Shown one piece after another: positions 1 to 64,000 of a stretch of 64,000 nt of DNA. The stretch is from a virus, in IMG/VR virus record IMGVR_UViG_3300025015_000014, positions 1 to 64,000 of that record. One strand, 5' to 3'. How positions within the stretch are numbered: position 1 is the first letter of the stretch; every line of letters starts with the position of its first letter. Both the position numbers and the translations under genes were made by a program. The notes beneath the pieces were generated by a model, which saw nothing but the letters and a program-made list of their open reading frames with translations, was not told the origin of the DNA and searched no databases.

Positions 1-2970
1 CCCCCCGGACGAAGACAGGGTTAGATCAAACGCTCCCGTGACCGTGAAATTGGAAGCTGCGGCGGAGTCAATGCTGATTGCCCCCGTGGAATCAACCGCG
101 ATCCCACCCGTGCCAGAATCAATATCCACGCCGCCGGTACCGTTGCCAGCAACGCCGCTGATCTTGACCGCATCCACCCCAGTTCCAGTGGAGGACAGCA
201 CAAGGCTGGAATCCGTGGTTCCTGTAACGGAAATCGTCAGATCATCCGCAGCACTCAGGGAACCCACCGTGATCGTGGCAGCAGCACCCGAAGTGATGTT
301 GACAGCCGTGTCGTTCGTGGTGTTGCCCAGTGCGATGGTGCGGGCACCAGCCGTACCAATACTGATGTTCTGTGCAACCGCATCATTGCCGAGACTGATC
401 GTTCCAGCAGACGAATTGATTGCCAGAGCACCAGAAGCATCGAGGTCAAGAGTTCCCGTAATGCCCCAAGCAGATCCAGCACCCGCAGTCAGGTTGATGG
501 CACCGCCTGCATTGACGGCTATGGCACCAGAGGTGGCTCCTGCGTCAATGTCAATACCACCAGCCGCATTCGAGGCATAGATGCGAACTGCATCAACAGC
601 AGCTTCGCCGCCTTGGACAATCACAGAACCCGCTGTAGAATACAGTGTCAGATCCACAGCCCCTGTGAGTGTGAAGTGCGAGGCTCCCGTAGCGTCTAGT
701 GCGATACCGCCTGTACCTGCGTCCGCATCAATTCCACCAGCGGCATTGGAAGCGTTAATACGAATCGCATCCGCCGTCGCCTCAGCACTTGTCAGAATGA
801 GGGAGTTTGTAGATGCTTGCAGGGTCAAATCCCCTACAGAAGCACTCCAAACAGAAGCTCCCCCCGCCGTAAACGTCAACGACCCCGAGGACGTAAACGA
901 GGAGTTCCCGTTAGTCGTCAGAACCGCAGTGCCTGTACTTTGCGCCAAGTTACCCGTGATGCCCACATTCTTGCTGAAGTTAACAGCTTCGGCGCCGTCC
1001 GTGGTTACAAAGGTCATGTAAATGCTTGCGGCTTCCGCAACAGAAAAAGCGCTGCTCTGGTTGTCAGCCAGATTGATTTTAGATGTTCCACTGCCCATTG
1101 CAGTGAGATCCATCAACTTCCCGAAACCCTGACCTACGCGAATAGCCGAAATGTTGGCTCCCGCGCCTGGAGGACCTCCTACAGTGTTGGCATTCAATGT
1201 AAGAGCGTTCATCTGGTAGTCAACATCTGCCGTGTTTGATACAGCAGTGACCAAAAGTCCCGTCAGAGCTCCACCAGTACGTCCAGTTGCGCCCTGAGTA
1301 ATGCCTACACTCAGGGCAGTTCCGTCATTCGTTGCGTGGTTCTCTGTGAGCGTCGTGGTTGCCAAAGCACCCGCAGATACCAAAGTCACAACCTGCGAAG
1401 ACGTGCTGCTCAGAGTCAAAGCCTGTGTCACAGCCATTGAACCGGCAACTGTCGTGGCTTTACCCGCCACAGACAGTCCCACCACACCGGAAGCGTCTAC
1501 GGTGAAGTAGGAGGCTGCACTGTTGTTCTGGACCTGGAAGTCCGTTGCAGACGTATCCGTGCCCAAACGCATGATGGTTGAGCCGGTTACCAGCGTGTTG
1601 TCGATGATCAGGTCACCCGTGGCACTTGTCATCGTGGTGTCGGTACCGTCGTGCAGGATACCAAAATCCGCACCCGCCCCGATGGTCAAAGATTTGCTGT
1701 CCGCATCAATGTCGATACCGAAGGAGGCATCAACATTGGCAGCAAAGTCTGCCTGAAGGGTCACACCAAGGGTTCCAGAAACCCCGAGGTTTCCACTCAT
1801 CGAAACGGCTTCGGAACCGTCCGTTGTGACAAGCTTCAAGATGCCGACCTTGCCTGTCGAATCAAAAGACAGAGCCGCTGCATCGTTGTCATCCATCAGG
1901 ATGATGGGCTGTGCCCCGGAGTTGTCATAGGCTTCCTGCAAAGTCACGGAAGCATCAATGTCCGTGAACACGAACGGAGTGGCTGCGGCATAAGAGGTTT
2001 CCCACTTGCCATCAGTGCCAGCCCGCAACACTGACAAGTTTACGACAACCACGTCGCCCTGTACCGTGGCGTCCGTAGCGAAGTCACTCTCGGTGAAGTC
2101 TTCCACGCGGGCAGTGACACCGATACCACGAATCGTCAACTTGCCCGTCGTGTCATTGTATGCCAGAACTTCGTAGATGCCGTCGTTCTTGGGGTTGGCA
2201 GCGCCACTCACCTGAATGATGTCCGCTGTGGCAAAGGTCTTGCCTGTGGTGACATAAACGTAAGCGTTTGCTGCGGGATCGACCACAGCAGCGGTGAAAC
2301 CTGTGGCGATAACGGCAGCACGTTTGCCCGCAGTTCCAGACGGAAGCGTGTTGATTACCAGACCACCCGTCTGAGCTACCGCAACCGTGTACTCTGCATT
2401 GAGGTACAGGTGATTATCTGCAATCAGCACTTCTTCGGAGTGGATGATGTACTCGGTGCCCTGTACCGTCAGGTTACCAGCAATCACGGTGTCGCCTGTC
2501 GCAACAGCTACCGTGAACTTGTTGGCACCCACTACGAACGGACCACCCGTTACGTCAAGTCCGAGTGTTGCGTCCAGGTTGCCCGTAAGGGTAACCGTGC
2601 CCGTGCCCGTCTGCGTCAAGGCACTGTTGGCCTCCGCAAACGTCCAGGAACCCTCTGTACCTGTAAAGGTCAGAGCCCCGCCAGCGACATCGAGACCGTC
2701 GTTGGCGTCCACATTGCCTGTAATTACTGCCGTCCCAACGATGGCCGTATTTCCCGAAGCACTGGCAACAGAGAACTTCGTGACGTTGCTGCTGTCCTTC
2801 ATTGTCAAGTCGAAGGACGATGCTCCTACCGCGAATCGTGTGTACTGGTTTTCGCCAGCCGATTCCGTGAAGCTAAGACCAACACCACGCATATCGAGAA
2901 CGTCTGCTGCTGCCAATGTCAGGGGCGCGCCACCGCTGAGTACGAGAACTCTATTAGTGTAAGTAGCCAT
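1..2970 (-). CDS. Large tail fibre / virion adhesin-like protein, 3' end runs off the window (>990 aa)
   Basis: Absent from the ORF track because it has no stop in the window. I read an open minus-strand frame from ATG at 2970 (MATYTNRVLVLSGGAPLTLAAADVLD...) to base 1, with GAGAGGGA upstream. The protein is G/A/T/S/V/D-rich, has beta-strand-like repeats (DAIRINASNAAGGIDxDAGTGGI) and a 'GNLTVQGT' motif typical of phage fibres. Confidence 0.75.
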   Translation of the reverse strand, partial: MATYTNRVLVLSGGAPLTLAAADVLDMRGVGLSFTESAGENQYTRFAVGASSFDLTMKDSSNVTKFSVASASGNTAIVGTAVITGNVDANDGLDVAGGALTFTGTEGSWTFAEANSALTQTGTGTVTLTGNLDATLGLDVTGGPFVVGANKFTVAVATGDTVIAGNLTVQGTEYIIHSEEVLIADNHLYLNAEYTVAVAQTGGLVINTLPSGTAGKRAAVIATGFTAAVVDPAANAYVYVTTGKTFATADIIQVSGAANPKNDGIYEVLAYNDTTGKLTIRGIGVTARVEDFTESDFATDATVQGDVVVVNLSVLRAGTDGKWETSYAAATPFVFTDIDASVTLQEAYDNSGAQPIILMDDNDAAALSFDSTGKVGILKLVTTDGSEAVSMSGNLGVSGTLGVTLQADFAANVDASFGIDIDADSKSLTIGAGADFGILHDGTDTTMTSATGDLIIDNTLVTGSTIMRLGTDTSATDFQVQNNSAASYFTVDASGVVGLSVAGKATTVAGSMAVTQALTLSSTSSQVVTLVSAGALATTTLTENHATNDGTALSVGITQGATGRTGGALTGLLVTAVSNTADVDYQMNALTLNANTVGGPPGAGANISAIRVGQGFGKLMDLTAMGSGTSKINLADNQSSAFSVAEAASIYMTFVTTDGAEAVNFSKNVGITGNLAQSTGTAVLTTNGNSSFTSSGSLTFTAGGASVWSASVGDLTLQASTNSLILTSAEATADAIRINASNAAGGIDADAGTGGIALDATGASHFTLTGAVDLTLYSTAGSVIVQGGEAAVDAVRIYASNAAGGIDIDAGATSGAIAVNAGGAINLTAGAGSAWGITGTLDLDASGALAINSSAGTISLGNDAVAQNISIGTAGARTIALGNTTNDTAVNITSGAAATITVGSLSAADDLTISVTGTTDSSLVLSSTGTGVDAVKISGVAGNGTGGVDIDSGTGGIAVDSTGAISIDSAAASNFTVTGAFDLTLSSSGG

Positions 2971-3186
2971 TTCGGCTTTCTCCCTCTCAGCTTGTGCCCT
3001 GTCTGGTCAGTTCTCACCCGAGAACCAAACCGCAATCTGCTTGAATCAGTAGGGATCTTTGGGATCTAATGGGGCAATCATATGGATCTGTGGGGTGTAA
3101 TCAGAAGAATCAGGCAATCGAAAGGGCAGGCAATACAATCGTCCCCGAAGGGGATGCAGAGAGTTTAGCCTAGCAGAACGGGCGTG

Positions 3187-3585
3187 TCAAGCAAATTCTG
3201 GAGGGGTGATCTCCGCGTCCGCGTCTGCGTCCCCTTCTGTCTCGGGAAGGGGGGTCTCGTCCGTGGGGCTTGCTTCCGGCTCAGGTTCGTCCTCTGCGGC
3301 TGCGGGGTCAGGACCCAACCCCAGCAGGTAGTTCCGAACCAGACCCAAATCCTGGAGCTTCTTCTGGACGGCATTCAGCTTTTCCTGTGCCTTCTGAAGC
3401 GTACCCTGCCGCTGTACCTCCAACTCGTTGACCTGCTCGAAAACGCCCGCCTTCTTCAGGATGGCGGAAATCTTGGCAGTTACCTTGGAGGCATACGCCT
3501 GATAGGTCTTCTGGAGGTTCTGCCCTTCGATGGCTACTGCTTTCATGTCCTGTTCAACTCGTTCAAGGTCTTCTTTCCGTGCCAT
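3187..3585 (-). CDS. Hypothetical protein (coiled coil plus acidic C-terminal tail)
   Basis: ORF 3187..3696. A GGAGG RBS precedes the ATG at 3585 (MARKEDLERVEQ...), which is the probable start. Confidence 0.65.
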   Translation of the reverse strand: MARKEDLERVEQDMKAVAIEGQNLQKTYQAYASKVTAKISAILKKAGVFEQVNELEVQRQGTLQKAQEKLNAVQKKLQDLGLVRNYLLGLGPDPAAAEDEPEPEASPTDETPLPETEGDADADAEITPPEFA

Positions 3586-3673
3586 TTTCCTGTGTCCTCC
3601 CTTGTAAGCCTTATGTTTCCGACGCTCCGCAATCTCTCGCCGTTTGGCTGCTTGCCTCCGACGTACTTGCGCT

Positions 3674-3961
3674 TTAGCTGCCTTTGACCGTGCCAATACT
3701 TCTCTCTCGGTTCTTCAAAGCCAGTCGAAGCATTGTTTGCATCGACCGACATGCTGCATCATACCGTTCTTCAAGGGAGCCTGGAAAAGCCATCAGCAAT
3801 TCTTCTGCCGGGGGCGTCCCATTACTGGACAGTTCGGCAAAAACAAAGGTCACTTCGCCCGTTTGATCCCCCGAACTGGTCTCAACCCGGATGAACCTAG
3901 CTCCCCTGGAAACTAAGAACCCAGCCATTCTGAAATCCGTAAGTCGCACCACGTCAGCCAT
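3674..3961 (-). CDS. DUF5659-like small protein
   Basis: Pattern 'LTDFRMAGFLVSRG...VTFVF...YDAACRSMQ' resembles DUF5659. Paralogous to 4316..4588. Confidence 0.55.
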   Translation of the reverse strand: MADVVRLTDFRMAGFLVSRGARFIRVETSSGDQTGEVTFVFAELSSNGTPPAEELLMAFPGSLEERYDAACRSMQTMLRLALKNRERSIGTVKGS

Positions 3962-3966
3962 TGCTA

Positions 3967-4323
3967 TCAGCCACCTTTGACAAAACGTGCTATGAGTCCC
4001 GGATAACCGCCATGATCCACATAAACCAATGTCAGAAGTTCCTCCACCCTTGACACCAAACCTGTCCCGGGTTCCTCTCCTGTCATCTCTCCATAGATCG
4101 TATCTCCTTCATGGAAAGAGGTAGGCACCACATAGGCATAGACATATCGGCCCACCTCTGCGGGAATGGATGGCACCATGGGTTGACTGACCAGAACCTC
4201 CTTGGCCCCCGTGGCATACTGAAACACAGTGATCCACGGATTCAAGACAGCTACCGGGATGTTCAAGCTATCCATAAAGAGCACCTGGAACGTCCAGGTG
4301 TTACCTATAATTGCTTCAGCCAT
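3967..4323 (-). CDS. Hypothetical protein, probable beta-sandwich virion protein
   Basis: 118-aa beta-rich ORF (GNTWTFQVLF...GRYVYAYVVP) in the late cluster. Confidence 0.6.
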   Translation of the reverse strand: MAEAIIGNTWTFQVLFMDSLNIPVAVLNPWITVFQYATGAKEVLVSQPMVPSIPAEVGRYVYAYVVPTSFHEGDTIYGEMTGEEPGTGLVSRVEELLTLVYVDHGGYPGLIARFVKGG

Positions 4324-4588
4324 CTTGGTCCATGTGCAGCAAGGTCTTCAGAGCACGGAGTTCCTCCGCATAATCCCTGGCAATGACCTTGGCCTCTCGA
4401 TTGAAAAACTGGGTCCGGAGATCCCTCAAGCCACCTGAGTTCTCGAAGTAGAAATAGGTTCGACGCTCAATCGGGTCTCTCTCGGTTCGCAAGTAGGGAA
4501 CACGGGCTACCCGGAGAAAGGCAGCATAGTAGATATCCGCGGTGCGGTATTCGTGACTCTCGGGAAGCGTCTCAAGATTCTTCGTCAA
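4316..4588 (-). CDS. DUF5659-like small protein
   Basis: 'YRTADIYYAAFLRVARV...RTYFYFE...FFNREAKV...YAEELRALK' matches the DUF5659-type pattern. GGAG RBS upstream. Confidence 0.6.
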   Translation of the reverse strand: MTKNLETLPESHEYRTADIYYAAFLRVARVPYLRTERDPIERRTYFYFENSGGLRDLRTQFFNREAKVIARDYAEELRALKTLLHMDQDG

Positions 4589-4652
4589 AACCGTCTCCTG
4601 CGTCTCTCCATCCCCAATCCAAATGGACAGGGAGGCTCTCCTTTATGGGGTC

Positions 4653-4669
4653 TAATAGATGAGTTACCG
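4653..4669 (-). promoter_or_regulatory. Candidate phage late promoter (CGGTAA-N5-CTAT)
   Basis: Minus strand CGGTAACTCATCTATT in the gap upstream of 4588. The same motif recurs upstream of other late genes. Confidence 0.45.
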
Positions 4670-4676
4670 AAGGGAA

Positions 4677-5612
4677 TTAGAGAACGACACCAAGATGGGT
4701 ATAAGCCTGGAGACAGGGGTAGATCCCCGTGGCTGGAATGACCGTGACCCCATCGGCTGCCATGGCCCGAGGCAACCAGGCAGAAACGGCGGCTGCCGTG
4801 TAGGCAAAGGCCGGGTTCAAAATAGTACGGTTGCCTTTCAACACGAGGATGTCCCCACCACCGTTTGAACCATTGAAGGCTCCGGTGCGGGCCAGTGTCG
4901 GGCGTCCCACGTAGCCGTGTTCTGTTGCAGTCAACCATACACCGTGGGATGTGAAGGTTGTGCCTCCGTTGGTACTGATTACTTGAGCGGCTACCAGAAC
5001 GTCACGTTCGGCCAGGGACTGGAAGGCTCCTGCGAGGAGACTTGTGATCACGAACCGTTGACGCCGATAAACCTCTCCGGACAGTATTCGGAGAACATCA
5101 AGCACTGTTCCAAAGGATTTGCTAGGAGCAGTGGCTCCGTCCAAATCAGTTTGGGCGACAACTACAGACAACAAGACATTGATGGCTGCCAGGGTCAGGG
5201 CCGCTCCTGTGTTGGCTGCATTCATGATGGCCAGGGCTGCTGCATTAGCCTGAGCAAACGTGAAACAGGGTGCCCCTACGGCTCCGATACCTCCGGCATG
5301 TACCCGCTCTTGCAAATAGGCAGCAAGGCCAAACGTACAGGTCTGAGTGGCCAACACGTTGTTGGCTACAATCGTGGCATCTGCCGCAGGGCTATCCCCA
5401 GCAACCAGGGTCGTGTTCTTGCTCCCTGACACGTAGGCATCTGCATTGGACACGGTAGCTGCCGGGGTGTCAAGACAAGACCCCAGATAGCATGACTGGA
5501 CCTGCCCATCATAGGGGGGCAATGGCTGGAAGCCGGGGGTCAGATCCTGAATCACCAACCCCAAACCCGCCAGGTCATTGCGTCGTGGGATGAGAAACAC
5601 TCGATTCGCCAT
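4677..5612 (-). CDS. Putative virion structural protein, paralog 3 of a tandem triplet
   Basis: Shares RNDL..DL.P, GL.AYL, 'GTV.D.LRIL.G.VYR' and a C-terminal 'Y...G' motif with the two upstream genes. Confidence 0.65.
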   Translation of the reverse strand: MANRVFLIPRRNDLAGLGLVIQDLTPGFQPLPPYDGQVQSCYLGSCLDTPAATVSNADAYVSGSKNTTLVAGDSPAADATIVANNVLATQTCTFGLAAYLQERVHAGGIGAVGAPCFTFAQANAAALAIMNAANTGAALTLAAINVLLSVVVAQTDLDGATAPSKSFGTVLDVLRILSGEVYRRQRFVITSLLAGAFQSLAERDVLVAAQVISTNGGTTFTSHGVWLTATEHGYVGRPTLARTGAFNGSNGGGDILVLKGNRTILNPAFAYTAAAVSAWLPRAMAADGVTVIPATGIYPCLQAYTHLGVVL

Positions 5613-5644
5613 AACTACTGTCTCCCTCTCAGGGGTGTCAACCC

Positions 5645-6484
5645 CTAGATGATTGCCCCTGTGATGTCATACACCACTACAGCCCGGCCCGCTCCGGTTG
5701 CCGGGATTGCGCCTCCCGCGATAGTCAAAGCCGTTCCGGCTGCCCCATAGGTGAACTGTGGGTTGAGCCAGGTAAAGGTTGCCGGGGTCAGCTTTGAGAG
5801 CACCCCGGTCAAGGCCGAGAGATGCACTTCACCCGTGTTGAAGAGCCGTCGGATGTTCCGGAAGGTCAGATCCTGAGTACCCGTCTGGGGGGCTGCTGCC
5901 GTTGGGATCTTCTCAGTGCCCCAACGTCCGCCCGGATGGTTCAAAGTCTGAACCAAGTTTGGGGTCACTACAAAAGCGCCTGTGTTGGCGGCATGGAAGT
6001 TTCCGGCACCATCCGAGATAGCCGCCAGGTTAGCCATTCTGTAGACATCCCCGTAAAGGATTCGGAGCAGGTCTTGCACCGTACCACGGGAGTTACCCGC
6101 CGAGCCATCCCAAGAAGAACCAGCCCCGTGAACCGCAACCACGAAAGCATTGAGAGTTGCAACCAGTAGATCTCCACCCGCCGCCACCTGGGCAAAGATC
6201 AGGTTGGCAATGGTTGCAGCATCAGCAACACTGGTTGGCGCATTACCAGTTGGATCCTCGATGGTATCAAGGATGTAGGCCCGAACACCATAGGTGGTCC
6301 CATTGATGGTGATCGGGGGACCAGCATTGACGGCTACTGCCTGGTTCTGGAAGTAGTCCGAACGATACCCGGTCTGTCCTGCCCCGAGAGAGGGCAGATC
6401 CAAAGAGGTGTTCGGCTTCAGATCCAGAATCTGGAGCAGGCTGTCTGCCAGATCATTTCGAGCTAGTACGGGGTATGCGAACAT
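5645..6484 (-). CDS. Putative virion structural protein, paralog 2 of a tandem triplet
   Basis: RNDLADSLLQILDLKPN, GVRAYILDTIE, GTVQDLLRILYGDVYR, VVVYDITG. GGAGG RBS. Confidence 0.65.
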   Translation of the reverse strand: MFAYPVLARNDLADSLLQILDLKPNTSLDLPSLGAGQTGYRSDYFQNQAVAVNAGPPITINGTTYGVRAYILDTIEDPTGNAPTSVADAATIANLIFAQVAAGGDLLVATLNAFVVAVHGAGSSWDGSAGNSRGTVQDLLRILYGDVYRMANLAAISDGAGNFHAANTGAFVVTPNLVQTLNHPGGRWGTEKIPTAAAPQTGTQDLTFRNIRRLFNTGEVHLSALTGVLSKLTPATFTWLNPQFTYGAAGTALTIAGGAIPATGAGRAVVVYDITGAII

Positions 6485-6521
6485 CTTTATCTCCTCCCTG
6501 GGTCAGTCCAGAGGAAAGCCA

Positions 6522-7754
6522 TTAACCAGCCAAGCTCCCGTCATCATTGTAGACCGTGACCAACCGCACGTTGGTCTGAACCGGGAACGTCAAAGCTCCC
6601 TGATAGGTCCAGGGGTAATGCGGACACAGGTCACTATCCGGATAGAGTGTGATGGTTGGCTGACCGGCCAACCGACGCATGGTGGCCAAAGCCCCGGACA
6701 TCACCGAGATGGTGAAAGATCCACCCTCGTAGGTGTGCCGGATGTTTTTCCATTCGATGTTCGCGGTGTCTCCACCAATAGAGCCCGGAACGCACTCGCC
6801 GTGGTCCCAGCCGGAGAAAGTGGTCACCGGGTAAGTGAAACCCCCAAGCAGAACAGGGTTCCACTGATAGGTGGGGTTGACAGCCGAGAAGAACTGCTGA
6901 ATTGCCCCTGCCCGACTCAGACGATTGACCCGATAGCCACGTCCGGCGAGGATAGACAGAAGTTCGGTCAGAACACCAACCGAGTTGGATCCACCGGCAT
7001 TGGTCAGTTCTGCATTGGCATTGGCCAGCAAGATTACGTTCGCATCCCCCAGAGCCATCGCCAAACCGGCATCCATCCGAGCAATGAGGGCAGCGGCCGT
7101 GGCTGTGAGACAGGAGTTCCAATGCTCACGGCTACGGGTCATCCGATTTGTGACCCCGGTGACAAGTTCGGCGATTGCTTCCCGAACCTGACTCGTTGAT
7201 GCCAGGGCAAGACTTCCATTCGGGCCAAGAACAGGAGTAGCCCCTGGACTCAACAAGGCATTGATCGTGACTACATTGGCCAATGCTGCCGCATCACAGT
7301 AGATGTTGTCGCCCCCTACCGCAGCCATGAGGGCAATGGAAGCGGGATGAGAAATTGTAAGAGCCAGGGAAGTCGCCGCGGCATTGTCTCCAGCATTCAT
7401 GTTGAATTGTTGGAGGGCCGGGTTTGCCCCGCCATTCTGGGCTGTGAATGGAATGGTCTTGATGGTCACGATATCCCCAGCCAGAACCCCGGTCAGAGCA
7501 ATCCGACCAAGCCCTTGCTGAAGTCCGCCGGGTTCTACTTTGTCCAGAAGGTATGCCCGCAAGCCCGAGGCATGATCTTCGATCAATGCCCCGGAGGCAT
7601 ACTGAACCGCCGCAGCGTCATTCTGCACTCGGTTCAAGTAACGGGTCTGACCTGGAGAATCATGACCTGGTCGCTGCCGGGAAGAATTGGGTACCATGTC
7701 CAAGACCTGAACCTGTCCATCTGACAACGCCGAGGTGAGACAAATGTACGGCAT
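6522..7754 (-). CDS. Putative virion structural protein, paralog 1 of a tandem triplet, with an inserted domain
   Basis: QVLDMVPN, GLRAYLLDKVE, GVLTELLSILAGRGYR, VTVYNDDG, plus roughly 120 extra residues in the middle. Confidence 0.65.
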   Translation of the reverse strand: MPYICLTSALSDGQVQVLDMVPNSSRQRPGHDSPGQTRYLNRVQNDAAAVQYASGALIEDHASGLRAYLLDKVEPGGLQQGLGRIALTGVLAGDIVTIKTIPFTAQNGGANPALQQFNMNAGDNAAATSLALTISHPASIALMAAVGGDNIYCDAAALANVVTINALLSPGATPVLGPNGSLALASTSQVREAIAELVTGVTNRMTRSREHWNSCLTATAAALIARMDAGLAMALGDANVILLANANAELTNAGGSNSVGVLTELLSILAGRGYRVNRLSRAGAIQQFFSAVNPTYQWNPVLLGGFTYPVTTFSGWDHGECVPGSIGGDTANIEWKNIRHTYEGGSFTISVMSGALATMRRLAGQPTITLYPDSDLCPHYPWTYQGALTFPVQTNVRLVTVYNDDGSLAG

Positions 7755-7858
7755 CTCTTTAGCTCCGCCCTCCCGAAAGAGGTTTTGTTAGTCCAGAGAG
7801 GGCTTCCACCCTACCTACCTGGGGTGCTGTTATAGAACGATTAGGCACCCCCTTTTTT

Positions 7859-8650
7859 TCAACCGAACATGTCAGAAGCAACGTCAATCCGGAACGCTGC
7901 TGCCCCGGCCCCGACGGCAGCCAAAACGATTTGTCGCCCGATCCCCTCCATCTGAATCTGACCTCCTGCCGGAATCATGGTCATTGGCGCACCCAGACTA
8001 GAGGCATACAGCAAATCATCTCCGCCCGCTGCGGGTTCGAGATTGTTGATGAAACCGGTCGTGATCGGAGCCGGGAGCCAGATGTGCATTGGCAAGGGTA
8101 ACTGAACAGACATATCCAGAACCGGGTTCACCCCCGCTGTGAAGCCAGTCCCACCAGGAGCAAGACCCTGTAGGGATATGTGCCGAATTGGACCTGTCCC
8201 GAACCAAGAAGCCGGAGGAATGACCGTGATTGGACCCTGAATGGGCCAGTTCAGATTGACCGGCCCAGCACAGATTAACCAACCTCCCGATGCGATTCTG
8301 TTCTCCTGTACCCGCACAAACAGATAGGCATCCGGGGAATAGACCAAGTCACGGAAGGCGAACTTGAATCGAGTGTGCCCGCGGGTAGACTCCTCAACCC
8401 GTGCCCGTCCCGTTTGATTCAGATAAGCCGTTTGGCCTACTTGACCAACAGGCACATCCATCAGAGCCACGGTTCCTGCTCCACCGACCCCACTGGCATT
8501 CAGGTTGCCATAGGCGTCATTCAAGGAGACGGCCCCCCGAATCCGAAGCTCTTGTGTTCCGGGCCGATGATGTACCATCAGGTCAAAGTAATCAGAAGCC
8601 CGTTCGACTACCCCGGCTCGTACATCAAAGGGTCCAAAGGTTGTGTTCAT
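7859..8650 (-). CDS. Hypothetical protein, probable structural
   Basis: 263-aa G/A/P/V-rich ORF with a GAGG RBS, located in the late cluster. Confidence 0.6.
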   Translation of the reverse strand: MNTTFGPFDVRAGVVERASDYFDLMVHHRPGTQELRIRGAVSLNDAYGNLNASGVGGAGTVALMDVPVGQVGQTAYLNQTGRARVEESTRGHTRFKFAFRDLVYSPDAYLFVRVQENRIASGGWLICAGPVNLNWPIQGPITVIPPASWFGTGPIRHISLQGLAPGGTGFTAGVNPVLDMSVQLPLPMHIWLPAPITTGFINNLEPAAGGDDLLYASSLGAPMTMIPAGGQIQMEGIGRQIVLAAVGAGAAAFRIDVASDMFG

Positions 8651-8653
8651 GAA

Positions 8654-9019
8654 TTACCTCGCATGTTCCTGTTGAACCAAGGGGGTGTAGGTCGAAGTAT
8701 CTTTCCCCTCAGAAGCAGCCTTCTTCTGGGCCTCGGCCCAGGTTCCAGTCTCATCCCCCCCAACATTGGGCACCAAAGCCGCTGTCGGAGCGTCTTTAGC
8801 CTTGCCAGAGAGTCTCCTATTCTTCTGAGCCATCTGACCCCGGATTTTCAAGTTCTTGCCCGGCCACCCATCACCCTTGAGAATCACCCCAACAGGTTCC
8901 AACACTCGCTCAGCCGTGGCCCCACAGACACAGGTCTGTGGCTCCTGATAGCAAGCCAATGGGAGACTGCGATCAAAAGTCGTGGAACAAACAGAACATC
9001 TGTAGGTGTAAGCAGGCAT
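8654..9019 (-). CDS. FmdB-family zinc-ribbon protein
   Basis: MPAYTYRCSVC...TCVCG...RVL...VILKGDGW is the FmdB/CxxC_CxxC_SSSS signature. Confidence 0.8.
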   Translation of the reverse strand: MPAYTYRCSVCSTTFDRSLPLACYQEPQTCVCGATAERVLEPVGVILKGDGWPGKNLKIRGQMAQKNRRLSGKAKDAPTAALVPNVGGDETGTWAEAQKKAASEGKDTSTYTPLVQQEHAR

Positions 9020-9021
9020 CG

Positions 9022-10038
9022 TCAGACTCTCCAACCGTTCTGCTCACCATACCGTCTAGCTACTCGTTCTACTAGCTGGTCTTGACTCGGGAACAGACCC
9101 CACACCATTGGTGTGCCCGTGGACGCCTTCTTACCTGTACCAGGCAGGAACCAACTCTGGTCCTGCATGTGATTCAGAACAGCAACAACGTGTTTACAGG
9201 CCCCGTGCTTACCTGTGGGATCCTTGATCACTGGCAAAGAGGCAGTCCCCTTGGGTTTCCCATACAAATATCTCCCAATCAAGGCATGGTGTTCCGGTCC
9301 CTGCCATTGCCAGAAAGGACACGAACAGGATACCAGAAGATCTGCTTTCCGCACATCCTTGACGCCCGGTCGAGCCAGAGCCTTGACCCGAATCCGATAC
9401 ATGTCCCCCATTTTGGATCCAGGCACATCAAACAGCCACAAATGGTTCTTGGCATCCACCCGACGAAGTTTCACGGCCAAGCCATGAGCCCTCTGGGCAA
9501 CAGAGGGACCGCATCTGTCCAGAATCTCCCCTAGATGGACAGCAACTATATGTCGCTCATCCTTGTTTACGAAACCATAGCCATCTGGAATGACCTTGGC
9601 TGATCCGGGGAAACCCGGCTCTAGTTGAGGAACCACTCGGTCTACTTGCACATCCCCAGGAGGAACACCATTGAGATCAGCCCGGTCAAACCATTGACCC
9701 GGTTCCCGATCCATGGGAACCCTCTCGATCATGTCCCCCGTCACATCTGGTCTACGAACAGGGGTAGACCGAGCCGGTGGATCCGGATGTGGACTATCCT
9801 CTCCGGGTTTGCTCAGGGTTCGTGCTCGGTCCCTGGACAAGGACTTCCCATCAGGGGCATCCTCGGGAAGCCCCGGCTTGTTGTATTGCGGCATACCCGT
9901 AGGTTTACTTCGGGTCCAGGGGTCCGGCAGGGCTTGTTGGGAATAACCTGAGTCTGGTTGTGACCCATCAGGATTCTGAACAAAAGTCTGAACCCCCGGT
10001 AACTGAGATGCCGGTTGCTGATAGGCTCCGGATCTCAT
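9022..10038 (-). CDS. SWIM-type zinc-finger protein
   Basis: VSCSCPFW...GACKHVVAVL (CxC-xn-CxH), a Pro-rich N-terminus and C-terminal 'VERVARRY'. Confidence 0.65.
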   Translation of the reverse strand: MRSGAYQQPASQLPGVQTFVQNPDGSQPDSGYSQQALPDPWTRSKPTGMPQYNKPGLPEDAPDGKSLSRDRARTLSKPGEDSPHPDPPARSTPVRRPDVTGDMIERVPMDREPGQWFDRADLNGVPPGDVQVDRVVPQLEPGFPGSAKVIPDGYGFVNKDERHIVAVHLGEILDRCGPSVAQRAHGLAVKLRRVDAKNHLWLFDVPGSKMGDMYRIRVKALARPGVKDVRKADLLVSCSCPFWQWQGPEHHALIGRYLYGKPKGTASLPVIKDPTGKHGACKHVVAVLNHMQDQSWFLPGTGKKASTGTPMVWGLFPSQDQLVERVARRYGEQNGWRV

Positions 10039-10433
10039 TCTCGTCCCGCCAGATACCGTTTGGCCACCCGATCCACCACAGACTCTCGGGATTTCCCACC
10101 CCCACCGAAAGCCGATTGCACAGCTTCGTCCACGAGGGTTTTCTCGGACAACGGGAGTCGGGCCTCCAGGAAATCCTGTCCCATCTTGGCCAATGCCAAG
10201 CCGGTCCGATCCAGGACAACCTCCAACTGTTCCAAACGAGTTGGGACAGCCACGATGATGTCTCCGGCCATTTGGTAAAAGTGCTCTCGATGTTCGGAAG
10301 CGTCGATTAACTCTTGGGCACGGGTAGTCAGATGGCGAAGCCGATGGGCTTCCAATCTGGCCCGAGTCACTCCTTCAGTCAAGAGTGCCCAAGCGGCTTG
10401 GCTACTGGCAGTTTTCTGAACCCTGGTTTTCAT
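10035..10433 (-). CDS. Hypothetical helical protein
   Basis: 132-aa ORF with GAGGAG RBS, ending 'VVDRVAKRYL'. Confidence 0.65.
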   Translation of the reverse strand: MKTRVQKTASSQAAWALLTEGVTRARLEAHRLRHLTTRAQELIDASEHREHFYQMAGDIIVAVPTRLEQLEVVLDRTGLALAKMGQDFLEARLPLSEKTLVDEAVQSAFGGGGKSRESVVDRVAKRYLAGRE

Positions 10434-10476
10434 AGGGACTCCTCTCTAAGGAACCCCTATCAAAGGAAAAATGGGA

Positions 10477-11475
10477 TCAGGCAGCTTGTTGACGTTGGGT
10501 CATTTCAGACCGGATGTGCTTGGCCACGTTGGGCTGTTCCACGGCCAGGATCTGATCTATCAGGGTTGACTGACCCGCGAAGTTCTCAACGGCATCCTTC
10601 ACACGGGTTTTCCAATGCCGTTTCATGTCCCAGGCAAACTCTGGGGGATTGCTGGTTTGGGTTTTTCCGACACTGGCAAGCACACCCGCAGAGACCGCAT
10701 CTGGGAGCAACTCTTCCAGAATGTCTCCTGACCGGGTCTCGGAAACATCCCCCGTGGCCCCTCCCGGTCCCGTCGCCTTGATGTCCTCACCCTGGGGGAC
10801 GGGGGCCGCAATCTTGGTTGTTTTCGGTGGGGGTGCCCCATGAAGGGGATCCAACTGAGCAAGTTGTCGCCGAACAGCCGATGTGTCAGTCATGTCTACG
10901 GTAACCGTAGCAGGCCCCTTGATGCGAGCAACAGCTACAGCCCCCTGATCCTCGACATCCTCAGTCACCACAGCATATTTCTTGACTGGGGCCGGAGCCG
11001 GAGGCGCAGGCTGGGGAGCCGCCACCGGAGGTACGGGTCGAGCCGAAACATGAACCGGGACTGGGGCTGCAACTACCGGTTCTGGGGGAGGGGGTGGAAG
11101 GGTCCGAGGTTTGGCGGCTGCCTCTTTCGTCTTCTGTTGTGATGCAGCCAAAGAACCCACCTGAACCTCATCATCCTCCACTGACATCCCAACCTTCATG
11201 GGGGCACCCCGTTCCGACCCTGTAGACACGGCCGGACGAACCTGAACCCCAGCAGGTTGTGGCACATAATGGATGACAGCAGACCCCGTTGGGACGAGAA
11301 ACCCAGCCTTGATCCCGGACAACAACTTTGGATACGGGTAAAGTTGTCCACCGTATTTCATCGTCGAACCATCAAAGCCCACCACTGCCCCAGAAGGCAG
11401 GGAGAACTTCAGATCCCCGAGGTGTACCTCGGCGACGGCCCGGAAATCCTGAAAGGTCCCTTCCTGAAAATCCAT
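10477..11475 (-). CDS. Hypothetical protein with Pro-rich linker
   Basis: ORF 10477..11517. GAAGGAG precedes the ATG at 11475. Confidence 0.65.
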   Translation of the reverse strand: MDFQEGTFQDFRAVAEVHLGDLKFSLPSGAVVGFDGSTMKYGGQLYPYPKLLSGIKAGFLVPTGSAVIHYVPQPAGVQVRPAVSTGSERGAPMKVGMSVEDDEVQVGSLAASQQKTKEAAAKPRTLPPPPPEPVVAAPVPVHVSARPVPPVAAPQPAPPAPAPVKKYAVVTEDVEDQGAVAVARIKGPATVTVDMTDTSAVRRQLAQLDPLHGAPPPKTTKIAAPVPQGEDIKATGPGGATGDVSETRSGDILEELLPDAVSAGVLASVGKTQTSNPPEFAWDMKRHWKTRVKDAVENFAGQSTLIDQILAVEQPNVAKHIRSEMTQRQQAA

Positions 11476-11583
11476 GTTCACTCCTTCAACTGGGTCCGGG
11501 TGAGAACCCGAACCCACTACACCTTACCGATGCAGAGACACTTTGAGTTTGCTTTTTCGGTAAGAGACCATCCCAAGACCTGT

Positions 11584-12168
11584 TTATGGGGTCTTGGCCG
11601 CTTTGATGGCAGCCAACATAGCCTTTTTGTTCTGGGGGGCAATCCCATCAATCTTGGCCCCGACCTGGGCAGCCAGTTCCCGGAGTTCCTTGACCGACGG
11701 ATACAACCCCTTAAGGGTGGACTTCCCAACCTTCGGAACCGAAGACTTGCCCTTTTTCCCCTTGGAGGGTTTATGTATCTCGGGAAGAACCTGTGCGGCG
11801 GCTTTGATGTCTTGCGCCGTAGGGGCTTTCTTGGTCTTGAGCCGCTCTGCCTTGGCACCCTTCGATTTCCGAGGAGCCTTCTCAGGCAACGGTCCCTTGA
11901 CTGGGACCTCCTCACTAAGAACCAAATCCCCCTCAGTAGTCACATCGAAATACATGGGGGTCTTGAAGCCGCGACAGATTGCCACACCAACAGCCAGAGT
12001 CTTGGCTAGGGGGTTGTCGAGAGCCTTGCGGATCTCGTCCTTCACCTTGTCGGCCTCGATGCTCATCTCGATCAACCGAACAAGTAACGAACGGGTCTCA
12101 CCGAGAACGACAGCGGCAATGTTTTCGGGCACACTCCGATCCAAGGAAGTTGTCTTCGTGCGTGGCAT
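11584..12168 (-). CDS. Lys-rich protein with C-terminal Rho-N/HeH-like helical motif
   Basis: AAGGAG upstream of MPRTKT. C-terminus 'SVKELRELAAQVGAKI...KKAMLAAI' resembles Rho-N/HeH nucleic-acid-binding motifs. Confidence 0.5.
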   Translation of the reverse strand: MPRTKTTSLDRSVPENIAAVVLGETRSLLVRLIEMSIEADKVKDEIRKALDNPLAKTLAVGVAICRGFKTPMYFDVTTEGDLVLSEEVPVKGPLPEKAPRKSKGAKAERLKTKKAPTAQDIKAAAQVLPEIHKPSKGKKGKSSVPKVGKSTLKGLYPSVKELRELAAQVGAKIDGIAPQNKKAMLAAIKAAKTP

Positions 12169-12329
12169 ATCGTCTTTCTCCTTCCACCCCTGTTTTAGGG
12201 GGTATTCCGGTTTATGCCCCAGACTCAAGGGTTTGTCCACCCTTTTGTGAACTGGGCACCCGACATGTTACCCAACACACGATGAAACCGCTCATTGAAT
12301 CTGCTCCGGCTTCAAGCCCACAAGTTGCC

Positions 12330-12445
12330 TTAAGGCTTCACGCTGTTCATCACCTGGTAAGTGCCAAACAGTCGTGCAATCTCGGTTGGACTTGATAGAG
12401 ATCTTGCAACACCGCCAAGGATAACCCTTCAGGGATAGCAATCAT
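12330..12445 (-). pseudogene. Frameshifted remnant of an HTH-containing gene
   Basis: GGAGG RBS and ATG at 12445 give MIAIPEGLSLAVLQDLYQVQ... (31 aa). A -1 shift continues as TEIARLFGTYQV, an HTH-like segment, and stops at 12330. Confidence 0.4.
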
Positions 12446-12479
12446 ACTGGAATCCTCCCACCTTGGACACTCTCCCACA

Positions 12480-12509
12480 TGAATACATCGCCACGAATCC
12501 AGTTGTCAA
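12480..12509 (-). promoter_or_regulatory. Sigma70-like promoter (TTGACA-N18-TATTCA)
   Basis: Perfect -35 TTGACA at 12509-12504, in an intergenic gap upstream of the RBS/ATG at 12445. The -10 element is imperfect. Confidence 0.4.
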
Positions 12510-12571
12510 CTGTTAGTTTAGGTGTGCGGAAAATATGCAATCAAGGAGGGTTGAAGGAATGTGCAAGTAGA

Positions 12572-12605
12572 GGGTTCCTCAGAGTTATGAAACCCTGAGG
12601 AACCC
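12572..12605 (-). terminator. Stem-loop downstream of the major capsid gene
   Basis: 11-bp perfect inverted repeat gggttcctcag/ctgaggaaccc about 25 nt after the MCP stop. The U-tract is weak. Confidence 0.55.
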
Positions 12606-12629
12606 CTTCAAGTCAGCGGAATCTCAGGA

Positions 12630-13502
12630 CTAACGAGTGACAGTCAGGCGAGTCAACCCACGCGGGTTGAAAGCACCCAGACCCAGATTCTCAAACACTG
12701 AGAATCCGATGGTCCGAGCCTTGGGATCATCGGCTGAAAGGACGGTCAGCTCCGTCCTAACGGGGATGCGGCCAAAATGCTCGGGCTCGCAGCAAACGTA
12801 GATCGTTCCCACCGGCACCAACCGGCTCGTGATGACCTGAGCACCCCAGAGGGTTGCCATCAGACCGGTCTTGAGCAGGGTGGCCTGGCTTTCGATGTCC
12901 AGAATGTCCCGACCGAACTTGCGGAGGTCTGCGTAGTCGCGTGCGTTCATGTAAACGCGGGCCACACGCAGGTCATGCCGCTCGATGAGCGAGAATGCAT
13001 CTGCGAGCACCGCACCCGTGATGGGGGCGATGACCGGGATGTCCGGGTTCATCTGAGCCGGGAGGCTGTCGAAGCCCGCCGTTGCGATAGCGTCGAGGAC
13101 CGCGAAAACACGCTCATCCTCGGCGGCCTGGATGGTCGCCTTGGCCAGTTCCTGGGAACGCTCGATCAGGTCGAACCGACGTTCCTTGATCTGGGTAAGC
13201 GGGATTTCCGGGTTCGATGCAATCTCGAACAGCGGGAAGATCACACGACGGGGCTTCGTGATGGCGAGGATGTTCTGTCCTTCCTCACCGACCACGTATG
13301 CGCTCACGTCTGGATCCTTGTCATAGATCGGCAACGCACCATCCGGAAGCTGCTCGACCAAGAAGGTCTTGCGGCCAACGGCAGCGTAATCACGCCGGGT
13401 ACGGAGTGGCTGGGTCATTGATGCAGCGAGTTTGGCACGACCCTGTGGGGTCTTGATGTACTCGCCGATGAGCTTCTGCTTCAGGGCATTGCTTGCACTC
13501 AT
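12630..13502 (-). CDS. Major capsid protein (HK97 fold, short 290-aa type)
   Basis: GRAKLAASMTQPLR..RDY...GRK.F.VEQLP.GALP.YDKD, FEIASNP, 'IQAAEDERVF' and 'TLWGAQVITSRLVP.G' resemble HK97-fold MCPs of large phages. It follows the protease, scaffold and decoration genes, and has an AGGAGG RBS. Confidence 0.88.
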   Translation of the reverse strand: MSASNALKQKLIGEYIKTPQGRAKLAASMTQPLRTRRDYAAVGRKTFLVEQLPDGALPIYDKDPDVSAYVVGEEGQNILAITKPRRVIFPLFEIASNPEIPLTQIKERRFDLIERSQELAKATIQAAEDERVFAVLDAIATAGFDSLPAQMNPDIPVIAPITGAVLADAFSLIERHDLRVARVYMNARDYADLRKFGRDILDIESQATLLKTGLMATLWGAQVITSRLVPVGTIYVCCEPEHFGRIPVRTELTVLSADDPKARTIGFSVFENLGLGAFNPRGLTRLTVTR

Positions 13503-13514
13503 TGGTTTTCCTCC

Positions 13515-14219
13515 TTAAACCCGCAGGTCGAACACAACTTCGGTCTGGACTGCGTCCGGAGGCATCTTGACGACGCCCAACCGAGTTGCGCTGCTGGCTG
13601 CATTCTGGACAAACGACTCTGCCGACACAGTGGCGATATCGGCATTGTAACGGACACCATCGAGTCCGATGACCTCGGTCGGCATGATGAAACCGTTCCG
13701 GGAGGACATCAGGAGGTTACCGACACGGTACGTGATGGCTGCGCCTACGATGGCCTGAACTGCCTGAACCTGGGCGATCAGGTTTGTCTCGTAGAGTGCC
13801 GAGGCATGGGTGCCCATGGCACAGACATAAGGGCATACGCCAGAGGCCACTGCCGGGGTGTTCTCGTAATCGTTGCCGGTTGCGGAGTTGATGAACAGAC
13901 CAAGTGCCCGGTACCCGATGGCCCAAGCCGGAGTCGCGGTCGTCACGAGAACCGCCTGAACAGCGGCTGACCCTGGACCCCCGATGAAATTGGACCCGCC
14001 ATCCGGACGGCAAAATGCCACCGAACCAGACAGAACGCCGAGAGCGGTCGTGTCCACGCGGGTCGAGACGGTCCCTACGGTTGTTACCGCAGTTGGGTTG
14101 GTCTGGGTGAGAGAATCATCCGTGATCACCCCGATTGAGTTCCTGACCCCGAGGTTCAGGATACGGAGTTGAGATGAACTCTCAGTCCAACCACCCGATG
14201 CTTGTCCAAGAAGCGGCAT
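13515..14219 (-). CDS. Probable capsid decoration/cement protein
   Basis: Immediately upstream of the MCP. Beta-rich with 'ALGLFINSA.G..YENTPAVASG...Y' and 'LGVVKMPP'. Confidence 0.6.
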   Translation of the reverse strand: MPLLGQASGGWTESSSQLRILNLGVRNSIGVITDDSLTQTNPTAVTTVGTVSTRVDTTALGVLSGSVAFCRPDGGSNFIGGPGSAAVQAVLVTTATPAWAIGYRALGLFINSATGNDYENTPAVASGVCPYVCAMGTHASALYETNLIAQVQAVQAIVGAAITYRVGNLLMSSRNGFIMPTEVIGLDGVRYNADIATVSAESFVQNAASSATRLGVVKMPPDAVQTEVVFDLRV

Positions 14220-14310
14220 GTTTTTTCTCCTCTGCTGATGCTTCTCGCTGTTAGCCGGGTGCGGCTAAAAGGCGGAAGACCTTCCCCCGCCCTCACTTAT
14301 ATGGGTACCG

Positions 14311-14327
14311 GTATAAACCAGTTACCG
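14311..14327 (-). promoter_or_regulatory. Candidate phage late promoter (CGGTAA-N5-TTAT)
   Basis: Minus strand CGGTAACTGGTTTATAC upstream of the decoration and MCP genes. Confidence 0.5.
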
Positions 14328-14368
14328 AAAAGGGCATGTCGATTTTTGATGTTCGGGGGTTGGGAGAC

Positions 14369-14400
14369 TTTCCAGGTTCCCCTTTGAGGGAACCTGGAAA
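14369..14400 (-). terminator. Stem-loop after the scaffold gene
   Basis: 13-bp perfect inverted repeat tttccaggttccc/gggaacctggaaa with a 6-nt loop, 11 nt after the stop at 14412. Confidence 0.55.
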
Positions 14401-14411
14401 GGTTCAACGAA

Positions 14412-16337
14412 CTATGAGTTCTTGGAAGAAGGAACTCCGAACACTTCGGACACATCGGGGTCCGAGGCCCAGAGGCTGGAAAGGTTGTCGATCTCGGAAG
14501 CTCCAGAAGCCGTTTTGGCTACCGCACCGAGCCGCTTGACGCCCGTGCTGGGCTTACGAGGCTGGGGCCGCTGGCTAGCCGTCTTGGAAGCCTTCTTGGC
14601 TTCCTTGGGCTCCTCATCCTCATCCGCAGCCTCGAACTCGATGTCGTCGGCATCCTCGTCATCATCCGACTTCTTGGCCTTCTTGGCTTCCTTGGGTTCC
14701 TCAGCCTCGTCATCCTCCTCATCGGACTTCTTGGCCTTCTTCCCCTTCTTGGCTTCCTTGGGCTCCTCAGCCTCGTCATCCTCGGATTCCTTGGCATCAG
14801 GTTCCTCGGCCTCGTCATCCTCGTCCTCTGACTTCTTGGCCTTCTTGCCCTTCTTGGCTTCTTTCGGCTCATCAGCCTCGTCATCGACTTCGACTTCTTC
14901 GTCATCCTCGGCACCGAAGATTGCACGAAGCAAAGAATCGTTCTCGGTCAGAACCGGGGTATCCCCCAAGCCCATCGGGTCGCCACTCGTGGCAAAAGTC
15001 ATATCAGCAACGGCCTTCTTGCCCTTGCCTTCCTTGACCTCGGGCTCGTCATCACCCTCTTCCGGTTCGTCCCCTTCAGCCTCATCCTCGTCCTCTGACT
15101 TCTTGGCCTTCTTGCCCTTCTTGGCTTCCTTCGGCTCCTCATCCTCGGCATCGACTTCTTCGTCGTCCTCGGACTTCTTGGCCTTCTTGGCCTTCTTGGC
15201 TTCCTTGGGTTCCTCAGCCTCGTCATCCTCGGATTCCTTGGCATCAGGTTCCTCAACCTCGTCATCCTCGTCCTCTGACTTCTTGGCCTTCTTCCCCTTC
15301 TTGGCTTCCTTCGGCTCATCAGCCTCGTCATCGACTTCTTCGTCATCCTCGGACTTCTTGGCTGCCTTGCACGCCTTCTGCTCCATCTCGGCCAGAAGCA
15401 TCTCGTCTTCAGGGCTCAGAAGTTCATCCTGGGCCATCGGCTCTTCGCCACATGCCTGAAGTGCCTCGTCGAGAGCCAGGATGTCATCGTTGTCAGTATC
15501 AAGAGCCATGAAGATGCGGGGGTTGCCCTGCCAATCGGCCTTCATGATGAAACCATCGCCATCCGTATCGGCTGCCCGAAGCATGGAAGCAATCCGCTTG
15601 CGAGAGGCGGTCTTCTTGGCTTCCTCTTCCGACTTTGGTTTCGGAGCCAGAGTCGGACCCTTCGGGTCATTCTGATCTGCCGACTTCATGCCCTTGACCT
15701 TGGCCAACAGAGTCTCCATCTGAGCCATGACATCGTCCAACTCAGACTTCTTGCCCTCCTCGGGAACATCACCCTGAGCCAAGAGAGCATCGAGAGGATC
15801 CTGACCCTGAATGGCCATGTCCCCGCAAGACTGCACTTCATCAAGTGGATCTGCGGCAACTTCGGAGGGTACTTCTTCCTCGGCCAGGAAATCACCACTG
15901 AGACGGTCGAATGTTGCCTGAAGGGCCTCATCCGGCATGTCCATGAGATCAAGAGCCTGCTCTTCGATCTGATCTTCGTTTGCCGTCTTGCCCATCATGG
16001 AACGCGCAACGGCCACGGCCTTCGCGGCCTTGCGCATCACGGCAGCCTTCAGACTGCGGGCGTTCTTCGGGTTGCGGGCTGGATCCTCATGGGCCGGATG
16101 ATCCTTGTCCTCAACATCGTAGCCGGGAGTGGCCGGAGGATTGCCCTGCGGGTACGGCGGAGCCTTCGGGGTTTCGGCCCAGGCGTCCGGGTCACCCTTG
16201 GCATAGGCAGCCTGTGCCGGGTCCGGCTGATGAGCCGGATGATCCTGGTCTTCGGTTCCGTAACCGGGGGTGGCTGGCGGGGCAGACGCATTCCGGTCTG
16301 CCGCCCACGTCGTGCGCTTACGAATAGGGGTACTCAT
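14412..16337 (-). CDS. Putative prohead scaffold/core protein with an EF-hand pair and charged repeats
   Basis: Lies between the protease and the capsid genes. Very D/E/K-rich, with EF-hand loops DTDGDGFIMKAD and DTDNDDILALDE. Confidence 0.65.
   Translation of the reverse strand: MSTPIRKRTTWAADRNASAPPATPGYGTEDQDHPAHQPDPAQAAYAKGDPDAWAETPKAPPYPQGNPPATPGYDVEDKDHPAHEDPARNPKNARSLKAAVMRKAAKAVAVARSMMGKTANEDQIEEQALDLMDMPDEALQATFDRLSGDFLAEEEVPSEVAADPLDEVQSCGDMAIQGQDPLDALLAQGDVPEEGKKSELDDVMAQMETLLAKVKGMKSADQNDPKGPTLAPKPKSEEEAKKTASRKRIASMLRAADTDGDGFIMKADWQGNPRIFMALDTDNDDILALDEALQACGEEPMAQDELLSPEDEMLLAEMEQKACKAAKKSEDDEEVDDEADEPKEAKKGKKAKKSEDEDDEVEEPDAKESEDDEAEEPKEAKKAKKAKKSEDDEEVDAEDEEPKEAKKGKKAKKSEDEDEAEGDEPEEGDDEPEVKEGKGKKAVADMTFATSGDPMGLGDTPVLTENDSLLRAIFGAEDDEEVEVDDEADEPKEAKKGKKAKKSEDEDDEAEEPDAKESEDDEAEEPKEAKKGKKAKKSDEEDDEAEEPKEAKKAKKSDDDEDADDIEFEAADEDEEPKEAKKASKTASQRPQPRKPSTGVKRLGAVAKTASGASEIDNLSSLWASDPDVSEVFGVPSSKNS
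14590..15360 (-). repeat. Intragenic tandem repeats encoding (EPKEAKK-GKKAKKS-acidic)n
   Basis: Seven EPKEAKK units, including a near-identical ~140-bp duplication (about 14745-14890 vs 15190-15335). Confidence 0.9.
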
Positions 16338-17845
16338 TTCTCAACTCCTTTGGCGACCTTGGCGACTCGGGCATCTGCCTGAGCCTGTTTGGTTCCCCGG
16401 TCCATCCGAGAAACCAGGAGACTGAGTCGCCGAAGCGTCCCAACCTCCTGAAGACTAGGTTCACGTCCCAATGCTAGCCTCCCGGCAGCATGTACGTTCT
16501 TTGGGCGGGCTAAAGCAGCCCGATACAGTTGAACTGGAATCTGAATCCCCATCTCCTGATCCAGAGTAGCCAGTCCATTCAGGAAAGCAGCATCCGAGGA
16601 AGCAACCTTGAGCAAGGTTCGCACACCGGCCACATATGCTCTCCGAACTTCAGAACCTTCCTTGACTATACTGTCATTGGGGGCCATAGAAGCATCGGCC
16701 GGAATGTCTACTAATGGTCCCCGCATTTGGTCCTGAACCCGTTGTTTCACCCTGTCTACTAGATGCTTGGTCAGTTCCTCCTCAATCTCTTGAAGTGGAC
16801 TGGCCGGGACTTTCGGAGCAGCCGGAGCAGGAATCTCATCCCCGCCCTTTTCGCCATCAGGTGCCCAACCGGCCAGGGCATCCAAAACATCCCCAGTGAC
16901 CAGAATCTTGGACCGAACCGGAGCAAATGTCCGAAGCACACGAACACCCTGAGAGGAAGCAGCCTTTTGCAAGGCATTCTCATCCCATTGTGGGGGGATA
17001 CTTGCCAAAATCAGTTGAGCTTTCTTGGCCAGGTCTGGGGGCAGTTGCAGGATGTTTCTGGCCACAGCCCCTTTGAAGGCACCGTTGCCTACCCAGGATG
17101 CCTCAATGAACTGAACCCCCCCATGCGGACCAAGACTAGGGTGGCCACACAGTTCCGCAATCCGATGACGCCCACCCTGCTTATCAAAGAAAGTGTTACC
17201 TTTGGCATATTTGACATCGGCGCACATTTCAGTTTCGTCGGCTGCCCAATGGCCACATTTCGTACAAAGGGTCCCGTCCACAGAACAGCCCATAGACAGT
17301 TCACCCATCTCGCCAGACTCAATGTCCCTGACAAGATCGGTATGCTTGCGGTCAGTGGCGATGAGAATGTCAACGTAGATTGAATCTCCGATGTCACGAG
17401 CCACTGCGTCAATGATGCGTCCCCTGGACAGTTCTTCCAGTTGAACGTGTTCAACGAAATTATGCCCCCCGATGAACGTCGGATAGGCCGCCAGAATGAC
17501 TTGGCGATCCCAGGCATCGTAATTGTTGTTGATATACTTATCGGTCTCGGGTTTGATCCGGAAGTCGGCATACTTGCGGTTGATCCTGAAACCATCCTCA
17601 GTGACCGACCCAAGTTTGATCCCGGATGGAGCATAGGTATCAACTGAGGCTATGATCGTAGCGTGGGTTAACAGATAGTTCTGGATGTCGAACGGCCCCC
17701 CAAACATCGAGGCTGCCCGGTCCACCAGGTTTTCCGGGAGCTTGGTCTGTTTGGCAATACGCCCTGCCGTGCGGATCTTGGCCCAAGCCGCACGCGAAAC
17801 ATGCGGTTGAACCACCACGGCTGAGGCATACTTAGCGAAAGGCAT
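16334..17845 (-). CDS. Prohead maturation protease-like protein
   Basis: NFVEH...GRIIDA...VDILIA...LSMGC...C.KCG...C...FIEASWV..GAF fits HK97/assemblin-type prohead proteases with a Zn-ribbon insert. It lies upstream of the scaffold and MCP. Confidence 0.7.
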   Translation of the reverse strand: MPFAKYASAVVVQPHVSRAAWAKIRTAGRIAKQTKLPENLVDRAASMFGGPFDIQNYLLTHATIIASVDTYAPSGIKLGSVTEDGFRINRKYADFRIKPETDKYINNNYDAWDRQVILAAYPTFIGGHNFVEHVQLEELSRGRIIDAVARDIGDSIYVDILIATDRKHTDLVRDIESGEMGELSMGCSVDGTLCTKCGHWAADETEMCADVKYAKGNTFFDKQGGRHRIAELCGHPSLGPHGGVQFIEASWVGNGAFKGAVARNILQLPPDLAKKAQLILASIPPQWDENALQKAASSQGVRVLRTFAPVRSKILVTGDVLDALAGWAPDGEKGGDEIPAPAAPKVPASPLQEIEEELTKHLVDRVKQRVQDQMRGPLVDIPADASMAPNDSIVKEGSEVRRAYVAGVRTLLKVASSDAAFLNGLATLDQEMGIQIPVQLYRAALARPKNVHAAGRLALGREPSLQEVGTLRRLSLLVSRMDRGTKQAQADARVAKVAKGVEK

Positions 17846-18418
17846 TTAGACACCTTCCCCAAGAGCGGGTTCCTCGAAGATGTCGTCCCTTTTTATGAGG
17901 AATAGGCATTCGGGACAACCATAAAGCCTCTCGGACTGACCTTCCACACGCTTGTAGATGGCTTTGCGGAGGGTTGCCGATTTGCATTTCGGACAGGTAT
18001 ATGACCTACCCTCGCACTCCTGGGCTGTGGCCTTGTACTTACGGTCGGCAGCCGCCCAATAGAGTGCCTTCTTGACCCAGGTTTCAGCGACACGCCGGAC
18101 AGAAGCCTGCACATCAGGGCCACTGGAAACCCCAACGGTGCCTTCCCCGGCTGGCACTGTGGTGTGCTTCTCATCCGGGGTCTGGACATGGTTCTCAGTA
18201 TCAAACCGTTGGAGGTCTTCCACGGGGTAGCGTTTCACTCCCGAGGGGAATTCCACATCTACCATCCCGATAGCAGGAAACACGGCAACCACGGTACCGG
18301 CAAAGTTGGCCAGGTTGGCTGCCCCCTCGGCGAAAGGTACAGCCCGATCCCCAACAGCGAATTCCTGGCCTCGCTCTTGAAAGTTGGGGGTTGCAGCAGT
18401 CACCCTAGCCTTTGGCAT
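17846..18418 (-). CDS. Hypothetical protein (SH3-like N-domain plus CPKC/CPEC zinc ribbon)
   Basis: FAVGDRAV...GTVVAV...VDVEFP, then 'VRRVAETW', then CPKC...CPEC. Confidence 0.65.
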   Translation of the reverse strand: MPKARVTAATPNFQERGQEFAVGDRAVPFAEGAANLANFAGTVVAVFPAIGMVDVEFPSGVKRYPVEDLQRFDTENHVQTPDEKHTTVPAGEGTVGVSSGPDVQASVRRVAETWVKKALYWAAADRKYKATAQECEGRSYTCPKCKSATLRKAIYKRVEGQSERLYGCPECLFLIKRDDIFEEPALGEGV

Positions 18419-18429
18419 CGGATCCCTCG

Positions 18430-19116
18430 TTAGGCCGCTGTGGCGATCTTCGAGGCGAGCTTCAAACCCTGAGATACCTTGGTCTCATCGCCCTTGGCGA
18501 GAATGGGAAGCATCTTCGTGCTGGCAACCAAAGCGTTCTGCACGGTCTGTGCATTGGCTGTCCCACCCGCGATCTGGGCCTGAAGACCCATCAAGGCAGC
18601 AGCCAGATGAAGCATCGGGGCAGCCAAGGCTGGACGATCATTGCTGGCAACCTTGAGTTTCTCACTCAGAGAAGCCAGCCGAGCCGAAGCAGCCGCACGT
18701 CCGATGGCTGCAAAACCAGCCTGTTTGCCGGGAGTCGGACCACGGGGAGCCGGAACCGGCGAGGCTCCGAGTTGGCCACCCTCTTGATCACCCCGAAGCT
18801 CACGATTTTCCTGCTGGGAGAACTCACCCTTCATGTAAGATTCGTCAGCATCCCCTTCCAATGGACCACCCACTTCTTCCCCGATGGTGTCAGGGTCGAA
18901 ACCGGGTTCCTTGACCGGGTCGTCCTCGGTGAGAGCCTGCTTGGCCACACCCACCTTACGGTCGATGAGGTCAGCTACAATGTCCATCTTGTGTGTGAAG
19001 TCCTTTGCCATCCTCGGAGGAAGCCCGAGTTGTGCCCCATGAGTCATGAGGGCATTGGCAATGCGATCCATTGTTCGGGACAGGGTAAGTGCGCCTTCCT
19101 TAGTGAGCTTCTGCAT
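18430..19116 (-). CDS. Hypothetical head-region protein
   Basis: AAGGAG upstream of the ATG at 19116. Helical segments flank an acidic linker. Confidence 0.65.
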   Translation of the reverse strand: MQKLTKEGALTLSRTMDRIANALMTHGAQLGLPPRMAKDFTHKMDIVADLIDRKVGVAKQALTEDDPVKEPGFDPDTIGEEVGGPLEGDADESYMKGEFSQQENRELRGDQEGGQLGASPVPAPRGPTPGKQAGFAAIGRAAASARLASLSEKLKVASNDRPALAAPMLHLAAALMGLQAQIAGGTANAQTVQNALVASTKMLPILAKGDETKVSQGLKLASKIATAA

Positions 19117-19186
19117 CGAAAGTCTCCTTTTTAGCAGCCGAGGGGGCCAAACGTGGGCACTCTGCCCTCCGCTTATATGATCCCCC

Positions 19187-19203
19187 ATATACACAAGTTA
19201 CCG
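19187..19203 (-). promoter_or_regulatory. Candidate phage late promoter (CGGTAA-N5-GTAT)
   Basis: Minus strand CGGTAACTTGTGTATAT, overlapping the stop of the giant gene and upstream of the protease operon. Confidence 0.45.
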
Positions 19204-22200
19204 GAGAAATCTTCGTGTCATGTGTCTCCAAGCTACGGTTCTGGCTGTCTTACTCGGGACTGTTTCCAGTTCCCCCTCTCGCACGTACTCCCTCCCCCAA
19301 ACCATGGGGTCACCAGACTTGATGTAATCCAACACCTGGCGTTGAACTGGATCCGTTTTATCTGGCTCGATCCCGTCTGCCCGGAGTTGCTCCATCCAAA
19401 CGTCCATCCAGGTTTTGCGAACCTCGTCATCTAGTGTCGGGTCACACTTTGTCCCTGATAGACAAGCATCGGTAAACTTTGCAAGGGCATCCTGAAACCG
19501 TTTGTCCTTGCCCACCCGATCCGCTGCCGCATCAATCGCGGACTTCTTCCCCTCATAAGCCGATACAGCCATCGCGTGTATGGTGGCCATGGAATCTACG
19601 GCCATCATCTGAAGGAACTCCCGAATCACCTTTTTCTGTTCGGGATCCAGATCTGCCATGGCTTTGATGACCGGTCCCCAAACTCCTTTCTCACCCCCCA
19701 TGATCTCATTGAGTTCATCATCCCCAACTTCTTCCAGGGCTTCCTGAATCACCTTGCGTCCTTGGGGGCTATAGGCTCGTTCCACAGGCTCCAGCATCAT
19801 GTTCACCTTGCCCTTGGCCTTGAGGGCTTTAGCAAGGGCAATCTGCTCATTTGAGTGGGGGGCATGAAGAGATTCCGGCACCGGCTTTTCAGCCATGGAT
19901 GCTGCCAGGGCCAAACCTTCCAGGATGCTGTCTAGTTCCTGTCGCTTGGGGGAATCCTCGGGGGTGGCAGCCAGTTGATCAGCCATCTGCTTGGCTGCCT
20001 CTTCCAGGATGTTCTCCCCCGCAGACGAGAACTGTTCAAAAGCCTCCTGACTCCGTTCCTGTAGTTGTTGGGTGGTCTTGTCCTCGTCCGAAACGTCTTT
20101 CCCGCCAACCTTGCTGGGGTTAGCAAGGGTTTCTCGGGCGAACTGGGCCAGGGCAAGACTCCGGCCCTGGCCTTCTGGTGTTGTCCCACTCCCAGGGGAT
20201 TTCAGGGCTTTCTCGGCATCCGTCATCAGGGACTTGTAGCCCTTCTTGGCCTGGGCCTGCAACGCCTTCAGTTCCGTCTTGTATGTAGACACCAACCGGT
20301 CCATTCCTGCCTGATCTTTGGGGAGTTCTTTCGCGGATACGTCTTCCAACATCTTGGCAATCTCAAGTGGCACTTGAGGCTTGTCCTTGTCCTTGGACCT
20401 GCTCTTGAGATCCTTCTGGACATCCTCCTTTGTAGCCGTTCCCGTCGAGTCTTTGAGCACCTGGGAAGTGACAAAACTACGCACCTCCCCGACAGTCTTG
20501 AAGTGGCCTTTGGGGACTTTCAGTTTCTGTAGGATCCCCGCAACCTTGGGGTCGTCTACTGTTTGGGTATCGGGCAACGCAGCCAAGGCACCCCCCTCCA
20601 GAAACTCCCCCAAGCCCTTCAAGATTTGATCGGTTTTCTTGATGTGCGCCTCCGGGTCCAAGAGGGCATCTAGGTCGTCCTTTCCGGACCACCAGTCCGA
20701 CGTTCTCTTCTTACGGGCCTCGTTTTCCTCGGGGGTCTCCGCAGTCTCTTTTTCCTCGTCCTTCACGGGTTCTGTGGTCGGTGCCTCCGTTTTCGGCTCA
20801 GGGGCCGCCGGGGTTGGTTCAGGAGAAGCGGGGGCCGCCGGAGTTGGTTCAGGAGCAACAGGAGCCTTTGGCGACGGCTCGGCTGGGGCTTCAGGAACCT
20901 TCTTCTCTTTCTTGGGTGGCTTACCTACTGTCTTGGCTAGTTCGGGAACCTGTTTGATGAACTCCCGCACATCCCCGAAAGTCTTAAATAGGTGAGGCGG
21001 CAACCCCATGCTCTCAAGATGCGGGCGGAAATCTCTGTACTCGTCTTCGCCTTGTATGGCCTGTTCGTCCTTGATCTTCCCAAAGGATCCCCCTGGACCA
21101 AACAGATCCTTGACCTCTTTCATCATGGCTTTGAAACTGGGCTTGTCCAAAGAACCAACAAACTCCTCAATGGATTTGGCCTGGGGAGCAGCCGGTCCCT
21201 TCTTTTCCTCTGGGGCTTTCTCGGGTTCTGTCGATGTCTCAGGGGGCTTCTCCCCTGGACTCGTAGGGGCTTTCCCCTCAGGAGTTTCCTCTCCCTTGGC
21301 ATACGCCTTAGCCTGCTCTTCTTCCGGGAAGGCGTGAACTACCCCATCCTTGTTCTTGGCAACCCAGCCCTCACCCTTCTCGGACCTCCAAACCTCGCCC
21401 GGCTGACGTTTCTTTGCCACGGGGGCTTTGGTCAAGGGGGCTTTTTTCTTGGCAAGCCGCATGATCCAACGAGCAGCCACCCGCTTGTAATTGAGACTCA
21501 AATCATCGTCATTCTCGGCCCCAGCCCCCTGAGTATCCTCATCCGGTTCTTCGACTCGTTCCCGACGAAGATCCTCCCGTGGAGGCTTTTTCTTGGGTGA
21601 CGGCCGAACCAACCGTTCAGCTTCTTCGTCCTCTTTCTCGGCATCCGACTTGGTAGCCCAACGATAGGCTATTCGAGCGGCCATCTTTAGATCGGATAGG
21701 TATGGTGAAGGCAAGAGATTGTGGGTAAGCACGTCCCTCTGTACATCCAACTTGGCAGCAAGCCTAAGATTATGCTTCTGCCCTGTAGTGGCGTCTACCC
21801 ACGAGAAATTCAGAGGTTTGTCTTCCCCTGTACACAGACGGCACAATGCTTCTCCCGTTAGAACCTCATCTCCCACATGATCCTTACAACGGCACTTATT
21901 CACATTCCCACACCGGGGACAAGTCAATCTGAAGTGCTCGGGTGAAAACTCCTGAAAAACCTGAGTGACTGTTCGCGGACTGGAGGTTTCTTCCGATCCC
22001 CCTGTCAGATCCCAACGATTGTTCCACTGTCCCTGATTGGGATTCAAAGCAGATACCTTGGGTTGTCCCGGCAAGGGCTTCTCTTTCCAAGAGGCCACAC
22101 GCTGTGTAAAGTCTTTGATGTCCTGCTCATGTGCCTCAATTTCCCCCTCCAATCTGGAGAGCGTGGTTTTCAAAGCAGCCTCATAGCTCTCCTTTTCCCT

Positions 22201-25200
22201 ATAGGATGCAGACGCCTCGGGTCGAACAAGAGGTTTGCCCCGTCCCGGAATCTCATTCGGAGGATTCTGCTGCCAAGCCCTCAACTTCTGTTCTAGCCGT
22301 GCTTTCGAAGGTTTGAGCCCCCGCTCTATAAAGGCTTTGGTTCCATCGGGACTAAACTCAAACGGTTCCCATCCGGCTCCAAAGCAGGGTCCAGTATGTG
22401 TTGTTTGCCCGTACTGCCCACGGGACCGCTGCCCTTGAACAGACCATCCGTGGCGCATCATCTTGCCCTGAACCATCTTGACGTTGTTGAAACATACAGG
22501 GCAAGTCCCAGTGCCCTCTAAGGACCGTGCAGACGGGGGCCTGGACAAGGACTCAACAGTCTCTTGCCCCAGTGAGGCCAGAAACTCCGTAGCCGCTTCT
22601 TTCAAGCCGTTCTTGTATGCCCAAGTCCAGAATGCCGGGGATTGTATCTTGTGGGGGTCTTCAGTTTGTCCTCTGTGATCCACACGCAGAGGAAACTCCG
22701 GGGAGCTTACAGAACGAGCCATGACATTGAAAATGGGGACACCCATCCACCATAACTGCGTGTTGAGCGACCACGTAGGTCTTTCGGGACGCCAGAAAGA
22801 AGCAGGCTGAGGGGGCTCCACTTTCCCCACGTACAATTTGCCAGGGCTGGGATCCACTGGAGGATGACCAGGGGTCAACGGAAAATCCCGATATGCGGCT
22901 TCTGTGGTTTCTTGAGAATGGGTCCATAACTCAACTGGACCCTTCATGCCCGACCATGCAGAGACAACAACCTGATGTTTCTTCAACCAGGGTTCCCAAA
23001 GACTCTTCAGAACGTCCCCGATGTTGTCTAGAAGCCGGGCACCTTGCCCGGTGGTCACCGTCCAACCTAGATGCCCCAGGGCTTCCCGTAACAGATCGAT
23101 GTCTAGGGTAGATGTCTTACCTTGACCCTTGGCTGCCATTTGGAGGAAGCGAAGGACGGAGAAAGATGGGGTGGCGGCCTTTTTGATGAGCTTGTTGGGC
23201 TTGACGACCATCTCGGTCCAATGCTGGGAATCTGGAGCCACATGACCTGCCCGGACATACTTGGCGATGTTCTTGTTGAACTGGCTGTAGTGGAAAGCCC
23301 CCGCGTTCCGTACCACATAGCCTTCGGCTGGTCCCCCCGCACTGAACTTGGACTTACCGTCGAAGACAGCCTGGATTTTCTCTTCGTCCCATGGCCCCCT
23401 GTAGAGAACAGGAACCGTATGAACCCCAAGCAACTGTGCCCATTCCTCAGTGTCATCCCAGGAAAGGCACACGTTGTTGTTGTCCCAGATGGAGAACAGG
23501 ACGAAGTAGGAGGGCAGTTCATCATAGGCTATCGAGTGCTGTGCAAAAAGGTTCTCTCCGCAGAGTCTCCAACCGTCGGGTATGTCGTGACCAATCTGCC
23601 CAGCAAGACTCTTGACCCAATCCCGAGAAGGGTGCGGTTGAGGATCGAGGGAACGGGCATGACTATAATTCCTACCTATAGTACAGTTTTCTCCGTCGAG
23701 CTTTTCTGTGACGACAACCTGCTTACCCTTGAAGTGCCCGAGGTCTATCAGTCGGATGTCATCCCCGGTGAAACCAGGGGACCAGGGGACGTGCGGTGTG
23801 CGGGGATACTTGGTTTTCTCATCAACAGCCACGACCCACCGGTTTGCCACACGGGCATAGATAGACCCCCGCTTGTCCAGTTTCTTACTGACCTCCCCGT
23901 CCTTCAGGAATTCCTCTTCAAGCCCAGGCACAAGGTATTGCGACTTGAGGGTACTGGCTTCATGCCCGACTGCCTCAGCAGTAGCATCTAGGGCTTCCTG
24001 AAACTCCGTCTTGAGTTTCTCTTTCTTCTCCTTGGGGTTCTTCGGTAGGGCACCTCCCTTAGAACGAATGGCTTTGAGTCGTTTCTGCATCTCAGAGTTG
24101 GCGTGAAAACCCCGAAGATCCTTGGCCGTAACATCAAAGGGTTCAAGGTAGGCGTTCACTTCAACCGAGGTGACCTCGCAATCCTCACCCTCACAGACTA
24201 AATCCTCATCCCCCTTACCCCTCACGGCATCCTTCAAGGCTTTCAAGACGGGTTTGGACTCAACAACCTTCTCTTGCTTGACCCCCGACTTCCCCACATA
24301 TTTGACAACGGCCTTGCCATCCTTGAACGTGATGTGTTTAACTTTCCAGCCGGTAACTCCAAAATGGCCATCCGCTGCGGATTCCATGTTCCCAACCCGC
24401 TCGAAGGTCTCGTCAATCAGGGCCACCGCTAATGCCGTGTTCCTGGTCTGTTCATCCTTGGCTGTCAAATCCTTGCGGTACTTTTCCCGCAAGTCTCCGA
24501 TCTTGCCCCGGAGCTTCTCGACCCGTTCAGCCTTGTCGTGGTTTCGCAGGGCCACCTGACGGTCACTGTATTCGTAGACCGTGGTTGTCCCTTTGCCCTC
24601 GGCCTTGGGGACTTCTTTTTTCTCCTGGTAACGGGCGGCTACCCGGGCTACTGTTGCGGCATTCACACCCAACATGATCTCGTTGAACGCCTCAAGATTC
24701 GGGCCGGTCAGTTTGTTGATGGCATATAGGGACAAAGCCTCACAGAAATGCTCCTCTGGGTCAGATGCTGAATAGGGGGTGGGAAACTTACCCCTCTTAG
24801 CCACCTCCTGCACCCACCCCATCAATTGAGCCAGCCCTACTGATCCGATTGGCTGGTTTGTGGTCACATCAACCAAAGTGGCCTTTCCTGATGGCTGCTC
24901 ATACTGCTCCACCCGAACGGTCTTCTTGTTGACCTGAAGGGGTAGAACATCCCCCACTTCGGGGAGCTTAGTATCCACATGCCCATAGACCAGGGACGTA
25001 TGATGACTGACCCACTTTGACTTGATGGCTCTATCCAATTTCTTGGCCCAGAAACGGTGTCCCAACTCATGTACCAAATGACGAGCAGACTCTTCTACCG
25101 AAATACCCGAGATTCTGGGACGAAGGTAGATGACATCCTTGCTGGGCACATACCAGGCAGCCCAGTTCTTGCGTTTGATCTGGCCAACCAGAAACAACGT

Positions 25201-27702
25201 GCCATAGGACATCTGGGCGAACCCCGGCACTCCTGACCCGGAAACCGCCCTTGTCGCTCGGTCTATGATGTCCAAAGCAAGGTCAAGAGCCGGACCGATA
25301 GCCTGCACCGTGTTGTGTACGATGAACGGCCCCTGTTTGAAAACCCCACTCTCCTCAGACCGTTCGGGCCAAGCTCGGGCCTGGTCCAAAAGCACTAGCC
25401 GGGCTTCGTTGTTTTCAAACCATTTGATGATGTCCGATGGTCCCTTGCCCCACCCGTAGGAGCGTGAGAACAGACGGGCGGCCATCTCCACTGCTTTAGC
25501 CACTTTCGGGGGGAAAGCAAGATGGTCAATGACGTATGCTGCCCATTCTTGGCCCACCTTGTAGAACAAATGCCAAGCAACCCAAAGCGTTGACGTGTTC
25601 CCAAGGTTCAACGACTTGCTGTGTTGCACAGCCTCCCGTAGTTCCTGGAGTCTCGTGGGATACCCGTGTAACAAAGCCGGGTTCGCCAGTTTCCTGCGAA
25701 GCGGCTCAGAACTGGCTACCCGTCCTGCCTGCCATTTCTCAAACCGGCCCTTAGCCCAATCGAAGGCGGTTTGCATGTTCGGGAACCCTCCGGAATACGC
25801 CCGGTAGAGGTTCTCAACCTTTGAGGCATGGTCGTGCCCCTGCTCGTATGTGTCGCCCGCGTCCAGCATCAAGACGGTCTCGATGGCCTCGTGCAAAATG
25901 GTGAAAGCCGTGTCCTCTAGGGAGGGCTTGGACTCAACCCACAGTTCGTCCTTCGGGATGTAGCCGTAAACCGCGGGGTTTCCACCCTGAGTGAAGTCAA
26001 TGTCCACTAGGTTGCGAACTGCATTCCCATCCACAACCCAGACACGAAACCTGCCAAGCTCACCCAGACAGGTCTGCCTGACCCTTCCTTCAACGTAGTC
26101 TGGCATGGGACACTCGGGATGGGGCTTGCCTTGTTCTTCAGGGGGGAGGTCTCGCCAGCGACACTTGGAGAAAGCTGCCTGACGATGACGAGCCACAACT
26201 CGACCCACAGGGCCGATCTTCTCCCACCCCTCTCGGATGGTTTCCCCGAAAACCCGAATCAGGGCGGCCCCACAATCCTTTCGCCGTTGGAGATCGCACA
26301 CCCCTGGAAGCTCAAGGGTGTAGATCCGTAGGTCGGCCTTGGCCAACCAACCCTCGATGGACGTATCGTAAGAGCGCGTACCGGATGGTTCGTCGGCCAA
26401 ATGGAAATGATGGGCCGCCTCCTGACAAAGTCGCCGGGCTACTAGACTGGGCACTGAGAACCTGGGGTCGTCATAGACGAAAAACTCCCTGGCTTCCCAG
26501 TCCTCATGAACGGAACACACCCCATCTTGACCCACCTCGGCAAGTCGTTTGATGTGGGGCTGAAGGATCTCACCCTCAAAGGTATGTTTCTGACCTGGGA
26601 ACATCTCCCTATTGGGATCTCTCCCGTCCAACCCAACCCGTTCGTTTCGACGGAAACCGTGGGGGTTTACGACTGGAATAATAGAGACGGACACCCCCGG
26701 AACACAGTTGGGGTTCTCGAAGAACTTGCGAGCAGCAAAAACCCCACCCGGCTCATCCCCATGGACACCAGCCAGAACCAACACCTGCCGATTACCTGGA
26801 GGCACCTCTTTAGGGGTGAGCAACAGAAGGGGATCTCGGTCTACATCGCCCAACTCAAAGATGTTGTACCCATGCTCAGGGGCCAACTTCCGATACTCCT
26901 CATAGAGCCGGTCAAGATCCCTGTCCTCCTCGTGAGCAAAACGGGCCTCGGCCTCCTTGACCTTCCTCCCCCGGTTCTTCTCTCCATGAACCCATCTCCA
27001 GAACTGCCCGATGGGCATCGCCAGATGATCGTCCTCCTGGTAGAAACCCGGCTTGTCATACTGCTTCTTGTAGGCTCCGATGGCTTCTTCCACTGAGTCA
27101 AAACCCAGCATGACCTTGTCTTCATCGAACTTCCCAGTCTTGGGGTCGTGTTGATGGATGGCCACGACCACGGAAGAGTCGTGATTGTCTCCCACATAAG
27201 CGTCAAGCTTGTCTCCATCCACACCCTCAGTCCCCCGGATCTCGCCGTAGTGATAGAACATCTCGGTGGACCATTTGGTGCCGTCTGAACTCTCCCCCTC
27301 CCGAGTTGACCCTTTCTCGTTCTCGACATCGATCTCCAACCCCTGGAAGTCAATGTAACCTTGAAAGGGGAATTTCTTTCGTTTGGCCTTCGGGGGTTGA
27401 ACCTCAACCGGATGAAAGTTATGTGGGGCTTCGATGACTTCCTGATTCGTTCCAGCCTGACGTTCCATCAATTCTAGCTTGTCATAGTAGTTTGGATCTT
27501 CAGTGAGGTGGTCCATGGTGATCTCTTGAGCCATGTTGGGATCACCCGTATGTTCCATCTCAACTTTCTGACCTTTAGCCAGAGCCGTTTGGTCAAAGTC
27601 CTTAGGCTTCTTGCCCTTGGCGAGTCCACCGGGGATTTGCTCAACCCAACGGGCAGCAACACGAGCAACCAGGTGGTGTACACTGACAGGACTCCGCATC
27701 AC
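19198..27702 (-). CDS. Giant polyvalent protein (2834 aa): DUF5661-like, InPase-like, M14 peptidase, two zincin-like domains, topoisomerase IB, RNA ligase, Zn fingers, charged C-terminal region
   Basis: Motifs in order: VEMEH...MDHL.EDP.YY; IENxKGS.R.G...YG.I.GT.G.DGD.LD.YVG...FDEDKVMLGF; GVHGDE...PVVNP.G...DPNR...SVHE; HEAIE; HELGH...PY...EEHFCEA; RVGN...GKSG...KDLR...GH...SQY; KYPRTPH...TEKLDGEN...GE...EGYVVR...AKYVR. Confidence 0.85.
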   Translation of the reverse strand: MMRSPVSVHHLVARVAARWVEQIPGGLAKGKKPKDFDQTALAKGQKVEMEHTGDPNMAQEITMDHLTEDPNYYDKLELMERQAGTNQEVIEAPHNFHPVEVQPPKAKRKKFPFQGYIDFQGLEIDVENEKGSTREGESSDGTKWSTEMFYHYGEIRGTEGVDGDKLDAYVGDNHDSSVVVAIHQHDPKTGKFDEDKVMLGFDSVEEAIGAYKKQYDKPGFYQEDDHLAMPIGQFWRWVHGEKNRGRKVKEAEARFAHEEDRDLDRLYEEYRKLAPEHGYNIFELGDVDRDPLLLLTPKEVPPGNRQVLVLAGVHGDEPGGVFAARKFFENPNCVPGVSVSIIPVVNPHGFRRNERVGLDGRDPNREMFPGQKHTFEGEILQPHIKRLAEVGQDGVCSVHEDWEAREFFVYDDPRFSVPSLVARRLCQEAAHHFHLADEPSGTRSYDTSIEGWLAKADLRIYTLELPGVCDLQRRKDCGAALIRVFGETIREGWEKIGPVGRVVARHRQAAFSKCRWRDLPPEEQGKPHPECPMPDYVEGRVRQTCLGELGRFRVWVVDGNAVRNLVDIDFTQGGNPAVYGYIPKDELWVESKPSLEDTAFTILHEAIETVLMLDAGDTYEQGHDHASKVENLYRAYSGGFPNMQTAFDWAKGRFEKWQAGRVASSEPLRRKLANPALLHGYPTRLQELREAVQHSKSLNLGNTSTLWVAWHLFYKVGQEWAAYVIDHLAFPPKVAKAVEMAARLFSRSYGWGKGPSDIIKWFENNEARLVLLDQARAWPERSEESGVFKQGPFIVHNTVQAIGPALDLALDIIDRATRAVSGSGVPGFAQMSYGTLFLVGQIKRKNWAAWYVPSKDVIYLRPRISGISVEESARHLVHELGHRFWAKKLDRAIKSKWVSHHTSLVYGHVDTKLPEVGDVLPLQVNKKTVRVEQYEQPSGKATLVDVTTNQPIGSVGLAQLMGWVQEVAKRGKFPTPYSASDPEEHFCEALSLYAINKLTGPNLEAFNEIMLGVNAATVARVAARYQEKKEVPKAEGKGTTTVYEYSDRQVALRNHDKAERVEKLRGKIGDLREKYRKDLTAKDEQTRNTALAVALIDETFERVGNMESAADGHFGVTGWKVKHITFKDGKAVVKYVGKSGVKQEKVVESKPVLKALKDAVRGKGDEDLVCEGEDCEVTSVEVNAYLEPFDVTAKDLRGFHANSEMQKRLKAIRSKGGALPKNPKEKKEKLKTEFQEALDATAEAVGHEASTLKSQYLVPGLEEEFLKDGEVSKKLDKRGSIYARVANRWVVAVDEKTKYPRTPHVPWSPGFTGDDIRLIDLGHFKGKQVVVTEKLDGENCTIGRNYSHARSLDPQPHPSRDWVKSLAGQIGHDIPDGWRLCGENLFAQHSIAYDELPSYFVLFSIWDNNNVCLSWDDTEEWAQLLGVHTVPVLYRGPWDEEKIQAVFDGKSKFSAGGPAEGYVVRNAGAFHYSQFNKNIAKYVRAGHVAPDSQHWTEMVVKPNKLIKKAATPSFSVLRFLQMAAKGQGKTSTLDIDLLREALGHLGWTVTTGQGARLLDNIGDVLKSLWEPWLKKHQVVVSAWSGMKGPVELWTHSQETTEAAYRDFPLTPGHPPVDPSPGKLYVGKVEPPQPASFWRPERPTWSLNTQLWWMGVPIFNVMARSVSSPEFPLRVDHRGQTEDPHKIQSPAFWTWAYKNGLKEAATEFLASLGQETVESLSRPPSARSLEGTGTCPVCFNNVKMVQGKMMRHGWSVQGQRSRGQYGQTTHTGPCFGAGWEPFEFSPDGTKAFIERGLKPSKARLEQKLRAWQQNPPNEIPGRGKPLVRPEASASYREKESYEAALKTTLSRLEGEIEAHEQDIKDFTQRVASWKEKPLPGQPKVSALNPNQGQWNNRWDLTGGSEETSSPRTVTQVFQEFSPEHFRLTCPRCGNVNKCRCKDHVGDEVLTGEALCRLCTGEDKPLNFSWVDATTGQKHNLRLAAKLDVQRDVLTHNLLPSPYLSDLKMAARIAYRWATKSDAEKEDEEAERLVRPSPKKKPPREDLRRERVEEPDEDTQGAGAENDDDLSLNYKRVAARWIMRLAKKKAPLTKAPVAKKRQPGEVWRSEKGEGWVAKNKDGVVHAFPEEEQAKAYAKGEETPEGKAPTSPGEKPPETSTEPEKAPEEKKGPAAPQAKSIEEFVGSLDKPSFKAMMKEVKDLFGPGGSFGKIKDEQAIQGEDEYRDFRPHLESMGLPPHLFKTFGDVREFIKQVPELAKTVGKPPKKEKKVPEAPAEPSPKAPVAPEPTPAAPASPEPTPAAPEPKTEAPTTEPVKDEEKETAETPEENEARKKRTSDWWSGKDDLDALLDPEAHIKKTDQILKGLGEFLEGGALAALPDTQTVDDPKVAGILQKLKVPKGHFKTVGEVRSFVTSQVLKDSTGTATKEDVQKDLKSRSKDKDKPQVPLEIAKMLEDVSAKELPKDQAGMDRLVSTYKTELKALQAQAKKGYKSLMTDAEKALKSPGSGTTPEGQGRSLALAQFARETLANPSKVGGKDVSDEDKTTQQLQERSQEAFEQFSSAGENILEEAAKQMADQLAATPEDSPKRQELDSILEGLALAASMAEKPVPESLHAPHSNEQIALAKALKAKGKVNMMLEPVERAYSPQGRKVIQEALEEVGDDELNEIMGGEKGVWGPVIKAMADLDPEQKKVIREFLQMMAVDSMATIHAMAVSAYEGKKSAIDAAADRVGKDKRFQDALAKFTDACLSGTKCDPTLDDEVRKTWMDVWMEQLRADGIEPDKTDPVQRQVLDYIKSGDPMVWGREYVREGELETVPSKTARTVAWRHMTRRFLR

Positions 27703-27711
27703 CCGTGCTCC

Positions 27712-28464
27712 TTACAACTCCACAAAGCCCGCACGGTCCACCATGAACAGCTTGCTGCCTATCTTGATGGCATCCCCCACAGACATACTGGTATGCTCCA
27801 AATGCAGACCCCGGATAAGTCCCCGAGCTTCTCCACGGGGACTCCATGTTTCACCCTGCATCATTACCCACACCTTATCGAGGTTTGTTTCACGCACAGT
27901 TCCCAACAGGATATGGGTTTCCCTGATAGTTTGTGGTATGGGAAGAACCAACCCCCGCTCTTTCAGGCGGGCTGGTCCTCTAAAATAATCGTCTTCAGCC
28001 GACGGTTTCATGTACCAGATCTCGGTTTTTCCAGGAAGGTACTTATCGTTCCCTGTGACCTCCGCCGCATCTGACAAGGAAGAGTAGGAGGTGGCTGCAA
28101 ACTTGCGGATAAGGGGAAGCAGGTGCTTCCGAGTTTCAGGCTTCTCATGGGCAAGCCGGACCACATGGTCCAGAAGCGAACCACGGGCATCCTTCTTTGG
28201 CTTGTACTCATCCAATTGGTGTGCCCGGTTCAAACTCACCAAGGCAGCCGCAGCCTTCTCTGGGGAGTCATACTTCATGGGGGTTACCGCTTCCCAAACC
28301 CCCATACCCCGATAGTCAATCCGCCACTTGTCATTATGTGGCTTATCCTCCGGGGCGATACGAAAACCGGCACCCTCCACGTTGACCCCATACACGGTCC
28401 CAAGACGACCCAGGTGGACCTGAAACTTCCAAGAGGTACCTAGATGGTCATAGTTATACGTCAT
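27712..28464 (-). CDS. Two-domain protein with shared helical tag and C-terminal YodL-like domain
   Basis: Internal LLDHVVRLAHEKPETRKHLLPLIRK. C-terminal 'HTSMSVGD.I.....FMVDRAGFVEL' resembles YodL. Confidence 0.6.
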   Translation of the reverse strand: MTYNYDHLGTSWKFQVHLGRLGTVYGVNVEGAGFRIAPEDKPHNDKWRIDYRGMGVWEAVTPMKYDSPEKAAAALVSLNRAHQLDEYKPKKDARGSLLDHVVRLAHEKPETRKHLLPLIRKFAATSYSSLSDAAEVTGNDKYLPGKTEIWYMKPSAEDDYFRGPARLKERGLVLPIPQTIRETHILLGTVRETNLDKVWVMMQGETWSPRGEARGLIRGLHLEHTSMSVGDAIKIGSKLFMVDRAGFVEL

Positions 28465-29419
28465 ACTTCACCTCTCTAAATGCATCACGTAGTAATGGGA
28501 CCAAGTGCTTCCGAGTTTCGGGCACATCCTGTGCTAATTGAGCTAACCGAATCGACAAAGAACCATGCCCCCCAGTAATCTGCCGGGTGGGTTCACGTCC
28601 CCGTTGTTCCACAGTCTGACGAACCACCCACCGAGCAGCCACTTTTTTCACCACAGGATCTGCCTTGAGGAACTCGGCCACTGCCTTCTTCCACTTGGGG
28701 GGTGCTTCGAATACACCGGCTTGTCGTTTCAGGGGGTCAGCGTGCCAGAACTTGAAGACCCCGATCTCCTTGTCTTTCTTGCGCCCTTGGGGATCAGGCT
28801 GTATCACAGCAGTCGGGACACCCCGCTCGTCTTGCTTGAACTCTTTGATGATCCCCCTGTGGTTCTTGTACTTGCCGTAGAGAATTGTATCGCCCAGGTT
28901 GAAATAGGAAGCCTCAAGCTCCCCCGCTTCAATCTCCTCTGCCGTTGGGATCCGCACCGTAGCCGTCTTGATCTGTCGCATTCGTTGCCGGACCCGCTCG
29001 GTCAACCTCTCAGGGGAGACCACCAGAATCGGATCATCCAACAAGGCTTCCTGAGCCATTTGAGTCAACTGTCGGATCTCGGCACCCTTGAGGCCAAACT
29101 CCTGGATCAAGGTTGGGGTGTCCAAAACCCTCCCAGGCTGTTCCAGAGCATCAACCAGGTGTCCGGCTGCATCAGCACCCATCTGGACCGTGATCTCTCG
29201 AACCCGTGCCCGCTGGGGGGGCGAAAGGAATGGAATCTTCTTTCCAGTCGGCATCCCCATGTCCATCAAGTCAAACAAGGTTGCCAGGTCTGCTTTCTTC
29301 TCAGCCCAGTTTCCAAGAGCCTCCCGGAATCCCCGGTCGGTCTGGGCAATCTCCTTGACCACATCCAGGAGTCCAAGTTTCTCCATCTCCAGGAGGGCAC
29401 GTTTCACCTTGGGGTTCAC
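28454..29419 (-). CDS. C-terminal fragment of the CCA/poly(A) polymerase-containing protein, with extra domains and tags
   Basis: GTG at 29419 overlaps the endonuclease stop (GTGA). It begins KRALLEMEKLGLLDVV, a typical continuation of the PolyA_pol RNA-binding helices, and carries KKVAARW and a terminal LAQDVPETRKHLVPLLR. Confidence 0.6.
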   Translation of the reverse strand: MNPKVKRALLEMEKLGLLDVVKEIAQTDRGFREALGNWAEKKADLATLFDLMDMGMPTGKKIPFLSPPQRARVREITVQMGADAAGHLVDALEQPGRVLDTPTLIQEFGLKGAEIRQLTQMAQEALLDDPILVVSPERLTERVRQRMRQIKTATVRIPTAEEIEAGELEASYFNLGDTILYGKYKNHRGIIKEFKQDERGVPTAVIQPDPQGRKKDKEIGVFKFWHADPLKRQAGVFEAPPKWKKAVAEFLKADPVVKKVAARWVVRQTVEQRGREPTRQITGGHGSLSIRLAQLAQDVPETRKHLVPLLRDAFREVKYDV

Positions 29420-30243
29420 TTTAACACCCCCAACAAGTGCCCGCGACACCCCTCGGGGTCTGCCTTGATGTCCTTCTCCCACATCTCAACAAGAGTGTAC
29501 CCCCGATTGGCAAGGAAAGTCCTCTTGGCTCTATCCCGCCTGATGTTGGCCTTTTGTGTGGCATCCAAGCATTCGGGAGAATACACAGAGGGATTACCAT
29601 GCCAGTAATCCCCGTGAGTCTCGATCACGGTTTTCCCCAAGAGAAAGTCCACCACGTAGAACCCAACCACAACCTGAGAAACATAGATCTTTTCAGCCGA
29701 AATGAGCCAACTTGCAACCTCTTTCTCTATCCAAGTCGGCCTTCCACTAATAGCCCACCTAGACCACCCCTGTCGCATCTTGACTAGATGGGCTTGCCGG
29801 AATTCCTCAGACCGACCAGCCCACCGGATCGTAGCTTTTCTTGAAAGCACAAGCAACGCTGTCTCAGGAAGGGTTTTTCCTCGCATGGGGCTTGGTTTTC
29901 CGAACATGGGGTTTTCTGAACCCGCTAGCCACTTGCGTTTGCCAGAAACGAACCCCTCTTTGGCAGCTTTCCGAATCCTCTCCCGAGTATCCTCACTAAC
30001 AGTAACCCCACGACGCGCACTGGGTTTCCCAAACATCCCATTCCCAGCACCGCTCATCTTCTCAGACATGATGCGCCGAGTCTGCTCTTTGGTGTGCCGA
30101 AGATGCAGCCTCTTCACCTGTACCCGCACTGAGGTCAGAGACCGGCAAGACAACAAAGCCGCTACATCCTCAAGTGAGACCCCCTTCCCCCAAGCCTGCA
30201 CGAGAGTGTCGATCTCCTGAGAAGACCATGCTTTCCCGAACAC
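29416..30243 (-). mobile_element. Putative homing endonuclease (NUMOD3 repeats plus Vsr/DUF559-like PD-(D/E)XK domain)
   Basis: G.GNGMFGK / G.ENPMFGK NUMOD3-like repeats. C-terminal 'YVVDF...VIETHGDYWHG...D..K...GY.LV..WE.DI'. Confidence 0.75.
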
Positions 30244-31008
30244 TCAACCCCCCTCCATGGTCTTGACCAGAATGGAGAAAATAGCATTGGGGGGAACATT
30301 CTTCAACTTGGGGGCGTTCCGCCGAATCGCGGCTTCCGTTTCCGGGTCCAGCTTGAACCCGTATTTCACCATGAAACGAACAGCACGCAACATCCTCGTA
30401 GGATCGTCGGAGAAAGTCTTGTCCGGATCCGATGGACACCGCATCGTCCGATCCTGGAGATCCTTGAGTCCACACCCAGTCAGGTCCAGGATCTCAGCTT
30501 TGTCAGGACCCTTGGCCAGGTCGTAGAGCCGCCACATCAAACTATTGAAAGTGAACTCACGCCTGTAGACATCCTCTTCAACCGTAGCAGGCTCAACCGT
30601 GTGGGGCTTGTAGCCCTTGCCCTCTTCCCCACCATAGGACTCCTTACGGGCATTGGCTATCTCAATGACCTCCCCATTCAGATTCTCCCCATTCAAGTCC
30701 CAGTCACCCTTGACTGTGAGTATGGCAACCCCGTAGGAATTGGTGGTCAGGTTCGTGTGAACCGGGATGGCTTTCTGGACCTCTTTGGCAAACCAAGCTG
30801 AGGCATCTGAGCGGCGGAGGGCCACAGGGTCAATAACCACGTCCAGGTCTTTGATGGGTTCCCCGATGACCCAGTTGCGGACGGCTCCGCCGACCACGTA
30901 TGTGTGCTCGCCTACACCCAGTCGTTTGGCTACCCCCGACAAGAACTTCATCAGGGCCACGGACATCCGTTGGGTCGCGGCAGCTATTTGTAGGGGGGTG
31001 GCTTGCAC
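30244..31008 (-). CDS. tRNA nucleotidyltransferase (CCA-adding)/poly(A) polymerase family head domain, N-terminal fragment
   Basis: YVVGGAVRN...KDLD, EIA.AR.E.Y, ED..RREFTFNSL, GL.DL....R, F.DDP.R.LRAVRF are class II NTase motifs A-E. Confidence 0.88.
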   Translation of the reverse strand: MQATPLQIAAATQRMSVALMKFLSGVAKRLGVGEHTYVVGGAVRNWVIGEPIKDLDVVIDPVALRRSDASAWFAKEVQKAIPVHTNLTTNSYGVAILTVKGDWDLNGENLNGEVIEIANARKESYGGEEGKGYKPHTVEPATVEEDVYRREFTFNSLMWRLYDLAKGPDKAEILDLTGCGLKDLQDRTMRCPSDPDKTFSDDPTRMLRAVRFMVKYGFKLDPETEAAIRRNAPKLKNVPPNAIFSILVKTMEGG

Positions 31009-31033
31009 GACAAGGCTCCTCTCACAAGGAGCA

Positions 31034-31050
31034 GTATAGACTCAGAACCG
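31034..31050 (-). promoter_or_regulatory. Candidate phage late promoter (CGGTTC-N5-CTAT)
   Basis: Minus strand CGGTTCTGAGTCTATAC between the portal and CCA genes. A variant of the recurring motif. Confidence 0.4.
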
Positions 31051-31062
31051 GGGCAGAGCCGC

Positions 31063-32748
31063 TTAGAACCGACCCTCTTCCTTTGTCTCTGTATACTTGA
31101 GCTTCAACCGTGCTGCAATCTGCTGAGTCAGGTCTGTCTTTTCAGCCAGGGCTGACCCTGTCGCCGAATATGCTGCCCGAAGTACCTCATTGAACAGAGC
31201 ATCGTTGAATGTGGCGAAATCTCGTTCCAGCTTCTCCTTGGTTGTGGTCGGGTCGATGTTGAGCAGATCCAGGATGATGTCAATGTCCAACGACCCCTTC
31301 TGGTAGAGATTGAACAGGGCATCGAACGTGTCAGAATTGTCTCGTAAGGCCAATCGGGTGAAGGACAATCGGGGAACTATAACGGTCAGAATCTCGTCTT
31401 CGTCCTCCTCTACAAAGCCCATTCGTTTGCACATGGGCTTGAAAAAATGTTCCTCCACCATGTCCTGAAGCACTTCCCGGAGCAGCATATACCGGGTGTT
31501 GATAACCTCCAGATGGAGTCTGTCCCCCGAATAGGTGGACTCGCCGGAAAGTAGGCTTTCGGTCACTCCCAAGCCTGCATACATCTGTCGATCAGTGAAC
31601 TCCCAGACCCAGGACCAATCAGGGAGCCGCTGGTCTGCTCCCATTTCCTCCCAGTTGACCGCAAAGTTCGTGACTATGGAAAAGTCCGGATCCTGGAGAG
31701 CCATGTCTACTTGCTCTCGCAGTGCCTCGGTCTGAAGGTCATTCATGTCCTCGGCATAGATGACCCTCATAGGCGTCATGTGCCGAGAGGCAATCGAGGT
31801 CAGAGATTGCCGCACCTTGTCACGGAAGACCAATATCCGCAGACACCGTTGGAGGATGCTCTTTCCCCTGGGTTCATATTGACTTCGCCGTCGGGCGAGG
31901 TAGTAACAGAAAGAACCGGCATCGGGATCCGTGTTCAACGGGATGTTCTGTCCGTGTTGGATTGCTTCCACCACATCTTGAGGCATGGACTGTGCAACCC
32001 GTTGAGCTTGCACATCCCCCTGTTGTGCTCTTTGAATGACCCCCTTGGTTTTGGCATCGGGAACCAGTTCGATGATTCGTTCGTCGGTGAAGGGGAAAGA
32101 CTCCATCTTCACCTGTTCCGGAGGAAGTACCCGGAGGGCTGTCCAACCTGAGTAGTTCTTCTTGAGCCAGGCTACTGCAACATCGGAGGCATCCTCCTTC
32201 TCAATCCAGGTTTCTTTGGCCTCTCCGTCGGTGTCTATCTCCCGCACGGGCCGATGGGTGATCTCTTGAGGCATGTCCGGTGAGGAATCCTCACAGAAAA
32301 TGAAAACCTCTCCGAGCAGGAAGTAATCATGGACGATCTCCATGAGTCGGTGTAACAACCCGATTTTCTTGGCCCATTTTTCACAGAACCTCAGAGACTT
32401 CTTGGCCAATTCTCGGTCTTTGGCCTCCGGCATCCCCAAACGGATCTTCGAGAGGGGCAGTTCGGTATGCAGATCAATGGCCTGACCGACGAAAGGGTCG
32501 TGCTCATAGAAAAACCGGTAGTAGTTCCGTTGTTCGTCTATCGACTGGGGCAGTTCGAGAAAGTCAGTGGAGAGTTCAGGGGAGTAGTAGTTGCCGAAAG
32601 CAGCGTTCCCGGCCATGCCCGTAGTAGGGAATGCCACACGGCGCATGGCTGCTGTGATGATCTTGTCAGGCTTACCCGTCTTGACCCCCTTACGAGGAGG
32701 GATCTGGGCAACTACCCTGGCTTCATCCGGTGGGTTTGCACGAGCCAT
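31063..32748 (-). CDS. Portal protein
   Basis: 561 aa downstream of the terminase. YRFFY..DP.VGQAIDLH.E.PLS, 'DYFLLGEVF', 'RG.SIL.R', 'AGLGV...LL.GE' fit portal architecture. Confidence 0.8.
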   Translation of the reverse strand: MARANPPDEARVVAQIPPRKGVKTGKPDKIITAAMRRVAFPTTGMAGNAAFGNYYSPELSTDFLELPQSIDEQRNYYRFFYEHDPFVGQAIDLHTELPLSKIRLGMPEAKDRELAKKSLRFCEKWAKKIGLLHRLMEIVHDYFLLGEVFIFCEDSSPDMPQEITHRPVREIDTDGEAKETWIEKEDASDVAVAWLKKNYSGWTALRVLPPEQVKMESFPFTDERIIELVPDAKTKGVIQRAQQGDVQAQRVAQSMPQDVVEAIQHGQNIPLNTDPDAGSFCYYLARRRSQYEPRGKSILQRCLRILVFRDKVRQSLTSIASRHMTPMRVIYAEDMNDLQTEALREQVDMALQDPDFSIVTNFAVNWEEMGADQRLPDWSWVWEFTDRQMYAGLGVTESLLSGESTYSGDRLHLEVINTRYMLLREVLQDMVEEHFFKPMCKRMGFVEEDEDEILTVIVPRLSFTRLALRDNSDTFDALFNLYQKGSLDIDIILDLLNIDPTTTKEKLERDFATFNDALFNEVLRAAYSATGSALAEKTDLTQQIAARLKLKYTETKEEGRF

Positions 32749-32757
32749 GCTTTACCT

Positions 32758-33066
32758 CTAGGTTCCCTGAACACGAGATTCTGGGATTGGAGCAACCTTC
32801 GTGTCCTCGGGTTGCAGATCCGGGTCGGTCATGTCCAGAGTGGGAACTACCCGGGGCATCTCTAACAACATCTGATGGGTTCTCCGAACAGTTGCCAAGA
32901 CCCCTTGAAGTTTCCGGCTACGTGGATCCTGTCCTGGCTCTCTGGAGGCTTGCCGAAGCATCTTGGCCCCCACCTGTTGTGCAGAGCCGAGTTCGGCGAT
33001 AGCCCGGTCAAGATGCCGGAACAGCCCTTGATCCTCGGCGGGCATCATGCGGGTACGAAACCGCAC
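32758..33066 (-). CDS. Hypothetical protein
   Basis: ORF in tight minus-strand gene packing, GGGAGG upstream. Confidence 0.55.
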   Translation of the reverse strand: MRFRTRMMPAEDQGLFRHLDRAIAELGSAQQVGAKMLRQASREPGQDPRSRKLQGVLATVRRTHQMLLEMPRVVPTLDMTDPDLQPEDTKVAPIPESRVQGT

Positions 33067-33067
33067 G

Positions 33068-33325
33068 TCAAGCCTCCCAGGTGTAGTGTTTGGTCAAGAG
33101 TCCTTTCTTGAAGGCCGCCTTGATGACTTCCTTCAACTTGGACATATCCGCCGGAGATCCATGAAACAGACGGACCCAGGAACCACCATACCGTAGAAAC
33201 ACATCGGAGATCAGGTTGAACTCCTCAGGGACGGCTTCTGTCTTACCCGCCAGAATCGAGGAATAGAGCTTCTTGATAAGCCGGTGGTCGGCTCGAAGGG
33301 GTTTCCTGGGATCTGGGGTAGCCAT
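33068..33325 (-). CDS. Hypothetical protein
   Basis: GGAGGTGA RBS before the ATG at 33325 (MATPDP...). Confidence 0.6.
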   Translation of the reverse strand: MATPDPRKPLRADHRLIKKLYSSILAGKTEAVPEEFNLISDVFLRYGGSWVRLFHGSPADMSKLKEVIKAAFKKGLLTKHYTWEA

Positions 33326-33326
33326 C

Positions 33327-33713
33327 TCACCTCCACCAATAACAGGCCAAGCCATTGAAAAGCAAATGAATTGTGTTGTCAGCAATGATCAACAGCCACA
33401 CGGTCAACCAGGTAGGTCGGTCGTCGGGGAACCCTGTCTTGGAGCAGTTGGCCCAAGATTGATTTGAGCCAATCCAGTTCCGGAGCCAAACCAGGTAACG
33501 AGCCAACCCCCACCGGTCCATCAGAAAATGGGTGTCCAAGATGATCATCAGAGCGTGTGGCGATTGGGTAACAGCCAGGAAAGGCACGGTATAACAAGCA
33601 CAGTGAATCAGACACCATAGGCTACTGGTCCTCTTACGGAGGGCCATGGTGTCTGACTGAAGTAGGTAATCACCGACAAGATGGGCTACGATCTGGTCCC
33701 CGGTGATGATCAT
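33327..33713 (-). CDS. DUF3307-family membrane protein
   Basis: AHLVGDYLLQSD.MA..K...H...Y...THFLMDR...IADNTIH signature. Confidence 0.75.
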   Translation of the reverse strand: MIITGDQIVAHLVGDYLLQSDTMALRKRTSSLWCLIHCACYTVPFLAVTQSPHALMIILDTHFLMDRWGLARYLVWLRNWIGSNQSWANCSKTGFPDDRPTWLTVWLLIIADNTIHLLFNGLACYWWR

Positions 33714-35560
33714 CGTCGCCCTCTGATGTGTCCATGCACAAGCCGGGAGGGCTGTCGGTCAGGGCTTGTTCCATACCCTCGACGATGCAGTAGGTTCCTG
33801 GTCAGAGGTGGGACGACTGTGCCAATTGCTCTGGTGGTTGCCCCGCGTCCTGTGGCTGCATATTTGGGTTGTCCCAGATGTTGACTGGCCAGCCAAACCA
33901 TTCGCACAAGAGCATCCGAACGGTCATCGTGTTTTCCGTCGATCTTTGGAGCAGACACGATGGTCACATACTTGGACTGATACTGTGCCTGAAGCTCTAG
34001 GAGTTCTGCAATGTAGCTACAATGCTTGCCCGGCTCATTTACGGGCAGGGGCCAATCATAGAGAACCAGTCGTCGGTCCCACATCATGTCCTTGAAGTTC
34101 TGGGAAATCTTGGAGTTGAGGGGCTTGGTCATGTGTTCGGACTTCAATGCCCGAAGTCCTCGTTTCTCCAATGCCTGCTCAAATGGGATACCGGCCCATT
34201 GGTCGAACAAGCCATGGGCCAGAAAGAACTTCTTGGAAAGGGACAGGATCCAGTCAGCGACCTCCTCGAAGTCCAGTCTCTCCAACCCGGCGTGCTTTCC
34301 CTCCCCGGCTTTGATCTGGTCCACCAGATCCAACACGACTCGTTGTTCCCCGTCGATATGCCCAATGGCCACAGCCGAGGCGTCATCTACCAGACCCACG
34401 TCAATCCCGATGAAATGAGGGGTTCTGGCTGCTCCTTGGGACACGGGGCGTCTCGAAGCCTCCACACAAGCGATGAGTTCCTGTTCATCAAGCCAGCCAC
34501 AGGTTGCGTCAAGGAACTGTGCCCCGAACTCGGTAAAGAACACCACCGGATCTTTGAGGTAGTTCTTCTCCAGTTCATGAGCCGGAATGGTAGGGTTGAC
34601 TTCCCAGGTTGGAGCCTGAATTGCCAGCATGTTGGCAGAAGCTGGACCCCCAGACATGGCCATCTGGAAGAGCTTGTAGAACATCCCCTGTCTACCCAAG
34701 GGGGACGAGATAGAGATGGTGCGGCCCTCAACATGCCCAATGGGGATTCGGTGATCCTTCGGATCCTTGGGGGAGAAAGTTGCTGTCGAAGGAGTGACTG
34801 CTTTGTAAACAGCCTCAGCCGAAGACTGCCCAGCATCCGTGAAGTGTGCAATCTCGTCCAAAATGACCACAAAGTTACCAGCACCACGGAGTCCTTTGGC
34901 AATACAAGACCGGAACGTGACTTTGAGGGTGGCCTTGGCCGTAGGATCGTCTGCATACCGACCATACCGGACGATGTCCGCCGGGGTCTGAAATCGGGCA
35001 TAGGTTTGGGTGTTGTTAGCCGTGTAGGGGAGAAAGAAACCACAATTTGAGAAATGTCCCGAGGACTCCTGATAGAGCAGCCCCGCCTGGTCTTTGTCTG
35101 TGGCGACCGAGATGATCTGGATGTTGTTCGTGTGTGGGAGTCCATAATACGCTTGCGGACTGCCCTTCAGAATCAGCTTATAGGTCTCATAAGCTGCGAT
35201 GGCTGCTGCCAAAAAGGTCTTCCCCGACCTTCTGCCAATACTGAGAATTAGCTCTGTTCGCTCTTGGCCGGGGATGACTTCTCGAATGTTGGAACGGCCC
35301 TCATCGAACAGATGCCGGAGATAACTGGCCTCCGTGTAGTCTTGGAAGACCTGTTGTCGCCAGTCGGAAATCTTGAAAGTCTCATGGTCGTCCAGGGCCA
35401 GACCATAGTGGGCCTTCAGGATGATCTTCTGGACGGGGAAAAGGCGGATGTCGAGACCCCACGGGGCCTCAATGAACTCAACAACATCCGCGATCCTGGT
35501 GGACCTGGACATAGCCCTGGTGGCTTGCCCTACCGACAGTGCAATGCCACCAAGACCCAT
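33710..35560 (-). CDS. terL: Terminase large subunit
   Basis: Walker A IGRRSGKT, Walker B VVILDE, coupling motif ISSP, nuclease motifs IGIDVG and HDDRSDAL. Confidence 0.92.
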   Translation of the reverse strand: MGLGGIALSVGQATRAMSRSTRIADVVEFIEAPWGLDIRLFPVQKIILKAHYGLALDDHETFKISDWRQQVFQDYTEASYLRHLFDEGRSNIREVIPGQERTELILSIGRRSGKTFLAAAIAAYETYKLILKGSPQAYYGLPHTNNIQIISVATDKDQAGLLYQESSGHFSNCGFFLPYTANNTQTYARFQTPADIVRYGRYADDPTAKATLKVTFRSCIAKGLRGAGNFVVILDEIAHFTDAGQSSAEAVYKAVTPSTATFSPKDPKDHRIPIGHVEGRTISISSPLGRQGMFYKLFQMAMSGGPASANMLAIQAPTWEVNPTIPAHELEKNYLKDPVVFFTEFGAQFLDATCGWLDEQELIACVEASRRPVSQGAARTPHFIGIDVGLVDDASAVAIGHIDGEQRVVLDLVDQIKAGEGKHAGLERLDFEEVADWILSLSKKFFLAHGLFDQWAGIPFEQALEKRGLRALKSEHMTKPLNSKISQNFKDMMWDRRLVLYDWPLPVNEPGKHCSYIAELLELQAQYQSKYVTIVSAPKIDGKHDDRSDALVRMVWLASQHLGQPKYAATGRGATTRAIGTVVPPLTRNLLHRRGYGTSPDRQPSRLVHGHIRGRR

Positions 35561-35564
35561 AGAC

Positions 35565-36239
35565 TTAGCTCACATTCTTGAGCCGATTCTTGGCTTCGTT
35601 ATCCCAGTCATCATTGAACATCTGAGCAGCCTTGGCCATCACCGTCTCAATCATTTCTGCGGACATACCGCTGCCGTTCATGGCCTCTTGGATGGTTTCT
35701 AGTATGAACCGGAACACAGACTTGAAGCCTGGGGATTGAAGGTCCAAATCACGGGAGGCTATCTGTTCTTTTCGTCGGAGCCATGTATCACTCAAGGTTT
35801 TCAATGCCGAGATCCGTTTGACTGAGATGTTCGACGGGTCTTGCCCAGCCCGTTCTGCTTCTTCCCGCTCAAACTTCAGGCTGGCAGCTTCTTCCCCCAC
35901 GGCCAGAACGACCTGTTGAAGTAGGTCGGAGGACTCAGGATCTCTCCGAGCAACTTCAAGGATGGGATCCACCTGAATGGTCTCGGCCCTACGTTTCATG
36001 ATGGCAGCCACAATGGGCGTGGCCGGAGTCAACACCGGATCTTTTCGACGCCCCGGTGCGGACCTCATCACAATGGGAGTGCCATCCTTCTTGGTTTGGA
36101 TCTCATCTGAGTCCAGGATTTCTTCCCGAGTCCGATAGACCCCCTGTCCCTTTTCATCCTTGACCTTGATGCGGCTTGCCCAAACAGGAACCTTGGCCAG
36201 AAGGGCTGCCTGAATCGTGCTGCTTCTGAGTCGGCCCAC
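35565..36239 (-). CDS. Hypothetical protein, possibly terminase small subunit
   Basis: Helical 224-aa ORF immediately upstream of terL. Positional inference only. Confidence 0.45.
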   Translation of the reverse strand: MGRLRSSTIQAALLAKVPVWASRIKVKDEKGQGVYRTREEILDSDEIQTKKDGTPIVMRSAPGRRKDPVLTPATPIVAAIMKRRAETIQVDPILEVARRDPESSDLLQQVVLAVGEEAASLKFEREEAERAGQDPSNISVKRISALKTLSDTWLRRKEQIASRDLDLQSPGFKSVFRFILETIQEAMNGSGMSAEMIETVMAKAAQMFNDDWDNEAKNRLKNVS

Positions 36240-36249
36240 AGCCGTCTCC

Positions 36250-36789
36250 TTATGGTGTGATCACTGGTGATCCCACCTGCGGAACCCCTGTGGTTAGAGT
36301 ACCACCAGTGGGCACCAAGGGAGTGAAATTCGTGACCAGAGCCGAGGTATGCCAGACCCTGAAGGGTACTTCAACCTGCGGGGAGTCATAGGTGATACTC
36401 ACCACGGCTAAAACAGCCACCGCCTGGAACCCCGGCAAACGAGAAATGGCCGCTGCTAGGGCCGTTGCTGTCTGATTGACCCCAACCCCAGGAGTGAAGT
36501 CGATGCTGCTGATCAAGGTATACTCACCCAGAATCACATGGGCCGGAAGTGTGAAATTGTTGTTGGCTACCGTGAGGCTACCTGTTTGACCCACAACCCC
36601 AGTAGCAGGAACCGTCATCAGGGCTTGCAACCCCCGCCGCCCCTCTCGACGAATACGCCCCATCCGAACCGAAGTACGAAGGGGAATGGGATGGGCAATC
36701 GGCCAGATGCTGGCTGGGTCCGACCCGTTGGCATAGACGCCCACAGGCATTGTGAACCCCCGGCCATGCTGATAGGTCTTACGCAACAT
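36250..36789 (-). CDS. Putative virion structural protein
   Basis: 'GSLTV...DFTPG...TATALAAAI...AV.AVVSITY' resembles the inserted domain of 6522..7754. Confidence 0.55.
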   Translation of the reverse strand: MLRKTYQHGRGFTMPVGVYANGSDPASIWPIAHPIPLRTSVRMGRIRREGRRGLQALMTVPATGVVGQTGSLTVANNNFTLPAHVILGEYTLISSIDFTPGVGVNQTATALAAAISRLPGFQAVAVLAVVSITYDSPQVEVPFRVWHTSALVTNFTPLVPTGGTLTTGVPQVGSPVITP

Positions 36790-36928
36790 GCCTAAACCTC
36801 GCTGAGGGTACGGGCTGAAAACAATCGTAACCCAGTTGTCTCGGAACGTTGCCGTACTACAAGGTCCACAAAATTAGTTGACCTTTGTAGAATCCCAGCA
36901 CGAACCGCAAAAGGCCCGTAAGATTCCA

Positions 36929-37258
36929 TTAATCTTTCACCCGTTTACCTGGGCCGTCCCAAGTACCCTCGGTAACTTCAATGGCCCCATCCCAAAAACC
37001 GCCACGGATTTTGGCAGTCCCTGATATACGACAGTCGCCAGACACACGGGCACGGCCAGAAACCTCGGCATTGTCAAACACCTCGGCGTCGTCAGACACC
37101 CAGGCATCGTCAGACACCTTGGCTTTATCCCGCACACGGGGATTTTTAGGGGCGGCAGAATCTAGGGATTCTTCGGCGGCTTGACGAAGAAGAGGAATCA
37201 GATGCCGTCGAAGTTCAGGATGATCGTGAGCTAGTTTGAGAACTTGATTGCGTAACAT
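36929..37258 (-). CDS. Tagged small protein with hexapeptide (left-handed beta-helix) repeats
   Basis: N-terminal LRNQVLKLAHDHPELRRHLIPLLR, then AKVSDD-AWVSDD-AEVFDN-AEVSGR-ARVSGD-CRISGT-AKIRGG. Confidence 0.7.
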   Translation of the reverse strand: MLRNQVLKLAHDHPELRRHLIPLLRQAAEESLDSAAPKNPRVRDKAKVSDDAWVSDDAEVFDNAEVSGRARVSGDCRISGTAKIRGGFWDGAIEVTEGTWDGPGKRVKD

Positions 37259-37275
37259 CAAAATCCCCCAGACGC

Positions 37276-37638
37276 TCATTTGCATCTCTGCACACAGTTT
37301 TGATAGTCATCCTGATTATGGTAGGCCGGGTTGTCCTGACAATCATGCACACAGTCTAAGTTCTTCTTGTCTGCGGCTTCTTGTTCGGGAGTCTTCGGAA
37401 CCTTGGGGGCTTTTTCCTCGCCCTTTGGTTTCTCTGGGGCTTTTTCCTCGCCTTTGGCCTTCTCAACCAAACTCTCCGGGGGCTTCTTCGAATCCGGGTG
37501 CTCTTTCTTGTATGCCTCCCAGAGTTTTTTCAGCCGGTCCTTGAAGCCCGCATCCTTGCGTAGCAACGGCACAAGATGACGCCGCAATTCCGGAACAGCA
37601 TGAGCCAACTTGATAACCCGACTACGTAGATCCGACAT
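37276..37638 (-). CDS. Tagged small Lys/Glu-rich protein with C-terminal CxxxC...CxxxC
   Basis: N-terminal LRSRVIKLAHAVPELRRHLVPLLRK, duplicated KGEEKAP, GGAGG RBS. Confidence 0.65.
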   Translation of the reverse strand: MSDLRSRVIKLAHAVPELRRHLVPLLRKDAGFKDRLKKLWEAYKKEHPDSKKPPESLVEKAKGEEKAPEKPKGEEKAPKVPKTPEQEAADKKNLDCVHDCQDNPAYHNQDDYQNCVQRCK

Positions 37639-39827
37639 CAAGACACCTCCATTCCGCCAAAAAGTACATCCCCAAGTTCCTCGTTAGAGGTACTCCCGGT
37701 TGTGATGTTATCGAGATCTGTGTTCCCCAGCTTGAACTCAGCGGGGTCAAACAAAGAAGCTGTCACTTCGGCATCCGACGCATTGGCCAAACGAATTGCC
37801 TCAGTCTGATAGACCTTTGGATCCTTGATGGGTGGGCTTGCGACCAGCCGCTTGTTGTATGCCTGACAGAACCCGTGGGCATTCTTCAGAGAACACGACT
37901 CACATCTATCCAGAGCCAACACGGTCTTGAGAGCATTCCCTCGATGCTTCAGGGCACCTTTATCACAACCGGTTATCCCGGCAGAAGAAACATAGGCTCC
38001 GGCATCCACATAGAGATGTCCGGACAAACCCTCATGTTGCCGACGGAGACTTGTCAGAATCTTGGCCCCGGCTGTCAACAGGGGCTTGGCAAATCGGGCC
38101 GCCAGGAGTTCATCGAAATCCCGACCCACAACCCCTTCGCTCATCTGTTGCCGTGCCCACCGGGCCATCCGTCGAAACTCTATAGCTGGGATTCCAGACC
38201 CCTGAGCCGCTGCCAGAAATCTCCGTTCCTCTGGGGGCAGATCAGTCACAGCCCGTCGAATCTGTGGGGCTGCCTCTTGAGTTGGCCCGACATACTCCGC
38301 AGTTTTGACTACTGGCAGAGCCACCTTTCGACGTTCTCGGGCTACTTGGACAGCAGCAACCGTGATTCGTTCGATCTCTGCCGCTGTCTTGCCAAGTTTC
38401 ACGATCCGTTGAGCTTCCGTTTTTGTGAGGCTTCCAGCCTTCACATGTCGGGCCAGAGCAACCATCGCCCGTTTCCGTTGGGCTGCCTCTACCTCTACCT
38501 GTTTCTCCTCGCCAGACTGGGGTTCCGGCTTCGGAGCTTCCTTGGCCCCTATTCCAACCCCGGCATAGACGGTGGTTGAATCGTGAGACGCAACTATTGC
38601 GGCAGCCTTCTTGGCCAGCAAAACTGGCTCGGCGATTGCAGCAGCTAGTTTTTGGGCTACGTCCCGTTGCAGACGACCCTCTTTGACCCAGCGGGCCATA
38701 ACCAACAGAACCTGCCGCCGTTTACCAGATACCGCCTTTTCCTCGGCCGTCTTGGGGGTCTCAACCGGAGCCTGTGGGGGCTGCTCCCGAGTGGCTTGTA
38801 CCTCGGGTTTCTCGACGGGTTGGAAGATGGAAGGGGGTAGCTTCTGAACCGGCTCAGACAGGAAGGCTGCCTTGAGCACGGCTTTTGGTTCCCCGGTAAA
38901 GACCTTGAAGCCCGCAGCCCGGAGGCGTCCTGTGTAGAAAGACAGGGCCTTCTTCCAAGGAACTTCCTGTACGGCTTCCATTGAGAGCTTGGGAGCAAGA
39001 GTGGGATCCTCTGTAATGACGTACCGAGCCGTTCGACAACCCCGTTTGACCTCTTGTACCCATTGCCCGTTCTTGAGTCCGGGGAACACGGAAGCCCGGA
39101 CAAATACCCGACCAGCAAGCCCGTGTTCGGCGACCAGACGTTTCCAGACCCCCTGGACCTTCCGGAAATCAGAACCCACGCTCTGTTTCAGTTCAGCCTC
39201 AATGCGTCGAAGGTCGTGTCCGAAATGGGATCGTCGCATCGCCCGATACACGGCGGCCTGAAGTTCCTCTGCCGTTCTTGCTCCTGGCAACCCAGACTTC
39301 GGCCCCCCTTCCTCTTCCAGGGTTTTCTCGTAGTCTGCAATCTCCTTGTCCTTGTTGGGCATCAAATGAATGCCGTCGGTCTGAGAACGACCCCAGGCTT
39401 TCTCCAGAGCTTGTTCTGTTGGTGATGGCGGCGGCAAAGCCACGTTCGGGTTATGAGGGAGTCGGTCTGGATCCTGTTCCTGAGTGGGATCTAACCAGGA
39501 TAGATCAATGACCCCAGCCTCTTTTGGAAGTGCCCCCTCATCTTCAGAAAGCATCTCGGCCAAGTCCGGGCCGATGTCATCCTCAGTCAGTTCGGCGAGA
39601 TCTAAGGGTTCTTCTGTTTCGGTCACAATGCCATCGGGAAGTCCGGACAACCCCTTGGTTTCGGGCAACCGGGCTGAATCCAACACCCCTTCGTTCATCG
39701 TCTGGTCGAACTGCCAACCATCAAGGCCGAAGTTCGAGCCATTCGTGAAGGTCACATCATCCTCGGGAAGAACAGATTCCCCGAGAAGGTTGGCAACCCA
39801 GTTGTCTCCTTGACGCTTGTTGGACAT
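37638..39827 (-). CDS. Large hypothetical protein with internal duplications and a Cys cluster
   Basis: AAGGAG upstream of the ATG at 39827. Repeated EHGLAGRVFV/HEGLSGHLYV and ARWVKEGRL/ARHVKAGSL, plus C..C.......C. Confidence 0.65.
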   Translation of the reverse strand: MSNKRQGDNWVANLLGESVLPEDDVTFTNGSNFGLDGWQFDQTMNEGVLDSARLPETKGLSGLPDGIVTETEEPLDLAELTEDDIGPDLAEMLSEDEGALPKEAGVIDLSWLDPTQEQDPDRLPHNPNVALPPPSPTEQALEKAWGRSQTDGIHLMPNKDKEIADYEKTLEEEGGPKSGLPGARTAEELQAAVYRAMRRSHFGHDLRRIEAELKQSVGSDFRKVQGVWKRLVAEHGLAGRVFVRASVFPGLKNGQWVQEVKRGCRTARYVITEDPTLAPKLSMEAVQEVPWKKALSFYTGRLRAAGFKVFTGEPKAVLKAAFLSEPVQKLPPSIFQPVEKPEVQATREQPPQAPVETPKTAEEKAVSGKRRQVLLVMARWVKEGRLQRDVAQKLAAAIAEPVLLAKKAAAIVASHDSTTVYAGVGIGAKEAPKPEPQSGEEKQVEVEAAQRKRAMVALARHVKAGSLTKTEAQRIVKLGKTAAEIERITVAAVQVARERRKVALPVVKTAEYVGPTQEAAPQIRRAVTDLPPEERRFLAAAQGSGIPAIEFRRMARWARQQMSEGVVGRDFDELLAARFAKPLLTAGAKILTSLRRQHEGLSGHLYVDAGAYVSSAGITGCDKGALKHRGNALKTVLALDRCESCSLKNAHGFCQAYNKRLVASPPIKDPKVYQTEAIRLANASDAEVTASLFDPAEFKLGNTDLDNITTGSTSNEELGDVLFGGMEVS

Positions 39828-40477
39828 TATCGGCTCCTTGCCTGATGGCGGGCCGCCACCCTCAACACCAACGGATCGGCACAACCCGTTGATGCCTGTT
39901 TCATCCGACTGGCCTTCTTACCCTGTTGTTCCTCATCCATCTCGGCTTCTTCGCCCTCGGCCCAATCCTCGGGATCTGCCTTGATTTCTTCCACGTCCTC
40001 CATGATCTCCTGAACCTGTTCCCGCTCCCTGGGCTGATCGGTCACATGTTCTGACGACCAATGGGGAGCATGGATCTCATCATAGAGGGTGTCGGACAAA
40101 GAGGAAAGAGCCTCCACCACGTTCATGAAAGCCCGTCGCATCTCGGCAATCTTCTGAATGTAGCCTCGGCCGCCCAAGTTCCCATCAGGACTAAGGGCTG
40201 CTGATTTCAACCGAGTAAAAGAATCATAGGCCGACAAAGCATGTCCCATGGACATCAAGGTAGAACGCAAGGTTCTGGCTAAGGGTTGGAGTTTCCGGGC
40301 ATCAAACTTGAAGTCCGGATCCATCTTCCGTTTCTCTGGCCCAGGAACACCCCAGCCCCAGTTCTTGTCATCGGATCCCCGGTCCTTGATGAAACGAACT
40401 TCGCCAGCCGTTTTCACTCGCTGGGATCGAACAGCCACTCGGGCTATCAAGCTGTCATTCCGGGTTTTGTGACTCAT
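39827..40477 (-). CDS. Hypothetical protein
   Basis: Starts MSHKTR. Contains IARVAVRS near the N-terminus and LRVAARH near the C-terminus. Confidence 0.65.
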   Translation of the reverse strand: MSHKTRNDSLIARVAVRSQRVKTAGEVRFIKDRGSDDKNWGWGVPGPEKRKMDPDFKFDARKLQPLARTLRSTLMSMGHALSAYDSFTRLKSAALSPDGNLGGRGYIQKIAEMRRAFMNVVEALSSLSDTLYDEIHAPHWSSEHVTDQPREREQVQEIMEDVEEIKADPEDWAEGEEAEMDEEQQGKKASRMKQASTGCADPLVLRVAARHQARSR

Positions 40478-40500
40478 CTCTCCCACCCAAAGACCCCATT

Positions 40501-40517
40501 GTATAGGCCGATAACCA
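40501..40517 (-). promoter_or_regulatory. Candidate phage late promoter (TGGTTA-N5-CTAT)
   Basis: Minus strand TGGTTATCGGCCTATAC in the gap upstream of 40477. Confidence 0.35.
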
Positions 40518-40520
40518 GAC

Positions 40521-41384
40521 TTACCCCCCTGCCAAGGTCTCAGCCTGGGGCACCCCAAAGTCTTTCTCCAGGTTCACCGAATCGAAATGGAACCGTCGTC
40601 CATCCCAGATCAAGTACCGATGGCCAATCAAGTACAGGAGTCGGGCTATAATGGCTGCCGGAAACAGGGTGAACGTCCCGAGATGCAGGGCATTCATCAA
40701 GGCTCCGATGGCTGAACTGGGAAGAGACCCCAACAAATCAACCAAAGCAATGTGTCCAGTCATGGCATCTGTCAGGCTCTTCACATCCCACTCGAACTCC
40801 ACGACGTTGAACCAAACCCAGATGTAGATAGCAGCCATCAACACCGTGGAGACCACCGGGAGATGTTCCCGAAGCCACTGGTCGAACTGATCCACCTTGG
40901 CTTTGGCATGAGTGCGTAACCAACGGTCAAAAGCCGGGTACTTCTTGACCAACTTGTCCAGAAGGTCATTCACACTGAAGACCTTGCCCTTCTCCAGGGT
41001 GTAGATCTTCAGAGGCCAGGTCTCAAAAGCCTTCTCCAACAGACCCCGAAGATACCTGTAGCCCTTCTGAGCCAACTCCTTGATCGCCTTGGGGATGTCC
41101 CAGAGAGACTCGATGCCTATGAGACTCTTGAACTTCTCCCATAGTTGCGGGGCTTTCTTGAAAAGGTCGGTCAGTTGCTTGAGCTTCTGGATCAGACCCG
41201 CCACATGGATTTGGCCTGAGTGTGTTGGGAGGTAGAATCCCTCAACGAAGGCTTCTACCACACGGGGGGTCAGATCGTGGAGGGTTGCCCCTCGGGTTCT
41301 GAAGGCTGGGGTCTCACAGGCTTGTCGAACAGCGAGCCTGATGAGATACCGATCAGCAACCCTTTGAGCCAGATCCTGCATCAA
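40521..41384 (-). CDS. Hypothetical protein with C-terminal hydrophobic helices
   Basis: N-terminal LAQRVADRYL. Hydrophobic segments VVSTVLMAAIYIWVWF and TLFPAAIIARLLYLI. Confidence 0.6.
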   Translation of the reverse strand: MMQDLAQRVADRYLIRLAVRQACETPAFRTRGATLHDLTPRVVEAFVEGFYLPTHSGQIHVAGLIQKLKQLTDLFKKAPQLWEKFKSLIGIESLWDIPKAIKELAQKGYRYLRGLLEKAFETWPLKIYTLEKGKVFSVNDLLDKLVKKYPAFDRWLRTHAKAKVDQFDQWLREHLPVVSTVLMAAIYIWVWFNVVEFEWDVKSLTDAMTGHIALVDLLGSLPSSAIGALMNALHLGTFTLFPAAIIARLLYLIGHRYLIWDGRRFHFDSVNLEKDFGVPQAETLAGG

Positions 41385-42055
41385 AAACCCCTCGTCTCCG
41401 CCTCTGTTCCCCTAGCCTCAGCCTGTGTCTCATCAGACATGGAAAAGCGTCGTCTCGCTGCTTCGCGGGCCGACTGGGACATTTTCTGCCGAGTGGCTTC
41501 CGAAACTGGCGGACGATGAAGGGCATATTCCCGCATCTTCTGTTTGGCTTCCTCTGTATGGGGCCTCCCCACAGGAGCAGGTCGTCCCGCAAAAGCCTTC
41601 TGCATTTTCTCTCTATGCCCTGGGGTAGCCCAAAGAGACCTGGCTTTCTGTGCAGCCTCCTGCCGAAGAGTCCCGTCTTGCCACCGACGGGTCTGAACCT
41701 CGTGTAGATTTAGTCGCTGTTCTGTCGTTCGGGTCTTGCCCTTTAAAGCTGCCGACAACCTCTGCCGATAAACCGGATCTTGAGCACGTTTCTGAGCTAC
41801 TTGGCACATCAAACCTCTTGATGTAGGGCTTCGCTTTTTACCTTTGCTCAAACGAGACATCAAAGCCTTGAACTCCGAAGAGATGGCCTCTTGGTATGTC
41901 TTATCTTCATGGCAATTTGCACAAATAAGCTGCCTGTTCTCGGCCTCATCTGACCCCCCTTGCCACTTTGGGACAACATGATCCCAGTGTAAAGAGGTCC
42001 GCCAACAACCACACTTGGTACAATTTCCACTCGGACGCTTGCGAGTCTTAGTCAT
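41381..42055 (-). mobile_element. HNH endonuclease with NUMOD3-like repeats (putative homing endonuclease)
   Basis: C..C.....LHWDHVVPKWQGGSD...N.Q.ICANCH..KT, followed by GKKRS/GKTRT/GRPHTEEAKQKM repeats. Confidence 0.8.
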
Positions 42056-42081
42056 GGCTTCAGTATAACAGATCAAGCCCA

Positions 42082-42744
42082 TCATACAATACCAAAAACC
42101 AACAGCCACGAAGGCGATCCATCATTGCCCCAACCATCTGGTTCAACCCGCTTTCCAGAAGGGGTTGTGGCCACTGCATCATCCGACATTTTCTCCAATC
42201 GGGCTAAACCTGGTGGCTTTGCCACTCCCCCGACCATCTCCCAAAGTCGGGTGATGGATACCTTCATGGGGTCAAACCGGTAGTTTCGTCCGGTCGTGGG
42301 CGACACCCATTCCAGAACCAAATGGGCCAGGGTTGCTCCATGGGGATCCCGTTCACCGAGATACTTGACCTCGGCACGGGTTCCTTTGGGGACTATGTCC
42401 CCGTTCTTGAGCTTCAGGTCTTTCTTGGTGGCGGTCATCCCGGCCTTCTTCTGACTGGCAAAAAAATGACTGGGAAGCCTGAGACCCAAAGAATTAGCCG
42501 CCTTGAAGATGTTGTTCCTCTGAAGGTCTGGTTGCCACCGACCTACGTTCTCGACGGATCCATGAAGCCGAGCGAGAGCCTCACGCTGGTTAGTTGTCAG
42601 GTCTAGGGCATCGGCAAGAGCCGACCAAACATCCCGGAGCAATTCGGCTGATTGTTCATCAGTTTTTGCCAGACTGTCATAGAGCCTCTCAAAGGCTTGA
42701 CGCCCAACCAGAGCCCCCAAAACATCATGTCCGGTCATGGGCAT
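42082..42744 (-). CDS. Modular hypothetical protein
   Basis: 220-aa ORF with two parts joined at 'KKAG'. Ends VEPDG..DG.PSWLL..G, a motif seen in small phage proteins. Confidence 0.6.
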   Translation of the reverse strand: MPMTGHDVLGALVGRQAFERLYDSLAKTDEQSAELLRDVWSALADALDLTTNQREALARLHGSVENVGRWQPDLQRNNIFKAANSLGLRLPSHFFASQKKAGMTATKKDLKLKNGDIVPKGTRAEVKYLGERDPHGATLAHLVLEWVSPTTGRNYRFDPMKVSITRLWEMVGGVAKPPGLARLEKMSDDAVATTPSGKRVEPDGWGNDGSPSWLLVFGIV

Positions 42745-42745
42745 A

Positions 42746-43303
42746 TTACACCTTCAAGGGTTTGCCATTTTCGGAAAACAGCCGTTCGATCACGTAGTTC
42801 TCGCCCTGTTTCTTGACTGCCCACAAGTCCTTGGTGGCCTTGTGAACCAGATCATCGCCATGCTTCGAGGAGGCAAAGAAAGAGGACAAGTCCCCTAAGT
42901 CACTGACTACCATTCGCATCGACCGAGCATGACGAGTAGCCGTAGAAGCCAGCCGAAGATGCTCTGCCATGATAGGTCTGAACTTGCCGTCATCCCAAAG
43001 GACAAAAGCTCGTTCGTCGAGAGCCGTGACATCCCCTGATCCAGAACGAACCGTGACAACGGTACCCTCGGAATTTGGTTCTGGGGCATCTGGGTAGGTT
43101 AGCAATGCCCCCAGATTGGCCACGAAACGAACCCGTGTACCCGCCGGTTGGGGGAGCGGGAGTGCCTTGGCGGCCCTGGCGGCATCCGTAAGGTCTCGCA
43201 GGGCTATCGTCTGTGACCCCTGGAGCTTTCGTTCCTGAAGGTGATGGTCAATGGCGGATTCAACCACGTAGGCTGTGCTCATGTCATCCCAGAAGCCGTC
43301 CAT
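42746..43303 (-). CDS. Hypothetical protein (SH3-like central domain)
   Basis: AGGAGG RBS before the ATG at 43303. GTRVRF...GTVVTV...FVLWDDG. Confidence 0.6.
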   Translation of the reverse strand: MDGFWDDMSTAYVVESAIDHHLQERKLQGSQTIALRDLTDAARAAKALPLPQPAGTRVRFVANLGALLTYPDAPEPNSEGTVVTVRSGSGDVTALDERAFVLWDDGKFRPIMAEHLRLASTATRHARSMRMVVSDLGDLSSFFASSKHGDDLVHKATKDLWAVKKQGENYVIERLFSENGKPLKV

Positions 43304-43305
43304 GT

Positions 43306-44025
43306 TTAGACCCCTCCTGGAATAGGAGCCTGTTTCCCCACCCGATCCCCAGGAGAGGCAACGTCCAACAAATAGGCATTCCCGTTCGGCGTCCGCCAAT
43401 AACCCCCAAAGAGACTACTGTCATCCCGCCATTTCATTTGCTGTCCACGGGCAAAAGTCTCGATCTGATCAAGGCTTCCCATAGCCACAATCGTACCTGT
43501 GGCCCCCGTCACGGACGCTTGCTCCACCAACTTGAGGTTCCTGTCACCGGCTGTTCTCCGCAACAGGGGCAAGAGGTGTTGTCTCAGTTCTGGGTGCTCA
43601 TGAGCCAACTTGATGATCTGTTCTCGCAAGCCACTCGCTTTGAGAATGCGGTGCTCTTGTAGATACTTCAAAAGCCGTTCTGGTTCCGCCTGGGTCTCAT
43701 CCAAAACGAAAGCAATCGGGTTCTTCATGATGTGCTCGGCTATCCGTCTAGCCTCTTGCTCCGAACGAACCTTCTTGGAATACCACTGATAGTAAGGGGC
43801 TGATCCCCCATGCCCGGGATACCTTGGTGCCATGCTCACATGGAACTCATCGGGCTTTGCTACAACACTTCCCCGATCAACCACAACACCCACGAACAGA
43901 GTCTTGTTATACCAAGCTGCGATCTGCCACTCCGGAAACGGTACTTTCACTTCTTCCCATTTCAAGAATGCTCTTGGAGGGCGAACCTTCCAAAGATGCA
44001 ACCGGGCCAACATCTCATTCCCCAT
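43306..44025 (-). CDS. Two-domain protein joined by the shared helical tag
   Basis: TAATG overlap at 44025. Internal KASGLREQIIKLAHEHPELRQHLLPLLRRTAG. Confidence 0.65.
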   Translation of the reverse strand: MGNEMLARLHLWKVRPPRAFLKWEEVKVPFPEWQIAAWYNKTLFVGVVVDRGSVVAKPDEFHVSMAPRYPGHGGSAPYYQWYSKKVRSEQEARRIAEHIMKNPIAFVLDETQAEPERLLKYLQEHRILKASGLREQIIKLAHEHPELRQHLLPLLRRTAGDRNLKLVEQASVTGATGTIVAMGSLDQIETFARGQQMKWRDDSSLFGGYWRTPNGNAYLLDVASPGDRVGKQAPIPGGV

Positions 44026-45278
44026 TAGTTCACCCCTCCCCGGCACACAGTCCATCTCACGGACATCGTCTGTGCCGAATTGAAGTTGATCGTGAATCCA
44101 GCAGCCGTCCTGGCAGTGGTCCACGGTGGTTCGTCATTGGCCGGGTGAGCCCCAAGCTCCAAACCAACCCTGTAGTTTGTATCCGGCTGGGGCACAGCAA
44201 ACACAACCGCCTTAGTGGCCTCAGCCCCGAAAGCTACCTCCCCATACTGCACGGTTTCGCTCAAAGTGGCTGTTCCCCCTGGTGTGATCGTGCCCCTTGT
44301 TGACCCTGTCAAACGCAAGGCCAGGGAATCTGCGAGGGTGATGCTTCCCAGGGTCGAGCCCTGAATCACAATGGGTCGGTCTCCTGACAGGGTTGTCGTG
44401 GCTACCGTGCAGCCATTGAGCAAAACAGACCCGGTCCCGATCATCCCCAGAGTCACGGGGAACAGCAACGTGGAAACGGCACCCACGTCACAAGCGTCTA
44501 CCAGGTACAAGGGGGTGGCCCCATCGGACGGGAGGTCATTGGTGTTGTCATAGGTCAACTGAATACCGGGTACTCGGTTGATTGACCGAAGCATAACTCG
44601 GGAACAGTCTTCAGCACGGATCAGAGCCAGGGTCGAAGAAGCCATCTGGGAACCACCTTGAACCAGAATCCGATTGGCTGTGGTTGCCCATAGAGGATAG
44701 TTACCTCCCGCAGCCGAGGCTTCCAGGTCACAATCCAGGATCTGAATCCCTCGGAGACCAACATTGGAGGCAGCTCCACCCACGACCCGGACACAAGCAA
44801 AGGTGTCATGGATGTTCTGAATCGTGAGTCCCTGAAGAATCACTGAGGTCGGGGTTGTTCCCAGGGCCGTCTGAATGACGATGGTGTGGTATGCAGCCGG
44901 ACCATTCGGAACCGTCTCGACTGCCCGAATGACCGGGTTACCCCAACCCAGAAGCATGACCCCATCGCGCACGATGTTGAGTGTCTCGGTGTAGAGGCCC
45001 GGCCCGACAATGACCACGTAGGGGTTCTGCCAGGAGGCACTGGACGGGATGACATCAAGAGCAGCCTGAATGGTTGTGTATCTGGCCCCGGCTCCGGATC
45101 GGCCTACGAGAAGAAGGTTGCCAACCGCGATCCCGGCCAGTTGTCGTAAGGTGATGGCCCCCGTGATGAGGGCATCCAGAAACTCCAGGGATCCATCAGT
45201 AGCACGACGGATCAGTCGTAGCCCTGCGGCACCGGGTTCAATCTGAAGTTGGTCAATCTGGAATGGATCTTGGGCCAT
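44025..45278 (-). CDS. Putative tailspike/virion protein with right-handed beta-helix and C-terminal lectin-like domain
   Basis: YTTIQAALD...VIVGPGLYTE is a pectin-lyase-like entry motif. C-terminal 'VVFAVPQPDTNYRV...RTAAGFTINF'. Confidence 0.6.
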   Translation of the reverse strand: MAQDPFQIDQLQIEPGAAGLRLIRRATDGSLEFLDALITGAITLRQLAGIAVGNLLLVGRSGAGARYTTIQAALDVIPSSASWQNPYVVIVGPGLYTETLNIVRDGVMLLGWGNPVIRAVETVPNGPAAYHTIVIQTALGTTPTSVILQGLTIQNIHDTFACVRVVGGAASNVGLRGIQILDCDLEASAAGGNYPLWATTANRILVQGGSQMASSTLALIRAEDCSRVMLRSINRVPGIQLTYDNTNDLPSDGATPLYLVDACDVGAVSTLLFPVTLGMIGTGSVLLNGCTVATTTLSGDRPIVIQGSTLGSITLADSLALRLTGSTRGTITPGGTATLSETVQYGEVAFGAEATKAVVFAVPQPDTNYRVGLELGAHPANDEPPWTTARTAAGFTINFNSAQTMSVRWTVCRGGVN

Positions 45279-45283
45279 TCAGC

Positions 45284-45970
45284 CTACCCCACAAACACGT
45301 CGTAGCCGACGGTAACAGATTGCCCAGCCCCAAGCACCTGACCCAAAATAATCGTGAACCCGGTCTTGGCCTTACTGGTGGCTGTAGCCGTAAAGAACCC
45401 GTTGGGAGAGAACACCACCCGGTAAGCCGCCGTGGACAAGGCCGCCGTAAACACTACCGCCTTTGATCCCCCATCTGCATCCGTCAGGGTTACTGTCCCA
45501 CTGGTGGTGCTCACTTGCTGCGTGGCAACCAGAATCACGTAGGTCACGGTGATGGGGACGAGTACCGTACCATAGATTGCCGGGGCTTCGGCTGTGAACC
45601 CGGTTGCCGTCTTGCCCGTGGTTCGAAGGATCGTCCCATCGGGGGTTGTGTAGACCACTCGATAGTTGGCGTTGTTGAGAACCCCTGGAGCAATGACCAC
45701 TGCCATTGAGGCTACGCCCGCAAAGACAATGTTCCCACTAACCACCTGTGTTTCGTGAAGAAGCTGTGTGGTTGTGTACTTGGCCTCTGTGATGTCATCC
45801 ATTACGGAGGTCGGGACACTGGTGATTGAATCTGTAATGAGTCCCTTTGGTCCTCGGATGTTTCGTACCGACACCAAACCCTGGGCGTCTACCACCACAT
45901 CGAAGTAGTAGCTCTGCCCCCCGGATGCGGAGGTGTAGGTGATTACGGATTGAGTACGAGAAAGCGCCAT
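45284..45970 (-). CDS. Putative virion protein with two lectin-like repeats
   Basis: Duplicated 'YRVV.......KT.TGFT...' modules similar to the C-terminus of 44025..45278. TGATG overlap at the start. Confidence 0.6.
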   Translation of the reverse strand: MALSRTQSVITYTSASGGQSYYFDVVVDAQGLVSVRNIRGPKGLITDSITSVPTSVMDDITEAKYTTTQLLHETQVVSGNIVFAGVASMAVVIAPGVLNNANYRVVYTTPDGTILRTTGKTATGFTAEAPAIYGTVLVPITVTYVILVATQQVSTTSGTVTLTDADGGSKAVVFTAALSTAAYRVVFSPNGFFTATATSKAKTGFTIILGQVLGAGQSVTVGYDVFVG

Positions 45971-46698
45971 CACACCCCTCGTGGCCGATGACGAAGCAAG
46001 GGTACCAAAAGGCAACGGAATTCCGGATGCTCATGGGCCAGCTTGGCAATCTGGTCCCGCAATCCCCCTGCCGTCTTGATCCTGACATCTCCTTCTATGT
46101 AGTTCCGCATGTTGAGGGAGAAACGCACCCCAGGGTATCTATCAAGATTGAATTTGATGCTCGACCCAGTAACAGCCACGATCTGTCCTGCATCCCCCAC
46201 CCGTATGGGGTATGCCCGACCAAACATGAGGGGCTTCAGGAACTCCAGGGTCATCCCTTTCTTGGGCTGAACGAGATGGGTTTCCCCAGCCTCAAGCAAG
46301 GTGAAATACTTGGGGTTCCACTGTCGAATTTTAGCCCCGTGTTGTTCCTGCGTCAGGGTGCCCCCACCCGCCTTTTGGGCCAGAATCTTGTCCCACTCCG
46401 GGTGTTCATACATGGGGATGCTGTACTCTATGTCCTCTTCGTACCAGTACGCCCCACCCCAAAAATCCCCGAGTTTGACAGCGGCAGGGGTCAACATCTT
46501 CCGGGCCACTGAGGGAGATACCATCAAGCCGCCGTGCCCCGCTGTAGTGAACCAACGAACCCCTGGGATTATGTTGTAGACCCCTTGAGCCGGTCCCCAT
46601 GGCGTTTTGGGGGCTTTCGGATCCGGAAACGGGTAGTCCGACCAAGAACCGTCTTCGCCCGCCGTTCTGTACATCTTACCAAATCCCTGTTGTTTCAT
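45970..46698 (-). CDS. DUF7007-like domain protein with C-terminal shared tag
   Basis: TPWG.AQ...PGV....TAGHGGL.VS...WYEED. C-terminal KTAGGLRDQIAKLAHEHPEFRCLLVPLLR. Confidence 0.6.
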   Translation of the reverse strand: MKQQGFGKMYRTAGEDGSWSDYPFPDPKAPKTPWGPAQGVYNIIPGVRWFTTAGHGGLMVSPSVARKMLTPAAVKLGDFWGGAYWYEEDIEYSIPMYEHPEWDKILAQKAGGGTLTQEQHGAKIRQWNPKYFTLLEAGETHLVQPKKGMTLEFLKPLMFGRAYPIRVGDAGQIVAVTGSSIKFNLDRYPGVRFSLNMRNYIEGDVRIKTAGGLRDQIAKLAHEHPEFRCLLVPLLRHRPRGV

Positions 46699-46999
46699 AG
46701 TCCCGTTTCTCGAACCAACTCTGAAGTTTCATCAAGGCTTCCCGGTTCCGGGACCATATCTCAACCGCATCGAAGTCCTCTTTGATCCCCAAGTCACGGA
46801 TTGGGGTCAGCCCTTCCATTGCCACGCGACCATCTCGGAAGGACTTCAGTAGACTCGGGAGATTCTTGATCTCACAGGTTCCATACAGGACACGGAGACG
46901 GTACTCGGGAGAAGCCATTTGCATGATCCAACGACGGGCAACCCGATGGACCATGATGACGTGTTTCTCTTTCTCGGGTTCTGGCACGGGTGCCCCCAC
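46676..46999 (-). CDS. Hypothetical protein
   Basis: First gene after the candidate late promoter. Contains MVHRVARRW. Confidence 0.6.
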   Translation of the reverse strand: MGAPVPEPEKEKHVIMVHRVARRWIMQMASPEYRLRVLYGTCEIKNLPSLLKSFRDGRVAMEGLTPIRDLGIKEDFDAVEIWSRNREALMKLQSWFEKRDYETTGIW

Positions 47000-47018
47000 T
47001 CTCTACCGTGGGGCTTCC

Positions 47019-47034
47019 GATAGCCTCTTTACCG
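47019..47034 (-). promoter_or_regulatory. Candidate phage late promoter (CGGTAA-N5-CTAT) at the start of the morphogenesis block
   Basis: Minus strand CGGTAAAGAGGCTATC directly after the sigma-like gene. Confidence 0.45.
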
Positions 47035-47035
47035 A

Positions 47036-47638
47036 CTAACAGATTCGGTAGACGACCCGATCTCCACAGGTGACCCGACGAACCTCACGCAGGATATTGA
47101 GATTGGCCGCAATGTGGTCGAAAAGCTCAACATACTTCTGGAACTTCCGGTAGACACGCATCCGTTCAACAGTTCGTTGGAACCGATGTCTGACCAGTCC
47201 CTGAGAGACCCCGAGTTGGGAGGCCACCTCACTTTGACAGGTCGTTTCCACCATGCGGAGCATGATCTGAACATCCAGGGGGTCAGACAAGAGACCGCCA
47301 AGATCCTTTGCAAGCGTTTCCGTGTCTATTTGGGGAAGGTGAAACAGGAATTTCAATCGGTCAGCGGCTCGTTGGAGGCGATAGCACACGGTTGGTTGGG
47401 AGACTCCGAAAAGATGGGCTATGTCCGTTTGCCTGAGTCGTCTGAAGAAATATAGGTCAATGAAATCGGCCTCTCTGGGTGGCAAACTCTCCATGACCAC
47501 ACGCACCTTGGTCAAGGCTTGGTTGTCTTCAGCAGTGGGATCTGTAAAAACAGACCCCAGGAAGCTAATGCCATCTTCCACTGCAAATTGATTCTCGATT
47601 TGACTAGGATCCATTGTGCGATAGCCAGACCAAGACAT
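47036..47638 (-). CDS. Sigma-factor region-4-like protein with two HTH motifs
   Basis: LPPREADFIDLYFF..LRQTDIAHLFGVSQPTVCYRL.RA and a second CQSEVASQLGVSQGLVRHRF. Confidence 0.7.
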   Translation of the reverse strand: MSWSGYRTMDPSQIENQFAVEDGISFLGSVFTDPTAEDNQALTKVRVVMESLPPREADFIDLYFFRRLRQTDIAHLFGVSQPTVCYRLQRAADRLKFLFHLPQIDTETLAKDLGGLLSDPLDVQIMLRMVETTCQSEVASQLGVSQGLVRHRFQRTVERMRVYRKFQKYVELFDHIAANLNILREVRRVTCGDRVVYRIC

Positions 47639-47715
47639 GCGTAAGCCCCCCGTGCCCGTATGAAAGCCCGAAAAGCTCAAGCTCCAATATACTACCACGG
47701 GTCATTCAAGGGAGG

Positions 47716-48258
47716 TCAAGTATTTTTTGATGCCTCACTGACACAGTCTCGTGAAACCGATATCGTGGCTTTCAAGGATCGAAGCTCTATCTTGACCTGA
47801 ACCTGGCCATCTGCCAATCCAATGACCTCACCCTCCAAGCCTTGATAGTTCCCCTCCAAAACCGTGACCCGTTCTCCTATCTTCAGATCCGAGGTCACGG
47901 CTAGTTGTAGTTGTTTCCGCAGGTTCTGGATGGCCGAATCCGGGAGGGTTTGCAACGTCCGCAGGCATTCTTTGGTGCCTGCGGTGGACACGATTCTTTC
48001 GACATAGGACTTATGTTCCAGGGCAAAGTAGGTGGTTTCTGGCAACCCGGCCCCTACAAAAACATAGCCATCCATCAACCAAATGACGACCTGTTTTCCG
48101 TCACGTTCGTAGATGCGGGCCGGGATAAAGAGGGGGAATTCAGGACCGACCCCCAGGTCACATCGTATTGTGACCTCGAAGCTACCCTCTTCAACCTTGA
48201 GTTCCCCTTGATGCGTGATCTCAATGGCGACCCATGTTGGGGTGTCTCTGGGGTCCAA
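47716..48258 (-). CDS. nusG: NusG/RfaH-family transcription elongation factor
   Basis: NGN (W.AI...LFIP...LMDGYVFV) plus KOW (LKIGERVTVLEGNYQGLEGEV). Confidence 0.8.
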   Translation of the reverse strand: MDPRDTPTWVAIEITHQGELKVEEGSFEVTIRCDLGVGPEFPLFIPARIYERDGKQVVIWLMDGYVFVGAGLPETTYFALEHKSYVERIVSTAGTKECLRTLQTLPDSAIQNLRKQLQLAVTSDLKIGERVTVLEGNYQGLEGEVIGLADGQVQVKIELRSLKATISVSRDCVSEASKNT

Positions 48259-49681
48259 GTGTGTCGGCTCCTATCTCCAAATCCTGAAGCCACAGCCCAA
48301 GAAGCCGACCGAACTCGTTTGGTAGAAGAGTGCCGCCAGAAGAAACAGCCTTGGCCGCTAACTCATCCACGTTCCGAGTACACCGAGCATTCCGACAGAT
48401 GCCATCCACCGTGCGGCTCGGTAAGTCTTGTGGGTCTAAAGGAATTTGTCCCGTACCCACCCCACTTGGGATGTTACCACTGAGACTGACAGTTTGACCA
48501 GAAACAGGAGAGGATTCTGCAAGAGGCGTGACCGACTTTTCCGCCCCTGTTACAAGGATGGGGGTTACAGACGACCTTACAGGCTGCTGTTGCACGACCG
48601 TGATCTGGATTCCCTCCCCTGCCATCTGACCCCCGTAGTGCATGGCAGCAAGATCACAAAGCAACATGGCCTGGGTGGGTCGGCCTGGACGGGATCCCAA
48701 ACGGATTATGAAACCGAGCAGACCTTCCCGATATTGCTCATAGAGGGCTTTGAGCCGGACAGGCTCCAGATAGATGGGGGCTTTCAAGCCCAAGCCCACC
48801 CGATAGGCCCACATGCACAGGTCCATCATCTGGGTATAGATCATGGACGGAGAGGCTTGACTTGCCAAGCCCTCGACCAACTTGACCGCTGCCCCCAGAT
48901 CTTGTCCGATGAGTCCCAGTAGGTCCAGATAAAGACTTGCCTGGTCTAGTTTGAGATAGGCAGCCACGTTCGCCCGGTCGATTTTCCCAAGCAAACTGAT
49001 TCCCTCAATGGCCTTCAGGGCATCTCGGATATGCCCCTCTGTTACCTCGGCAATGAGGGGAAGCACTTCCGGGTCACAGGTGATACCTTCCTGGTCGCAT
49101 ACCCACGCAAGTCGTTGGGCCACCACGGGGGGTGGTACCGGGTCAATCATGAAAGCAGGAGCACATCTGGATAGGATGGTGTCCTTCATTCTGGCTGGCT
49201 CAGTCGTACAGAAGATGCAAACCAGTCGCTTGTTTCCCCCAGGGACGGTTTCCTCTAAGGGCTTGAGCATGGCATCCAAAGCATTGGCCGTGAGTTGGTG
49301 GGCCTCGTCGAACAAGTATATCCTCTGACGGCCAGAGAACGTCGAATACTGAAGCTCATCGGTCAAGGCCACCATGTACTCCTTGCCGGAGTTCGTGGCC
49401 GCATCAATCTCGATGAAATCTAGGGATTTTCCTGACAGGAAATCCCGACAAGACTCACACGTATCACAGGCATCCCCATCGGGGGATGGATTAGAGCACA
49501 GTAGACCCCGAGCCAGGATGCGACCGAGTGTGGTTTTTCCTGACCCCCAGGGACCAGCCAAGAGATAGGATTGGCGGAGTCCTGTGTGTGTTGCTATGTA
49601 TCGACGCAAGAGCTTGGTGATTCGCTCTTGGCCGAGTACATCGGCAAACCGGAGAGGCCGGTGTTTGGTATCCAAACCCAT
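48221..49681 (-). CDS. dnaX: DNA polymerase III subunit gamma/tau (clamp loader)
   Basis: KHRP..F.DV.GQ, G..GSGKTT, C..C.SC, EIDAA, DEAH.L...A..A.LK.LEE, TILSRC, G..RDAL. Confidence 0.92.
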   Translation of the reverse strand: MGLDTKHRPLRFADVLGQERITKLLRRYIATHTGLRQSYLLAGPWGSGKTTLGRILARGLLCSNPSPDGDACDTCESCRDFLSGKSLDFIEIDAATNSGKEYMVALTDELQYSTFSGRQRIYLFDEAHQLTANALDAMLKPLEETVPGGNKRLVCIFCTTEPARMKDTILSRCAPAFMIDPVPPPVVAQRLAWVCDQEGITCDPEVLPLIAEVTEGHIRDALKAIEGISLLGKIDRANVAAYLKLDQASLYLDLLGLIGQDLGAAVKLVEGLASQASPSMIYTQMMDLCMWAYRVGLGLKAPIYLEPVRLKALYEQYREGLLGFIIRLGSRPGRPTQAMLLCDLAAMHYGGQMAGEGIQITVVQQQPVRSSVTPILVTGAEKSVTPLAESSPVSGQTVSLSGNIPSGVGTGQIPLDPQDLPSRTVDGICRNARCTRNVDELAAKAVSSGGTLLPNEFGRLLGLWLQDLEIGADTLGPQRHPNMGRH

Positions 49682-49707
49682 GCTTCACATCCCTGTCAGG
49701 CACAGGT

Positions 49708-50160
49708 TTACTTCCCGAACAATTCCTCGACCAGATTCGTTGACGGAGGTGCCCCGTCATACCGCCATGCCCCATGTCTTTCCAGTTCCTCCTTGAAAAA
49801 GGCCACGTCGGGCGGGCGAACGTATGTCTTGGTCTCTCCCGTTTGCTCATCCTCCGTGGCTCCACAAGCACACAGATGGTGGTCCAACAGGGCAGTCTGG
49901 TGCTTCGGGTCAAGCTCTTGCCAAACATCTGCTGCCAGAAGGATGATGAACTTCCAATGGGTTTCCGACAGCACCCCCAGAATGGCCGGGGCCTTCGAGG
50001 TTTTACCCGCGATGACCTTGCCGTCCACCTCGGAACCCTTTTCGCGGAACAGAACTGCGATTTCATCCACGACAGGTGCCAGAAGCGGGTGATACTTAGC
50101 CACCAAGTCCTTCATGGTCTTGATCACGTCGTCCCCTGCTTTCCAAACACTGCTAGCCAT
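49708..50160 (-). CDS. Phage metallopeptidase-like protein with degenerate HExxH
   Basis: FII......WQ.L...Q.ALLDHHL...RPPDV..F.EE..RHG. The family pattern is present but HELxH is replaced by HHLCA. Confidence 0.55.
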   Translation of the reverse strand: MASSVWKAGDDVIKTMKDLVAKYHPLLAPVVDEIAVLFREKGSEVDGKVIAGKTSKAPAILGVLSETHWKFIILLAADVWQELDPKHQTALLDHHLCACGATEDEQTGETKTYVRPPDVAFFKEELERHGAWRYDGAPPSTNLVEELFGK

Positions 50161-50875
50161 CGAAACACACTCCTTCTGCAAAGGTTTTTCGGAGAGCTTC
50201 CACGCCCCCCCGGTCCCAAATCTCACCAGGATCCTTGCCCCCGCCATAGGGCACGTCCCGACACTTCAACCCTACCCGGCCCAACGACTGGAGTGCTCCC
50301 CAGCGTTTCTTTCCAGTTTCATCTACCCAACCGGTAATGCCCTTCCGGCCTGTCTCATCCCGGTCGTAAACCATATTCACCAAGCCCCGACAGAATCTTC
50401 GTAGGAATTCCACATGGGAGACGCTCAATCTTGCACGGACTGTCGCCAACACGGCATCTGTAGACGGGACGGCCCATTCCAAAGGGAACAAGTCGAACAA
50501 GCCCTCCACAATCCAGGCATCCCCACCCATCCACAGCTTCTCAACCGCGTTTTTGGTACCCAGGAAGAATGGATTCCAGGCGGCCTCATGTAAACGGTAA
50601 TCCGAAATGCGCTTCTCCCGAATCGAACGAGCCTCGAACCCGATGAGTTTACCCCGAGGGGATCTCACTGGACATACCAAGGCTCCGACCAGTGCCTCAC
50701 CTCTTGACCCATAGCGTTTCCGAAATTCCTCATCGGGCAAAGGCACATCTTGGGCCTGCCAAGTGACAATGCCTTCCCTTTGGATAGACTCGGGCTTCGC
50801 GCCCCTCCCCAGCAGATAGCTCTCGACCTCTGGGGTTAGACTACAGGTGGCCAGAGATTGCTCTAGCCAACTCAT
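50153..50875 (-). CDS. dnaG: DnaG-type primase catalytic/TOPRIM domain (no Zn-binding domain)
   Basis: YL..RG, P.....G...GF.AR, IVEGLFD, YDRDETG, KDPGE. Confidence 0.8.
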   Translation of the reverse strand: MSWLEQSLATCSLTPEVESYLLGRGAKPESIQREGIVTWQAQDVPLPDEEFRKRYGSRGEALVGALVCPVRSPRGKLIGFEARSIREKRISDYRLHEAAWNPFFLGTKNAVEKLWMGGDAWIVEGLFDLFPLEWAVPSTDAVLATVRARLSVSHVEFLRRFCRGLVNMVYDRDETGRKGITGWVDETGKKRWGALQSLGRVGLKCRDVPYGGGKDPGEIWDRGGVEALRKTFAEGVCFDG

Positions 50876-51465
50876 TTCAAGGGGTCTCCGGCAAAGGCCA
50901 AACCCCGACTAGCATTGTGGACCGCCACCCAATGATGCCCCTTTGCCACATAACCCAAGGTGCCAAGGAACCCCCGGTCTTTCGAGACAACCACGGCTAG
51001 GTCTCCTGGTAGCCAAGAACAGAAACGGATGGAACACCCGAAGGTCTTGGGATTCAACCATTCAGGTCGCGTTTTCGGACTGTCGTGATGGGAATCATCC
51101 TTCAAGCGGGCAATCAGAAGCTCTGGCTCGGGGAGGTCATAGTATTTGGCTCGTTCCAGGGCGGCCTTAACCCCCTCCTGGGAGAACTCGAAGCCATTCT
51201 CCCATTGGTCAGCTTGTCCCCGCCGAGATATCTCCCGTACAACCCCCATGAAAACCTCTCCTGGAGAGGTCATGGGTCTCACGGCTGCCTTGAGGCTATT
51301 TTCAGGATGTGCTTCCTCAATCCAGAGCCACGGTTCTTTAGCCGCCGACACCAGATAAGGAGCCGTGTCAGGGGATATCCCCTCCAACTCGATCAGCAAA
51401 GGAGTCACCTCTTTGCGATCCATTGCCTTCGGGCGATGTCTCAAGACCTGTAATAGATGGCTCAC
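50872..51465 (-). CDS. Hypothetical protein
   Basis: 197-aa ORF overlapping both neighbours by 4 bp. Confidence 0.6.
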   Translation of the reverse strand: MSHLLQVLRHRPKAMDRKEVTPLLIELEGISPDTAPYLVSAAKEPWLWIEEAHPENSLKAAVRPMTSPGEVFMGVVREISRRGQADQWENGFEFSQEGVKAALERAKYYDLPEPELLIARLKDDSHHDSPKTRPEWLNPKTFGCSIRFCSWLPGDLAVVVSKDRGFLGTLGYVAKGHHWVAVHNASRGLAFAGDPLK

Positions 51466-51902
51466 GATTCCACCCCCCCCGGTTCGACCTCGGTGATCCC
51501 CTCCCAGAGACCCCCACCATCTTCAGCCGTCCCCAGCACCCAAATCAAGGCAGCCACGTCTGGATACTCAGCGGCCAAGGGTCCCCGATCCGGAGCATGG
51601 ATCAGCCTATCCATCTTGACCTGAAATTCTTGTCTCAAGAGTTCCCGGCTTTTGATGGCCCCCCAAAAGGCACAGGCTTTGGCCTTCTCAACCCCGCCTA
51701 TCCGAATGTCACACACCTGGTCATAAGGCGACCCAGCGGCCGGACACTGGCATACTCGAACCTCGACATTGAGTTGTAGGGTCTTACTCGCATTGTGAGT
51801 ACAGGTCTGAGGACGTTGTCGAAGGGCATGACTCAAGAGATACTGGAGGTGACGAAAGATCACCTGCCGTAGTTTGTTTCGGATAACCGCCCATTCTTGC
51901 AT
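51462..51902 (-). CDS. Hypothetical Cys-containing protein
   Basis: 146-aa ORF, translationally coupled to its neighbours. Confidence 0.55.
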   Translation of the reverse strand: MQEWAVIRNKLRQVIFRHLQYLLSHALRQRPQTCTHNASKTLQLNVEVRVCQCPAAGSPYDQVCDIRIGGVEKAKACAFWGAIKSRELLRQEFQVKMDRLIHAPDRGPLAAEYPDVAALIWVLGTAEDGGGLWEGITEVEPGGVES

Positions 51903-52528
51903 TAACGAGTCCTCTCAAAACAGGCTGCCCCGTCCTTCCGGGAAATCCGATACACATGATCTGCTGCATCCACCAGGGCTTGGTTGTGGGTCACCAACAG
52001 GATATCCACCCCCAGTTGTTTACTGACCAGGGCAAGGAAAGCCCCGATGTTATGCACGTAGTTCCCGTCAAAAGCCGGGAGGGTTTCATCCATCAGCAAC
52101 ACTGGTCGGAGTCCCCGTTTCAACAGGATGAAGATCCGAAGCAGGACAGACTGAATCGTGGTTACAGCTCCACCGAAGGCATCGTTGCACCCGCCCTCAA
52201 TGGTGACACTCCCATGAACCTGATTCGTAACCAGGTCTACTGCAACCTTGCCTCGTTGCAACTCAACCTTGGCCAGCACAGACAGATTCTGATCCGGGAA
52301 TACGGCTTGGAGTCCCTCAGTGAGTAATCGCTGAACGGCTTGCACGCTCAGGTTTACTTCCCGGTCCACCAATGACTGAAGCAAGGTTTCGACCAAGGCA
52401 AGGAGTTCTCCCTCACCTTCTAGTTTCTGAATGTCAGCCCCTGCAACCCGTAACTGTTCCCGAACAGAGTCCCGCCGACCCAGTGCCCGATCCAGTTGAG
52501 ACCGCAGTCCTGTGGCAGTAGGGATCAC
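51902..52528 (-). CDS. Rad50/SbcC-like ABC ATPase, C-terminal half
   Basis: Coiled coil, then a degenerate signature AFGGA, Walker B VLLMDE and H-loop LLVTHN...AD.VY. Confidence 0.8.
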   Translation of the reverse strand: MIPTATGLRSQLDRALGRRDSVREQLRVAGADIQKLEGEGELLALVETLLQSLVDREVNLSVQAVQRLLTEGLQAVFPDQNLSVLAKVELQRGKVAVDLVTNQVHGSVTIEGGCNDAFGGAVTTIQSVLLRIFILLKRGLRPVLLMDETLPAFDGNYVHNIGAFLALVSKQLGVDILLVTHNQALVDAADHVYRISRKDGAACFERTR

Positions 52529-52537
52529 CTACCAACC

Positions 52538-53698
52538 TCACAGGTCACGCAACCAAACGATGATAACTAGATAGTCGTCCATCCCCCGCTTCTCATAGTA
52601 GCGGAGGTAGCCACCCTTGGCCCCCTGAGCCGACACCCTGACATTGACTCCGATCTGAACCGTGTCCCCCCGCATCACGTCCAGTGCCTTTTCCAGATGT
52701 GGGTACCCAACCGCAAAAGATGCCGGAAGGGGAGCCGCCTTAGGGGACACCGTTTCCTGACACGCGATCTTTCTCTCGGTCGGCTTGCCATCACTCTTGT
52801 TCTGCATAGAAAGCACAACCGGTCCTGTTGGATCCGGCCGTGAGAACACGAGTCGGATGTCTTCCTTAGAGGCTCCGGACCGCAGATAGGGAATGGCCCC
52901 CTTGAGTTCGGCCAGTGGCAGGTTCCAAACCCGTTCATCATCCCCCGGACGGGAGAAAAGTTTGAAGCTCTCCTCGAAACGGGTCATCCCGAACAATGCC
53001 CCATCTCCCCGTTGGAAAATGGCCTGACGAGGAGCCTCCAAGATCCGGATATCCCCTTCCCCTGCGGCTACCAGGAATGCCATGAGCGAAGGGGCATCCT
53101 TGATGTGTATCCGAACACCCACCTTGTCCAATCCGGTCATGTTCACGATGGAGGCTGCTGTGCGGTTCGTGGAAAGCATCGACCCATTGGACATCTCACA
53201 GACGCAGATTTTCCGATCCTGTGCGTCTTTGTCAGAGGCAAACTGTCTGGAGAAATCCACGGCATCCCGGAATCTACTTGCTGAGACAATCCCTGTCTCT
53301 TGAGCATCCTTCAAGGTCTTGTCCCAGTAGGGAAAGTTGTCGGGGTCGAGTGAGTCGAATCGCTGGATGCCGTGGGGGGAGGCACAAGCAATTCTGGATG
53401 AGTCCAGGGTGAAGACCAGTACGGCATCTGGTACCCCGTTCAGCCATAACTTGAGGACGCTACCCTCAATAGTGAAAGCCTCACCCTCAATCCCCTCTAC
53501 TTCAGCAATGAGAGGACAACCCGCGTAGATCCGTCCGGAGTTGGTCAGCACCTCTGCCCGTAGTGTCCCGGCAGCATCCGGCTGCAACCGGAAAAGGAAA
53601 TGGGAGGACAGATCACTCCCGGTGGTAGACATGGCATGAGCTACCACGCTCAATGACCTCTCCAGATCCTGTTTGGCGACACCGATCTTCATTCTCAA
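52538..53698 (-). CDS. dnaN: DNA polymerase III beta sliding clamp-like protein
   Basis: 386 aa. L...L..V..A, 'LDPDNFP', F...V.....A, STN, YL..AL match the three-domain clamp pattern; located in the replication cluster. Confidence 0.7.
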   Translation of the reverse strand: MRMKIGVAKQDLERSLSVVAHAMSTTGSDLSSHFLFRLQPDAAGTLRAEVLTNSGRIYAGCPLIAEVEGIEGEAFTIEGSVLKLWLNGVPDAVLVFTLDSSRIACASPHGIQRFDSLDPDNFPYWDKTLKDAQETGIVSASRFRDAVDFSRQFASDKDAQDRKICVCEMSNGSMLSTNRTAASIVNMTGLDKVGVRIHIKDAPSLMAFLVAAGEGDIRILEAPRQAIFQRGDGALFGMTRFEESFKLFSRPGDDERVWNLPLAELKGAIPYLRSGASKEDIRLVFSRPDPTGPVVLSMQNKSDGKPTERKIACQETVSPKAAPLPASFAVGYPHLEKALDVMRGDTVQIGVNVRVSAQGAKGGYLRYYEKRGMDDYLVIIVWLRDL

Positions 53699-53964
53699 CC
53701 CCTGTCTGTGGTGAAAGTGGCTACCTGTAGGGTAGCTGCCTGGATCCGTCCCTCAAGCCCTTGCACAGCCTCATCGAACCGTGCCTGGAGTTTCTGAATC
53801 GTAGCCTCCAACTCGGCGGGATCCACTTTGCGTTGGCGACACTCCGTTTCTACAGCCATCACCTCGGCCCGGGCCGCTTCCAGCTTACCCTTGCCTTGAG
53901 CAACACGGTCCCGCAAAAGATCTCGCTTCTGAAGGGCCTCTTGTAGTCGTTGGCGACGGTCCAT
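53695..53964 (-). CDS. Small coiled-coil protein
   Basis: 89 aa with heptad character, GAGGG RBS. Confidence 0.6.
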   Translation of the reverse strand: MDRRQRLQEALQKRDLLRDRVAQGKGKLEAARAEVMAVETECRQRKVDPAELEATIQKLQARFDEAVQGLEGRIQAATLQVATFTTDRG

Positions 53965-53983
53965 GATCCCTCTACCCGATTCG

Positions 53984-54958
53984 TCAGTCCAAGGAAATAG
54001 TTTCGATACCCACGGTCACGGGCATGTCATCCCGACGAGGCTTCCGCGTGTTGTGCGCCTTCTGCTCCACACGGGCCGGACACACAGAGTCGTAATCGCA
54101 AAAACGACAAGTCTTGGGGGTTGGGGTTGGGGTGAATCGTTCCTGGTCCATGTTCTTCAAGGTGTTCACAGCCCGTTCAGCCAAACCTTTCAGGTCAGCC
54201 ACAGTGAAAGGCACCCACACTACCCCTGTTTCGGTACCCCCGGTAAGTTGACCATCGACCCCTACCTCGGGATCCCCATAGGGGTAGCGGTAGTAACAGA
54301 ATCCTAGACGGTCTGGCAAGGCTCGTTCGTAGGCCAGATGAAAACAGAGGGCATACCACCGGAGTTGGTCGGGGTCAGTGTAGGTCATCAGCCCACCCTT
54401 CCCGTCCTTGTATCGCTTGCCATTCTTGCCGTCGATGATGGTCACTCCCTTGTTCGGATCCGCATCCCGCCGAATCAAAAGGTCTACCCGACCACCAATG
54501 GGGGTGTACTGATTGACATAGCCCAAAAGCTCAGCCTCAGCCTTGGCATACGGACCAAGAAGATGATGGGCCTTCATGGTTCGCAGGTACCCCCGAACCC
54601 CGTTGACAATGGTCTCTACCATCTCCGATTTGGGAGGGGCCAATCGCCAGTCAATATACTTCCGGGCCAGTTCGAGTTCCAACTTCTTATTGGCCTCGGC
54701 CAGAAGACGATCTATCAGGGGTTTGCCCCGAAGATGTCGCCATAGCTCATCGTTATAGAAACGCTCTATGGCCGCCTGGATTGCGATACCCATAATGGCA
54801 TGGTGTTCAGATTTCTGAAGGGGTTTGGGTTTCTTTTTCCCTGGGCCGCCACCCACGTCAATGGTACCCCAACCCCGCCCCCACAGGAACTTCTGCGGGC
54901 ATTCTTCAAAGGAAACCAGATTCGACCAATAGAGCGTGAAACGGCTTGGTGTGGACAT
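53984..54958 (-). CDS. PD-(D/E)XK RecB/Cas4-like exonuclease
   Basis: S....F..CP, GRVDL...IIDGK.G, QL..YAL, C.FC.Y...C. GGAGG RBS before the ATG at 54958. Confidence 0.85.
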   Translation of the reverse strand: MSTPSRFTLYWSNLVSFEECPQKFLWGRGWGTIDVGGGPGKKKPKPLQKSEHHAIMGIAIQAAIERFYNDELWRHLRGKPLIDRLLAEANKKLELELARKYIDWRLAPPKSEMVETIVNGVRGYLRTMKAHHLLGPYAKAEAELLGYVNQYTPIGGRVDLLIRRDADPNKGVTIIDGKNGKRYKDGKGGLMTYTDPDQLRWYALCFHLAYERALPDRLGFCYYRYPYGDPEVGVDGQLTGGTETGVVWVPFTVADLKGLAERAVNTLKNMDQERFTPTPTPKTCRFCDYDSVCPARVEQKAHNTRKPRRDDMPVTVGIETISLD

Positions 54959-55013
54959 GGGGGAGCACCTCCAGAAGTGACCCCCTATCTTACCCGACAC
55001 AGAGACTTTTGAT

Positions 55014-55322
55014 CTACTTGGGCTGAAGAAGCAGGGCAACTTTTGCGGGTACTAGGGCCGGGGTCACCACCAACATACGGTCAAGCCACATGAGCGTGAC
55101 CTCGGCCCCCTTCTTCTGAATTTCCCACTTGCCATCCCAATCCCGGTCCACGGTGACAACTCGAAGGGTGGGGGTCTCTCCCCGTTTGTGTCCTCGCCAC
55201 TCTTCCCGGCTACAGAGCCGGGTAACCCGTCCGTACTTGAGCGTGGCAGATCGATCCCACAAGGAAGCATAGAGCACGATGTCCCCAGGCTTGATCGTCT
55301 GACCCGCGATGTCCTTGTACAT
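55014..55322 (-). CDS. Hypothetical protein (KOW/SH3-like)
   Basis: KDIAGQTIKPGDIVLY is a common small phage protein start. AAGGAG RBS. Confidence 0.6.
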   Translation of the reverse strand: MYKDIAGQTIKPGDIVLYASLWDRSATLKYGRVTRLCSREEWRGHKRGETPTLRVVTVDRDWDGKWEIQKKGAEVTLMWLDRMLVVTPALVPAKVALLLQPK

Positions 55323-55325
55323 GGG

Positions 55326-55736
55326 CTACTCCTTACGGTGTTGCCGCTTGGCCTTGTCACGAGCAGTCTTTCCGACTGCCCGCACAAACGAAGGTGCTCC
55401 CGCAATCTGACTCCGGGTCTGTTCACGACTTTGCTGCCGTTCAAGCCAGAGATCCCATGCCGACAACATCTCTGCCTCAATGTATTCCTGAGCCTTCACG
55501 ATCATTTGCCCAAGAAGGACAGCATAGTTGAAGGCAAGCTCCGGCTTGTTGAGTCCGGAAGCATGGGTCTTCAAATCAATGTAGGGGAGGATCCTGCCGT
55601 TGGGGTACCGCATCCCAACGAAAAGCGAGTAGCGAGCCGGAACGACCCGTGCCCTGCTCACCTCTACAATCAACCCGTTTTCCTCCAGAGTCAGCACTTT
55701 CTCCCAGGGAGACTTGGACACCTGATGTTCATCCAT
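55326..55736 (-). CDS. Hypothetical protein
   Basis: 136-aa ORF in minus-strand packing. Confidence 0.55.
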   Translation of the reverse strand: MDEHQVSKSPWEKVLTLEENGLIVEVSRARVVPARYSLFVGMRYPNGRILPYIDLKTHASGLNKPELAFNYAVLLGQMIVKAQEYIEAEMLSAWDLWLERQQSREQTRSQIAGAPSFVRAVGKTARDKAKRQHRKE

Positions 55737-56847
55737 CTAAACGCTCCATTCCTCTTGTGATTTCCTGACAGAGTGCATCCAGAGCCACCCGGTCAGGTGC
55801 CCTCGGGAGAGGACTCGACTTGGCCAGTTCCACTAGAGCAACATCTTCTGCCTTGGCCCAAGCAATCAGATCCTCATAGGGCGTGGACCCCTGAAGCAAC
55901 CCTCGCAATTCTTCAGCATCCGGACGACGGATGAGCACTTCTCCCCTGCTCAAGATCTCCCGACACATTCGCATGAGCCGGGTCAGATGCAGGGCGTGTT
56001 TCGCGTCATACCCGAACTTGGCTTCCATGGCTGCCCGAGCCGGATTCCGTTTAGCTTTCCACTCCTGGTACTGTGTCCAGTTCCGTTGAGCCGCATGATA
56101 GTGCCGCTCCCGGTCAAGCAGATCCAGGAAATTGTCCTCGTACCCCAGGAGCCGTCCTGCGGCCCTGTATTTCTCATCCGACCCCATCTTCCAATCCAGG
56201 AGTGTGGCTTCAAGCTGTTCCTGAAGGTAGATCTTCTCGGCATCATCCAGGGTACCGAAGTCGATTTCCCAGGAATCCACACGCTTCTGAACCGTTGCCT
56301 GGGCCGCCAAGAGTTGATCGGCTGGGATCACCGTCCGTTCAGGCAACCCGAACTCCCCTCGGGTCGGGGGTGCTGAAGGCGGGTTGAGGAGCCACCGCCG
56401 ATGGGTCTCAATCCGTTTGAGTTGGCTGATTGCATAGCCCCGGAACGTGTAGAGAGCCTTCCGGGATAGGAACAGTGTCCGAGCCTCAATGATCCTGGCT
56501 CCCTCAGGAGTGCAGATCAAACGATCCTCAGGCACGGTCCAGAGGATCTCAATCACGTTGGGATTACAGTCCGCGGCTAGCTTGAAGAACTTGTCGATCC
56601 CGAAAACCGTCCCATCAAGCCCATCCCTCTCGGCCATGCCCCGAAGCGGCTCCCGCAAGAAAGGAATGAACGGAGCCATCTGTGGTGCCTTCTCAGCCTG
56701 CTCGAACCGTTCCAGGAACCCCTCCCGATAACGTCGAGGGGCCACACAGACCCCTTTCACATCCACATCAGAGTCCGGTCGGTTGGTTCCGTAGGCATGG
56801 GAACCGGACACGGACAGGAGAATGGTTCTGGCTTGTAAGTCGAACAT
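55729..56847 (-). CDS. Pol-beta-type nucleotidyltransferase (YcgL/RlaP-like family)
   Basis: GSHAYGT...SDVD.KGV, NPN.IE.L, F.GYA..Q, YD.K.A.H..RL. Confidence 0.85.
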   Translation of the reverse strand: MFDLQARTILLSVSGSHAYGTNRPDSDVDVKGVCVAPRRYREGFLERFEQAEKAPQMAPFIPFLREPLRGMAERDGLDGTVFGIDKFFKLAADCNPNVIEILWTVPEDRLICTPEGARIIEARTLFLSRKALYTFRGYAISQLKRIETHRRWLLNPPSAPPTRGEFGLPERTVIPADQLLAAQATVQKRVDSWEIDFGTLDDAEKIYLQEQLEATLLDWKMGSDEKYRAAGRLLGYEDNFLDLLDRERHYHAAQRNWTQYQEWKAKRNPARAAMEAKFGYDAKHALHLTRLMRMCREILSRGEVLIRRPDAEELRGLLQGSTPYEDLIAWAKAEDVALVELAKSSPLPRAPDRVALDALCQEITRGMERLDG

Positions 56848-56874
56848 GTCTGTACTACTCGATAGGGGTTCAAT

Positions 56875-57036
56875 CTAAGCCGGAGGTTTGGGGAACCTAG
56901 GGGGTTCGGGTTTACGCAGCCCCCAAGCAAGGCTATGGGCAATACTGGTCAGACCCGTAACCGAAACAAGAAATCCTATGAAAGTCCCCCACGGATACTT
57001 ATCGGCCAGGGTGAGTATGAACTCGTAGAACGTCAT
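56875..57036 (-). CDS. Small membrane protein
   Basis: GAGG RBS. One hydrophobic helix, WGTFIGFLVSVTGL. Confidence 0.45.
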   Translation of the reverse strand: MTFYEFILTLADKYPWGTFIGFLVSVTGLTSIAHSLAWGLRKPEPPRFPKPPA

Positions 57037-57044
57037 GAGAAGCC

Positions 57045-57434
57045 TCAGTTCAATTGAGGATCTGTCTCCCGATCCTTCCGGTTGAAAACGCGATCCCACC
57101 CTTCCCGATAAGCGACTGTCGCAACCTGTGCTGGTCCGCTACGAGCCTCAAACTCCGCTTGAGAGATTGCGTGATCCGTGACCCCACTCTGGTTTTCGCC
57201 AACAGAGCCATGCTCCTCTACTACCCGTAATCCCTGACCCTCCTTAGTCAAAGACAACAGGAGTCCCCCATGGAGAGGCTGACCGTGTTCCACGGGGTAC
57301 AAGACCCCCGTCTGAATTTGGGCCGGTTCCGGTGCATCTGCCGGACCCCGCAACCGCACAATACCCTGACCCCCATCCGGTCGTGGGGGGGCGATTGGGA
57401 AGATGAGGTCACGGATAGGCTTCTCGTCACTCAT
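57045..57434 (-). CDS. Hypothetical protein
   Basis: ATGA overlap with the upstream gene. Ends GPAQVATVAYREGWDRVF. Confidence 0.55.
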   Translation of the reverse strand: MSDEKPIRDLIFPIAPPRPDGGQGIVRLRGPADAPEPAQIQTGVLYPVEHGQPLHGGLLLSLTKEGQGLRVVEEHGSVGENQSGVTDHAISQAEFEARSGPAQVATVAYREGWDRVFNRKDRETDPQLN

Positions 57435-57904
57435 GTTGTGAGCCACTTCAAGTCCAGCACCCAAGACATCTTAGATCGTCGTTGCCACACAGCAAAAGCT
57501 TCCTTCACATGATCTCTGGTCTGGGCCGAAGTCCAACGATTGACCCGGCACAAGTGAGTCATCATCCGGTGAACAGCATCCGGTCCACCGACCGTCATAG
57601 TGCGCCCAAAGTGTTTGACAGCATGACAATCCGGGCACAAAGCAATGGTTCGCACAAGCCGTTGGACCCCGGTCTGGTCGTTATAGTCCCAAACCTCGTG
57701 CGCCTCCACGGGCCATTCCGGTCCCTTGTCTCCACAAATCTCACAGACATATCCGGCCTGCCGATAGGTGCGTTTACGGATCTTGTCCCAAGCCTCTTTG
57801 GGTACCTGGGACCGAAGGTTGTCCCCCCATGATGTAGAGGGCACCAACTCGATTAGAAGCTGGACGTTGGTGACAGGGTCATCTAGGTCTACAATGTCAC
57901 TCAT
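57431..57904 (-). CDS. HNH-like endonuclease
   Basis: WD.IR...Y..AGY.CEICG...EAHEVW.Y...LCPDCH.VKH. Confidence 0.75.
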   Translation of the reverse strand: MSDIVDLDDPVTNVQLLIELVPSTSWGDNLRSQVPKEAWDKIRKRTYRQAGYVCEICGDKGPEWPVEAHEVWDYNDQTGVQRLVRTIALCPDCHAVKHFGRTMTVGGPDAVHRMMTHLCRVNRWTSAQTRDHVKEAFAVWQRRSKMSWVLDLKWLTT

Positions 57905-58923
57905 CGGGAGTGAGCCCGTTCCAAATAGAGGACCGTTCGTTCCCGTACCTTTGCAGGTACGTCGAACATCCCCTGCACCACCTGGGGGAGTGGAATGTTC
58001 CCTGTCTTGATGAAACCTGTAGCCAGAGAGGACACGAAGGCTTCAATGGCTGTCGCCCTGGTTTCGGCCCGGTCGCGGCCTTCCAAGTCAAACACCTCCA
58101 GAGGAGGCCGAACCTGAAGGTTCACCCGACGGATATCCACCCGCTGTTTGTCGAACTTCAGCACACCGCAAGCCGGACTTCGGGTCAACTCCTCTTGGGC
58201 AATGGAACCCCTGGACAAAGCCCCGAGATTCACAAACCATTTCCGGCCAACCTGTCGGATGTCCTGGTCCTTATGCCAATGGGCCAGGAGCCATATATCG
58301 GGATCCAGATTGGCCAATTCAGAATAACTCAGGATGTCTTCGGACTCGAAGAGCTTGCCCCCCTCAGGACTTGCCGCACAATGCACTACCACGACCAACC
58401 AATCCTCATCCCCCTTGGTGATCGTTGAGAAACGGTTTCGGTCATAGGCCACTCCATGATAAGGCACCCCCACCACTCTGACCTTGAGTTTGTTGATGTG
58501 TCCCGAGGATCCATTGACCATCTGAGGGCCATCCATCCCCACGAAATCACCGGTCTCGAAAATGGCCTCATGAGACTCATACAGCCGGTTGAAGACCTGG
58601 GCCTCGAACAACACTCCGAGCGGGGCCTCTTTCAGAAACCGGATGTCCCCGTATTTCACGTCGTGGTTGCCCACCGTAGCGTACACCGGAGGACCATCCA
58701 AAGTAATCTGGGTCACAGCCTGGAGCATCGCATGACTGTTCTGGCCGGGGGATTTGCAGTGGAAGAAATCTCCACCGTCCAAGATGGCTATAGCCCCCTC
58801 CTGTTTGGCAATCTCATTCACCTGTTGAAGCTTCCCTAGAAGGGTTTGTTCCCAGTTATCCGTGCGTGATTGAGGCGGAGTATCCGCCATGTGAACATCA
58901 GTTCGCCAAACCAGGGTAATCAA
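57901..58923 (-). CDS. Mre11/SbcD-like metallophosphoesterase nuclease
   Basis: TDVH, GGDFF, GNHD, VH and AHWH motifs, plus NLGALSR. Confidence 0.85.
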   Translation of the reverse strand: MITLVWRTDVHMADTPPQSRTDNWEQTLLGKLQQVNEIAKQEGAIAILDGGDFFHCKSPGQNSHAMLQAVTQITLDGPPVYATVGNHDVKYGDIRFLKEAPLGVLFEAQVFNRLYESHEAIFETGDFVGMDGPQMVNGSSGHINKLKVRVVGVPYHGVAYDRNRFSTITKGDEDWLVVVVHCAASPEGGKLFESEDILSYSELANLDPDIWLLAHWHKDQDIRQVGRKWFVNLGALSRGSIAQEELTRSPACGVLKFDKQRVDIRRVNLQVRPPLEVFDLEGRDRAETRATAIEAFVSSLATGFIKTGNIPLPQVVQGMFDVPAKVRERTVLYLERAHSR

Positions 58924-59540
58924 GTGTTTCTCCGCAACCAATCTACAGTTCGCCAAACCAGGGCTTCGTACTGCCCCCCATTGTACTTACTGATGTTGAT
59001 TTGCCCGTCAGATTTCTTGGTTGCAGCAAGAAAAGCTGCCGTCCAACCCAGAGCAAAATCAGGGTTCTTCAACTCGACACAGGTGGGGCGTCCAGGGTAG
59101 TCTGTCCGGACACCAGTGATTCCACAACTACGGGGCTTCCCTTTCCGATGATCCCCCTCCTTTGTTGGGATGAACCGAGACTCTTTCCAGGCTATGGTGA
59201 CCAACAGTAACGGGTCAAGCCCATGGGCTTCGGCATGTCTCAGGGCCATCTCGGCCAGGCTCTCAACTGTCAAGCCCCACTTCTGAAGCCTGTCCAGGTC
59301 ATCATGTTCTGTTCGGCCCAACACCCGCACAGCTTCCACCACCTGAGTTTGACGAGTCTGCCGAGCCAAATCCTCTAACCGGTCAGGGTCCGAATCTGCG
59401 GGTAGGGTGATGTGCATAGTCACACATGCAGGCAAGGAAGGGAGTTCAACCTTCCTAGATTCCCGTGCTGGAGCTTGATTCAGCAACCACCCGCTGAGAA
59501 GGAGACTGAGGCTCAACGGAACCAACCACAGTGGCTTCAT
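58920..59540 (-). CDS. Lytic transglycosylase (SLT-like) with N-terminal signal/anchor
   Basis: Hydrophobic N-terminus. GLDP.LL..IA..ESRF.P (catalytic Glu), CGITGV, YNGG. Confidence 0.7.
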   Translation of the reverse strand: MKPLWLVPLSLSLLLSGWLLNQAPARESRKVELPSLPACVTMHITLPADSDPDRLEDLARQTRQTQVVEAVRVLGRTEHDDLDRLQKWGLTVESLAEMALRHAEAHGLDPLLLVTIAWKESRFIPTKEGDHRKGKPRSCGITGVRTDYPGRPTCVELKNPDFALGWTAAFLAATKKSDGQINISKYNGGQYEALVWRTVDWLRRNT

Positions 59541-59553
59541 GACCGCTCCCCAC

Positions 59554-61095
59554 TCATCCAAAAAGATCCTGGATCCCATCCCTCTGGTCCGCACCCTCGT
59601 CGTCTTTTGGAGCGGCCATGCCCACGAGGCGGGCCTTCGCTAAGGAGAGATACTTTTCCTGCACGTCCAACCCAATGTAGTTCCGACCGTTTTGCACCGC
59701 CACGACCCCTGTTGTCCCAGATCCGGAAAACGGATCTAGCACCGTACACGGAACAGGATCTCCCGCATCACACTCACAAGAAGGGGTCCACCGGGGAACT
59801 TGGCCCGGATGGTGGGAAACCGGACAATGCGCCCCGTGTCCAGATGGATGTCTTGGACTGCTACTGGGAGACCGGTCTACTACTCGAACCCAAGGTGCCC
59901 CACACTCAACGCAACAGCCTTTTGCTGATGTCCCGGCTAGTATCATGGGAAGAATCAAAGCTGGGGGGAAAGTCGCAAAATGAGCACCTGGATACGGACA
60001 GGTGTTGACGGCCCAAACCGTTCGCTTGTTCCGATGCCCATCCCCAGGGGGTCTGTTCCCACTGTAGGTGGGATTATATTCCCCTGTGGTCTCTGTGTGC
60101 TTCACGCCCCCAATAGGAGGCATGGCCTCCCACGCCCCCGTTACCGCGGGCTCCCGGATGGCAACCGTATCATAGTAGTATTGCCCTGCCTTGAAGCCAG
60201 ATCTCAATCCTTTGTGTGGGGGTTGCCCATGTGTACGGGTTGCTTTTCCCAACCCACGTACTGTACGAGGATGGTCGCCGCACACAGCCGGTTCTGTTAT
60301 CGCCTGAGCGTCATAGGAATACCGACCCGACTTGGCGAGAAGGAACACATACTCATGGGATTTGGTCGGTCGGTCTTCTACTGATTCAGGCATCGGGTTC
60401 TTCTTTTCCCAAATTATATCAGACCGAAGCACCCACCCGTCTTCCTGGAGAGCAAAAGCTACTCGCCAAGGAATACCTATTAGATCCTTGGGTTTGAGCC
60501 CCACTAAGGGAAATCTGATTGGCCTTTGGGCCTGGCCTTCTGTGTATTTCCCCTGAAGAGTGCTGCTGGACGTGAAGTTTCTAGGATCTTGCCCGTACTC
60601 TGTTGTGCTCCCCCCTCCAGCATAGGTATCACCCAGATTGAGCCACAATGTTCCATCATCTCTCAGAACCCTGGCCACCTCCCGGAAGATTTGGACCAGA
60701 TGTTCTACATACAGGTCCGGGGTGGGTTCCAACCCAAGCTCTCCTCGCCAAGCCCCGCACACCTGACAAAAGTTTCCCCCACCTCCTGCCCCAGCCCCTT
60801 GTCCAGAAACATCCAATGTCGGATGAAGGTTTCCTCCCGTACCCGACACCCCTCGATTCCCCCGACGACCATGGGGAAGATCTGCCCCCCAATCATGCTG
60901 ACATCCGGCAACGCCATCCCAAACAAGTGGTTGGGTTTGATATGCTCTCAAACCCCAATAGGGGGGTGATGTACAAACCATATGCACACTAGCATCAGGA
61001 AGACTTTTCAACCCCTCCAGCGCCCCCACGCCATACAGCAGATTTGCCTCAAAAACTCGATCCCCAAAAGGATATTCCACAACCTCAGAAATCAT
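59554..61095 (-). CDS. DNA N4-cytosine/N6-adenine methyltransferase (beta class)
   Basis: TSPPYW, RVLR.DG.LWLN.GD, IIW.K.NPMPES, HFATFP and VLDPFSGSGTT. Confidence 0.9.
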   Translation of the reverse strand: MISEVVEYPFGDRVFEANLLYGVGALEGLKSLPDASVHMVCTSPPYWGLRAYQTQPLVWDGVAGCQHDWGADLPHGRRGNRGVSGTGGNLHPTLDVSGQGAGAGGGGNFCQVCGAWRGELGLEPTPDLYVEHLVQIFREVARVLRDDGTLWLNLGDTYAGGGSTTEYGQDPRNFTSSSTLQGKYTEGQAQRPIRFPLVGLKPKDLIGIPWRVAFALQEDGWVLRSDIIWEKKNPMPESVEDRPTKSHEYVFLLAKSGRYSYDAQAITEPAVCGDHPRTVRGLGKATRTHGQPPHKGLRSGFKAGQYYYDTVAIREPAVTGAWEAMPPIGGVKHTETTGEYNPTYSGNRPPGDGHRNKRTVWAVNTCPYPGAHFATFPPALILPMILAGTSAKGCCVECGAPWVRVVDRSPSSSPRHPSGHGAHCPVSHHPGQVPRWTPSCECDAGDPVPCTVLDPFSGSGTTGVVAVQNGRNYIGLDVQEKYLSLAKARLVGMAAPKDDEGADQRDGIQDLFG

Positions 61096-62186
61096 AGCAA
61101 AGCATCCTCGGCACAAGCCTTGTGCGTATCGGATCCACAAACAGGACAAAAACCCAATTCGGCCAGGTCTTTCGTCACCTGTTCTTCCGCCACTATCGTT
61201 TGCTTCTGGACCTCCTGGAGTTGGCTCTCCAAAGACTGTACCCCCTGTTGTGCCTTTGTCAGATGTTCCCGAAACCCATCCAGAATAGTCAGAGCCGCCA
61301 GGGCGCGTTCAGCGGCAGTCCCATCAGGATTCAGATCGGCCGCCTCGATACCAGACAACCGAGCCACCCGGTCAGTGGCCTGCATCTGTCGTTTCTGAAG
61401 ACCCGCCAGGGCCTCCAAATCGACGAGTATCTGTTCCGTTTCCAGGCTAGGTGGCACAACCACCTCCTCAGCACCACTCAAAGAAACTACACGCTGCTGG
61501 GCGACATCCCGCCTTATCTGGAGTTCTGACAAGCCCGCTATTGCCACCTCAAACCGTTGGGCAAGTATGATGACCCCCTCTATGGCTGCGGTTTCTTTCT
61601 CGACCTCATCCAACCCCTTGAGATCTTCGAGAGCCAACTGTGCCCGGTCTCTATCCTGAAGTCGAACCTTCAGTTCCCCATCGGCCTGTCGTTTATCCGA
61701 CTGGGCTAACCGTAAAGCCTCGTTGAGTTGCCCCACCCGGTCCACATCGGCAATGGCCTCTGCCATGACAGACCCCGGCAGGTCCAACATGAAAACCTGA
61801 CCCGTAAACTGAGGTGCAATCTGAGGCCAGATTTCCCGACCACCCGTGAGTTTCAAAGGACTGATCCGAAGAGCTTCCCGAACCTCGTCTGGTACCCCCT
61901 GACCAGGATGTAAAGGGGCACCCCCATTCACTGTGTAGGCAGGCTTGGTGGACCGACCTTTCTCCCAGGTAATCTTGGTATCGGGGAACTCGACAGTGAC
62001 CCGCATCTTGGAGGCCCCATCCCGAACGAATGCGGTTCCCTTGGTGTTCTGGGCAAGTCCGGTCAAGGCTCGATGCAGGGCGCTCTTCCCGCTGTTGTTC
62101 GGGCCATGAACAACAGTGAAACCTTCCACCTGAATCGTAGCAGACTTGATGGACTGGAAGTTCTCGACCTTGACCATGAAGGGCAT
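61092..62186 (-). CDS. Rad50/SbcC-like ABC ATPase, N-terminal half ending at the zinc hook
   Basis: V.NFQSI, Walker A GPNNSGKS, Q-loop region, long coiled coil and terminal CPVCG. Confidence 0.85.
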   Translation of the reverse strand: MPFMVKVENFQSIKSATIQVEGFTVVHGPNNSGKSALHRALTGLAQNTKGTAFVRDGASKMRVTVEFPDTKITWEKGRSTKPAYTVNGGAPLHPGQGVPDEVREALRISPLKLTGGREIWPQIAPQFTGQVFMLDLPGSVMAEAIADVDRVGQLNEALRLAQSDKRQADGELKVRLQDRDRAQLALEDLKGLDEVEKETAAIEGVIILAQRFEVAIAGLSELQIRRDVAQQRVVSLSGAEEVVVPPSLETEQILVDLEALAGLQKRQMQATDRVARLSGIEAADLNPDGTAAERALAALTILDGFREHLTKAQQGVQSLESQLQEVQKQTIVAEEQVTKDLAELGFCPVCGSDTHKACAEDALL

Positions 62187-62237
62187 GGGACTCTCCCTTT
62201 GGTTTACCCGGTAGAAACACTACCGGGAAGTCCCATC

Positions 62238-63509
62238 TTACCCCTCCGGAGTAGGCTCTGTCTCACTGGGGTTTGCAGCAACAACAGGTGTATCCAAACC
62301 TGACACAAAGGCTTCCACATCTGCCAAGTCAATCTCATCCTCATCCGAGGTGAGTTTAGTGTCTGAATCAGCCGCAGTCAAAAGTTTCCCACGTACTGCT
62401 GCTAGAAGCTCCTCTCTGGCCCCGGCGGCTGCCTTGATCAGATCCTTGAACGGTTGAGTCCCCTGTGCCCGAATGGAACTGCCATCCTGACGTTCCCAGG
62501 AGTACCAGGGACCGCCCTTCTTGACCACTCCATGCAGAGAACCAATTTCAATGAGACTCCGCAAATCGTCGATACCTTCTCCATAGGTGATGAAGAAATC
62601 GGCCTCTCGACCTTGAGAAGCCGAGATCCGGCACTTGTCCAAACGCAGCCTGATTTTGTTAGCCACCGCCGTGTCAATGGTCTTGTGAGTCAGGGCGTCG
62701 TACATCTTCCCTTTCTCCATGCCAATCTTGGTGAAACGAATCATCAAGTCTGAGTTGAACTTCCAGGACTCACCACCTTGCGGGAGTGAATCCGGCCCAT
62801 ACCCGGACTTGTTGATGACCTTACGAAGCTGACTGATCCCAATGATCGTGGTACCCGTGCGAGCACAAGTACCTTTCATCTCTGCCAGGATCTTGCTCCA
62901 GAGTTGGGCCTGGAGTCCGATCCGTCCTGTCTCCCCTTTCTCATCCAATGCCTGTTCCATGATGGCCTTTGGTACCCCGGCCCCGACGGAATCCAACACA
63001 ATCAGATCAACCCCGGCCTTGGCCATGACATATAGATCGGAAAGGCCCTGTTCTAGGGTCTTGGGCTGTACCAGATAAAACAGGTTGTCATCGGAAGGAA
63101 TCCCGAGAGCCTGGGCATAGGACGGGACGATGGCATACTCCCAGTCAATGTAAACCACCTGTCCCCCAGCAGCACATACTTGGGCGGAGGTCATTAAACA
63201 GAATGTGGTCTTGCCTGACCCCTCCGTGCCGTACACATTGATGAGTCGCCCCTTAGGCAATCCCGGACACGGACTGACCCCATATTTGTTGGGTCTGCCC
63301 CCGATGGCATAGTCAATCACGAACGACCCGGTTGGGATGTGGGGCAAGGATCGGAGAGCAGCATTCTCATCCAAAGTCACCCCACCGCCTGAATCTTCAG
63401 GGAACACCTTTTTCAGCATGGCCCGACCCATCTGAAGGGCATTCTTCTTGGGAGCTACCGGGGTAGTAGCTGTTGTTGGGGGGGTGCTGGCTTTCTTACC
63501 TCTGGGCAT
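62238..63509 (-). CDS. recA: RecA recombinase
   Basis: IPTGS...D.A.G, GLP.GR...YG.E.SGKTT, IDWE, LIVLDSV, IGLQA, ISQLR, GG...KF. Confidence 0.93.
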   Translation of the reverse strand: MPRGKKASTPPTTATTPVAPKKNALQMGRAMLKKVFPEDSGGGVTLDENAALRSLPHIPTGSFVIDYAIGGRPNKYGVSPCPGLPKGRLINVYGTEGSGKTTFCLMTSAQVCAAGGQVVYIDWEYAIVPSYAQALGIPSDDNLFYLVQPKTLEQGLSDLYVMAKAGVDLIVLDSVGAGVPKAIMEQALDEKGETGRIGLQAQLWSKILAEMKGTCARTGTTIIGISQLRKVINKSGYGPDSLPQGGESWKFNSDLMIRFTKIGMEKGKMYDALTHKTIDTAVANKIRLRLDKCRISASQGREADFFITYGEGIDDLRSLIEIGSLHGVVKKGGPWYSWERQDGSSIRAQGTQPFKDLIKAAAGAREELLAAVRGKLLTAADSDTKLTSDEDEIDLADVEAFVSGLDTPVVAANPSETEPTPEG

Positions 63510-63544
63510 GTTCACTCCTACCTTTTTCTGTAAACGGACCCGAA

Positions 63545-64000
63545 CTAGCCCAATGCACGAAGTTGATTACTTGGTGTGCCTTGTTGGGCTGCCACAGCAA
63601 GACACAACTCAACAAACCGGTCTTGGGGATAACTGTTCTTCATTTTGTTGATGTCCTTATGGACCCACTGTATGTTGCCCGCGACATAGCCCTGAGTCGA
63701 ATCAATCCTGTCAAGGGATGCCGTCATGTTGTTTCGTTGGGCCGCCGACTCCGCAAACTGGATGGGCAACCCGGACAGGGCACAGCACCCCCCTTGTTTG
63801 ACAAACAAGTCCCAGACTTCTTCGATGGTGACCCCTACTGAAAACCCTCGGACACGAGCACCCCGACTAATGATCGTCCAGTACCTCTTGCTCAATTGTC
63901 CCCGACCCGCCCAGTGGGGACTAGCCTCTCCGGATCGCTTTCGGTAGCAACCGCATGAGGTTACCATGACTCTTCGCAGGTTATCCGCTCCCACCACTTT
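63545..64000 (-). mobile_element. HNH-type homing endonuclease-like gene, 5' end outside the window
   Basis: SCGC...Q...CALSG...ASLDRIDS..GY..GN.QWVH..IN.MK. The frame is open to the window edge. Confidence 0.75.

Follow-up and report, generated by a model that had tools for sequence, protein, structure and literature searches.

The capsid-targeting sequence (CTS) of phage T4 is found only at the N-terminus and is removed by gp21. Encapsulin cargo-loading peptides, as well as the coat-binding C-terminal helices of the scaffolding proteins of P22-type phages and herpesviruses, are short peptides at protein ends or basic helices, carried by flexible linkers; they attach to the inner surface of an HK97-fold shell and can be transferred to foreign cargo. 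The sites cut by prohead proteases of the T4 and phiKZ/SPN3US types are short and extended, with Glu at their end, and recur in many head proteins, among them capsid and scaffold proteins. The only element common to the diverse internal proteins of T4 is a CTS, one short peptide which directs unrelated defence-related proteins (viz. IPI-III and Alt) to the prohead (PMC3012670). In phage P1, the N-terminal 30 residues of DarB, a very large (250-kDa) multi-enzyme anti-defence protein, suffice for capsid targeting, and its packaging depends on other Dar proteins; this signal concerns one protein, and the available text of the source reports no shared consensus (PMC9024508). Polyvalent proteins are predicted to be packaged and injected; in the article describing them, the word 'linker' occurs 0 times, and no account of a peptide recurring in linkers or at termini was found (Iyer et al., 2017, PMC5512222).

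In the present work, we describe a short sequence tag that is borne by about a dozen proteins of an uncultivated huge phage; several modules of a multi-enzyme protein of 2,834 residues are among its carriers. Most likely, this tag does not mark protease cuts but docks its carriers to a shared partner, which is probably the capsid under assembly. The tag resembles the T4 CTS in being a single short peptide on unrelated proteins, but it occurs at N-termini, at C-termini and internally, with up to six copies per chain, and its consensus is much sharper. The giant protein carries a copy at residues 14–19, which is comparable, by description, to the N-terminal signal of DarB. Its gene is late and portal-linked, and like the polyvalent proteins this protein joins several effector-type enzyme domains, here DUF5661, InPase, peptidase, TopIB and RNA ligase. 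The consensus of the encapsulin, P22-type and herpesvirus peptides is unlike that of the tag. The capsid protein encoded here is a 290-aa HK97-type protein and is a putative partner of the tag.

The tag and its carriers

Our analyses covered the window, i.e., the whole stretch of 64,000 nucleotides, in which a curated set of 64 minus-strand proteins (20,703 aa) contains 10 matches to the core pattern [RK]VAxR[WYH]; 500 within-protein shuffles gave 0.054 on average and never more than 1. A six-frame scan for VAxR[WYH] found 12 matches in the minus frames (11 of them within genes) and 1 in the plus frames, and the DNA pattern MGNGTNGCNNNNMGNTRB has 11 matches compared with 0.43 +/- 0.61 expected, a count reached by 0/100 dinucleotide-preserving shuffles. 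The enrichment is ~25- to 185-fold across three null types, and nearly all matches lie in frame on the coding strand. The motif is real, and because the codons of the tag vary synonymously, selection acts at the protein level. The first-pass annotation of this DNA had quoted the motif in 15 strings, all of which are present in the named proteins; 12 of them contain the core [RKT][VI]AxR[WYH], whereas GRVVARHRQAA, AGRVASS and VRRVAETW lack it.

The full tag comprises ~12 residues with the consensus Φ-A-x-R-V-A-(A/S)-R-(W/Y)-Φ-x-(R/K). The regular expression was defined post hoc, after the motif had been seen, and bias was also tested at the positions which it leaves free. Among 34 instances, position -2 is Ala in 18, position +3 is Ala or Ser in 22, position +6 is Leu, Ile or Val in 25 and position +8 is Arg or Lys in 16 (p <= 4e-7 for each), while Ala at +2 (34/34) is fixed by the definition of the motif. 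The tag is placed at N-termini, C-termini and inter-domain linkers; 15 of the 28 strict instances of the contig and its relative G004 lie <=40 aa from an end, whereas 27% would be expected to do so (p = 0.0026).

The gene for the giant protein is flanked by the portal and prohead-protease genes, and a domain search detected no MuF anchor domain in its product, which contains metallopeptidase-like HExxH segments. The features of this protein are as follows:

19198..27702, minus strand: giant polyvalent-type protein, 2,834 aa, with six tag copies (DUF5661, InPase, M14/AstE-like peptidase, TopIB, RNA ligase)
27646..27663, minus strand: tag copy 1, RVAARW, aa 14–19 (N-terminus), preceding DUF5661 (43–81)/InPase
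24628..24645, minus strand: tag copy 2, RVAARY, aa 1020–1025, just N-terminal to TopIB (1053–1254); position kept in relatives (LR745208 NVAAKY, G004 RVAAKY)
23836..23853, minus strand: tag copy 3, RVANRW, aa 1284–1289, junction of TopIB and RNA ligase (1328–1483)
21658..21675, minus strand: tag copy 4, RIAYRW, aa 2010–2015
21466..21483, minus strand: tag copy 5, RVAARW, aa 2074–2079, with DLSLNYK directly ahead; the giant protein of G004 has DLSLNYKRVAMRW as the orthologous copy
19222..19239, minus strand: tag copy 6, TVAWRH, aa 2822–2827 of 2834 (C-terminus), degenerate, with GDPMVWG ahead
21433..21663, minus strand: conserved linker module, aa 2014–2090, with ATKxxAEKEDE, LV[KR]P[SA]PKxKPPRxDL, an acidic stretch and DLSLNYKRVAxRW in this order

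The domain borders are Pfam coordinates, and they bear out the placement of the copies (aa 14, 1020, 1284, 2010, 2074 and 2822) at domain junctions that had been proposed from the letters. The other carriers in the window, together with one doubtful instance, are:

9049..9066, minus strand: C-terminal tag RVARRY, aa 325–330 of 338, SWIM-finger protein 9022–10038 (g9022)
10053..10070, minus strand: C-terminal tag RVAKRY, aa 122–127 of 132, helical-hairpin protein 10035–10433 (g10035), with an FGGGG linker ahead; modelled as a separate terminal helix
18077..18094, minus strand: doubtful instance RVAETW, protein 17846–18418, without Arg at +4; motif in 0/6 homologs
28628..28645, minus strand: tag KVAARW, aa 280–285 of 342, protein 28454–29482, two genes upstream of the giant protein
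39845..39862, minus strand: C-terminal tag RVAARH, aa 233–238 of 243, protein 39827–40558; the G004 ortholog has the C-terminal end RVAHRYLQRSAS
40424..40441, minus strand: degenerate N-terminal copy RVAVRS, protein 39827–40558 (G004 ortholog KVAARH; LR745208 SRVA-GRM)
41346..41363, minus strand: N-terminal tag RVADRY, aa 8–13 of 287, protein 40521–41384 (G004 ortholog QIADRY)
46928..46945, minus strand: N-terminal tag RVARRW, aa 19–24 of 107, protein 46676–46999 (g46676), modelled as a lower-confidence helix before a ferredoxin-like domain

In a 17-sequence alignment of the last tag, A21 and W24 do not vary, and R23 is almost invariant. The tag is absent from the free-standing CCA-adding enzyme 30244–31008 and from a 1,762-aa DUF2958 protein, though both are polyvalent-type.

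Conservation in relatives and association with enzyme modules

Throughout a clade of phages of 380–540 kb, the tag is kept at orthologous positions in protein families that are otherwise 35–70% identical. This conservation, together with the enrichment over three nulls and the in-frame location of the matches on the coding strand, makes it very improbable that the instances lack a common function and merely reflect chance composition or the usual structural helices of folds unrelated to each other, even though a PDB profile search retrieves similar buried helices (e.g., QVALRW of aldo-keto reductase, E 0.21) and the g46676 helix stands directly ahead of a folded domain.

Across 41 related loci, the tag is present in 28/41 g10035 homologs and, at the terminus, in 25/37 g9022 homologs, the latter being stop-to-stop ORFs of 293 to 1,230 aa, some of them cut by a contig end. 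With the g10035 homologs and 7 duplicate loci removed, 27 matches remain versus 5.9 +/- 2.3 in shuffles, 22 of which are in g9022 homologs. The tag follows a Gly-rich linker in 94 of the best 120 of 211 g10035 homologs. The same loci have no match in the homologs of the capsid protein (0/36), g13515 (0/32), the protease (0/17), g8654 (0/33), g7859 (0/34), g6522 (0/25), g5645 (0/24) and g4677 (0/19), and 2/25 scaffold-like homologs match, both with the weak TLAVRH. G004, a complete relative (435,804 nt), has 15 strict matches versus 0.44 in shuffles, and 9 more minus-strand matches outside its called genes. Genome-wide counts of the strict pattern against a control are 6 vs 3 in LR745208, 3 vs 2 in G003, 5 vs 2 in G005 and 8 vs 4 in Tunturi_5, and the pattern has 0 matches in Bacillus phage G; since several relatives lack genome-wide enrichment, the sharpness of the tag varies within the clade. 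The sole phage record with homologs of g10035 or g9022 is LR745208, which is uncultured and unannotated.

The conserved replication block is free of tag matches: 0/16 matches of the contig fall in its 29 proteins (9,199 aa) and 0/21 of those of G004 in the corresponding 31 proteins (8,571 aa). The contrast is weak, however, with P ~0.02 for the contig and ~0.25 for G004 by a hand calculation, and the matches cluster within proteins.

The tag accompanies the TopIB, HAD phosphatase and C39 peptidase modules both in fusions and as free-standing proteins. The TopIB domain of the giant protein has a tag on both flanks, and tagged TopIB is also found in a 528-aa HAD-TopIB protein of LR745208 and a 1,003-aa TopIB protein of G004. 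In 34/56 HAD_SAK_1 homologs the tag lies right behind the HAD domain, where either the protein ends or another domain is joined on, and both genomes have a tagged C39 peptidase.

Helical character and the cleavage reading

The biased positions of the tag (viz. -3, -2, +1, +2, +5 and +6, with -1 and +7 not hydrophobic) have a helical periodicity. Val, Ala, Trp/Tyr and the next Φ residue form a hydrophobic face, to which a ladder of Arg at 0, +4 and +8 adjoins. The tag is modelled as a basic amphipathic helix on flexible linkers: AlphaFold2 predicts a helix (H119–131) after the linker of g10035 and another (H18–28) in g46676, the latter with pLDDT 56–67 compared with about 90 for the domain behind it.

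In helices that bind membranes or nucleic acids, charge and amphipathicity are usually all that is conserved. A basic face with an aromatic residue in a terminal position, on carriers many of which act on DNA or RNA, would suit such a helix acting without a protein receptor, or a site for an enzyme modifying the arginines. We consider this unlikely, since Ala +2, Ala/Ser +3, Ala -2 and Val +1 are tightly kept, and these small residues and Val +1 argue for close packing on a defined protein surface. The g10035 and g9022 tails of one genome also tend to covary (e.g., RLAARY/RLAARY and NVVNRY/SVVNRH); this co-variation is only suggestive, the 23 non-duplicate pairs comprising 3 L/L, 13 V/V and 7 mixed.

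The first-pass annotation had offered two readings of the motif, a docking helix and a cut after [KR]-x-A by the protein 16334–17845. The identification of the latter as a prohead protease is supported (phrog_18299, E 2.5e-8; 35% identity over 154 aa to a Bacillus phage G gene annotated as gp19). A recognition or cleavage site for this protease, or for the HExxH segments of the giant protein, by which a polyprotein would be processed to single enzymes, would accord with the copies at domain borders and the protease homolog encoded nearby. Proteases of the T4 and phiKZ/SPN3US types process many head proteins (PMC10052503, PMC7411985), autoproteolysis by embedded metallopeptidases is proposed for polyvalent proteins (PMC5512222), and cleavage can coexist with tagging, as with the T4 CTS. 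This reading is nevertheless quite improbable. In the expected main substrates, matches are absent (capsid protein) or few and weak (scaffold-like protein), and in free-standing proteins many copies lie at the extreme termini, so that a cut there would free no more than 5–15 residues and achieve nothing. The conserved positions are helical rather than extended, and known prohead proteases have short, extended sites that do not resemble an amphipathic helix of 12 residues. The supposed abundance of K-x-A does not hold in the giant protein (13 K.A vs 20.5 +/- 4.2), and in the scaffold-like protein the excess (25 vs 11.5 +/- 2.9) is due to 7 copies of an EPKEAKK repeat. The docking helix, in contrast, fits the helical character, the terminal placement and the travel with modules; the observation itself is confirmed, and its earlier interpretation is partly supported.

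Proposed docking to the prohead or to another hub

Our preferred, still tentative, reading is that the tag is a transferable docking tag which loads polyvalent-type effector enzymes into the prohead. Roughly 15–30 proteins per genome of the clade would bear it, and all would bind through it to a single receptor that the phage encodes and that forms part of the prohead during assembly (the scaffold core, the inner wall of the capsid or the portal), such that the tagged proteins may be encapsidated and then delivered with the DNA. The proposed cargo would include the giant-protein modules (InPase/M14 peptidase, TopIB and RNA ligase) as well as the HAD phosphatase and C39 peptidase in free-standing form, two conserved proteins of the head module and a membrane-type protein. 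Several tags on one polypeptide could provide avidity, and every module could stay attached even after a later processing of the polyprotein. The scaffold-like protein of the clade keeps a different conserved C-terminal tail, and the tag is therefore not a general scaffold-to-capsid contact.

It is possible, but rather doubtful, that the same docking helix serves another phage-made hub, such as a platform for assembly or replication, a chaperone system or a complex of several RNA/DNA-repair enzymes, and this is the main rival to docking in the prohead. Many carriers repair or process nucleic acids (TopIB, RNA ligase, HAD_SAK_1 and the LigT/CCA domains of the G004 giant protein), and the proteins tagged at both ends (39827–40558 and 77633–78742) could act as bridges. 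A DnaJ-domain protein with an N-terminal variant (RVTARY) and the tagged 107-aa protein, whose gene adjoins sigma-factor-like and KOW genes, do not look like injected effectors, and none of the measurements is specific for the capsid. However, the recognisable replication and recombination proteins (RecA, the clamp loader, the RecD-like helicase, RNR, the methylases and the PD-(D/E)XK nuclease) are devoid of the tag. The genes of the two most conserved carriers belong to the head block and follow the capsid-protein gene downstream at a distance of a few genes, and the position of the six-tag giant protein between the portal and protease genes also favours the prohead. Some ejection proteins have a hydrophobic, membrane-like part, and the C-terminal half of the tagged protein 40521–41384 is strongly hydrophobic and membrane-like in the same manner.

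Occurrence of the tag in the window and contig

All of the long open reading frames (ORFs) in the window are located on the minus strand, and they include the late genes listed below, beyond which replication and recombination genes are recognized (PHROGs/Pfam).

Features of the window that bear on the tag (coordinates, strand, description).
33710-35560, minus: terminase large subunit (PHROGs/Pfam)
31063-32748, minus: portal (PHROGs/Pfam)
19198-27702, minus: giant protein (Pfam DUF5661, 7e-8; InPase, 2e-37; AstE/M14-like, 2e-6; Topoisom_I, 5e-26; RNA_ligase, 3e-35)
16334-17845, minus: prohead protease (phrog_18299, E 2.5e-8)
14412-16337, minus: scaffold-like protein, acidic, 641 aa
12630-13502, minus: major head protein (phrog_2522, E 8e-51)

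The portal is 66% identical to that of a 485-kb uncultured phage (LR745208.1) and has distant kin in Tunturiibacter phage Tunturi_5 and Bacillus phage G. The virus contig is 132,786 nt long, the window being its first 64 kb, and the relatives with a matching gene order have genomes of 381-536 kb; the contig is therefore a piece of a huge phage.

The first-pass annotation of this DNA had quoted 15 strings as examples of a recurring peptide motif, here called the tag. All 15 are found at the places indicated, and 12 of them carry a core of the form [RKT][VI]AxR[WYH], whereas GRVVARHRQAA, AGRVASS, and VRRVAETW do not. The enrichment over background that it had proposed to look for is present, as the 64 curated proteins (20,703 aa) contain 10 matches to the core [RK]VAxR[WYH] compared with 0.054 in 500 within-protein shuffles. 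A six-frame scan for VAxR[WYH] gave 12 matches in the minus frames and 1 in the plus frames, and the back-translated DNA pattern has 11 matches vs. 0.43 +/- 0.61 in dinucleotide-preserving shuffles. A chance origin of the motif is thus excluded for practical purposes. A signal at the DNA level was also ruled out; Arg, Val, and Ala are encoded by freely varying codons in the different tag copies, and the constraint therefore acts on the protein. A perfect DNA-pattern match, RVATRW (14972-14989, minus strand), lies out of frame in the scaffold-like gene within a 16-codon ORF and is probably due to chance.

At least 10 unrelated window proteins share a consensus of 12 residues, which is also found in about 25 proteins of G004, a related huge-phage genome. 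Further strict copies are present in the contig outside the window, viz. in a 369-aa protein (at both ends), a C39-like peptidase, and a 664-aa protein, and a HAD_SAK_1 phosphatase of the contig has the near-strict RIASRW at its C-terminus. The suggested contrast between late and replication proteins is weak, with 0/16 hits in the 9,199 aa of the replication block in the contig and 0/21 in 8,571 aa in G004.

Form and placement of the tag

The anatomy of the tag was determined from 34 distinct instances in the contig and G004. Several positions that are not fixed by the search pattern show clear preferences, viz. L/M/T/I/V at -3 (22/34 instances), Ala at -2 (18/34), Ala/Ser at +3 (22/34), L/I/V at +6 (25/34), and Arg/Lys at +8 (16/34), and positions -1 and +7 are not hydrophobic. 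Judged by this periodicity (i, i+3/4, i+7/8), the conserved positions are predicted to line up on one side of a helix, flanked by a ladder of Arg residues. In AlphaFold2 models, the tag of g10035 (a helical-hairpin protein, 10035-10433) is a separate C-terminal helix (residues 119-131) placed past a Gly-rich linker and a long helical hairpin, and that of g46676 (a 107-aa protein, 46676-46999) is an N-terminal helix of pLDDT 56-67 with a ferredoxin-like domain of about 90 behind it. The basic face of this helix would fit a nucleic-acid- or membrane-binding element or a modification site, but such functions account poorly for the tightly kept small residues, and we consider them improbable.

Searches with the carriers gave little information about function. 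For g10035 as a head-tail adaptor, a Foldseek search against the PDB was uninformative (best E 0.8), and the ESM Atlas contained no usable match for it as an adaptor or scaffold; a wide VIA-align search returned nothing more specific than generic helical hairpins (designed proteins scoring best, Z 9.6), and the best match in BFVD had an E value of 0.065 (Gp20 of phage G, 0.34). The g46676 domain had only weak ferredoxin-like matches in a fold search, g9022 (a SWIM-finger protein, 9022-10038) matched in the Atlas only viral hypothetical clusters with SWIM, and a PDB profile search from 12 window tag instances found nothing useful (best E 0.21).

Strict instances are concentrated near protein ends, with 15/28 lying at most 40 residues from a terminus (27% expected, p = 0.0026), and the 12 core copies in the window comprise 3 N-terminal, 4 C-terminal, and 5 internal ones. 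The internal placement at domain borders claimed earlier is evident in the giant protein, a chain of 2,834 aa with six tag copies, where the copies fall between Pfam domains. The tag as a part of DUF5661 was ruled out, as the Pfam match begins at aa 43 (profile position 22) and the tag occupies aa 14-19.

The giant protein, whose gene is located between the portal and prohead protease genes, has the architecture of the polyvalent proteins as set out in PMC5512222, with at least two effector-type domains per polypeptide and a late/packaging-gene setting. It also contains the strings HEAIE (at about aa 604) and HELGH (at about aa 876), where no Pfam peptidase or MuF hit is found; they may belong to zincin-like processing peptidases embedded in the chain, a feature of other polyvalent proteins. 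A linker module of ~70 aa is kept in three genomes (window 21433-21663, minus strand; locus L001 22056-23639; G004 giant protein aa 1850-1920) in the order ATKxxAEKEDE, LV[KR]P[SA]PKxKPPRxDL, an acidic stretch, and the tag, and its proline-rich/basic part may act as an additional site for binding or processing. The sequence G[DT]PMVWG precedes the C-terminal tag by 15-25 residues in both the giant protein (about aa 2797-2803) and g9022 (about aa 307-313), and this common element suggests that their C-terminal tails are homologous modules.

Distribution of the tag among related phages

The tag is found in several protein families of related phages. Among 41 related IMG/VR loci, some of which are near-duplicates, plus-strand ORFs have 60 loose and 25 strict matches and the opposite strand 4 and 1, and when 7 duplicate loci and the g10035 homologs are left out, 27 matches remain vs. 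5.9 +/- 2.3 in shuffles, 22 of the 27 being in g9022 homologs. By family, the tag is present in 28/41 g10035 and 25/37 g9022 homologs of these loci. The g9022 homologs, which are stop-to-stop ORFs of 293 to 1,230 aa (some cut by contig ends), mostly end in ...RVAxRYL..., and x[VIL]Ax[RK][WYHF] occurs near the C-terminus in 94 of the best 120 of 211 g10035 homologs. Residues A21 and W24 do not vary across the 17 aligned sequences of the g46676 family. In 34/56 HAD_SAK_1 homologs the tag directly follows the HAD domain, which places it at the C-terminus in some and at the junction with another domain in others.

The tag is present in 2/25 homologs of the scaffold-like family (both with a weak TLAVRH) and in 2/39 g10477 homologs, and among the 41 loci it is found in none of the homologs of the capsid protein (0/36), g13515 (0/32), the protease (0/17), g8654 (0/33), g7859 (0/34), g6522 (0/25), g5645 (0/24), or g4677 (0/19). 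These counts bear on the first of two functions proposed for the motif in the first-pass annotation, namely that the prohead protease cuts after [KR]-x-A. Neither the capsid protein nor the scaffold-like protein of the window carries the motif, many copies are located at the extreme termini of free proteins, and a protease site would be short and extended, whereas the tag has a helical periodicity and adopts a helix in the models of two proteins. The K-x-A triplets that were said to abound in the scaffold and linkers are not in excess in the giant protein (13 vs. 20.5 +/- 4.2), and their excess in the scaffold-like protein, although present, is due to seven EPKEAKK repeats. A role of the tag as a prohead-protease site is accordingly highly improbable.

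The G004 genome is complete (435,804 nt) and contains 15 strict and 21 loose matches vs. 0.44 and 2.9 in shuffles, with nine extra matches on minus-strand ORFs that had been displaced by a crude gene caller. Its carriers include a 2,493-aa polyvalent protein (LigT, CCA-adding, TopIB, GNAT), a second TopIB protein, a C39 peptidase, HAD_SAK_1, and a WLM peptidase, and the contig and G004 share orthologs in at least eight carrier families. Plus-strand genes are carriers in 16/271 cases and minus-strand genes in 0/176 (p = 3.6e-4), a comparison which is approximate because the greedy caller displaced several real minus-strand ORFs. Looser forms (SVAGRW, RVAKRF, and, ahead of TopIB, NVAAKY) are found at orthologous positions in LR745208, where TopIB is part of a free 528-aa HAD-TopIB protein with the C-terminal end ...TVASRWQDRFLD. 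The strict pattern is not enriched genome-wide (pattern vs. control) in LR745208 (6 vs. 3), the related genomes G003 (3 vs. 2) and G005 (5 vs. 2), or Tunturi_5 (8 vs. 4), and Bacillus phage G has 0 matches. A PSSM scan, whose matrix was built from regex hits and is circular, served only to list variants. Our search found no cultured phages with these carrier families.

Probable docking role and proposed destination of tagged proteins

The tag is most likely a docking peptide for one common putative receptor, which agrees with the second function proposed earlier, a docking helix. It has the signature of such a peptide because a sharply conserved amphipathic helix is borne on flexible tethers by many unrelated carriers, and because it stays with enzyme modules whether these are fused or free, often with several copies per chain; docking would explain why the same peptide accompanies both states. 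Some results point the opposite way, viz. the lack of genome-wide enrichment in several relatives, the tag variant of a DnaJ-domain protein, and two proteins without a tag, a free-standing CCA-adding enzyme and a 1,762-aa DUF2958 protein. This enzyme (30244-31008, minus strand) belongs to the CCA-adding/poly(A)-polymerase family, and the homologous region in G004 (67% identity) forms a domain within its giant polyvalent protein.

For the destination of the tagged proteins we tentatively favor the prohead, with less than even confidence. The gene for the six-tag protein lies between the portal and protease genes, and this protein has the domains of polyvalent proteins, for which packaging and injection have been predicted (PMC5512222; PMC7824862). 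The two most conserved carriers are encoded in the head gene block, the C-terminal half of one carrier is membrane-like, and the replication block is devoid of the tag. Direct precedents are provided by the T4 capsid-targeting sequence (PMC3012670) and by the N-terminal signal of the 250-kDa P1 protein DarB (PMC9024508). Lastly, the g10035 and g9022 tails of one genome tend to co-vary, which in a small and phylogenetically dependent sample hints at a shared partner. The tag resembles the T4/P1-type sequences in being a short peptide common to diverse non-structural proteins; it differs in that those are N-terminal and only 3/12 core copies in the window are so placed. Docking to a hub other than the capsid would better account for a DnaJ-domain protein with a tag variant and for a sigma-adjacent carrier, and this alternative is only somewhat less probable than the prohead.

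Under the prohead reading, each module of a multi-tag polyvalent protein would be fastened to a receptor that repeats in the prohead. That a clade of uncultivated phages of 380-540 kb uses one sequence-defined "address label" for protein encapsidation is an idea we put forward with considerable reserve. If it is true, the injected proteome should be predictable from the tag, with enzymes of RNA repair and DNA topology, peptidases, a membrane protein, and a J-domain protein among its members, and the tag could be used directly to load foreign cargo into the capsids of huge phages. Huge phages are nearly all uncultivated and the proteins they carry into the cell are largely unknown; a sharp, transferable tag allows a defined protein set to be listed from sequence alone. 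Were the capsid the destination, this would be the first case of a packaging signal defined by a consensus and shared by many proteins in many genomes, and it would link polyvalent proteins mechanistically to head assembly. Capsid-targeting and cargo-loading peptides are already known kinds; what would be new, given a docking function, is one sharp consensus in 15-30 proteins per genome across a huge-phage clade, usable at either terminus or in linkers and repeated along a polyvalent protein. A literature search, with most subscription journals and supplements outside its scope, retrieved no description of the motif, including in the available text of PMC5512222 and PMC7824862.

The scaffold-like protein (14412-16337) has several features of its own. 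An EPKEAKK(G/A)KKAKKS-type repeat occurs seven times (with repeats of 75 and 105 nt in the DNA), a PPAxPGY..EDQDHPAH motif is duplicated in the N-terminal part, and a pair of calcium loops resembling EF hands, which score below the Pfam threshold, lies at about aa 250-296. The protein ends in a conserved tail, RPQPRK..GVK..LSxLWxSxPDVSxVFG, that is different from the tag. The EF-hand pair was considered as the tag receptor and dropped, the segment being missing in 5/12 aligned homologs; in at least one of these five loci, L017, tagged neighbours are still present.

Two adjacent proteins upstream of the giant protein (27712-28464, aa 110; 28454-29482, aa 322) contain PETRKHL[LV]PL[IL]R; a motif of this type follows directly behind an RVAHKY tag in locus L013 (14265-14750) and was not found in G004. 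Two further proteins are inserted among the late genes: one is GcrA-like at its N-terminus and resembles an MTES_1575/DUF559 restriction endonuclease at its C-terminus (29416-30243, minus strand; all hits below Pfam thresholds), and the other is an HNH + NUMOD3 homing-type endonuclease (41381-42109, minus strand). Beyond the window, the contig has LAGLIDADG/intein-like insertions in a RecD-like helicase and in ribonucleotide reductase (67096-70824, 71357-74197), as well as a GroEL-like chaperonin and the DnaJ-domain protein, whose N-terminal tag variant is RVTARY (90409-92088, 126970-127953).

Follow-up and report, generated by a model that had tools for sequence, protein, structure and literature searches.

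A self-contained, basic and amphipathic peptide of ~25-27 residues, in the following called the tag, recurs on otherwise unrelated proteins from a single clade of uncultured huge phages. We read it as a portable docking label, and targeting of its carriers to the inside of the forming head is tentatively favoured as the best interpretation. The notion of a portable tag on diverse passengers, put forward in a first-pass annotation of the window (the whole analysed stretch of 64,000 nucleotides), is well supported, since the tag occurs on unrelated proteins, is found in 2156 protein clusters and is absent from the known domain libraries.

A six-frame regex scan of the window with a strict motif returned exactly six matches, all on the minus strand and each in frame with a long ORF. 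The copies were thus found where they had been placed before, within six minus-strand genes and in their coding frames, as follows:
28096-28176, minus strand: tag copy 1, internal, residues 94-125 of a 250-aa protein (27712-28464); regex and HMM (E 3.3e-18)
28478-28558, minus strand: tag copy 2, C-terminal, residues 305-338 of a 342-aa protein (28454-29482); regex and HMM
37175-37255, minus strand: tag copy 3, N-terminal, residues 8-40 of a 118-aa protein (36929-37285); regex and HMM
37549-37629, minus strand: tag copy 4, N-terminal, residues 2-34 of a 121-aa protein (37276-37641); regex and HMM
43549-43629, minus strand: tag copy 5, internal, residues 162-194 of ORF 43306-44124; regex and HMM
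45982-46062, minus strand: tag copy 6, C-terminal, residues 210-241 of a 242-aa DUF7007 protein (45970-46698); regex and HMM

As noted earlier, the position of the tag within the protein varies, with two N-terminal (compared to four of the eight in the whole genome), two internal and two C-terminal copies in the window. An HMM trained on the six window copies was searched against 2680 six-frame fragments of the whole 132,786-bp genome. It recovered the training copies with E values of 1.6e-19 to 1.3e-17 and, in addition, two copies outside the training set with E values of 3.2e-9 and 6.4e-9, the next best match lying at 0.14. These two copies, a 31-aa tag-only ORF and a gene within a tRNA array, are located beyond the window at genome positions 92986-93087 and 130164-130991, beside and within tRNA arrays, and raise the total to eight. 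Consequently, the claim of the first-pass annotation that the tag occurs in the morphogenesis block only does not hold. The tag-bearing block of the window also contains a sigma factor and homing-type endonucleases.

The consensus of the tag reads L-R-x-x-h-I-[RK]-L-A-H-x-x-P-E-h-R-x-H-L-h-P-L-L-[KR]. The DNA copies differ at synonymous sites, as had been observed before, with a mean pS of 0.81 compared to a mean pN of 0.35 in 28 pairs. Since the synonymous sites are saturated, selection acts on the peptide. The fold is predicted to comprise two helices with a break at the conserved proline. For a natural two-tag protein, AlphaFold2 predicted two helices per tag with a pLDDT of 74-85 (H3-16 and H18-32 in tag 1, given as spans and not as a mutual orientation), the pTM being just 0.23. 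Because of this low pTM, the tag does not appear to be folded against its own protein. No family of Pfam (E <= 1) or PHROGs (E <= 0.1) covers the tag in the six window proteins, and the same was found for 10 multi-tag proteins and 130 further tagged proteins. The LPD families did not match the tag in the Pfam search, and its profile gave 0 matches at E <= 10 among 177,635 distinct PDB sequences.

The K/R-x-A flanks described previously were borne out as a tendency in 309 tag instances from 153 database proteins. Downstream of the tag, position +2 is A in 38% and position +3 is A or G in 39%, and upstream, position -1 is S in 36%, -2 is A in 23% and -4 is K in 23%. The motif KTA[GSA] was observed 16 times in this genome compared to 2.7 expected, a ~6-fold enrichment concentrated in a 1773-aa beads-on-a-string polyprotein (8 sites) and in the putative scaffold (3 sites). 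Since this enrichment is absent in the relative G009 and present in the tag-minus genome G003, it is not tied to the tag.

An all-against-all BLASTP with masked tags gave E 0.21 for the best pair among the eight proteins, in agreement with the assumption that the passengers are non-homologous. For the protein 45970-46698, the assignment to DUF7007 was confirmed (Pfam E 6.1e-19). The proposed CCA link of the protein 28454-29482 is reflected by the homology of its residues 11-169 to the C-terminal part of a 711-aa CCA-enzyme ORF in the relative G007; at the level of homology, it is supported that this protein is the putative continuation of a split CCA-adding enzyme. No Pfam or PHROG family was found for the passenger of 27712-28464, and its previous description as YodL-like lacks Pfam support at E <= 1. 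The passenger of 36929-37285 matched PHROGs of unknown function (E 1.2e-12), with a sub-threshold match to YdcK beta-solenoid repeats. The segment following the tag in 37276-37641 was found again in the tagged proteins P0007 and P0129 and resembles a stretch of the 1773-aa polyprotein. ORF 43306-44124, whose true start probably lies near residue 34, is 75% identical to the database protein P0092 (239 aa). Since P0078 (107 aa) combines an N-terminal tag with only the C-terminal domain of this protein, a module boundary is indicated. Further carriers are a RecD-like helicase (P0128) in the database and RelA/SpoT in relatives. Where a passenger could be identified, it belongs to the conflict or repair type, namely DUF7007, the CCA enzyme, RelA/SpoT, pentapeptide repeats and a ParB-like stretch recognized by eye.

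The genomic surroundings of the tag genes in the window comprise the following features, among which the head-assembly block provides the candidate receptors:
12630-19194, minus strand: head-assembly block (MCP, 234-aa protein, putative scaffold, prohead protease, p190 and p254)
12630-13502, minus strand: MCP (PHROG major head protein, E 8.1e-51)
14412-16337, minus strand: putative scaffold, acidic and repeat-rich, 641 aa
16334-17845, minus strand: prohead protease (PHROG head maturation protease, E 2.5e-8)
18430-19194, minus strand: p254
19198-27702, minus strand: polyvalent protein of 2834 aa with InPase, DUF5661, M14-like peptidase, topoisomerase IB and RNA ligase (Pfam)
31063-32748, minus strand: portal (PHROG E 1.7e-32)
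33710-35560, minus strand: large terminase, TerL (PHROG E 2.7e-23)

The tag HMM matched neither the putative scaffold, nor the 1773-aa polyprotein, nor the 2834-aa polyvalent protein, which is the best candidate for a packaged protein. In 10 of 154 database proteins, a module of p254 was seen again in between tags, and 29 of the 154 combine tags with modules of the 1773-aa polyprotein. According to synteny, tag genes are inserted among the core genes portal and large terminase (31063-35560), and in this genome they overlap or abut the genes of portal, terminase and polyvalent protein in tight co-directional strings on the same strand. The order of the head-block genes is kept in G007, G009, LR745208.1 and G003. 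In G007, G009 and LR745208.1 the orthologous core block is contiguous and contains no tag genes, the tags of these relatives being located elsewhere. This indicates that the tag genes in the head region of the present genome are insertions. In relatives, tag genes are scattered across the genomes, and only 2 of 47 terminase-flanking loci contain tags. An HAD_SAK RNA-repair domain, which lies inside the polyvalent protein in two relatives, is free-standing here and directly downstream of the tag-only ORF.

Compared to the relatives, the MCP showed an identity of 86-88%, the highest conservation of any protein in the clade, whereas TerL reached 62-65% and the protease 45-53%. In G007, G009 and LR745208.1 the tags share ~67-80% identity, both inside a genome and from one genome to another, despite differing passengers, which implies a conserved receptor. 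Since a tag-minus sister clade comprises an 86% identical MCP, the MCP alone is no predictor of tags.

The HMM scan beyond this genome yielded the 2156 clusters at E <= 1e-3, 118 of them at E <= 1e-10. On viral contigs, a strict DNA pattern detected 61 stretches on 37 contigs, and 60 of the 61 were confirmed by the HMM. In 11 of the 16 fully searched tag contigs, with 1-15 tags each, the encoded MCP shows 85-92% identity to that of the present genome, and nearly all matches that could be traced are on huge-phage contigs with such an MCP. The same strict DNA pattern gave just 3 matches in 596 Gb of prokaryote genomes, all on MAG contigs <= 10 kb. No cultured phage bears the tag; of 50,697 phage records a single one matched, a metagenomic genome with no annotation. 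The tag is restricted to one clade of uncultured huge phages.

In the viral-contig stretches the tag is mostly N-terminal. A methionine is located <= 6 residues upstream in 78 of the 106 tags, so that the tag starts the protein in these cases, while 5 of the 106 are C-terminal. Most genes in this sample carry one N-terminal tag. Among the 309 tags in the 153 top-ranked database proteins, 111 are N-terminal, 53 C-terminal and 145 internal, and 120 of these proteins comprise 2-4 tags with K/E-rich low-complexity spacers and other mini-modules in between; the ranking behind them favours multi-tag proteins, and the viral-contig sample is less biased. Up to 4-5 tags were found in a single protein, at the N-terminus, at the C-terminus or between domains. 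Furthermore, the tag occurs in arrays of variable genes, with 9 to 11 matches per stretch from G019, G015 and G018, in which the adjacent small genes encode unrelated bodies.

According to the tentatively favoured capsid-targeting interpretation, all tag carriers would gather at a single receptor that this huge-phage clade encodes, most likely the interior of the assembling prohead, where either the scaffolding core or the inward surface of the highly conserved capsid protein would be bound. Diverse accessory and effector proteins could thereby be co-packaged and later delivered with the DNA, in the manner of the T4 capsid-targeting sequence, of the first 30 residues of P1 DarB or of the helix-turn-helix at the C-terminus of the P22 scaffold. 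Beside the tag, the motif K-x-A-[G/S/A] with its small residues is a possible cut site for tag removal after delivery. Receptor, packaging, cleavage and injection are all inferred from circumstantial evidence. Capsid targeting is favoured by the overlapping same-strand strings of tag genes with portal, terminase and polyvalent protein in this genome, and by HAD_SAK, which changes from the polyvalent protein of relatives to a position next to the tag-only ORF. It is further favoured by the arrays of differing small, mostly tag-first genes, which correspond to the architecture of the T4 internal proteins as given in the available text of PMC3012670. On the other hand, this interpretation is weakened by the head-region placement, which is peculiar to this genome (see the TerL-flanking loci above), by the 86% identical MCP of the tag-minus sister clade, and by the fact that the 2834-aa polyvalent protein is untagged while the RecD-like helicase P0128 is tagged. 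The many proteins with 2-5 tags exceed what an address label needs, and the KTA[GSA] enrichment, which connects the tags with the polyprotein and the putative scaffold in this genome, fails to follow the tag in other genomes.

The tag could also dock on a phage or host structure other than the capsid, e.g. a replication or translation/RNA-repair factory, a chaperone or a protease adaptor, which we consider rather unlikely. RNA/tRNA-related or cytoplasmic passengers such as the CCA-adding enzyme, RelA/SpoT and the RecD-like helicase would fit such a hub, as would HAD_SAK beside the tag-only ORF, the tagged gene within the tRNA array and the genome-wide spread of the tag genes in relatives. However, the analysis brought up no candidate for the hub, cellular genomes are practically free of the tag, which is confined to phages with one common head-gene set, and the arrays with N-terminal tags match packaged-effector loci. 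Quite a low probability is assigned to the assumption that tags act as stickers, binding each other or a repeated partner to form an inner body or condensate with the single-tag proteins as clients. While the multi-tag proteins with their K/E-rich spacers point in this direction (subject to the ranking, which favours them), and BMC encapsulation peptides are described in the available text of PMC12339742 as short helices on disordered linkers linked to condensation, AlphaFold2 did not pack the two tags of the natural two-tag protein together (a weak argument at a pTM of 0.23), and most genes in the less biased viral-contig sample carry a single N-terminal tag.

An interpretation of the tag as a protease recognition element for cuts at K-x-A-[G/S/A], with terminal tags as leftovers of gene fission, appears improbable. 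The small-residue motifs on both flanks, the KTA[GSA] enrichment mainly in the 1773-aa polyprotein and the putative scaffold, and the polyprotein modules joined to tags are in line with it, but the polyprotein itself is untagged, the site enrichment does not follow the tag across genomes, and in most cases the tag is just a leader at the start of a small gene with a single domain. An artefact, be it a chance motif, low complexity or a translated repeated DNA element, has a negligible probability and is refuted by the untrained copies (E 3e-9 and 6e-9 compared to 0.14 for the next best match), by the saturated synonymous sites and by thousands of independent matches.

A more specific form of capsid targeting, regarded as unlikely in its full extent, would be a cargo system within the capsid, run by this clade after the fashion of encapsulation peptides, in which the ~27-residue helical sticker both builds and loads a protein body of the prohead. 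Dozens of rapidly exchanged effector genes would each carry one sticker and the K/E-rich sticker-spacer proteins 2-5 copies, and both classes together would form a body inside the prohead, from which the loaded anti-defence and RNA-repair enzymes, a phage-specific arsenal, would be injected with the DNA. If this holds true, the injected proteome could be read from sequence by means of the tag in thousands of uncultured phage genes, and the tag would also offer a ready handle for loading foreign proteins into huge-phage capsids.

The capsid-targeting sequence of T4 has a length of ~10 residues, whereas our tag comprises ~25-27 residues in two predicted helices and occurs also internally, C-terminally and in multiple copies. 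In the available text of PMC3012670, the T4 sequence is described on small proteins, the internal proteins IPI-III and those of related hypervariable loci. By architecture, both are short, conserved leaders on unrelated, fast-turning-over small proteins from clustered genes, our tag being mostly N-terminal in the viral-contig stretches, and are followed by a conserved small motif that is a possible protease site (PMC3012670). For P1 DarB, whose cargo is an anti-restriction protein of the polyvalent type, ~30 N-terminal residues are reported to suffice for capsid entry, even of a heterologous protein (PMC9024508). According to the authors, as far as the available text goes, the Dar proteins show no shared consensus (PMC9024508), whereas our peptide is common to at least 8 proteins per genome and to thousands overall.

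The helix-turn-helix of the P22 scaffold, which serves as a fusion handle for foreign cargo, may resemble the tag, for which two helices with a break are predicted. The motif comprises the C-terminal residues 271-300 (~30 residues), located on the inner procapsid surface with one per coat subunit, as described in the available text of PMC9965877, and the P22 capsid is presented as a nanocage tool (PMC9962691). In contrast to P22, where the motif belongs to one scaffold protein, our tag is found on many proteins, the putative scaffold (14412-16337) being untagged, and it shows no detectable similarity to any PDB chain, solved scaffold domains included.

Encapsulin shells possess the HK97 fold, like phage capsids. 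The BMC encapsulation peptides and the encapsulin cargo-loading peptides are described as short helices on flexible linkers at either end of various cargo enzymes, which they direct into a protein shell (available text of PMC4594438 and PMC12339742). These are cellular systems with another sequence, whereas our tag is essentially absent from cellular genomes and the shell would be a DNA-filled virion. Compared to the short C-terminal extension typical of encapsulin cargo, the tag is longer and helical, with the 5 of 106 C-terminal positions given above.

Classic polyvalent proteins, described for phages and conjugative elements (Iyer et al. 2017, PMC5512222), are encoded beside the portal in tag-bearing genomes, and RelA/SpoT is listed among their domains in the available text, in which a search by terms gave no pointer to such a tag. 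In polyvalent proteins the effectors are linked covalently, whereas the tag would bring them non-covalently to the same destination.

In a six-frame regular-expression scan of the window, the strict motif of the tag, a basic amphipathic peptide of about 25-27 residues, matched exactly six times and each time in frame with a long open reading frame (ORF), so that the six copies reported in the first-pass annotation were recovered completely. All long ORFs in the region of interest lie on the minus strand. The copies are located as follows:

28096-28176, minus strand, tag copy
28478-28558, minus strand, tag copy
37175-37255, minus strand, tag copy
37549-37629, minus strand, tag copy
43549-43629, minus strand, tag copy
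45982-46062, minus strand, tag copy

A hidden Markov model (HMM) built from these copies was compared with 2680 six-frame fragments of the whole 132,786-bp genome, whose positions are marked "genome" in the following. The six training copies were recovered at E 1.6e-19 to 1.3e-17, together with two further copies that were not part of the training set (genome 92986-93087, E 3.2e-9, and genome 130167-131195, E 6.4e-9), while the best remaining match in the genome reached only E 0.14. The first additional copy is a 31-residue ORF consisting of the tag only, which has a tRNA array alongside and immediately precedes a HAD_SAK RNA-repair gene, here free-standing; the second one forms the start of a 275-aa ORF with a tRNA gene on either side. 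At genome 92775-93087 the tag-only ORF is followed by a 67-aa ORF in another frame with a degenerate-tag-like start, and then by the HAD_SAK gene in the third frame; a tag-HAD fusion or a gene with a frameshift may have left these ORFs behind. ARAGORN placed 50 tRNA genes and a tmRNA outside the window (genome 93500-99600 and 108900-132200) and none within it.

Across the eight aligned copies the positions L, A, P, E, R, L, P and R are invariant. With the tags masked, an all-against-all BLASTP comparison of the eight tagged proteins gave E 0.21 for the best pair. The synonymous divergence of the copies described earlier was also found, since synonymous sites are saturated with a mean pS of 0.81 compared to a mean pN of 0.35 (28 pairs). 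The repeat is therefore maintained as a peptide, and the same saturation rules out a recent DNA repeat.

The structure was predicted with AlphaFold2 for P0118, a natural database protein with two tags, and ten relatives. Each tag was predicted as two helices with a break at the conserved proline (H3-16 and H18-32, pLDDT 74-85), and the regions outside the tags showed low confidence (pTM 0.23). Judged from this model, the tag seems to be an autonomous helical element, packed neither on its own protein nor with the second tag. Tag-tag pairing as such gave no sign in the P0118 prediction, which is a weak test.

The six tag genes of the window overlap or abut neighbouring genes on the same strand, which argues for a putative co-transcription with them.

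Neighbouring genes and homing-type endonuclease genes around the tag copies
12630-13502, major capsid protein (MCP; PHROG, E 8.1e-51)
14412-16337, likely scaffold, 641 aa, very acidic and repeat-rich (from sequence)
16334-17845, prohead protease (PHROG, E 2.5e-8)
19198-27702, polyvalent protein, 2834 aa, with InPase, DUF5661, M14-like peptidase, topoisomerase IB and RNA ligase (Pfam)
31063-32748, portal (PHROG)
33710-35560, large terminase (TerL; PHROG)
47036-47698, sigma factor (Pfam)
48221-49681, clamp loader (Pfam)
29416-30243, homing-type endonuclease gene among the inserted tag genes
41381-42109, homing-type endonuclease gene among the inserted tag genes

The putative scaffold, an extremely acidic protein, comprises about eight K/E/D-rich repeats of about 20 residues, with the motif P-G-Y-x-x-E-D-x-D-H-P-A-H occurring twice at its N-terminus. 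Concerning the proteins that bear the tag (passengers), the assignment of one to DUF7007 was borne out by a match at E 6.1e-19, and the proposed CCA link by a passenger that makes up the C-terminal half of a CCA-adding enzyme, present here in split form, whereas the "YodL-like" passenger found no support in Pfam or PHROG. One small passenger showed a sub-threshold match to a beta-solenoid repeat, and three gave no Pfam or PHROG family. The CCA-adding enzyme gene is split by the homing-type endonuclease gene at 29416-30243. One of the two endonucleases gave weak Vsr/DUF559-like matches and the other comprises HNH and NUMOD3. Elsewhere, a RecD2-like helicase gene (genome 67099-70839; locus L001:3099-6839, minus strand) probably contains an intein, since it showed matches to LAGLIDADG and intein-splicing domains.

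The peptide is absent from curated families, solved structures and the literature found. It matched no Pfam or PHROG family, its profile gave no match at E <= 10 among 177,635 distinct PDB sequences, and the ESM Atlas returned no usable match for the tag region. Neither literature searches nor passages of PMC5512222, a paper on polyvalent proteins, gave a description of it, a point on which the domain tables in the supplement of that paper could bear. When 1.84 billion representative proteins were searched with a profile of all eight copies, 2156 of them matched at E <= 1e-3, of which 118 reached E <= 1e-10. Among 154 sequences retrieved, 153 were tagged, with 309 instances in total (111 N-terminal, 53 C-terminal and 145 internal). 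One tag was present in 33 of these proteins, two in 87, three in 30 and four in 3, in a sample whose ranking is biased toward multi-tag proteins. All ten tagged proteins whose origin was looked up are metagenomic, one of them from a 437,927-bp contig. Pfam was nearly empty for 130 tagged database proteins, with LRV repeats in two and pentapeptide repeats, RelA/SpoT, WGR and DUF7717 in one each.

A strict IUPAC pattern of the tag matched only three times in 596 Gb of prokaryote genomes, in each case a true N-terminal tag on a MAG contig of 10 kb or less. In IMG/VR the same pattern gave 61 stretches on 37 contigs, mostly of 40-536 kb, and 60 of the 61 were confirmed by the HMM; a methionine lay at most six residues upstream in 78 of 106 tags, an approximate count because some stretches overlap. 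When 16 of these contigs were searched as a whole, 1-15 tags per contig were found, along with an MCP 85-92% identical to ours in 11, a weak partial match in 2 and none in 3 short fragments. Among 50,697 deposited phage genomes only one, the unannotated 485-kb LR745208.1, contained the tag.

TerL is 61-66% identical to that of a set of huge-phage contigs, and the tag occurred in only 2 of 47 loci flanking their TerL genes (up to 10 kb on each side). Of nine whole records scanned, G007 comprised 10 tags, G009 8 and G005 2, while the remaining six (G001, G002, G003, G004, G006 and G008) are tag-minus; 11 tags were found in LR745208.1, which was scanned separately. In the TerL tree all tag-minus genomes except G002 form one clade (support 92/91), and the remainder including G002 is unresolved. 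In the tag-minus records G001, G003, G006 and G008 (loci L054, L040, L061 and L037) the TerL match falls within the C-terminal portion of 1041-1362-aa open frames, pointing to a fusion at the N-terminus or to an inserted element. Across the clade the MCP is 85-92% identical, compared to 61-66% for TerL, about 66% for the portal and 45-53% for the protease; this ranking is unusual.

A contiguous core string of genes is shared by G007, G009 and LR745208.1, in the order sigma, p107, p243b, p417, p217, p243, p748, p224, TerL, portal, polyvalent protein, p254, p190, protease, scaffold, p234 and MCP, and most of it is present in tag-minus G003. No counterparts of our tag genes were found at the same positions of the string in the relatives; they are therefore insertions between core genes, and the inserted genes adjoin the homing-type endonuclease genes. 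Accordingly, the confinement to the head region stated in the first-pass annotation did not hold, as this location is particular to our genome and not to the tag. In LR745208.1 a 143-aa tag ORF lies between the scaffold and p234 genes. In relatives the tags are found elsewhere, often in arrays, and stretches from G019, G015 and G018 showed 9 to 11 tag matches each in runs of adjacent genes. Most array genes begin with the start methionine, immediately followed by the tag, then K-E/Q/S/T-A-A/G and then unrelated sequence.

The 154 database proteins were compared with our genome after masking of the tags. Of these, 29 share with a tag-less 1773-aa beads-on-a-string protein (genome 80068-85386, minus strand, locus L066:1068-6386) a module that spans about 78 residues and is about 72% identical. 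The beads-on-a-string protein comprises DUF2958, repeated spacer modules of three kinds (Cys-pair or acidic) and eight KTA[G/S/A] junctions. A module of about 45 residues from p254, the head-block protein at 18430-19194, directly follows the tag in 10 of the 154, and a module of a 684-aa protein (genome 86951-89002, minus strand, locus L066:7951-10002) occurs in 6. In the latter protein a decayed-tag-like N-terminus (HMM E 22) precedes this module, which is conserved, contains Cys, spans about 64 residues and has no Pfam family; in the 6 database proteins, as well as in G015, it stands behind intact tags. Judged from these common modules, the tag is part of a combinatorial set of mini-modules.

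The flanks of the 309 instances show K-x-[A/S]-S upstream and [K/E/Q]-A-[A/G] downstream. KTA[GSA] occurs 16 times in this genome compared to 2.7 +/- 1.6 expected, with 8 sites in the beads-on-a-string protein and 3 in the putative scaffold. The corresponding values are 3 vs 2.5 for G009, 11 vs 3.9 for G007 and 15 vs 4.7 for tag-minus G003. Since G009 lacks the enrichment whereas G003 shows it, the motif was demoted as a tag-linked prohead-protease site, and cleavage at KTA[GSA] or at tag-flanking sites is put forward as a hypothesis. A second short motif, [R/K]-[V/I]-A-x-R-[W/Y], was noted by eye where domains join and at protein termini (window 9040-46960; genome 92186-92854) in the following carriers:

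19198-27702, polyvalent protein
28454-29482
39827-40558
40521-41384
46676-46999
C-terminus of the HAD_SAK protein
genome 86951-89002, minus strand, 684-aa protein

As only 2 of the 154 tag-bearing database proteins contain it, this motif is independent of the tag.

A candidate partner of the tag is p254, which was found in all 15 tag-rich genomes searched and was absent from the six tag-minus genomes; this lead from gene content is confounded by phylogeny, and G005 is tagged (2 tags) without p254. A receptor search by phylogenetic profile had low power, because the tag-minus genomes, five in one TerL clade plus G002, amount to roughly one gain or loss. Genome-specific "dialects" of the tag, considered as evidence that it co-evolves with a receptor, were not decisive. 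Tag identity was 0.685 within and 0.594 between genomes, an effect originating mostly from our divergent genome; for G007, G009 and LR745208.1, the identity of tags from different genomes is roughly that of tags from one genome.

Any explanation has to account for a basic, amphipathic and helical peptide that is confined to viruses and to one clade, and that is strongly conserved, with 67-80% identity across genomes with differing passengers. It usually opens small, fast-changing arrayed genes, but also occurs at C-termini, between domains and repeatedly in K/E-rich proteins. The most likely function is that of a shared targeting or encapsulation peptide. Targeting of the tagged proteins to the prohead or virion is tentatively ranked first, at somewhat less than an even chance, because the closest architecture is that of the T-even internal proteins, with parallels in P1 DarB and the P22 scaffold. 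However, relatives do not share the location near the head genes, the polyvalent protein itself lacks the tag, an 86% identical MCP has been kept in the tag-minus clade, and multi-tag proteins exceed the number of tags that a simple address needs.

Docking of the tag to a hub other than the capsid would agree with the RNA-repair or tRNA flavour of several passengers and with a tagged helicase, and is considered rather unlikely. That the tag takes part in a sticker-spacer assembly appears improbable, and a role as a polyprotein-processing module slightly more so.

The function of most genes of huge phages is unknown, and to our knowledge their virion passengers cannot be read from sequence. If targeting to the prohead or virion applies and the tag serves as a label for packaging, the injected-effector repertoire of a whole uncultured clade would be within reach of a simple profile search, comprising at least 2156 protein clusters, mostly without a Pfam family, and the tag would provide a compact portable handle for protein encapsidation. 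Even if the receptor is not the capsid, the tag would still mark an unrecognised, virus-confined network of protein recruitment.

Among described systems, the T-even internal proteins show the closest architecture to the tag arrays. According to a passage of PMC9024508, the first 30 residues of P1 DarB direct the protein to the capsid, and PMC9965877 describes how the P22 scaffold lines the inside of the procapsid with a 30-residue helix-turn-helix, at a ratio of one to each coat subunit. Compared to other targeting and encapsulation peptides, the tag is unusual in its size, copy number and positional freedom. As a packaging label, it would mean that the T4 solution of one address for many cargoes arose independently and at a far larger scale.
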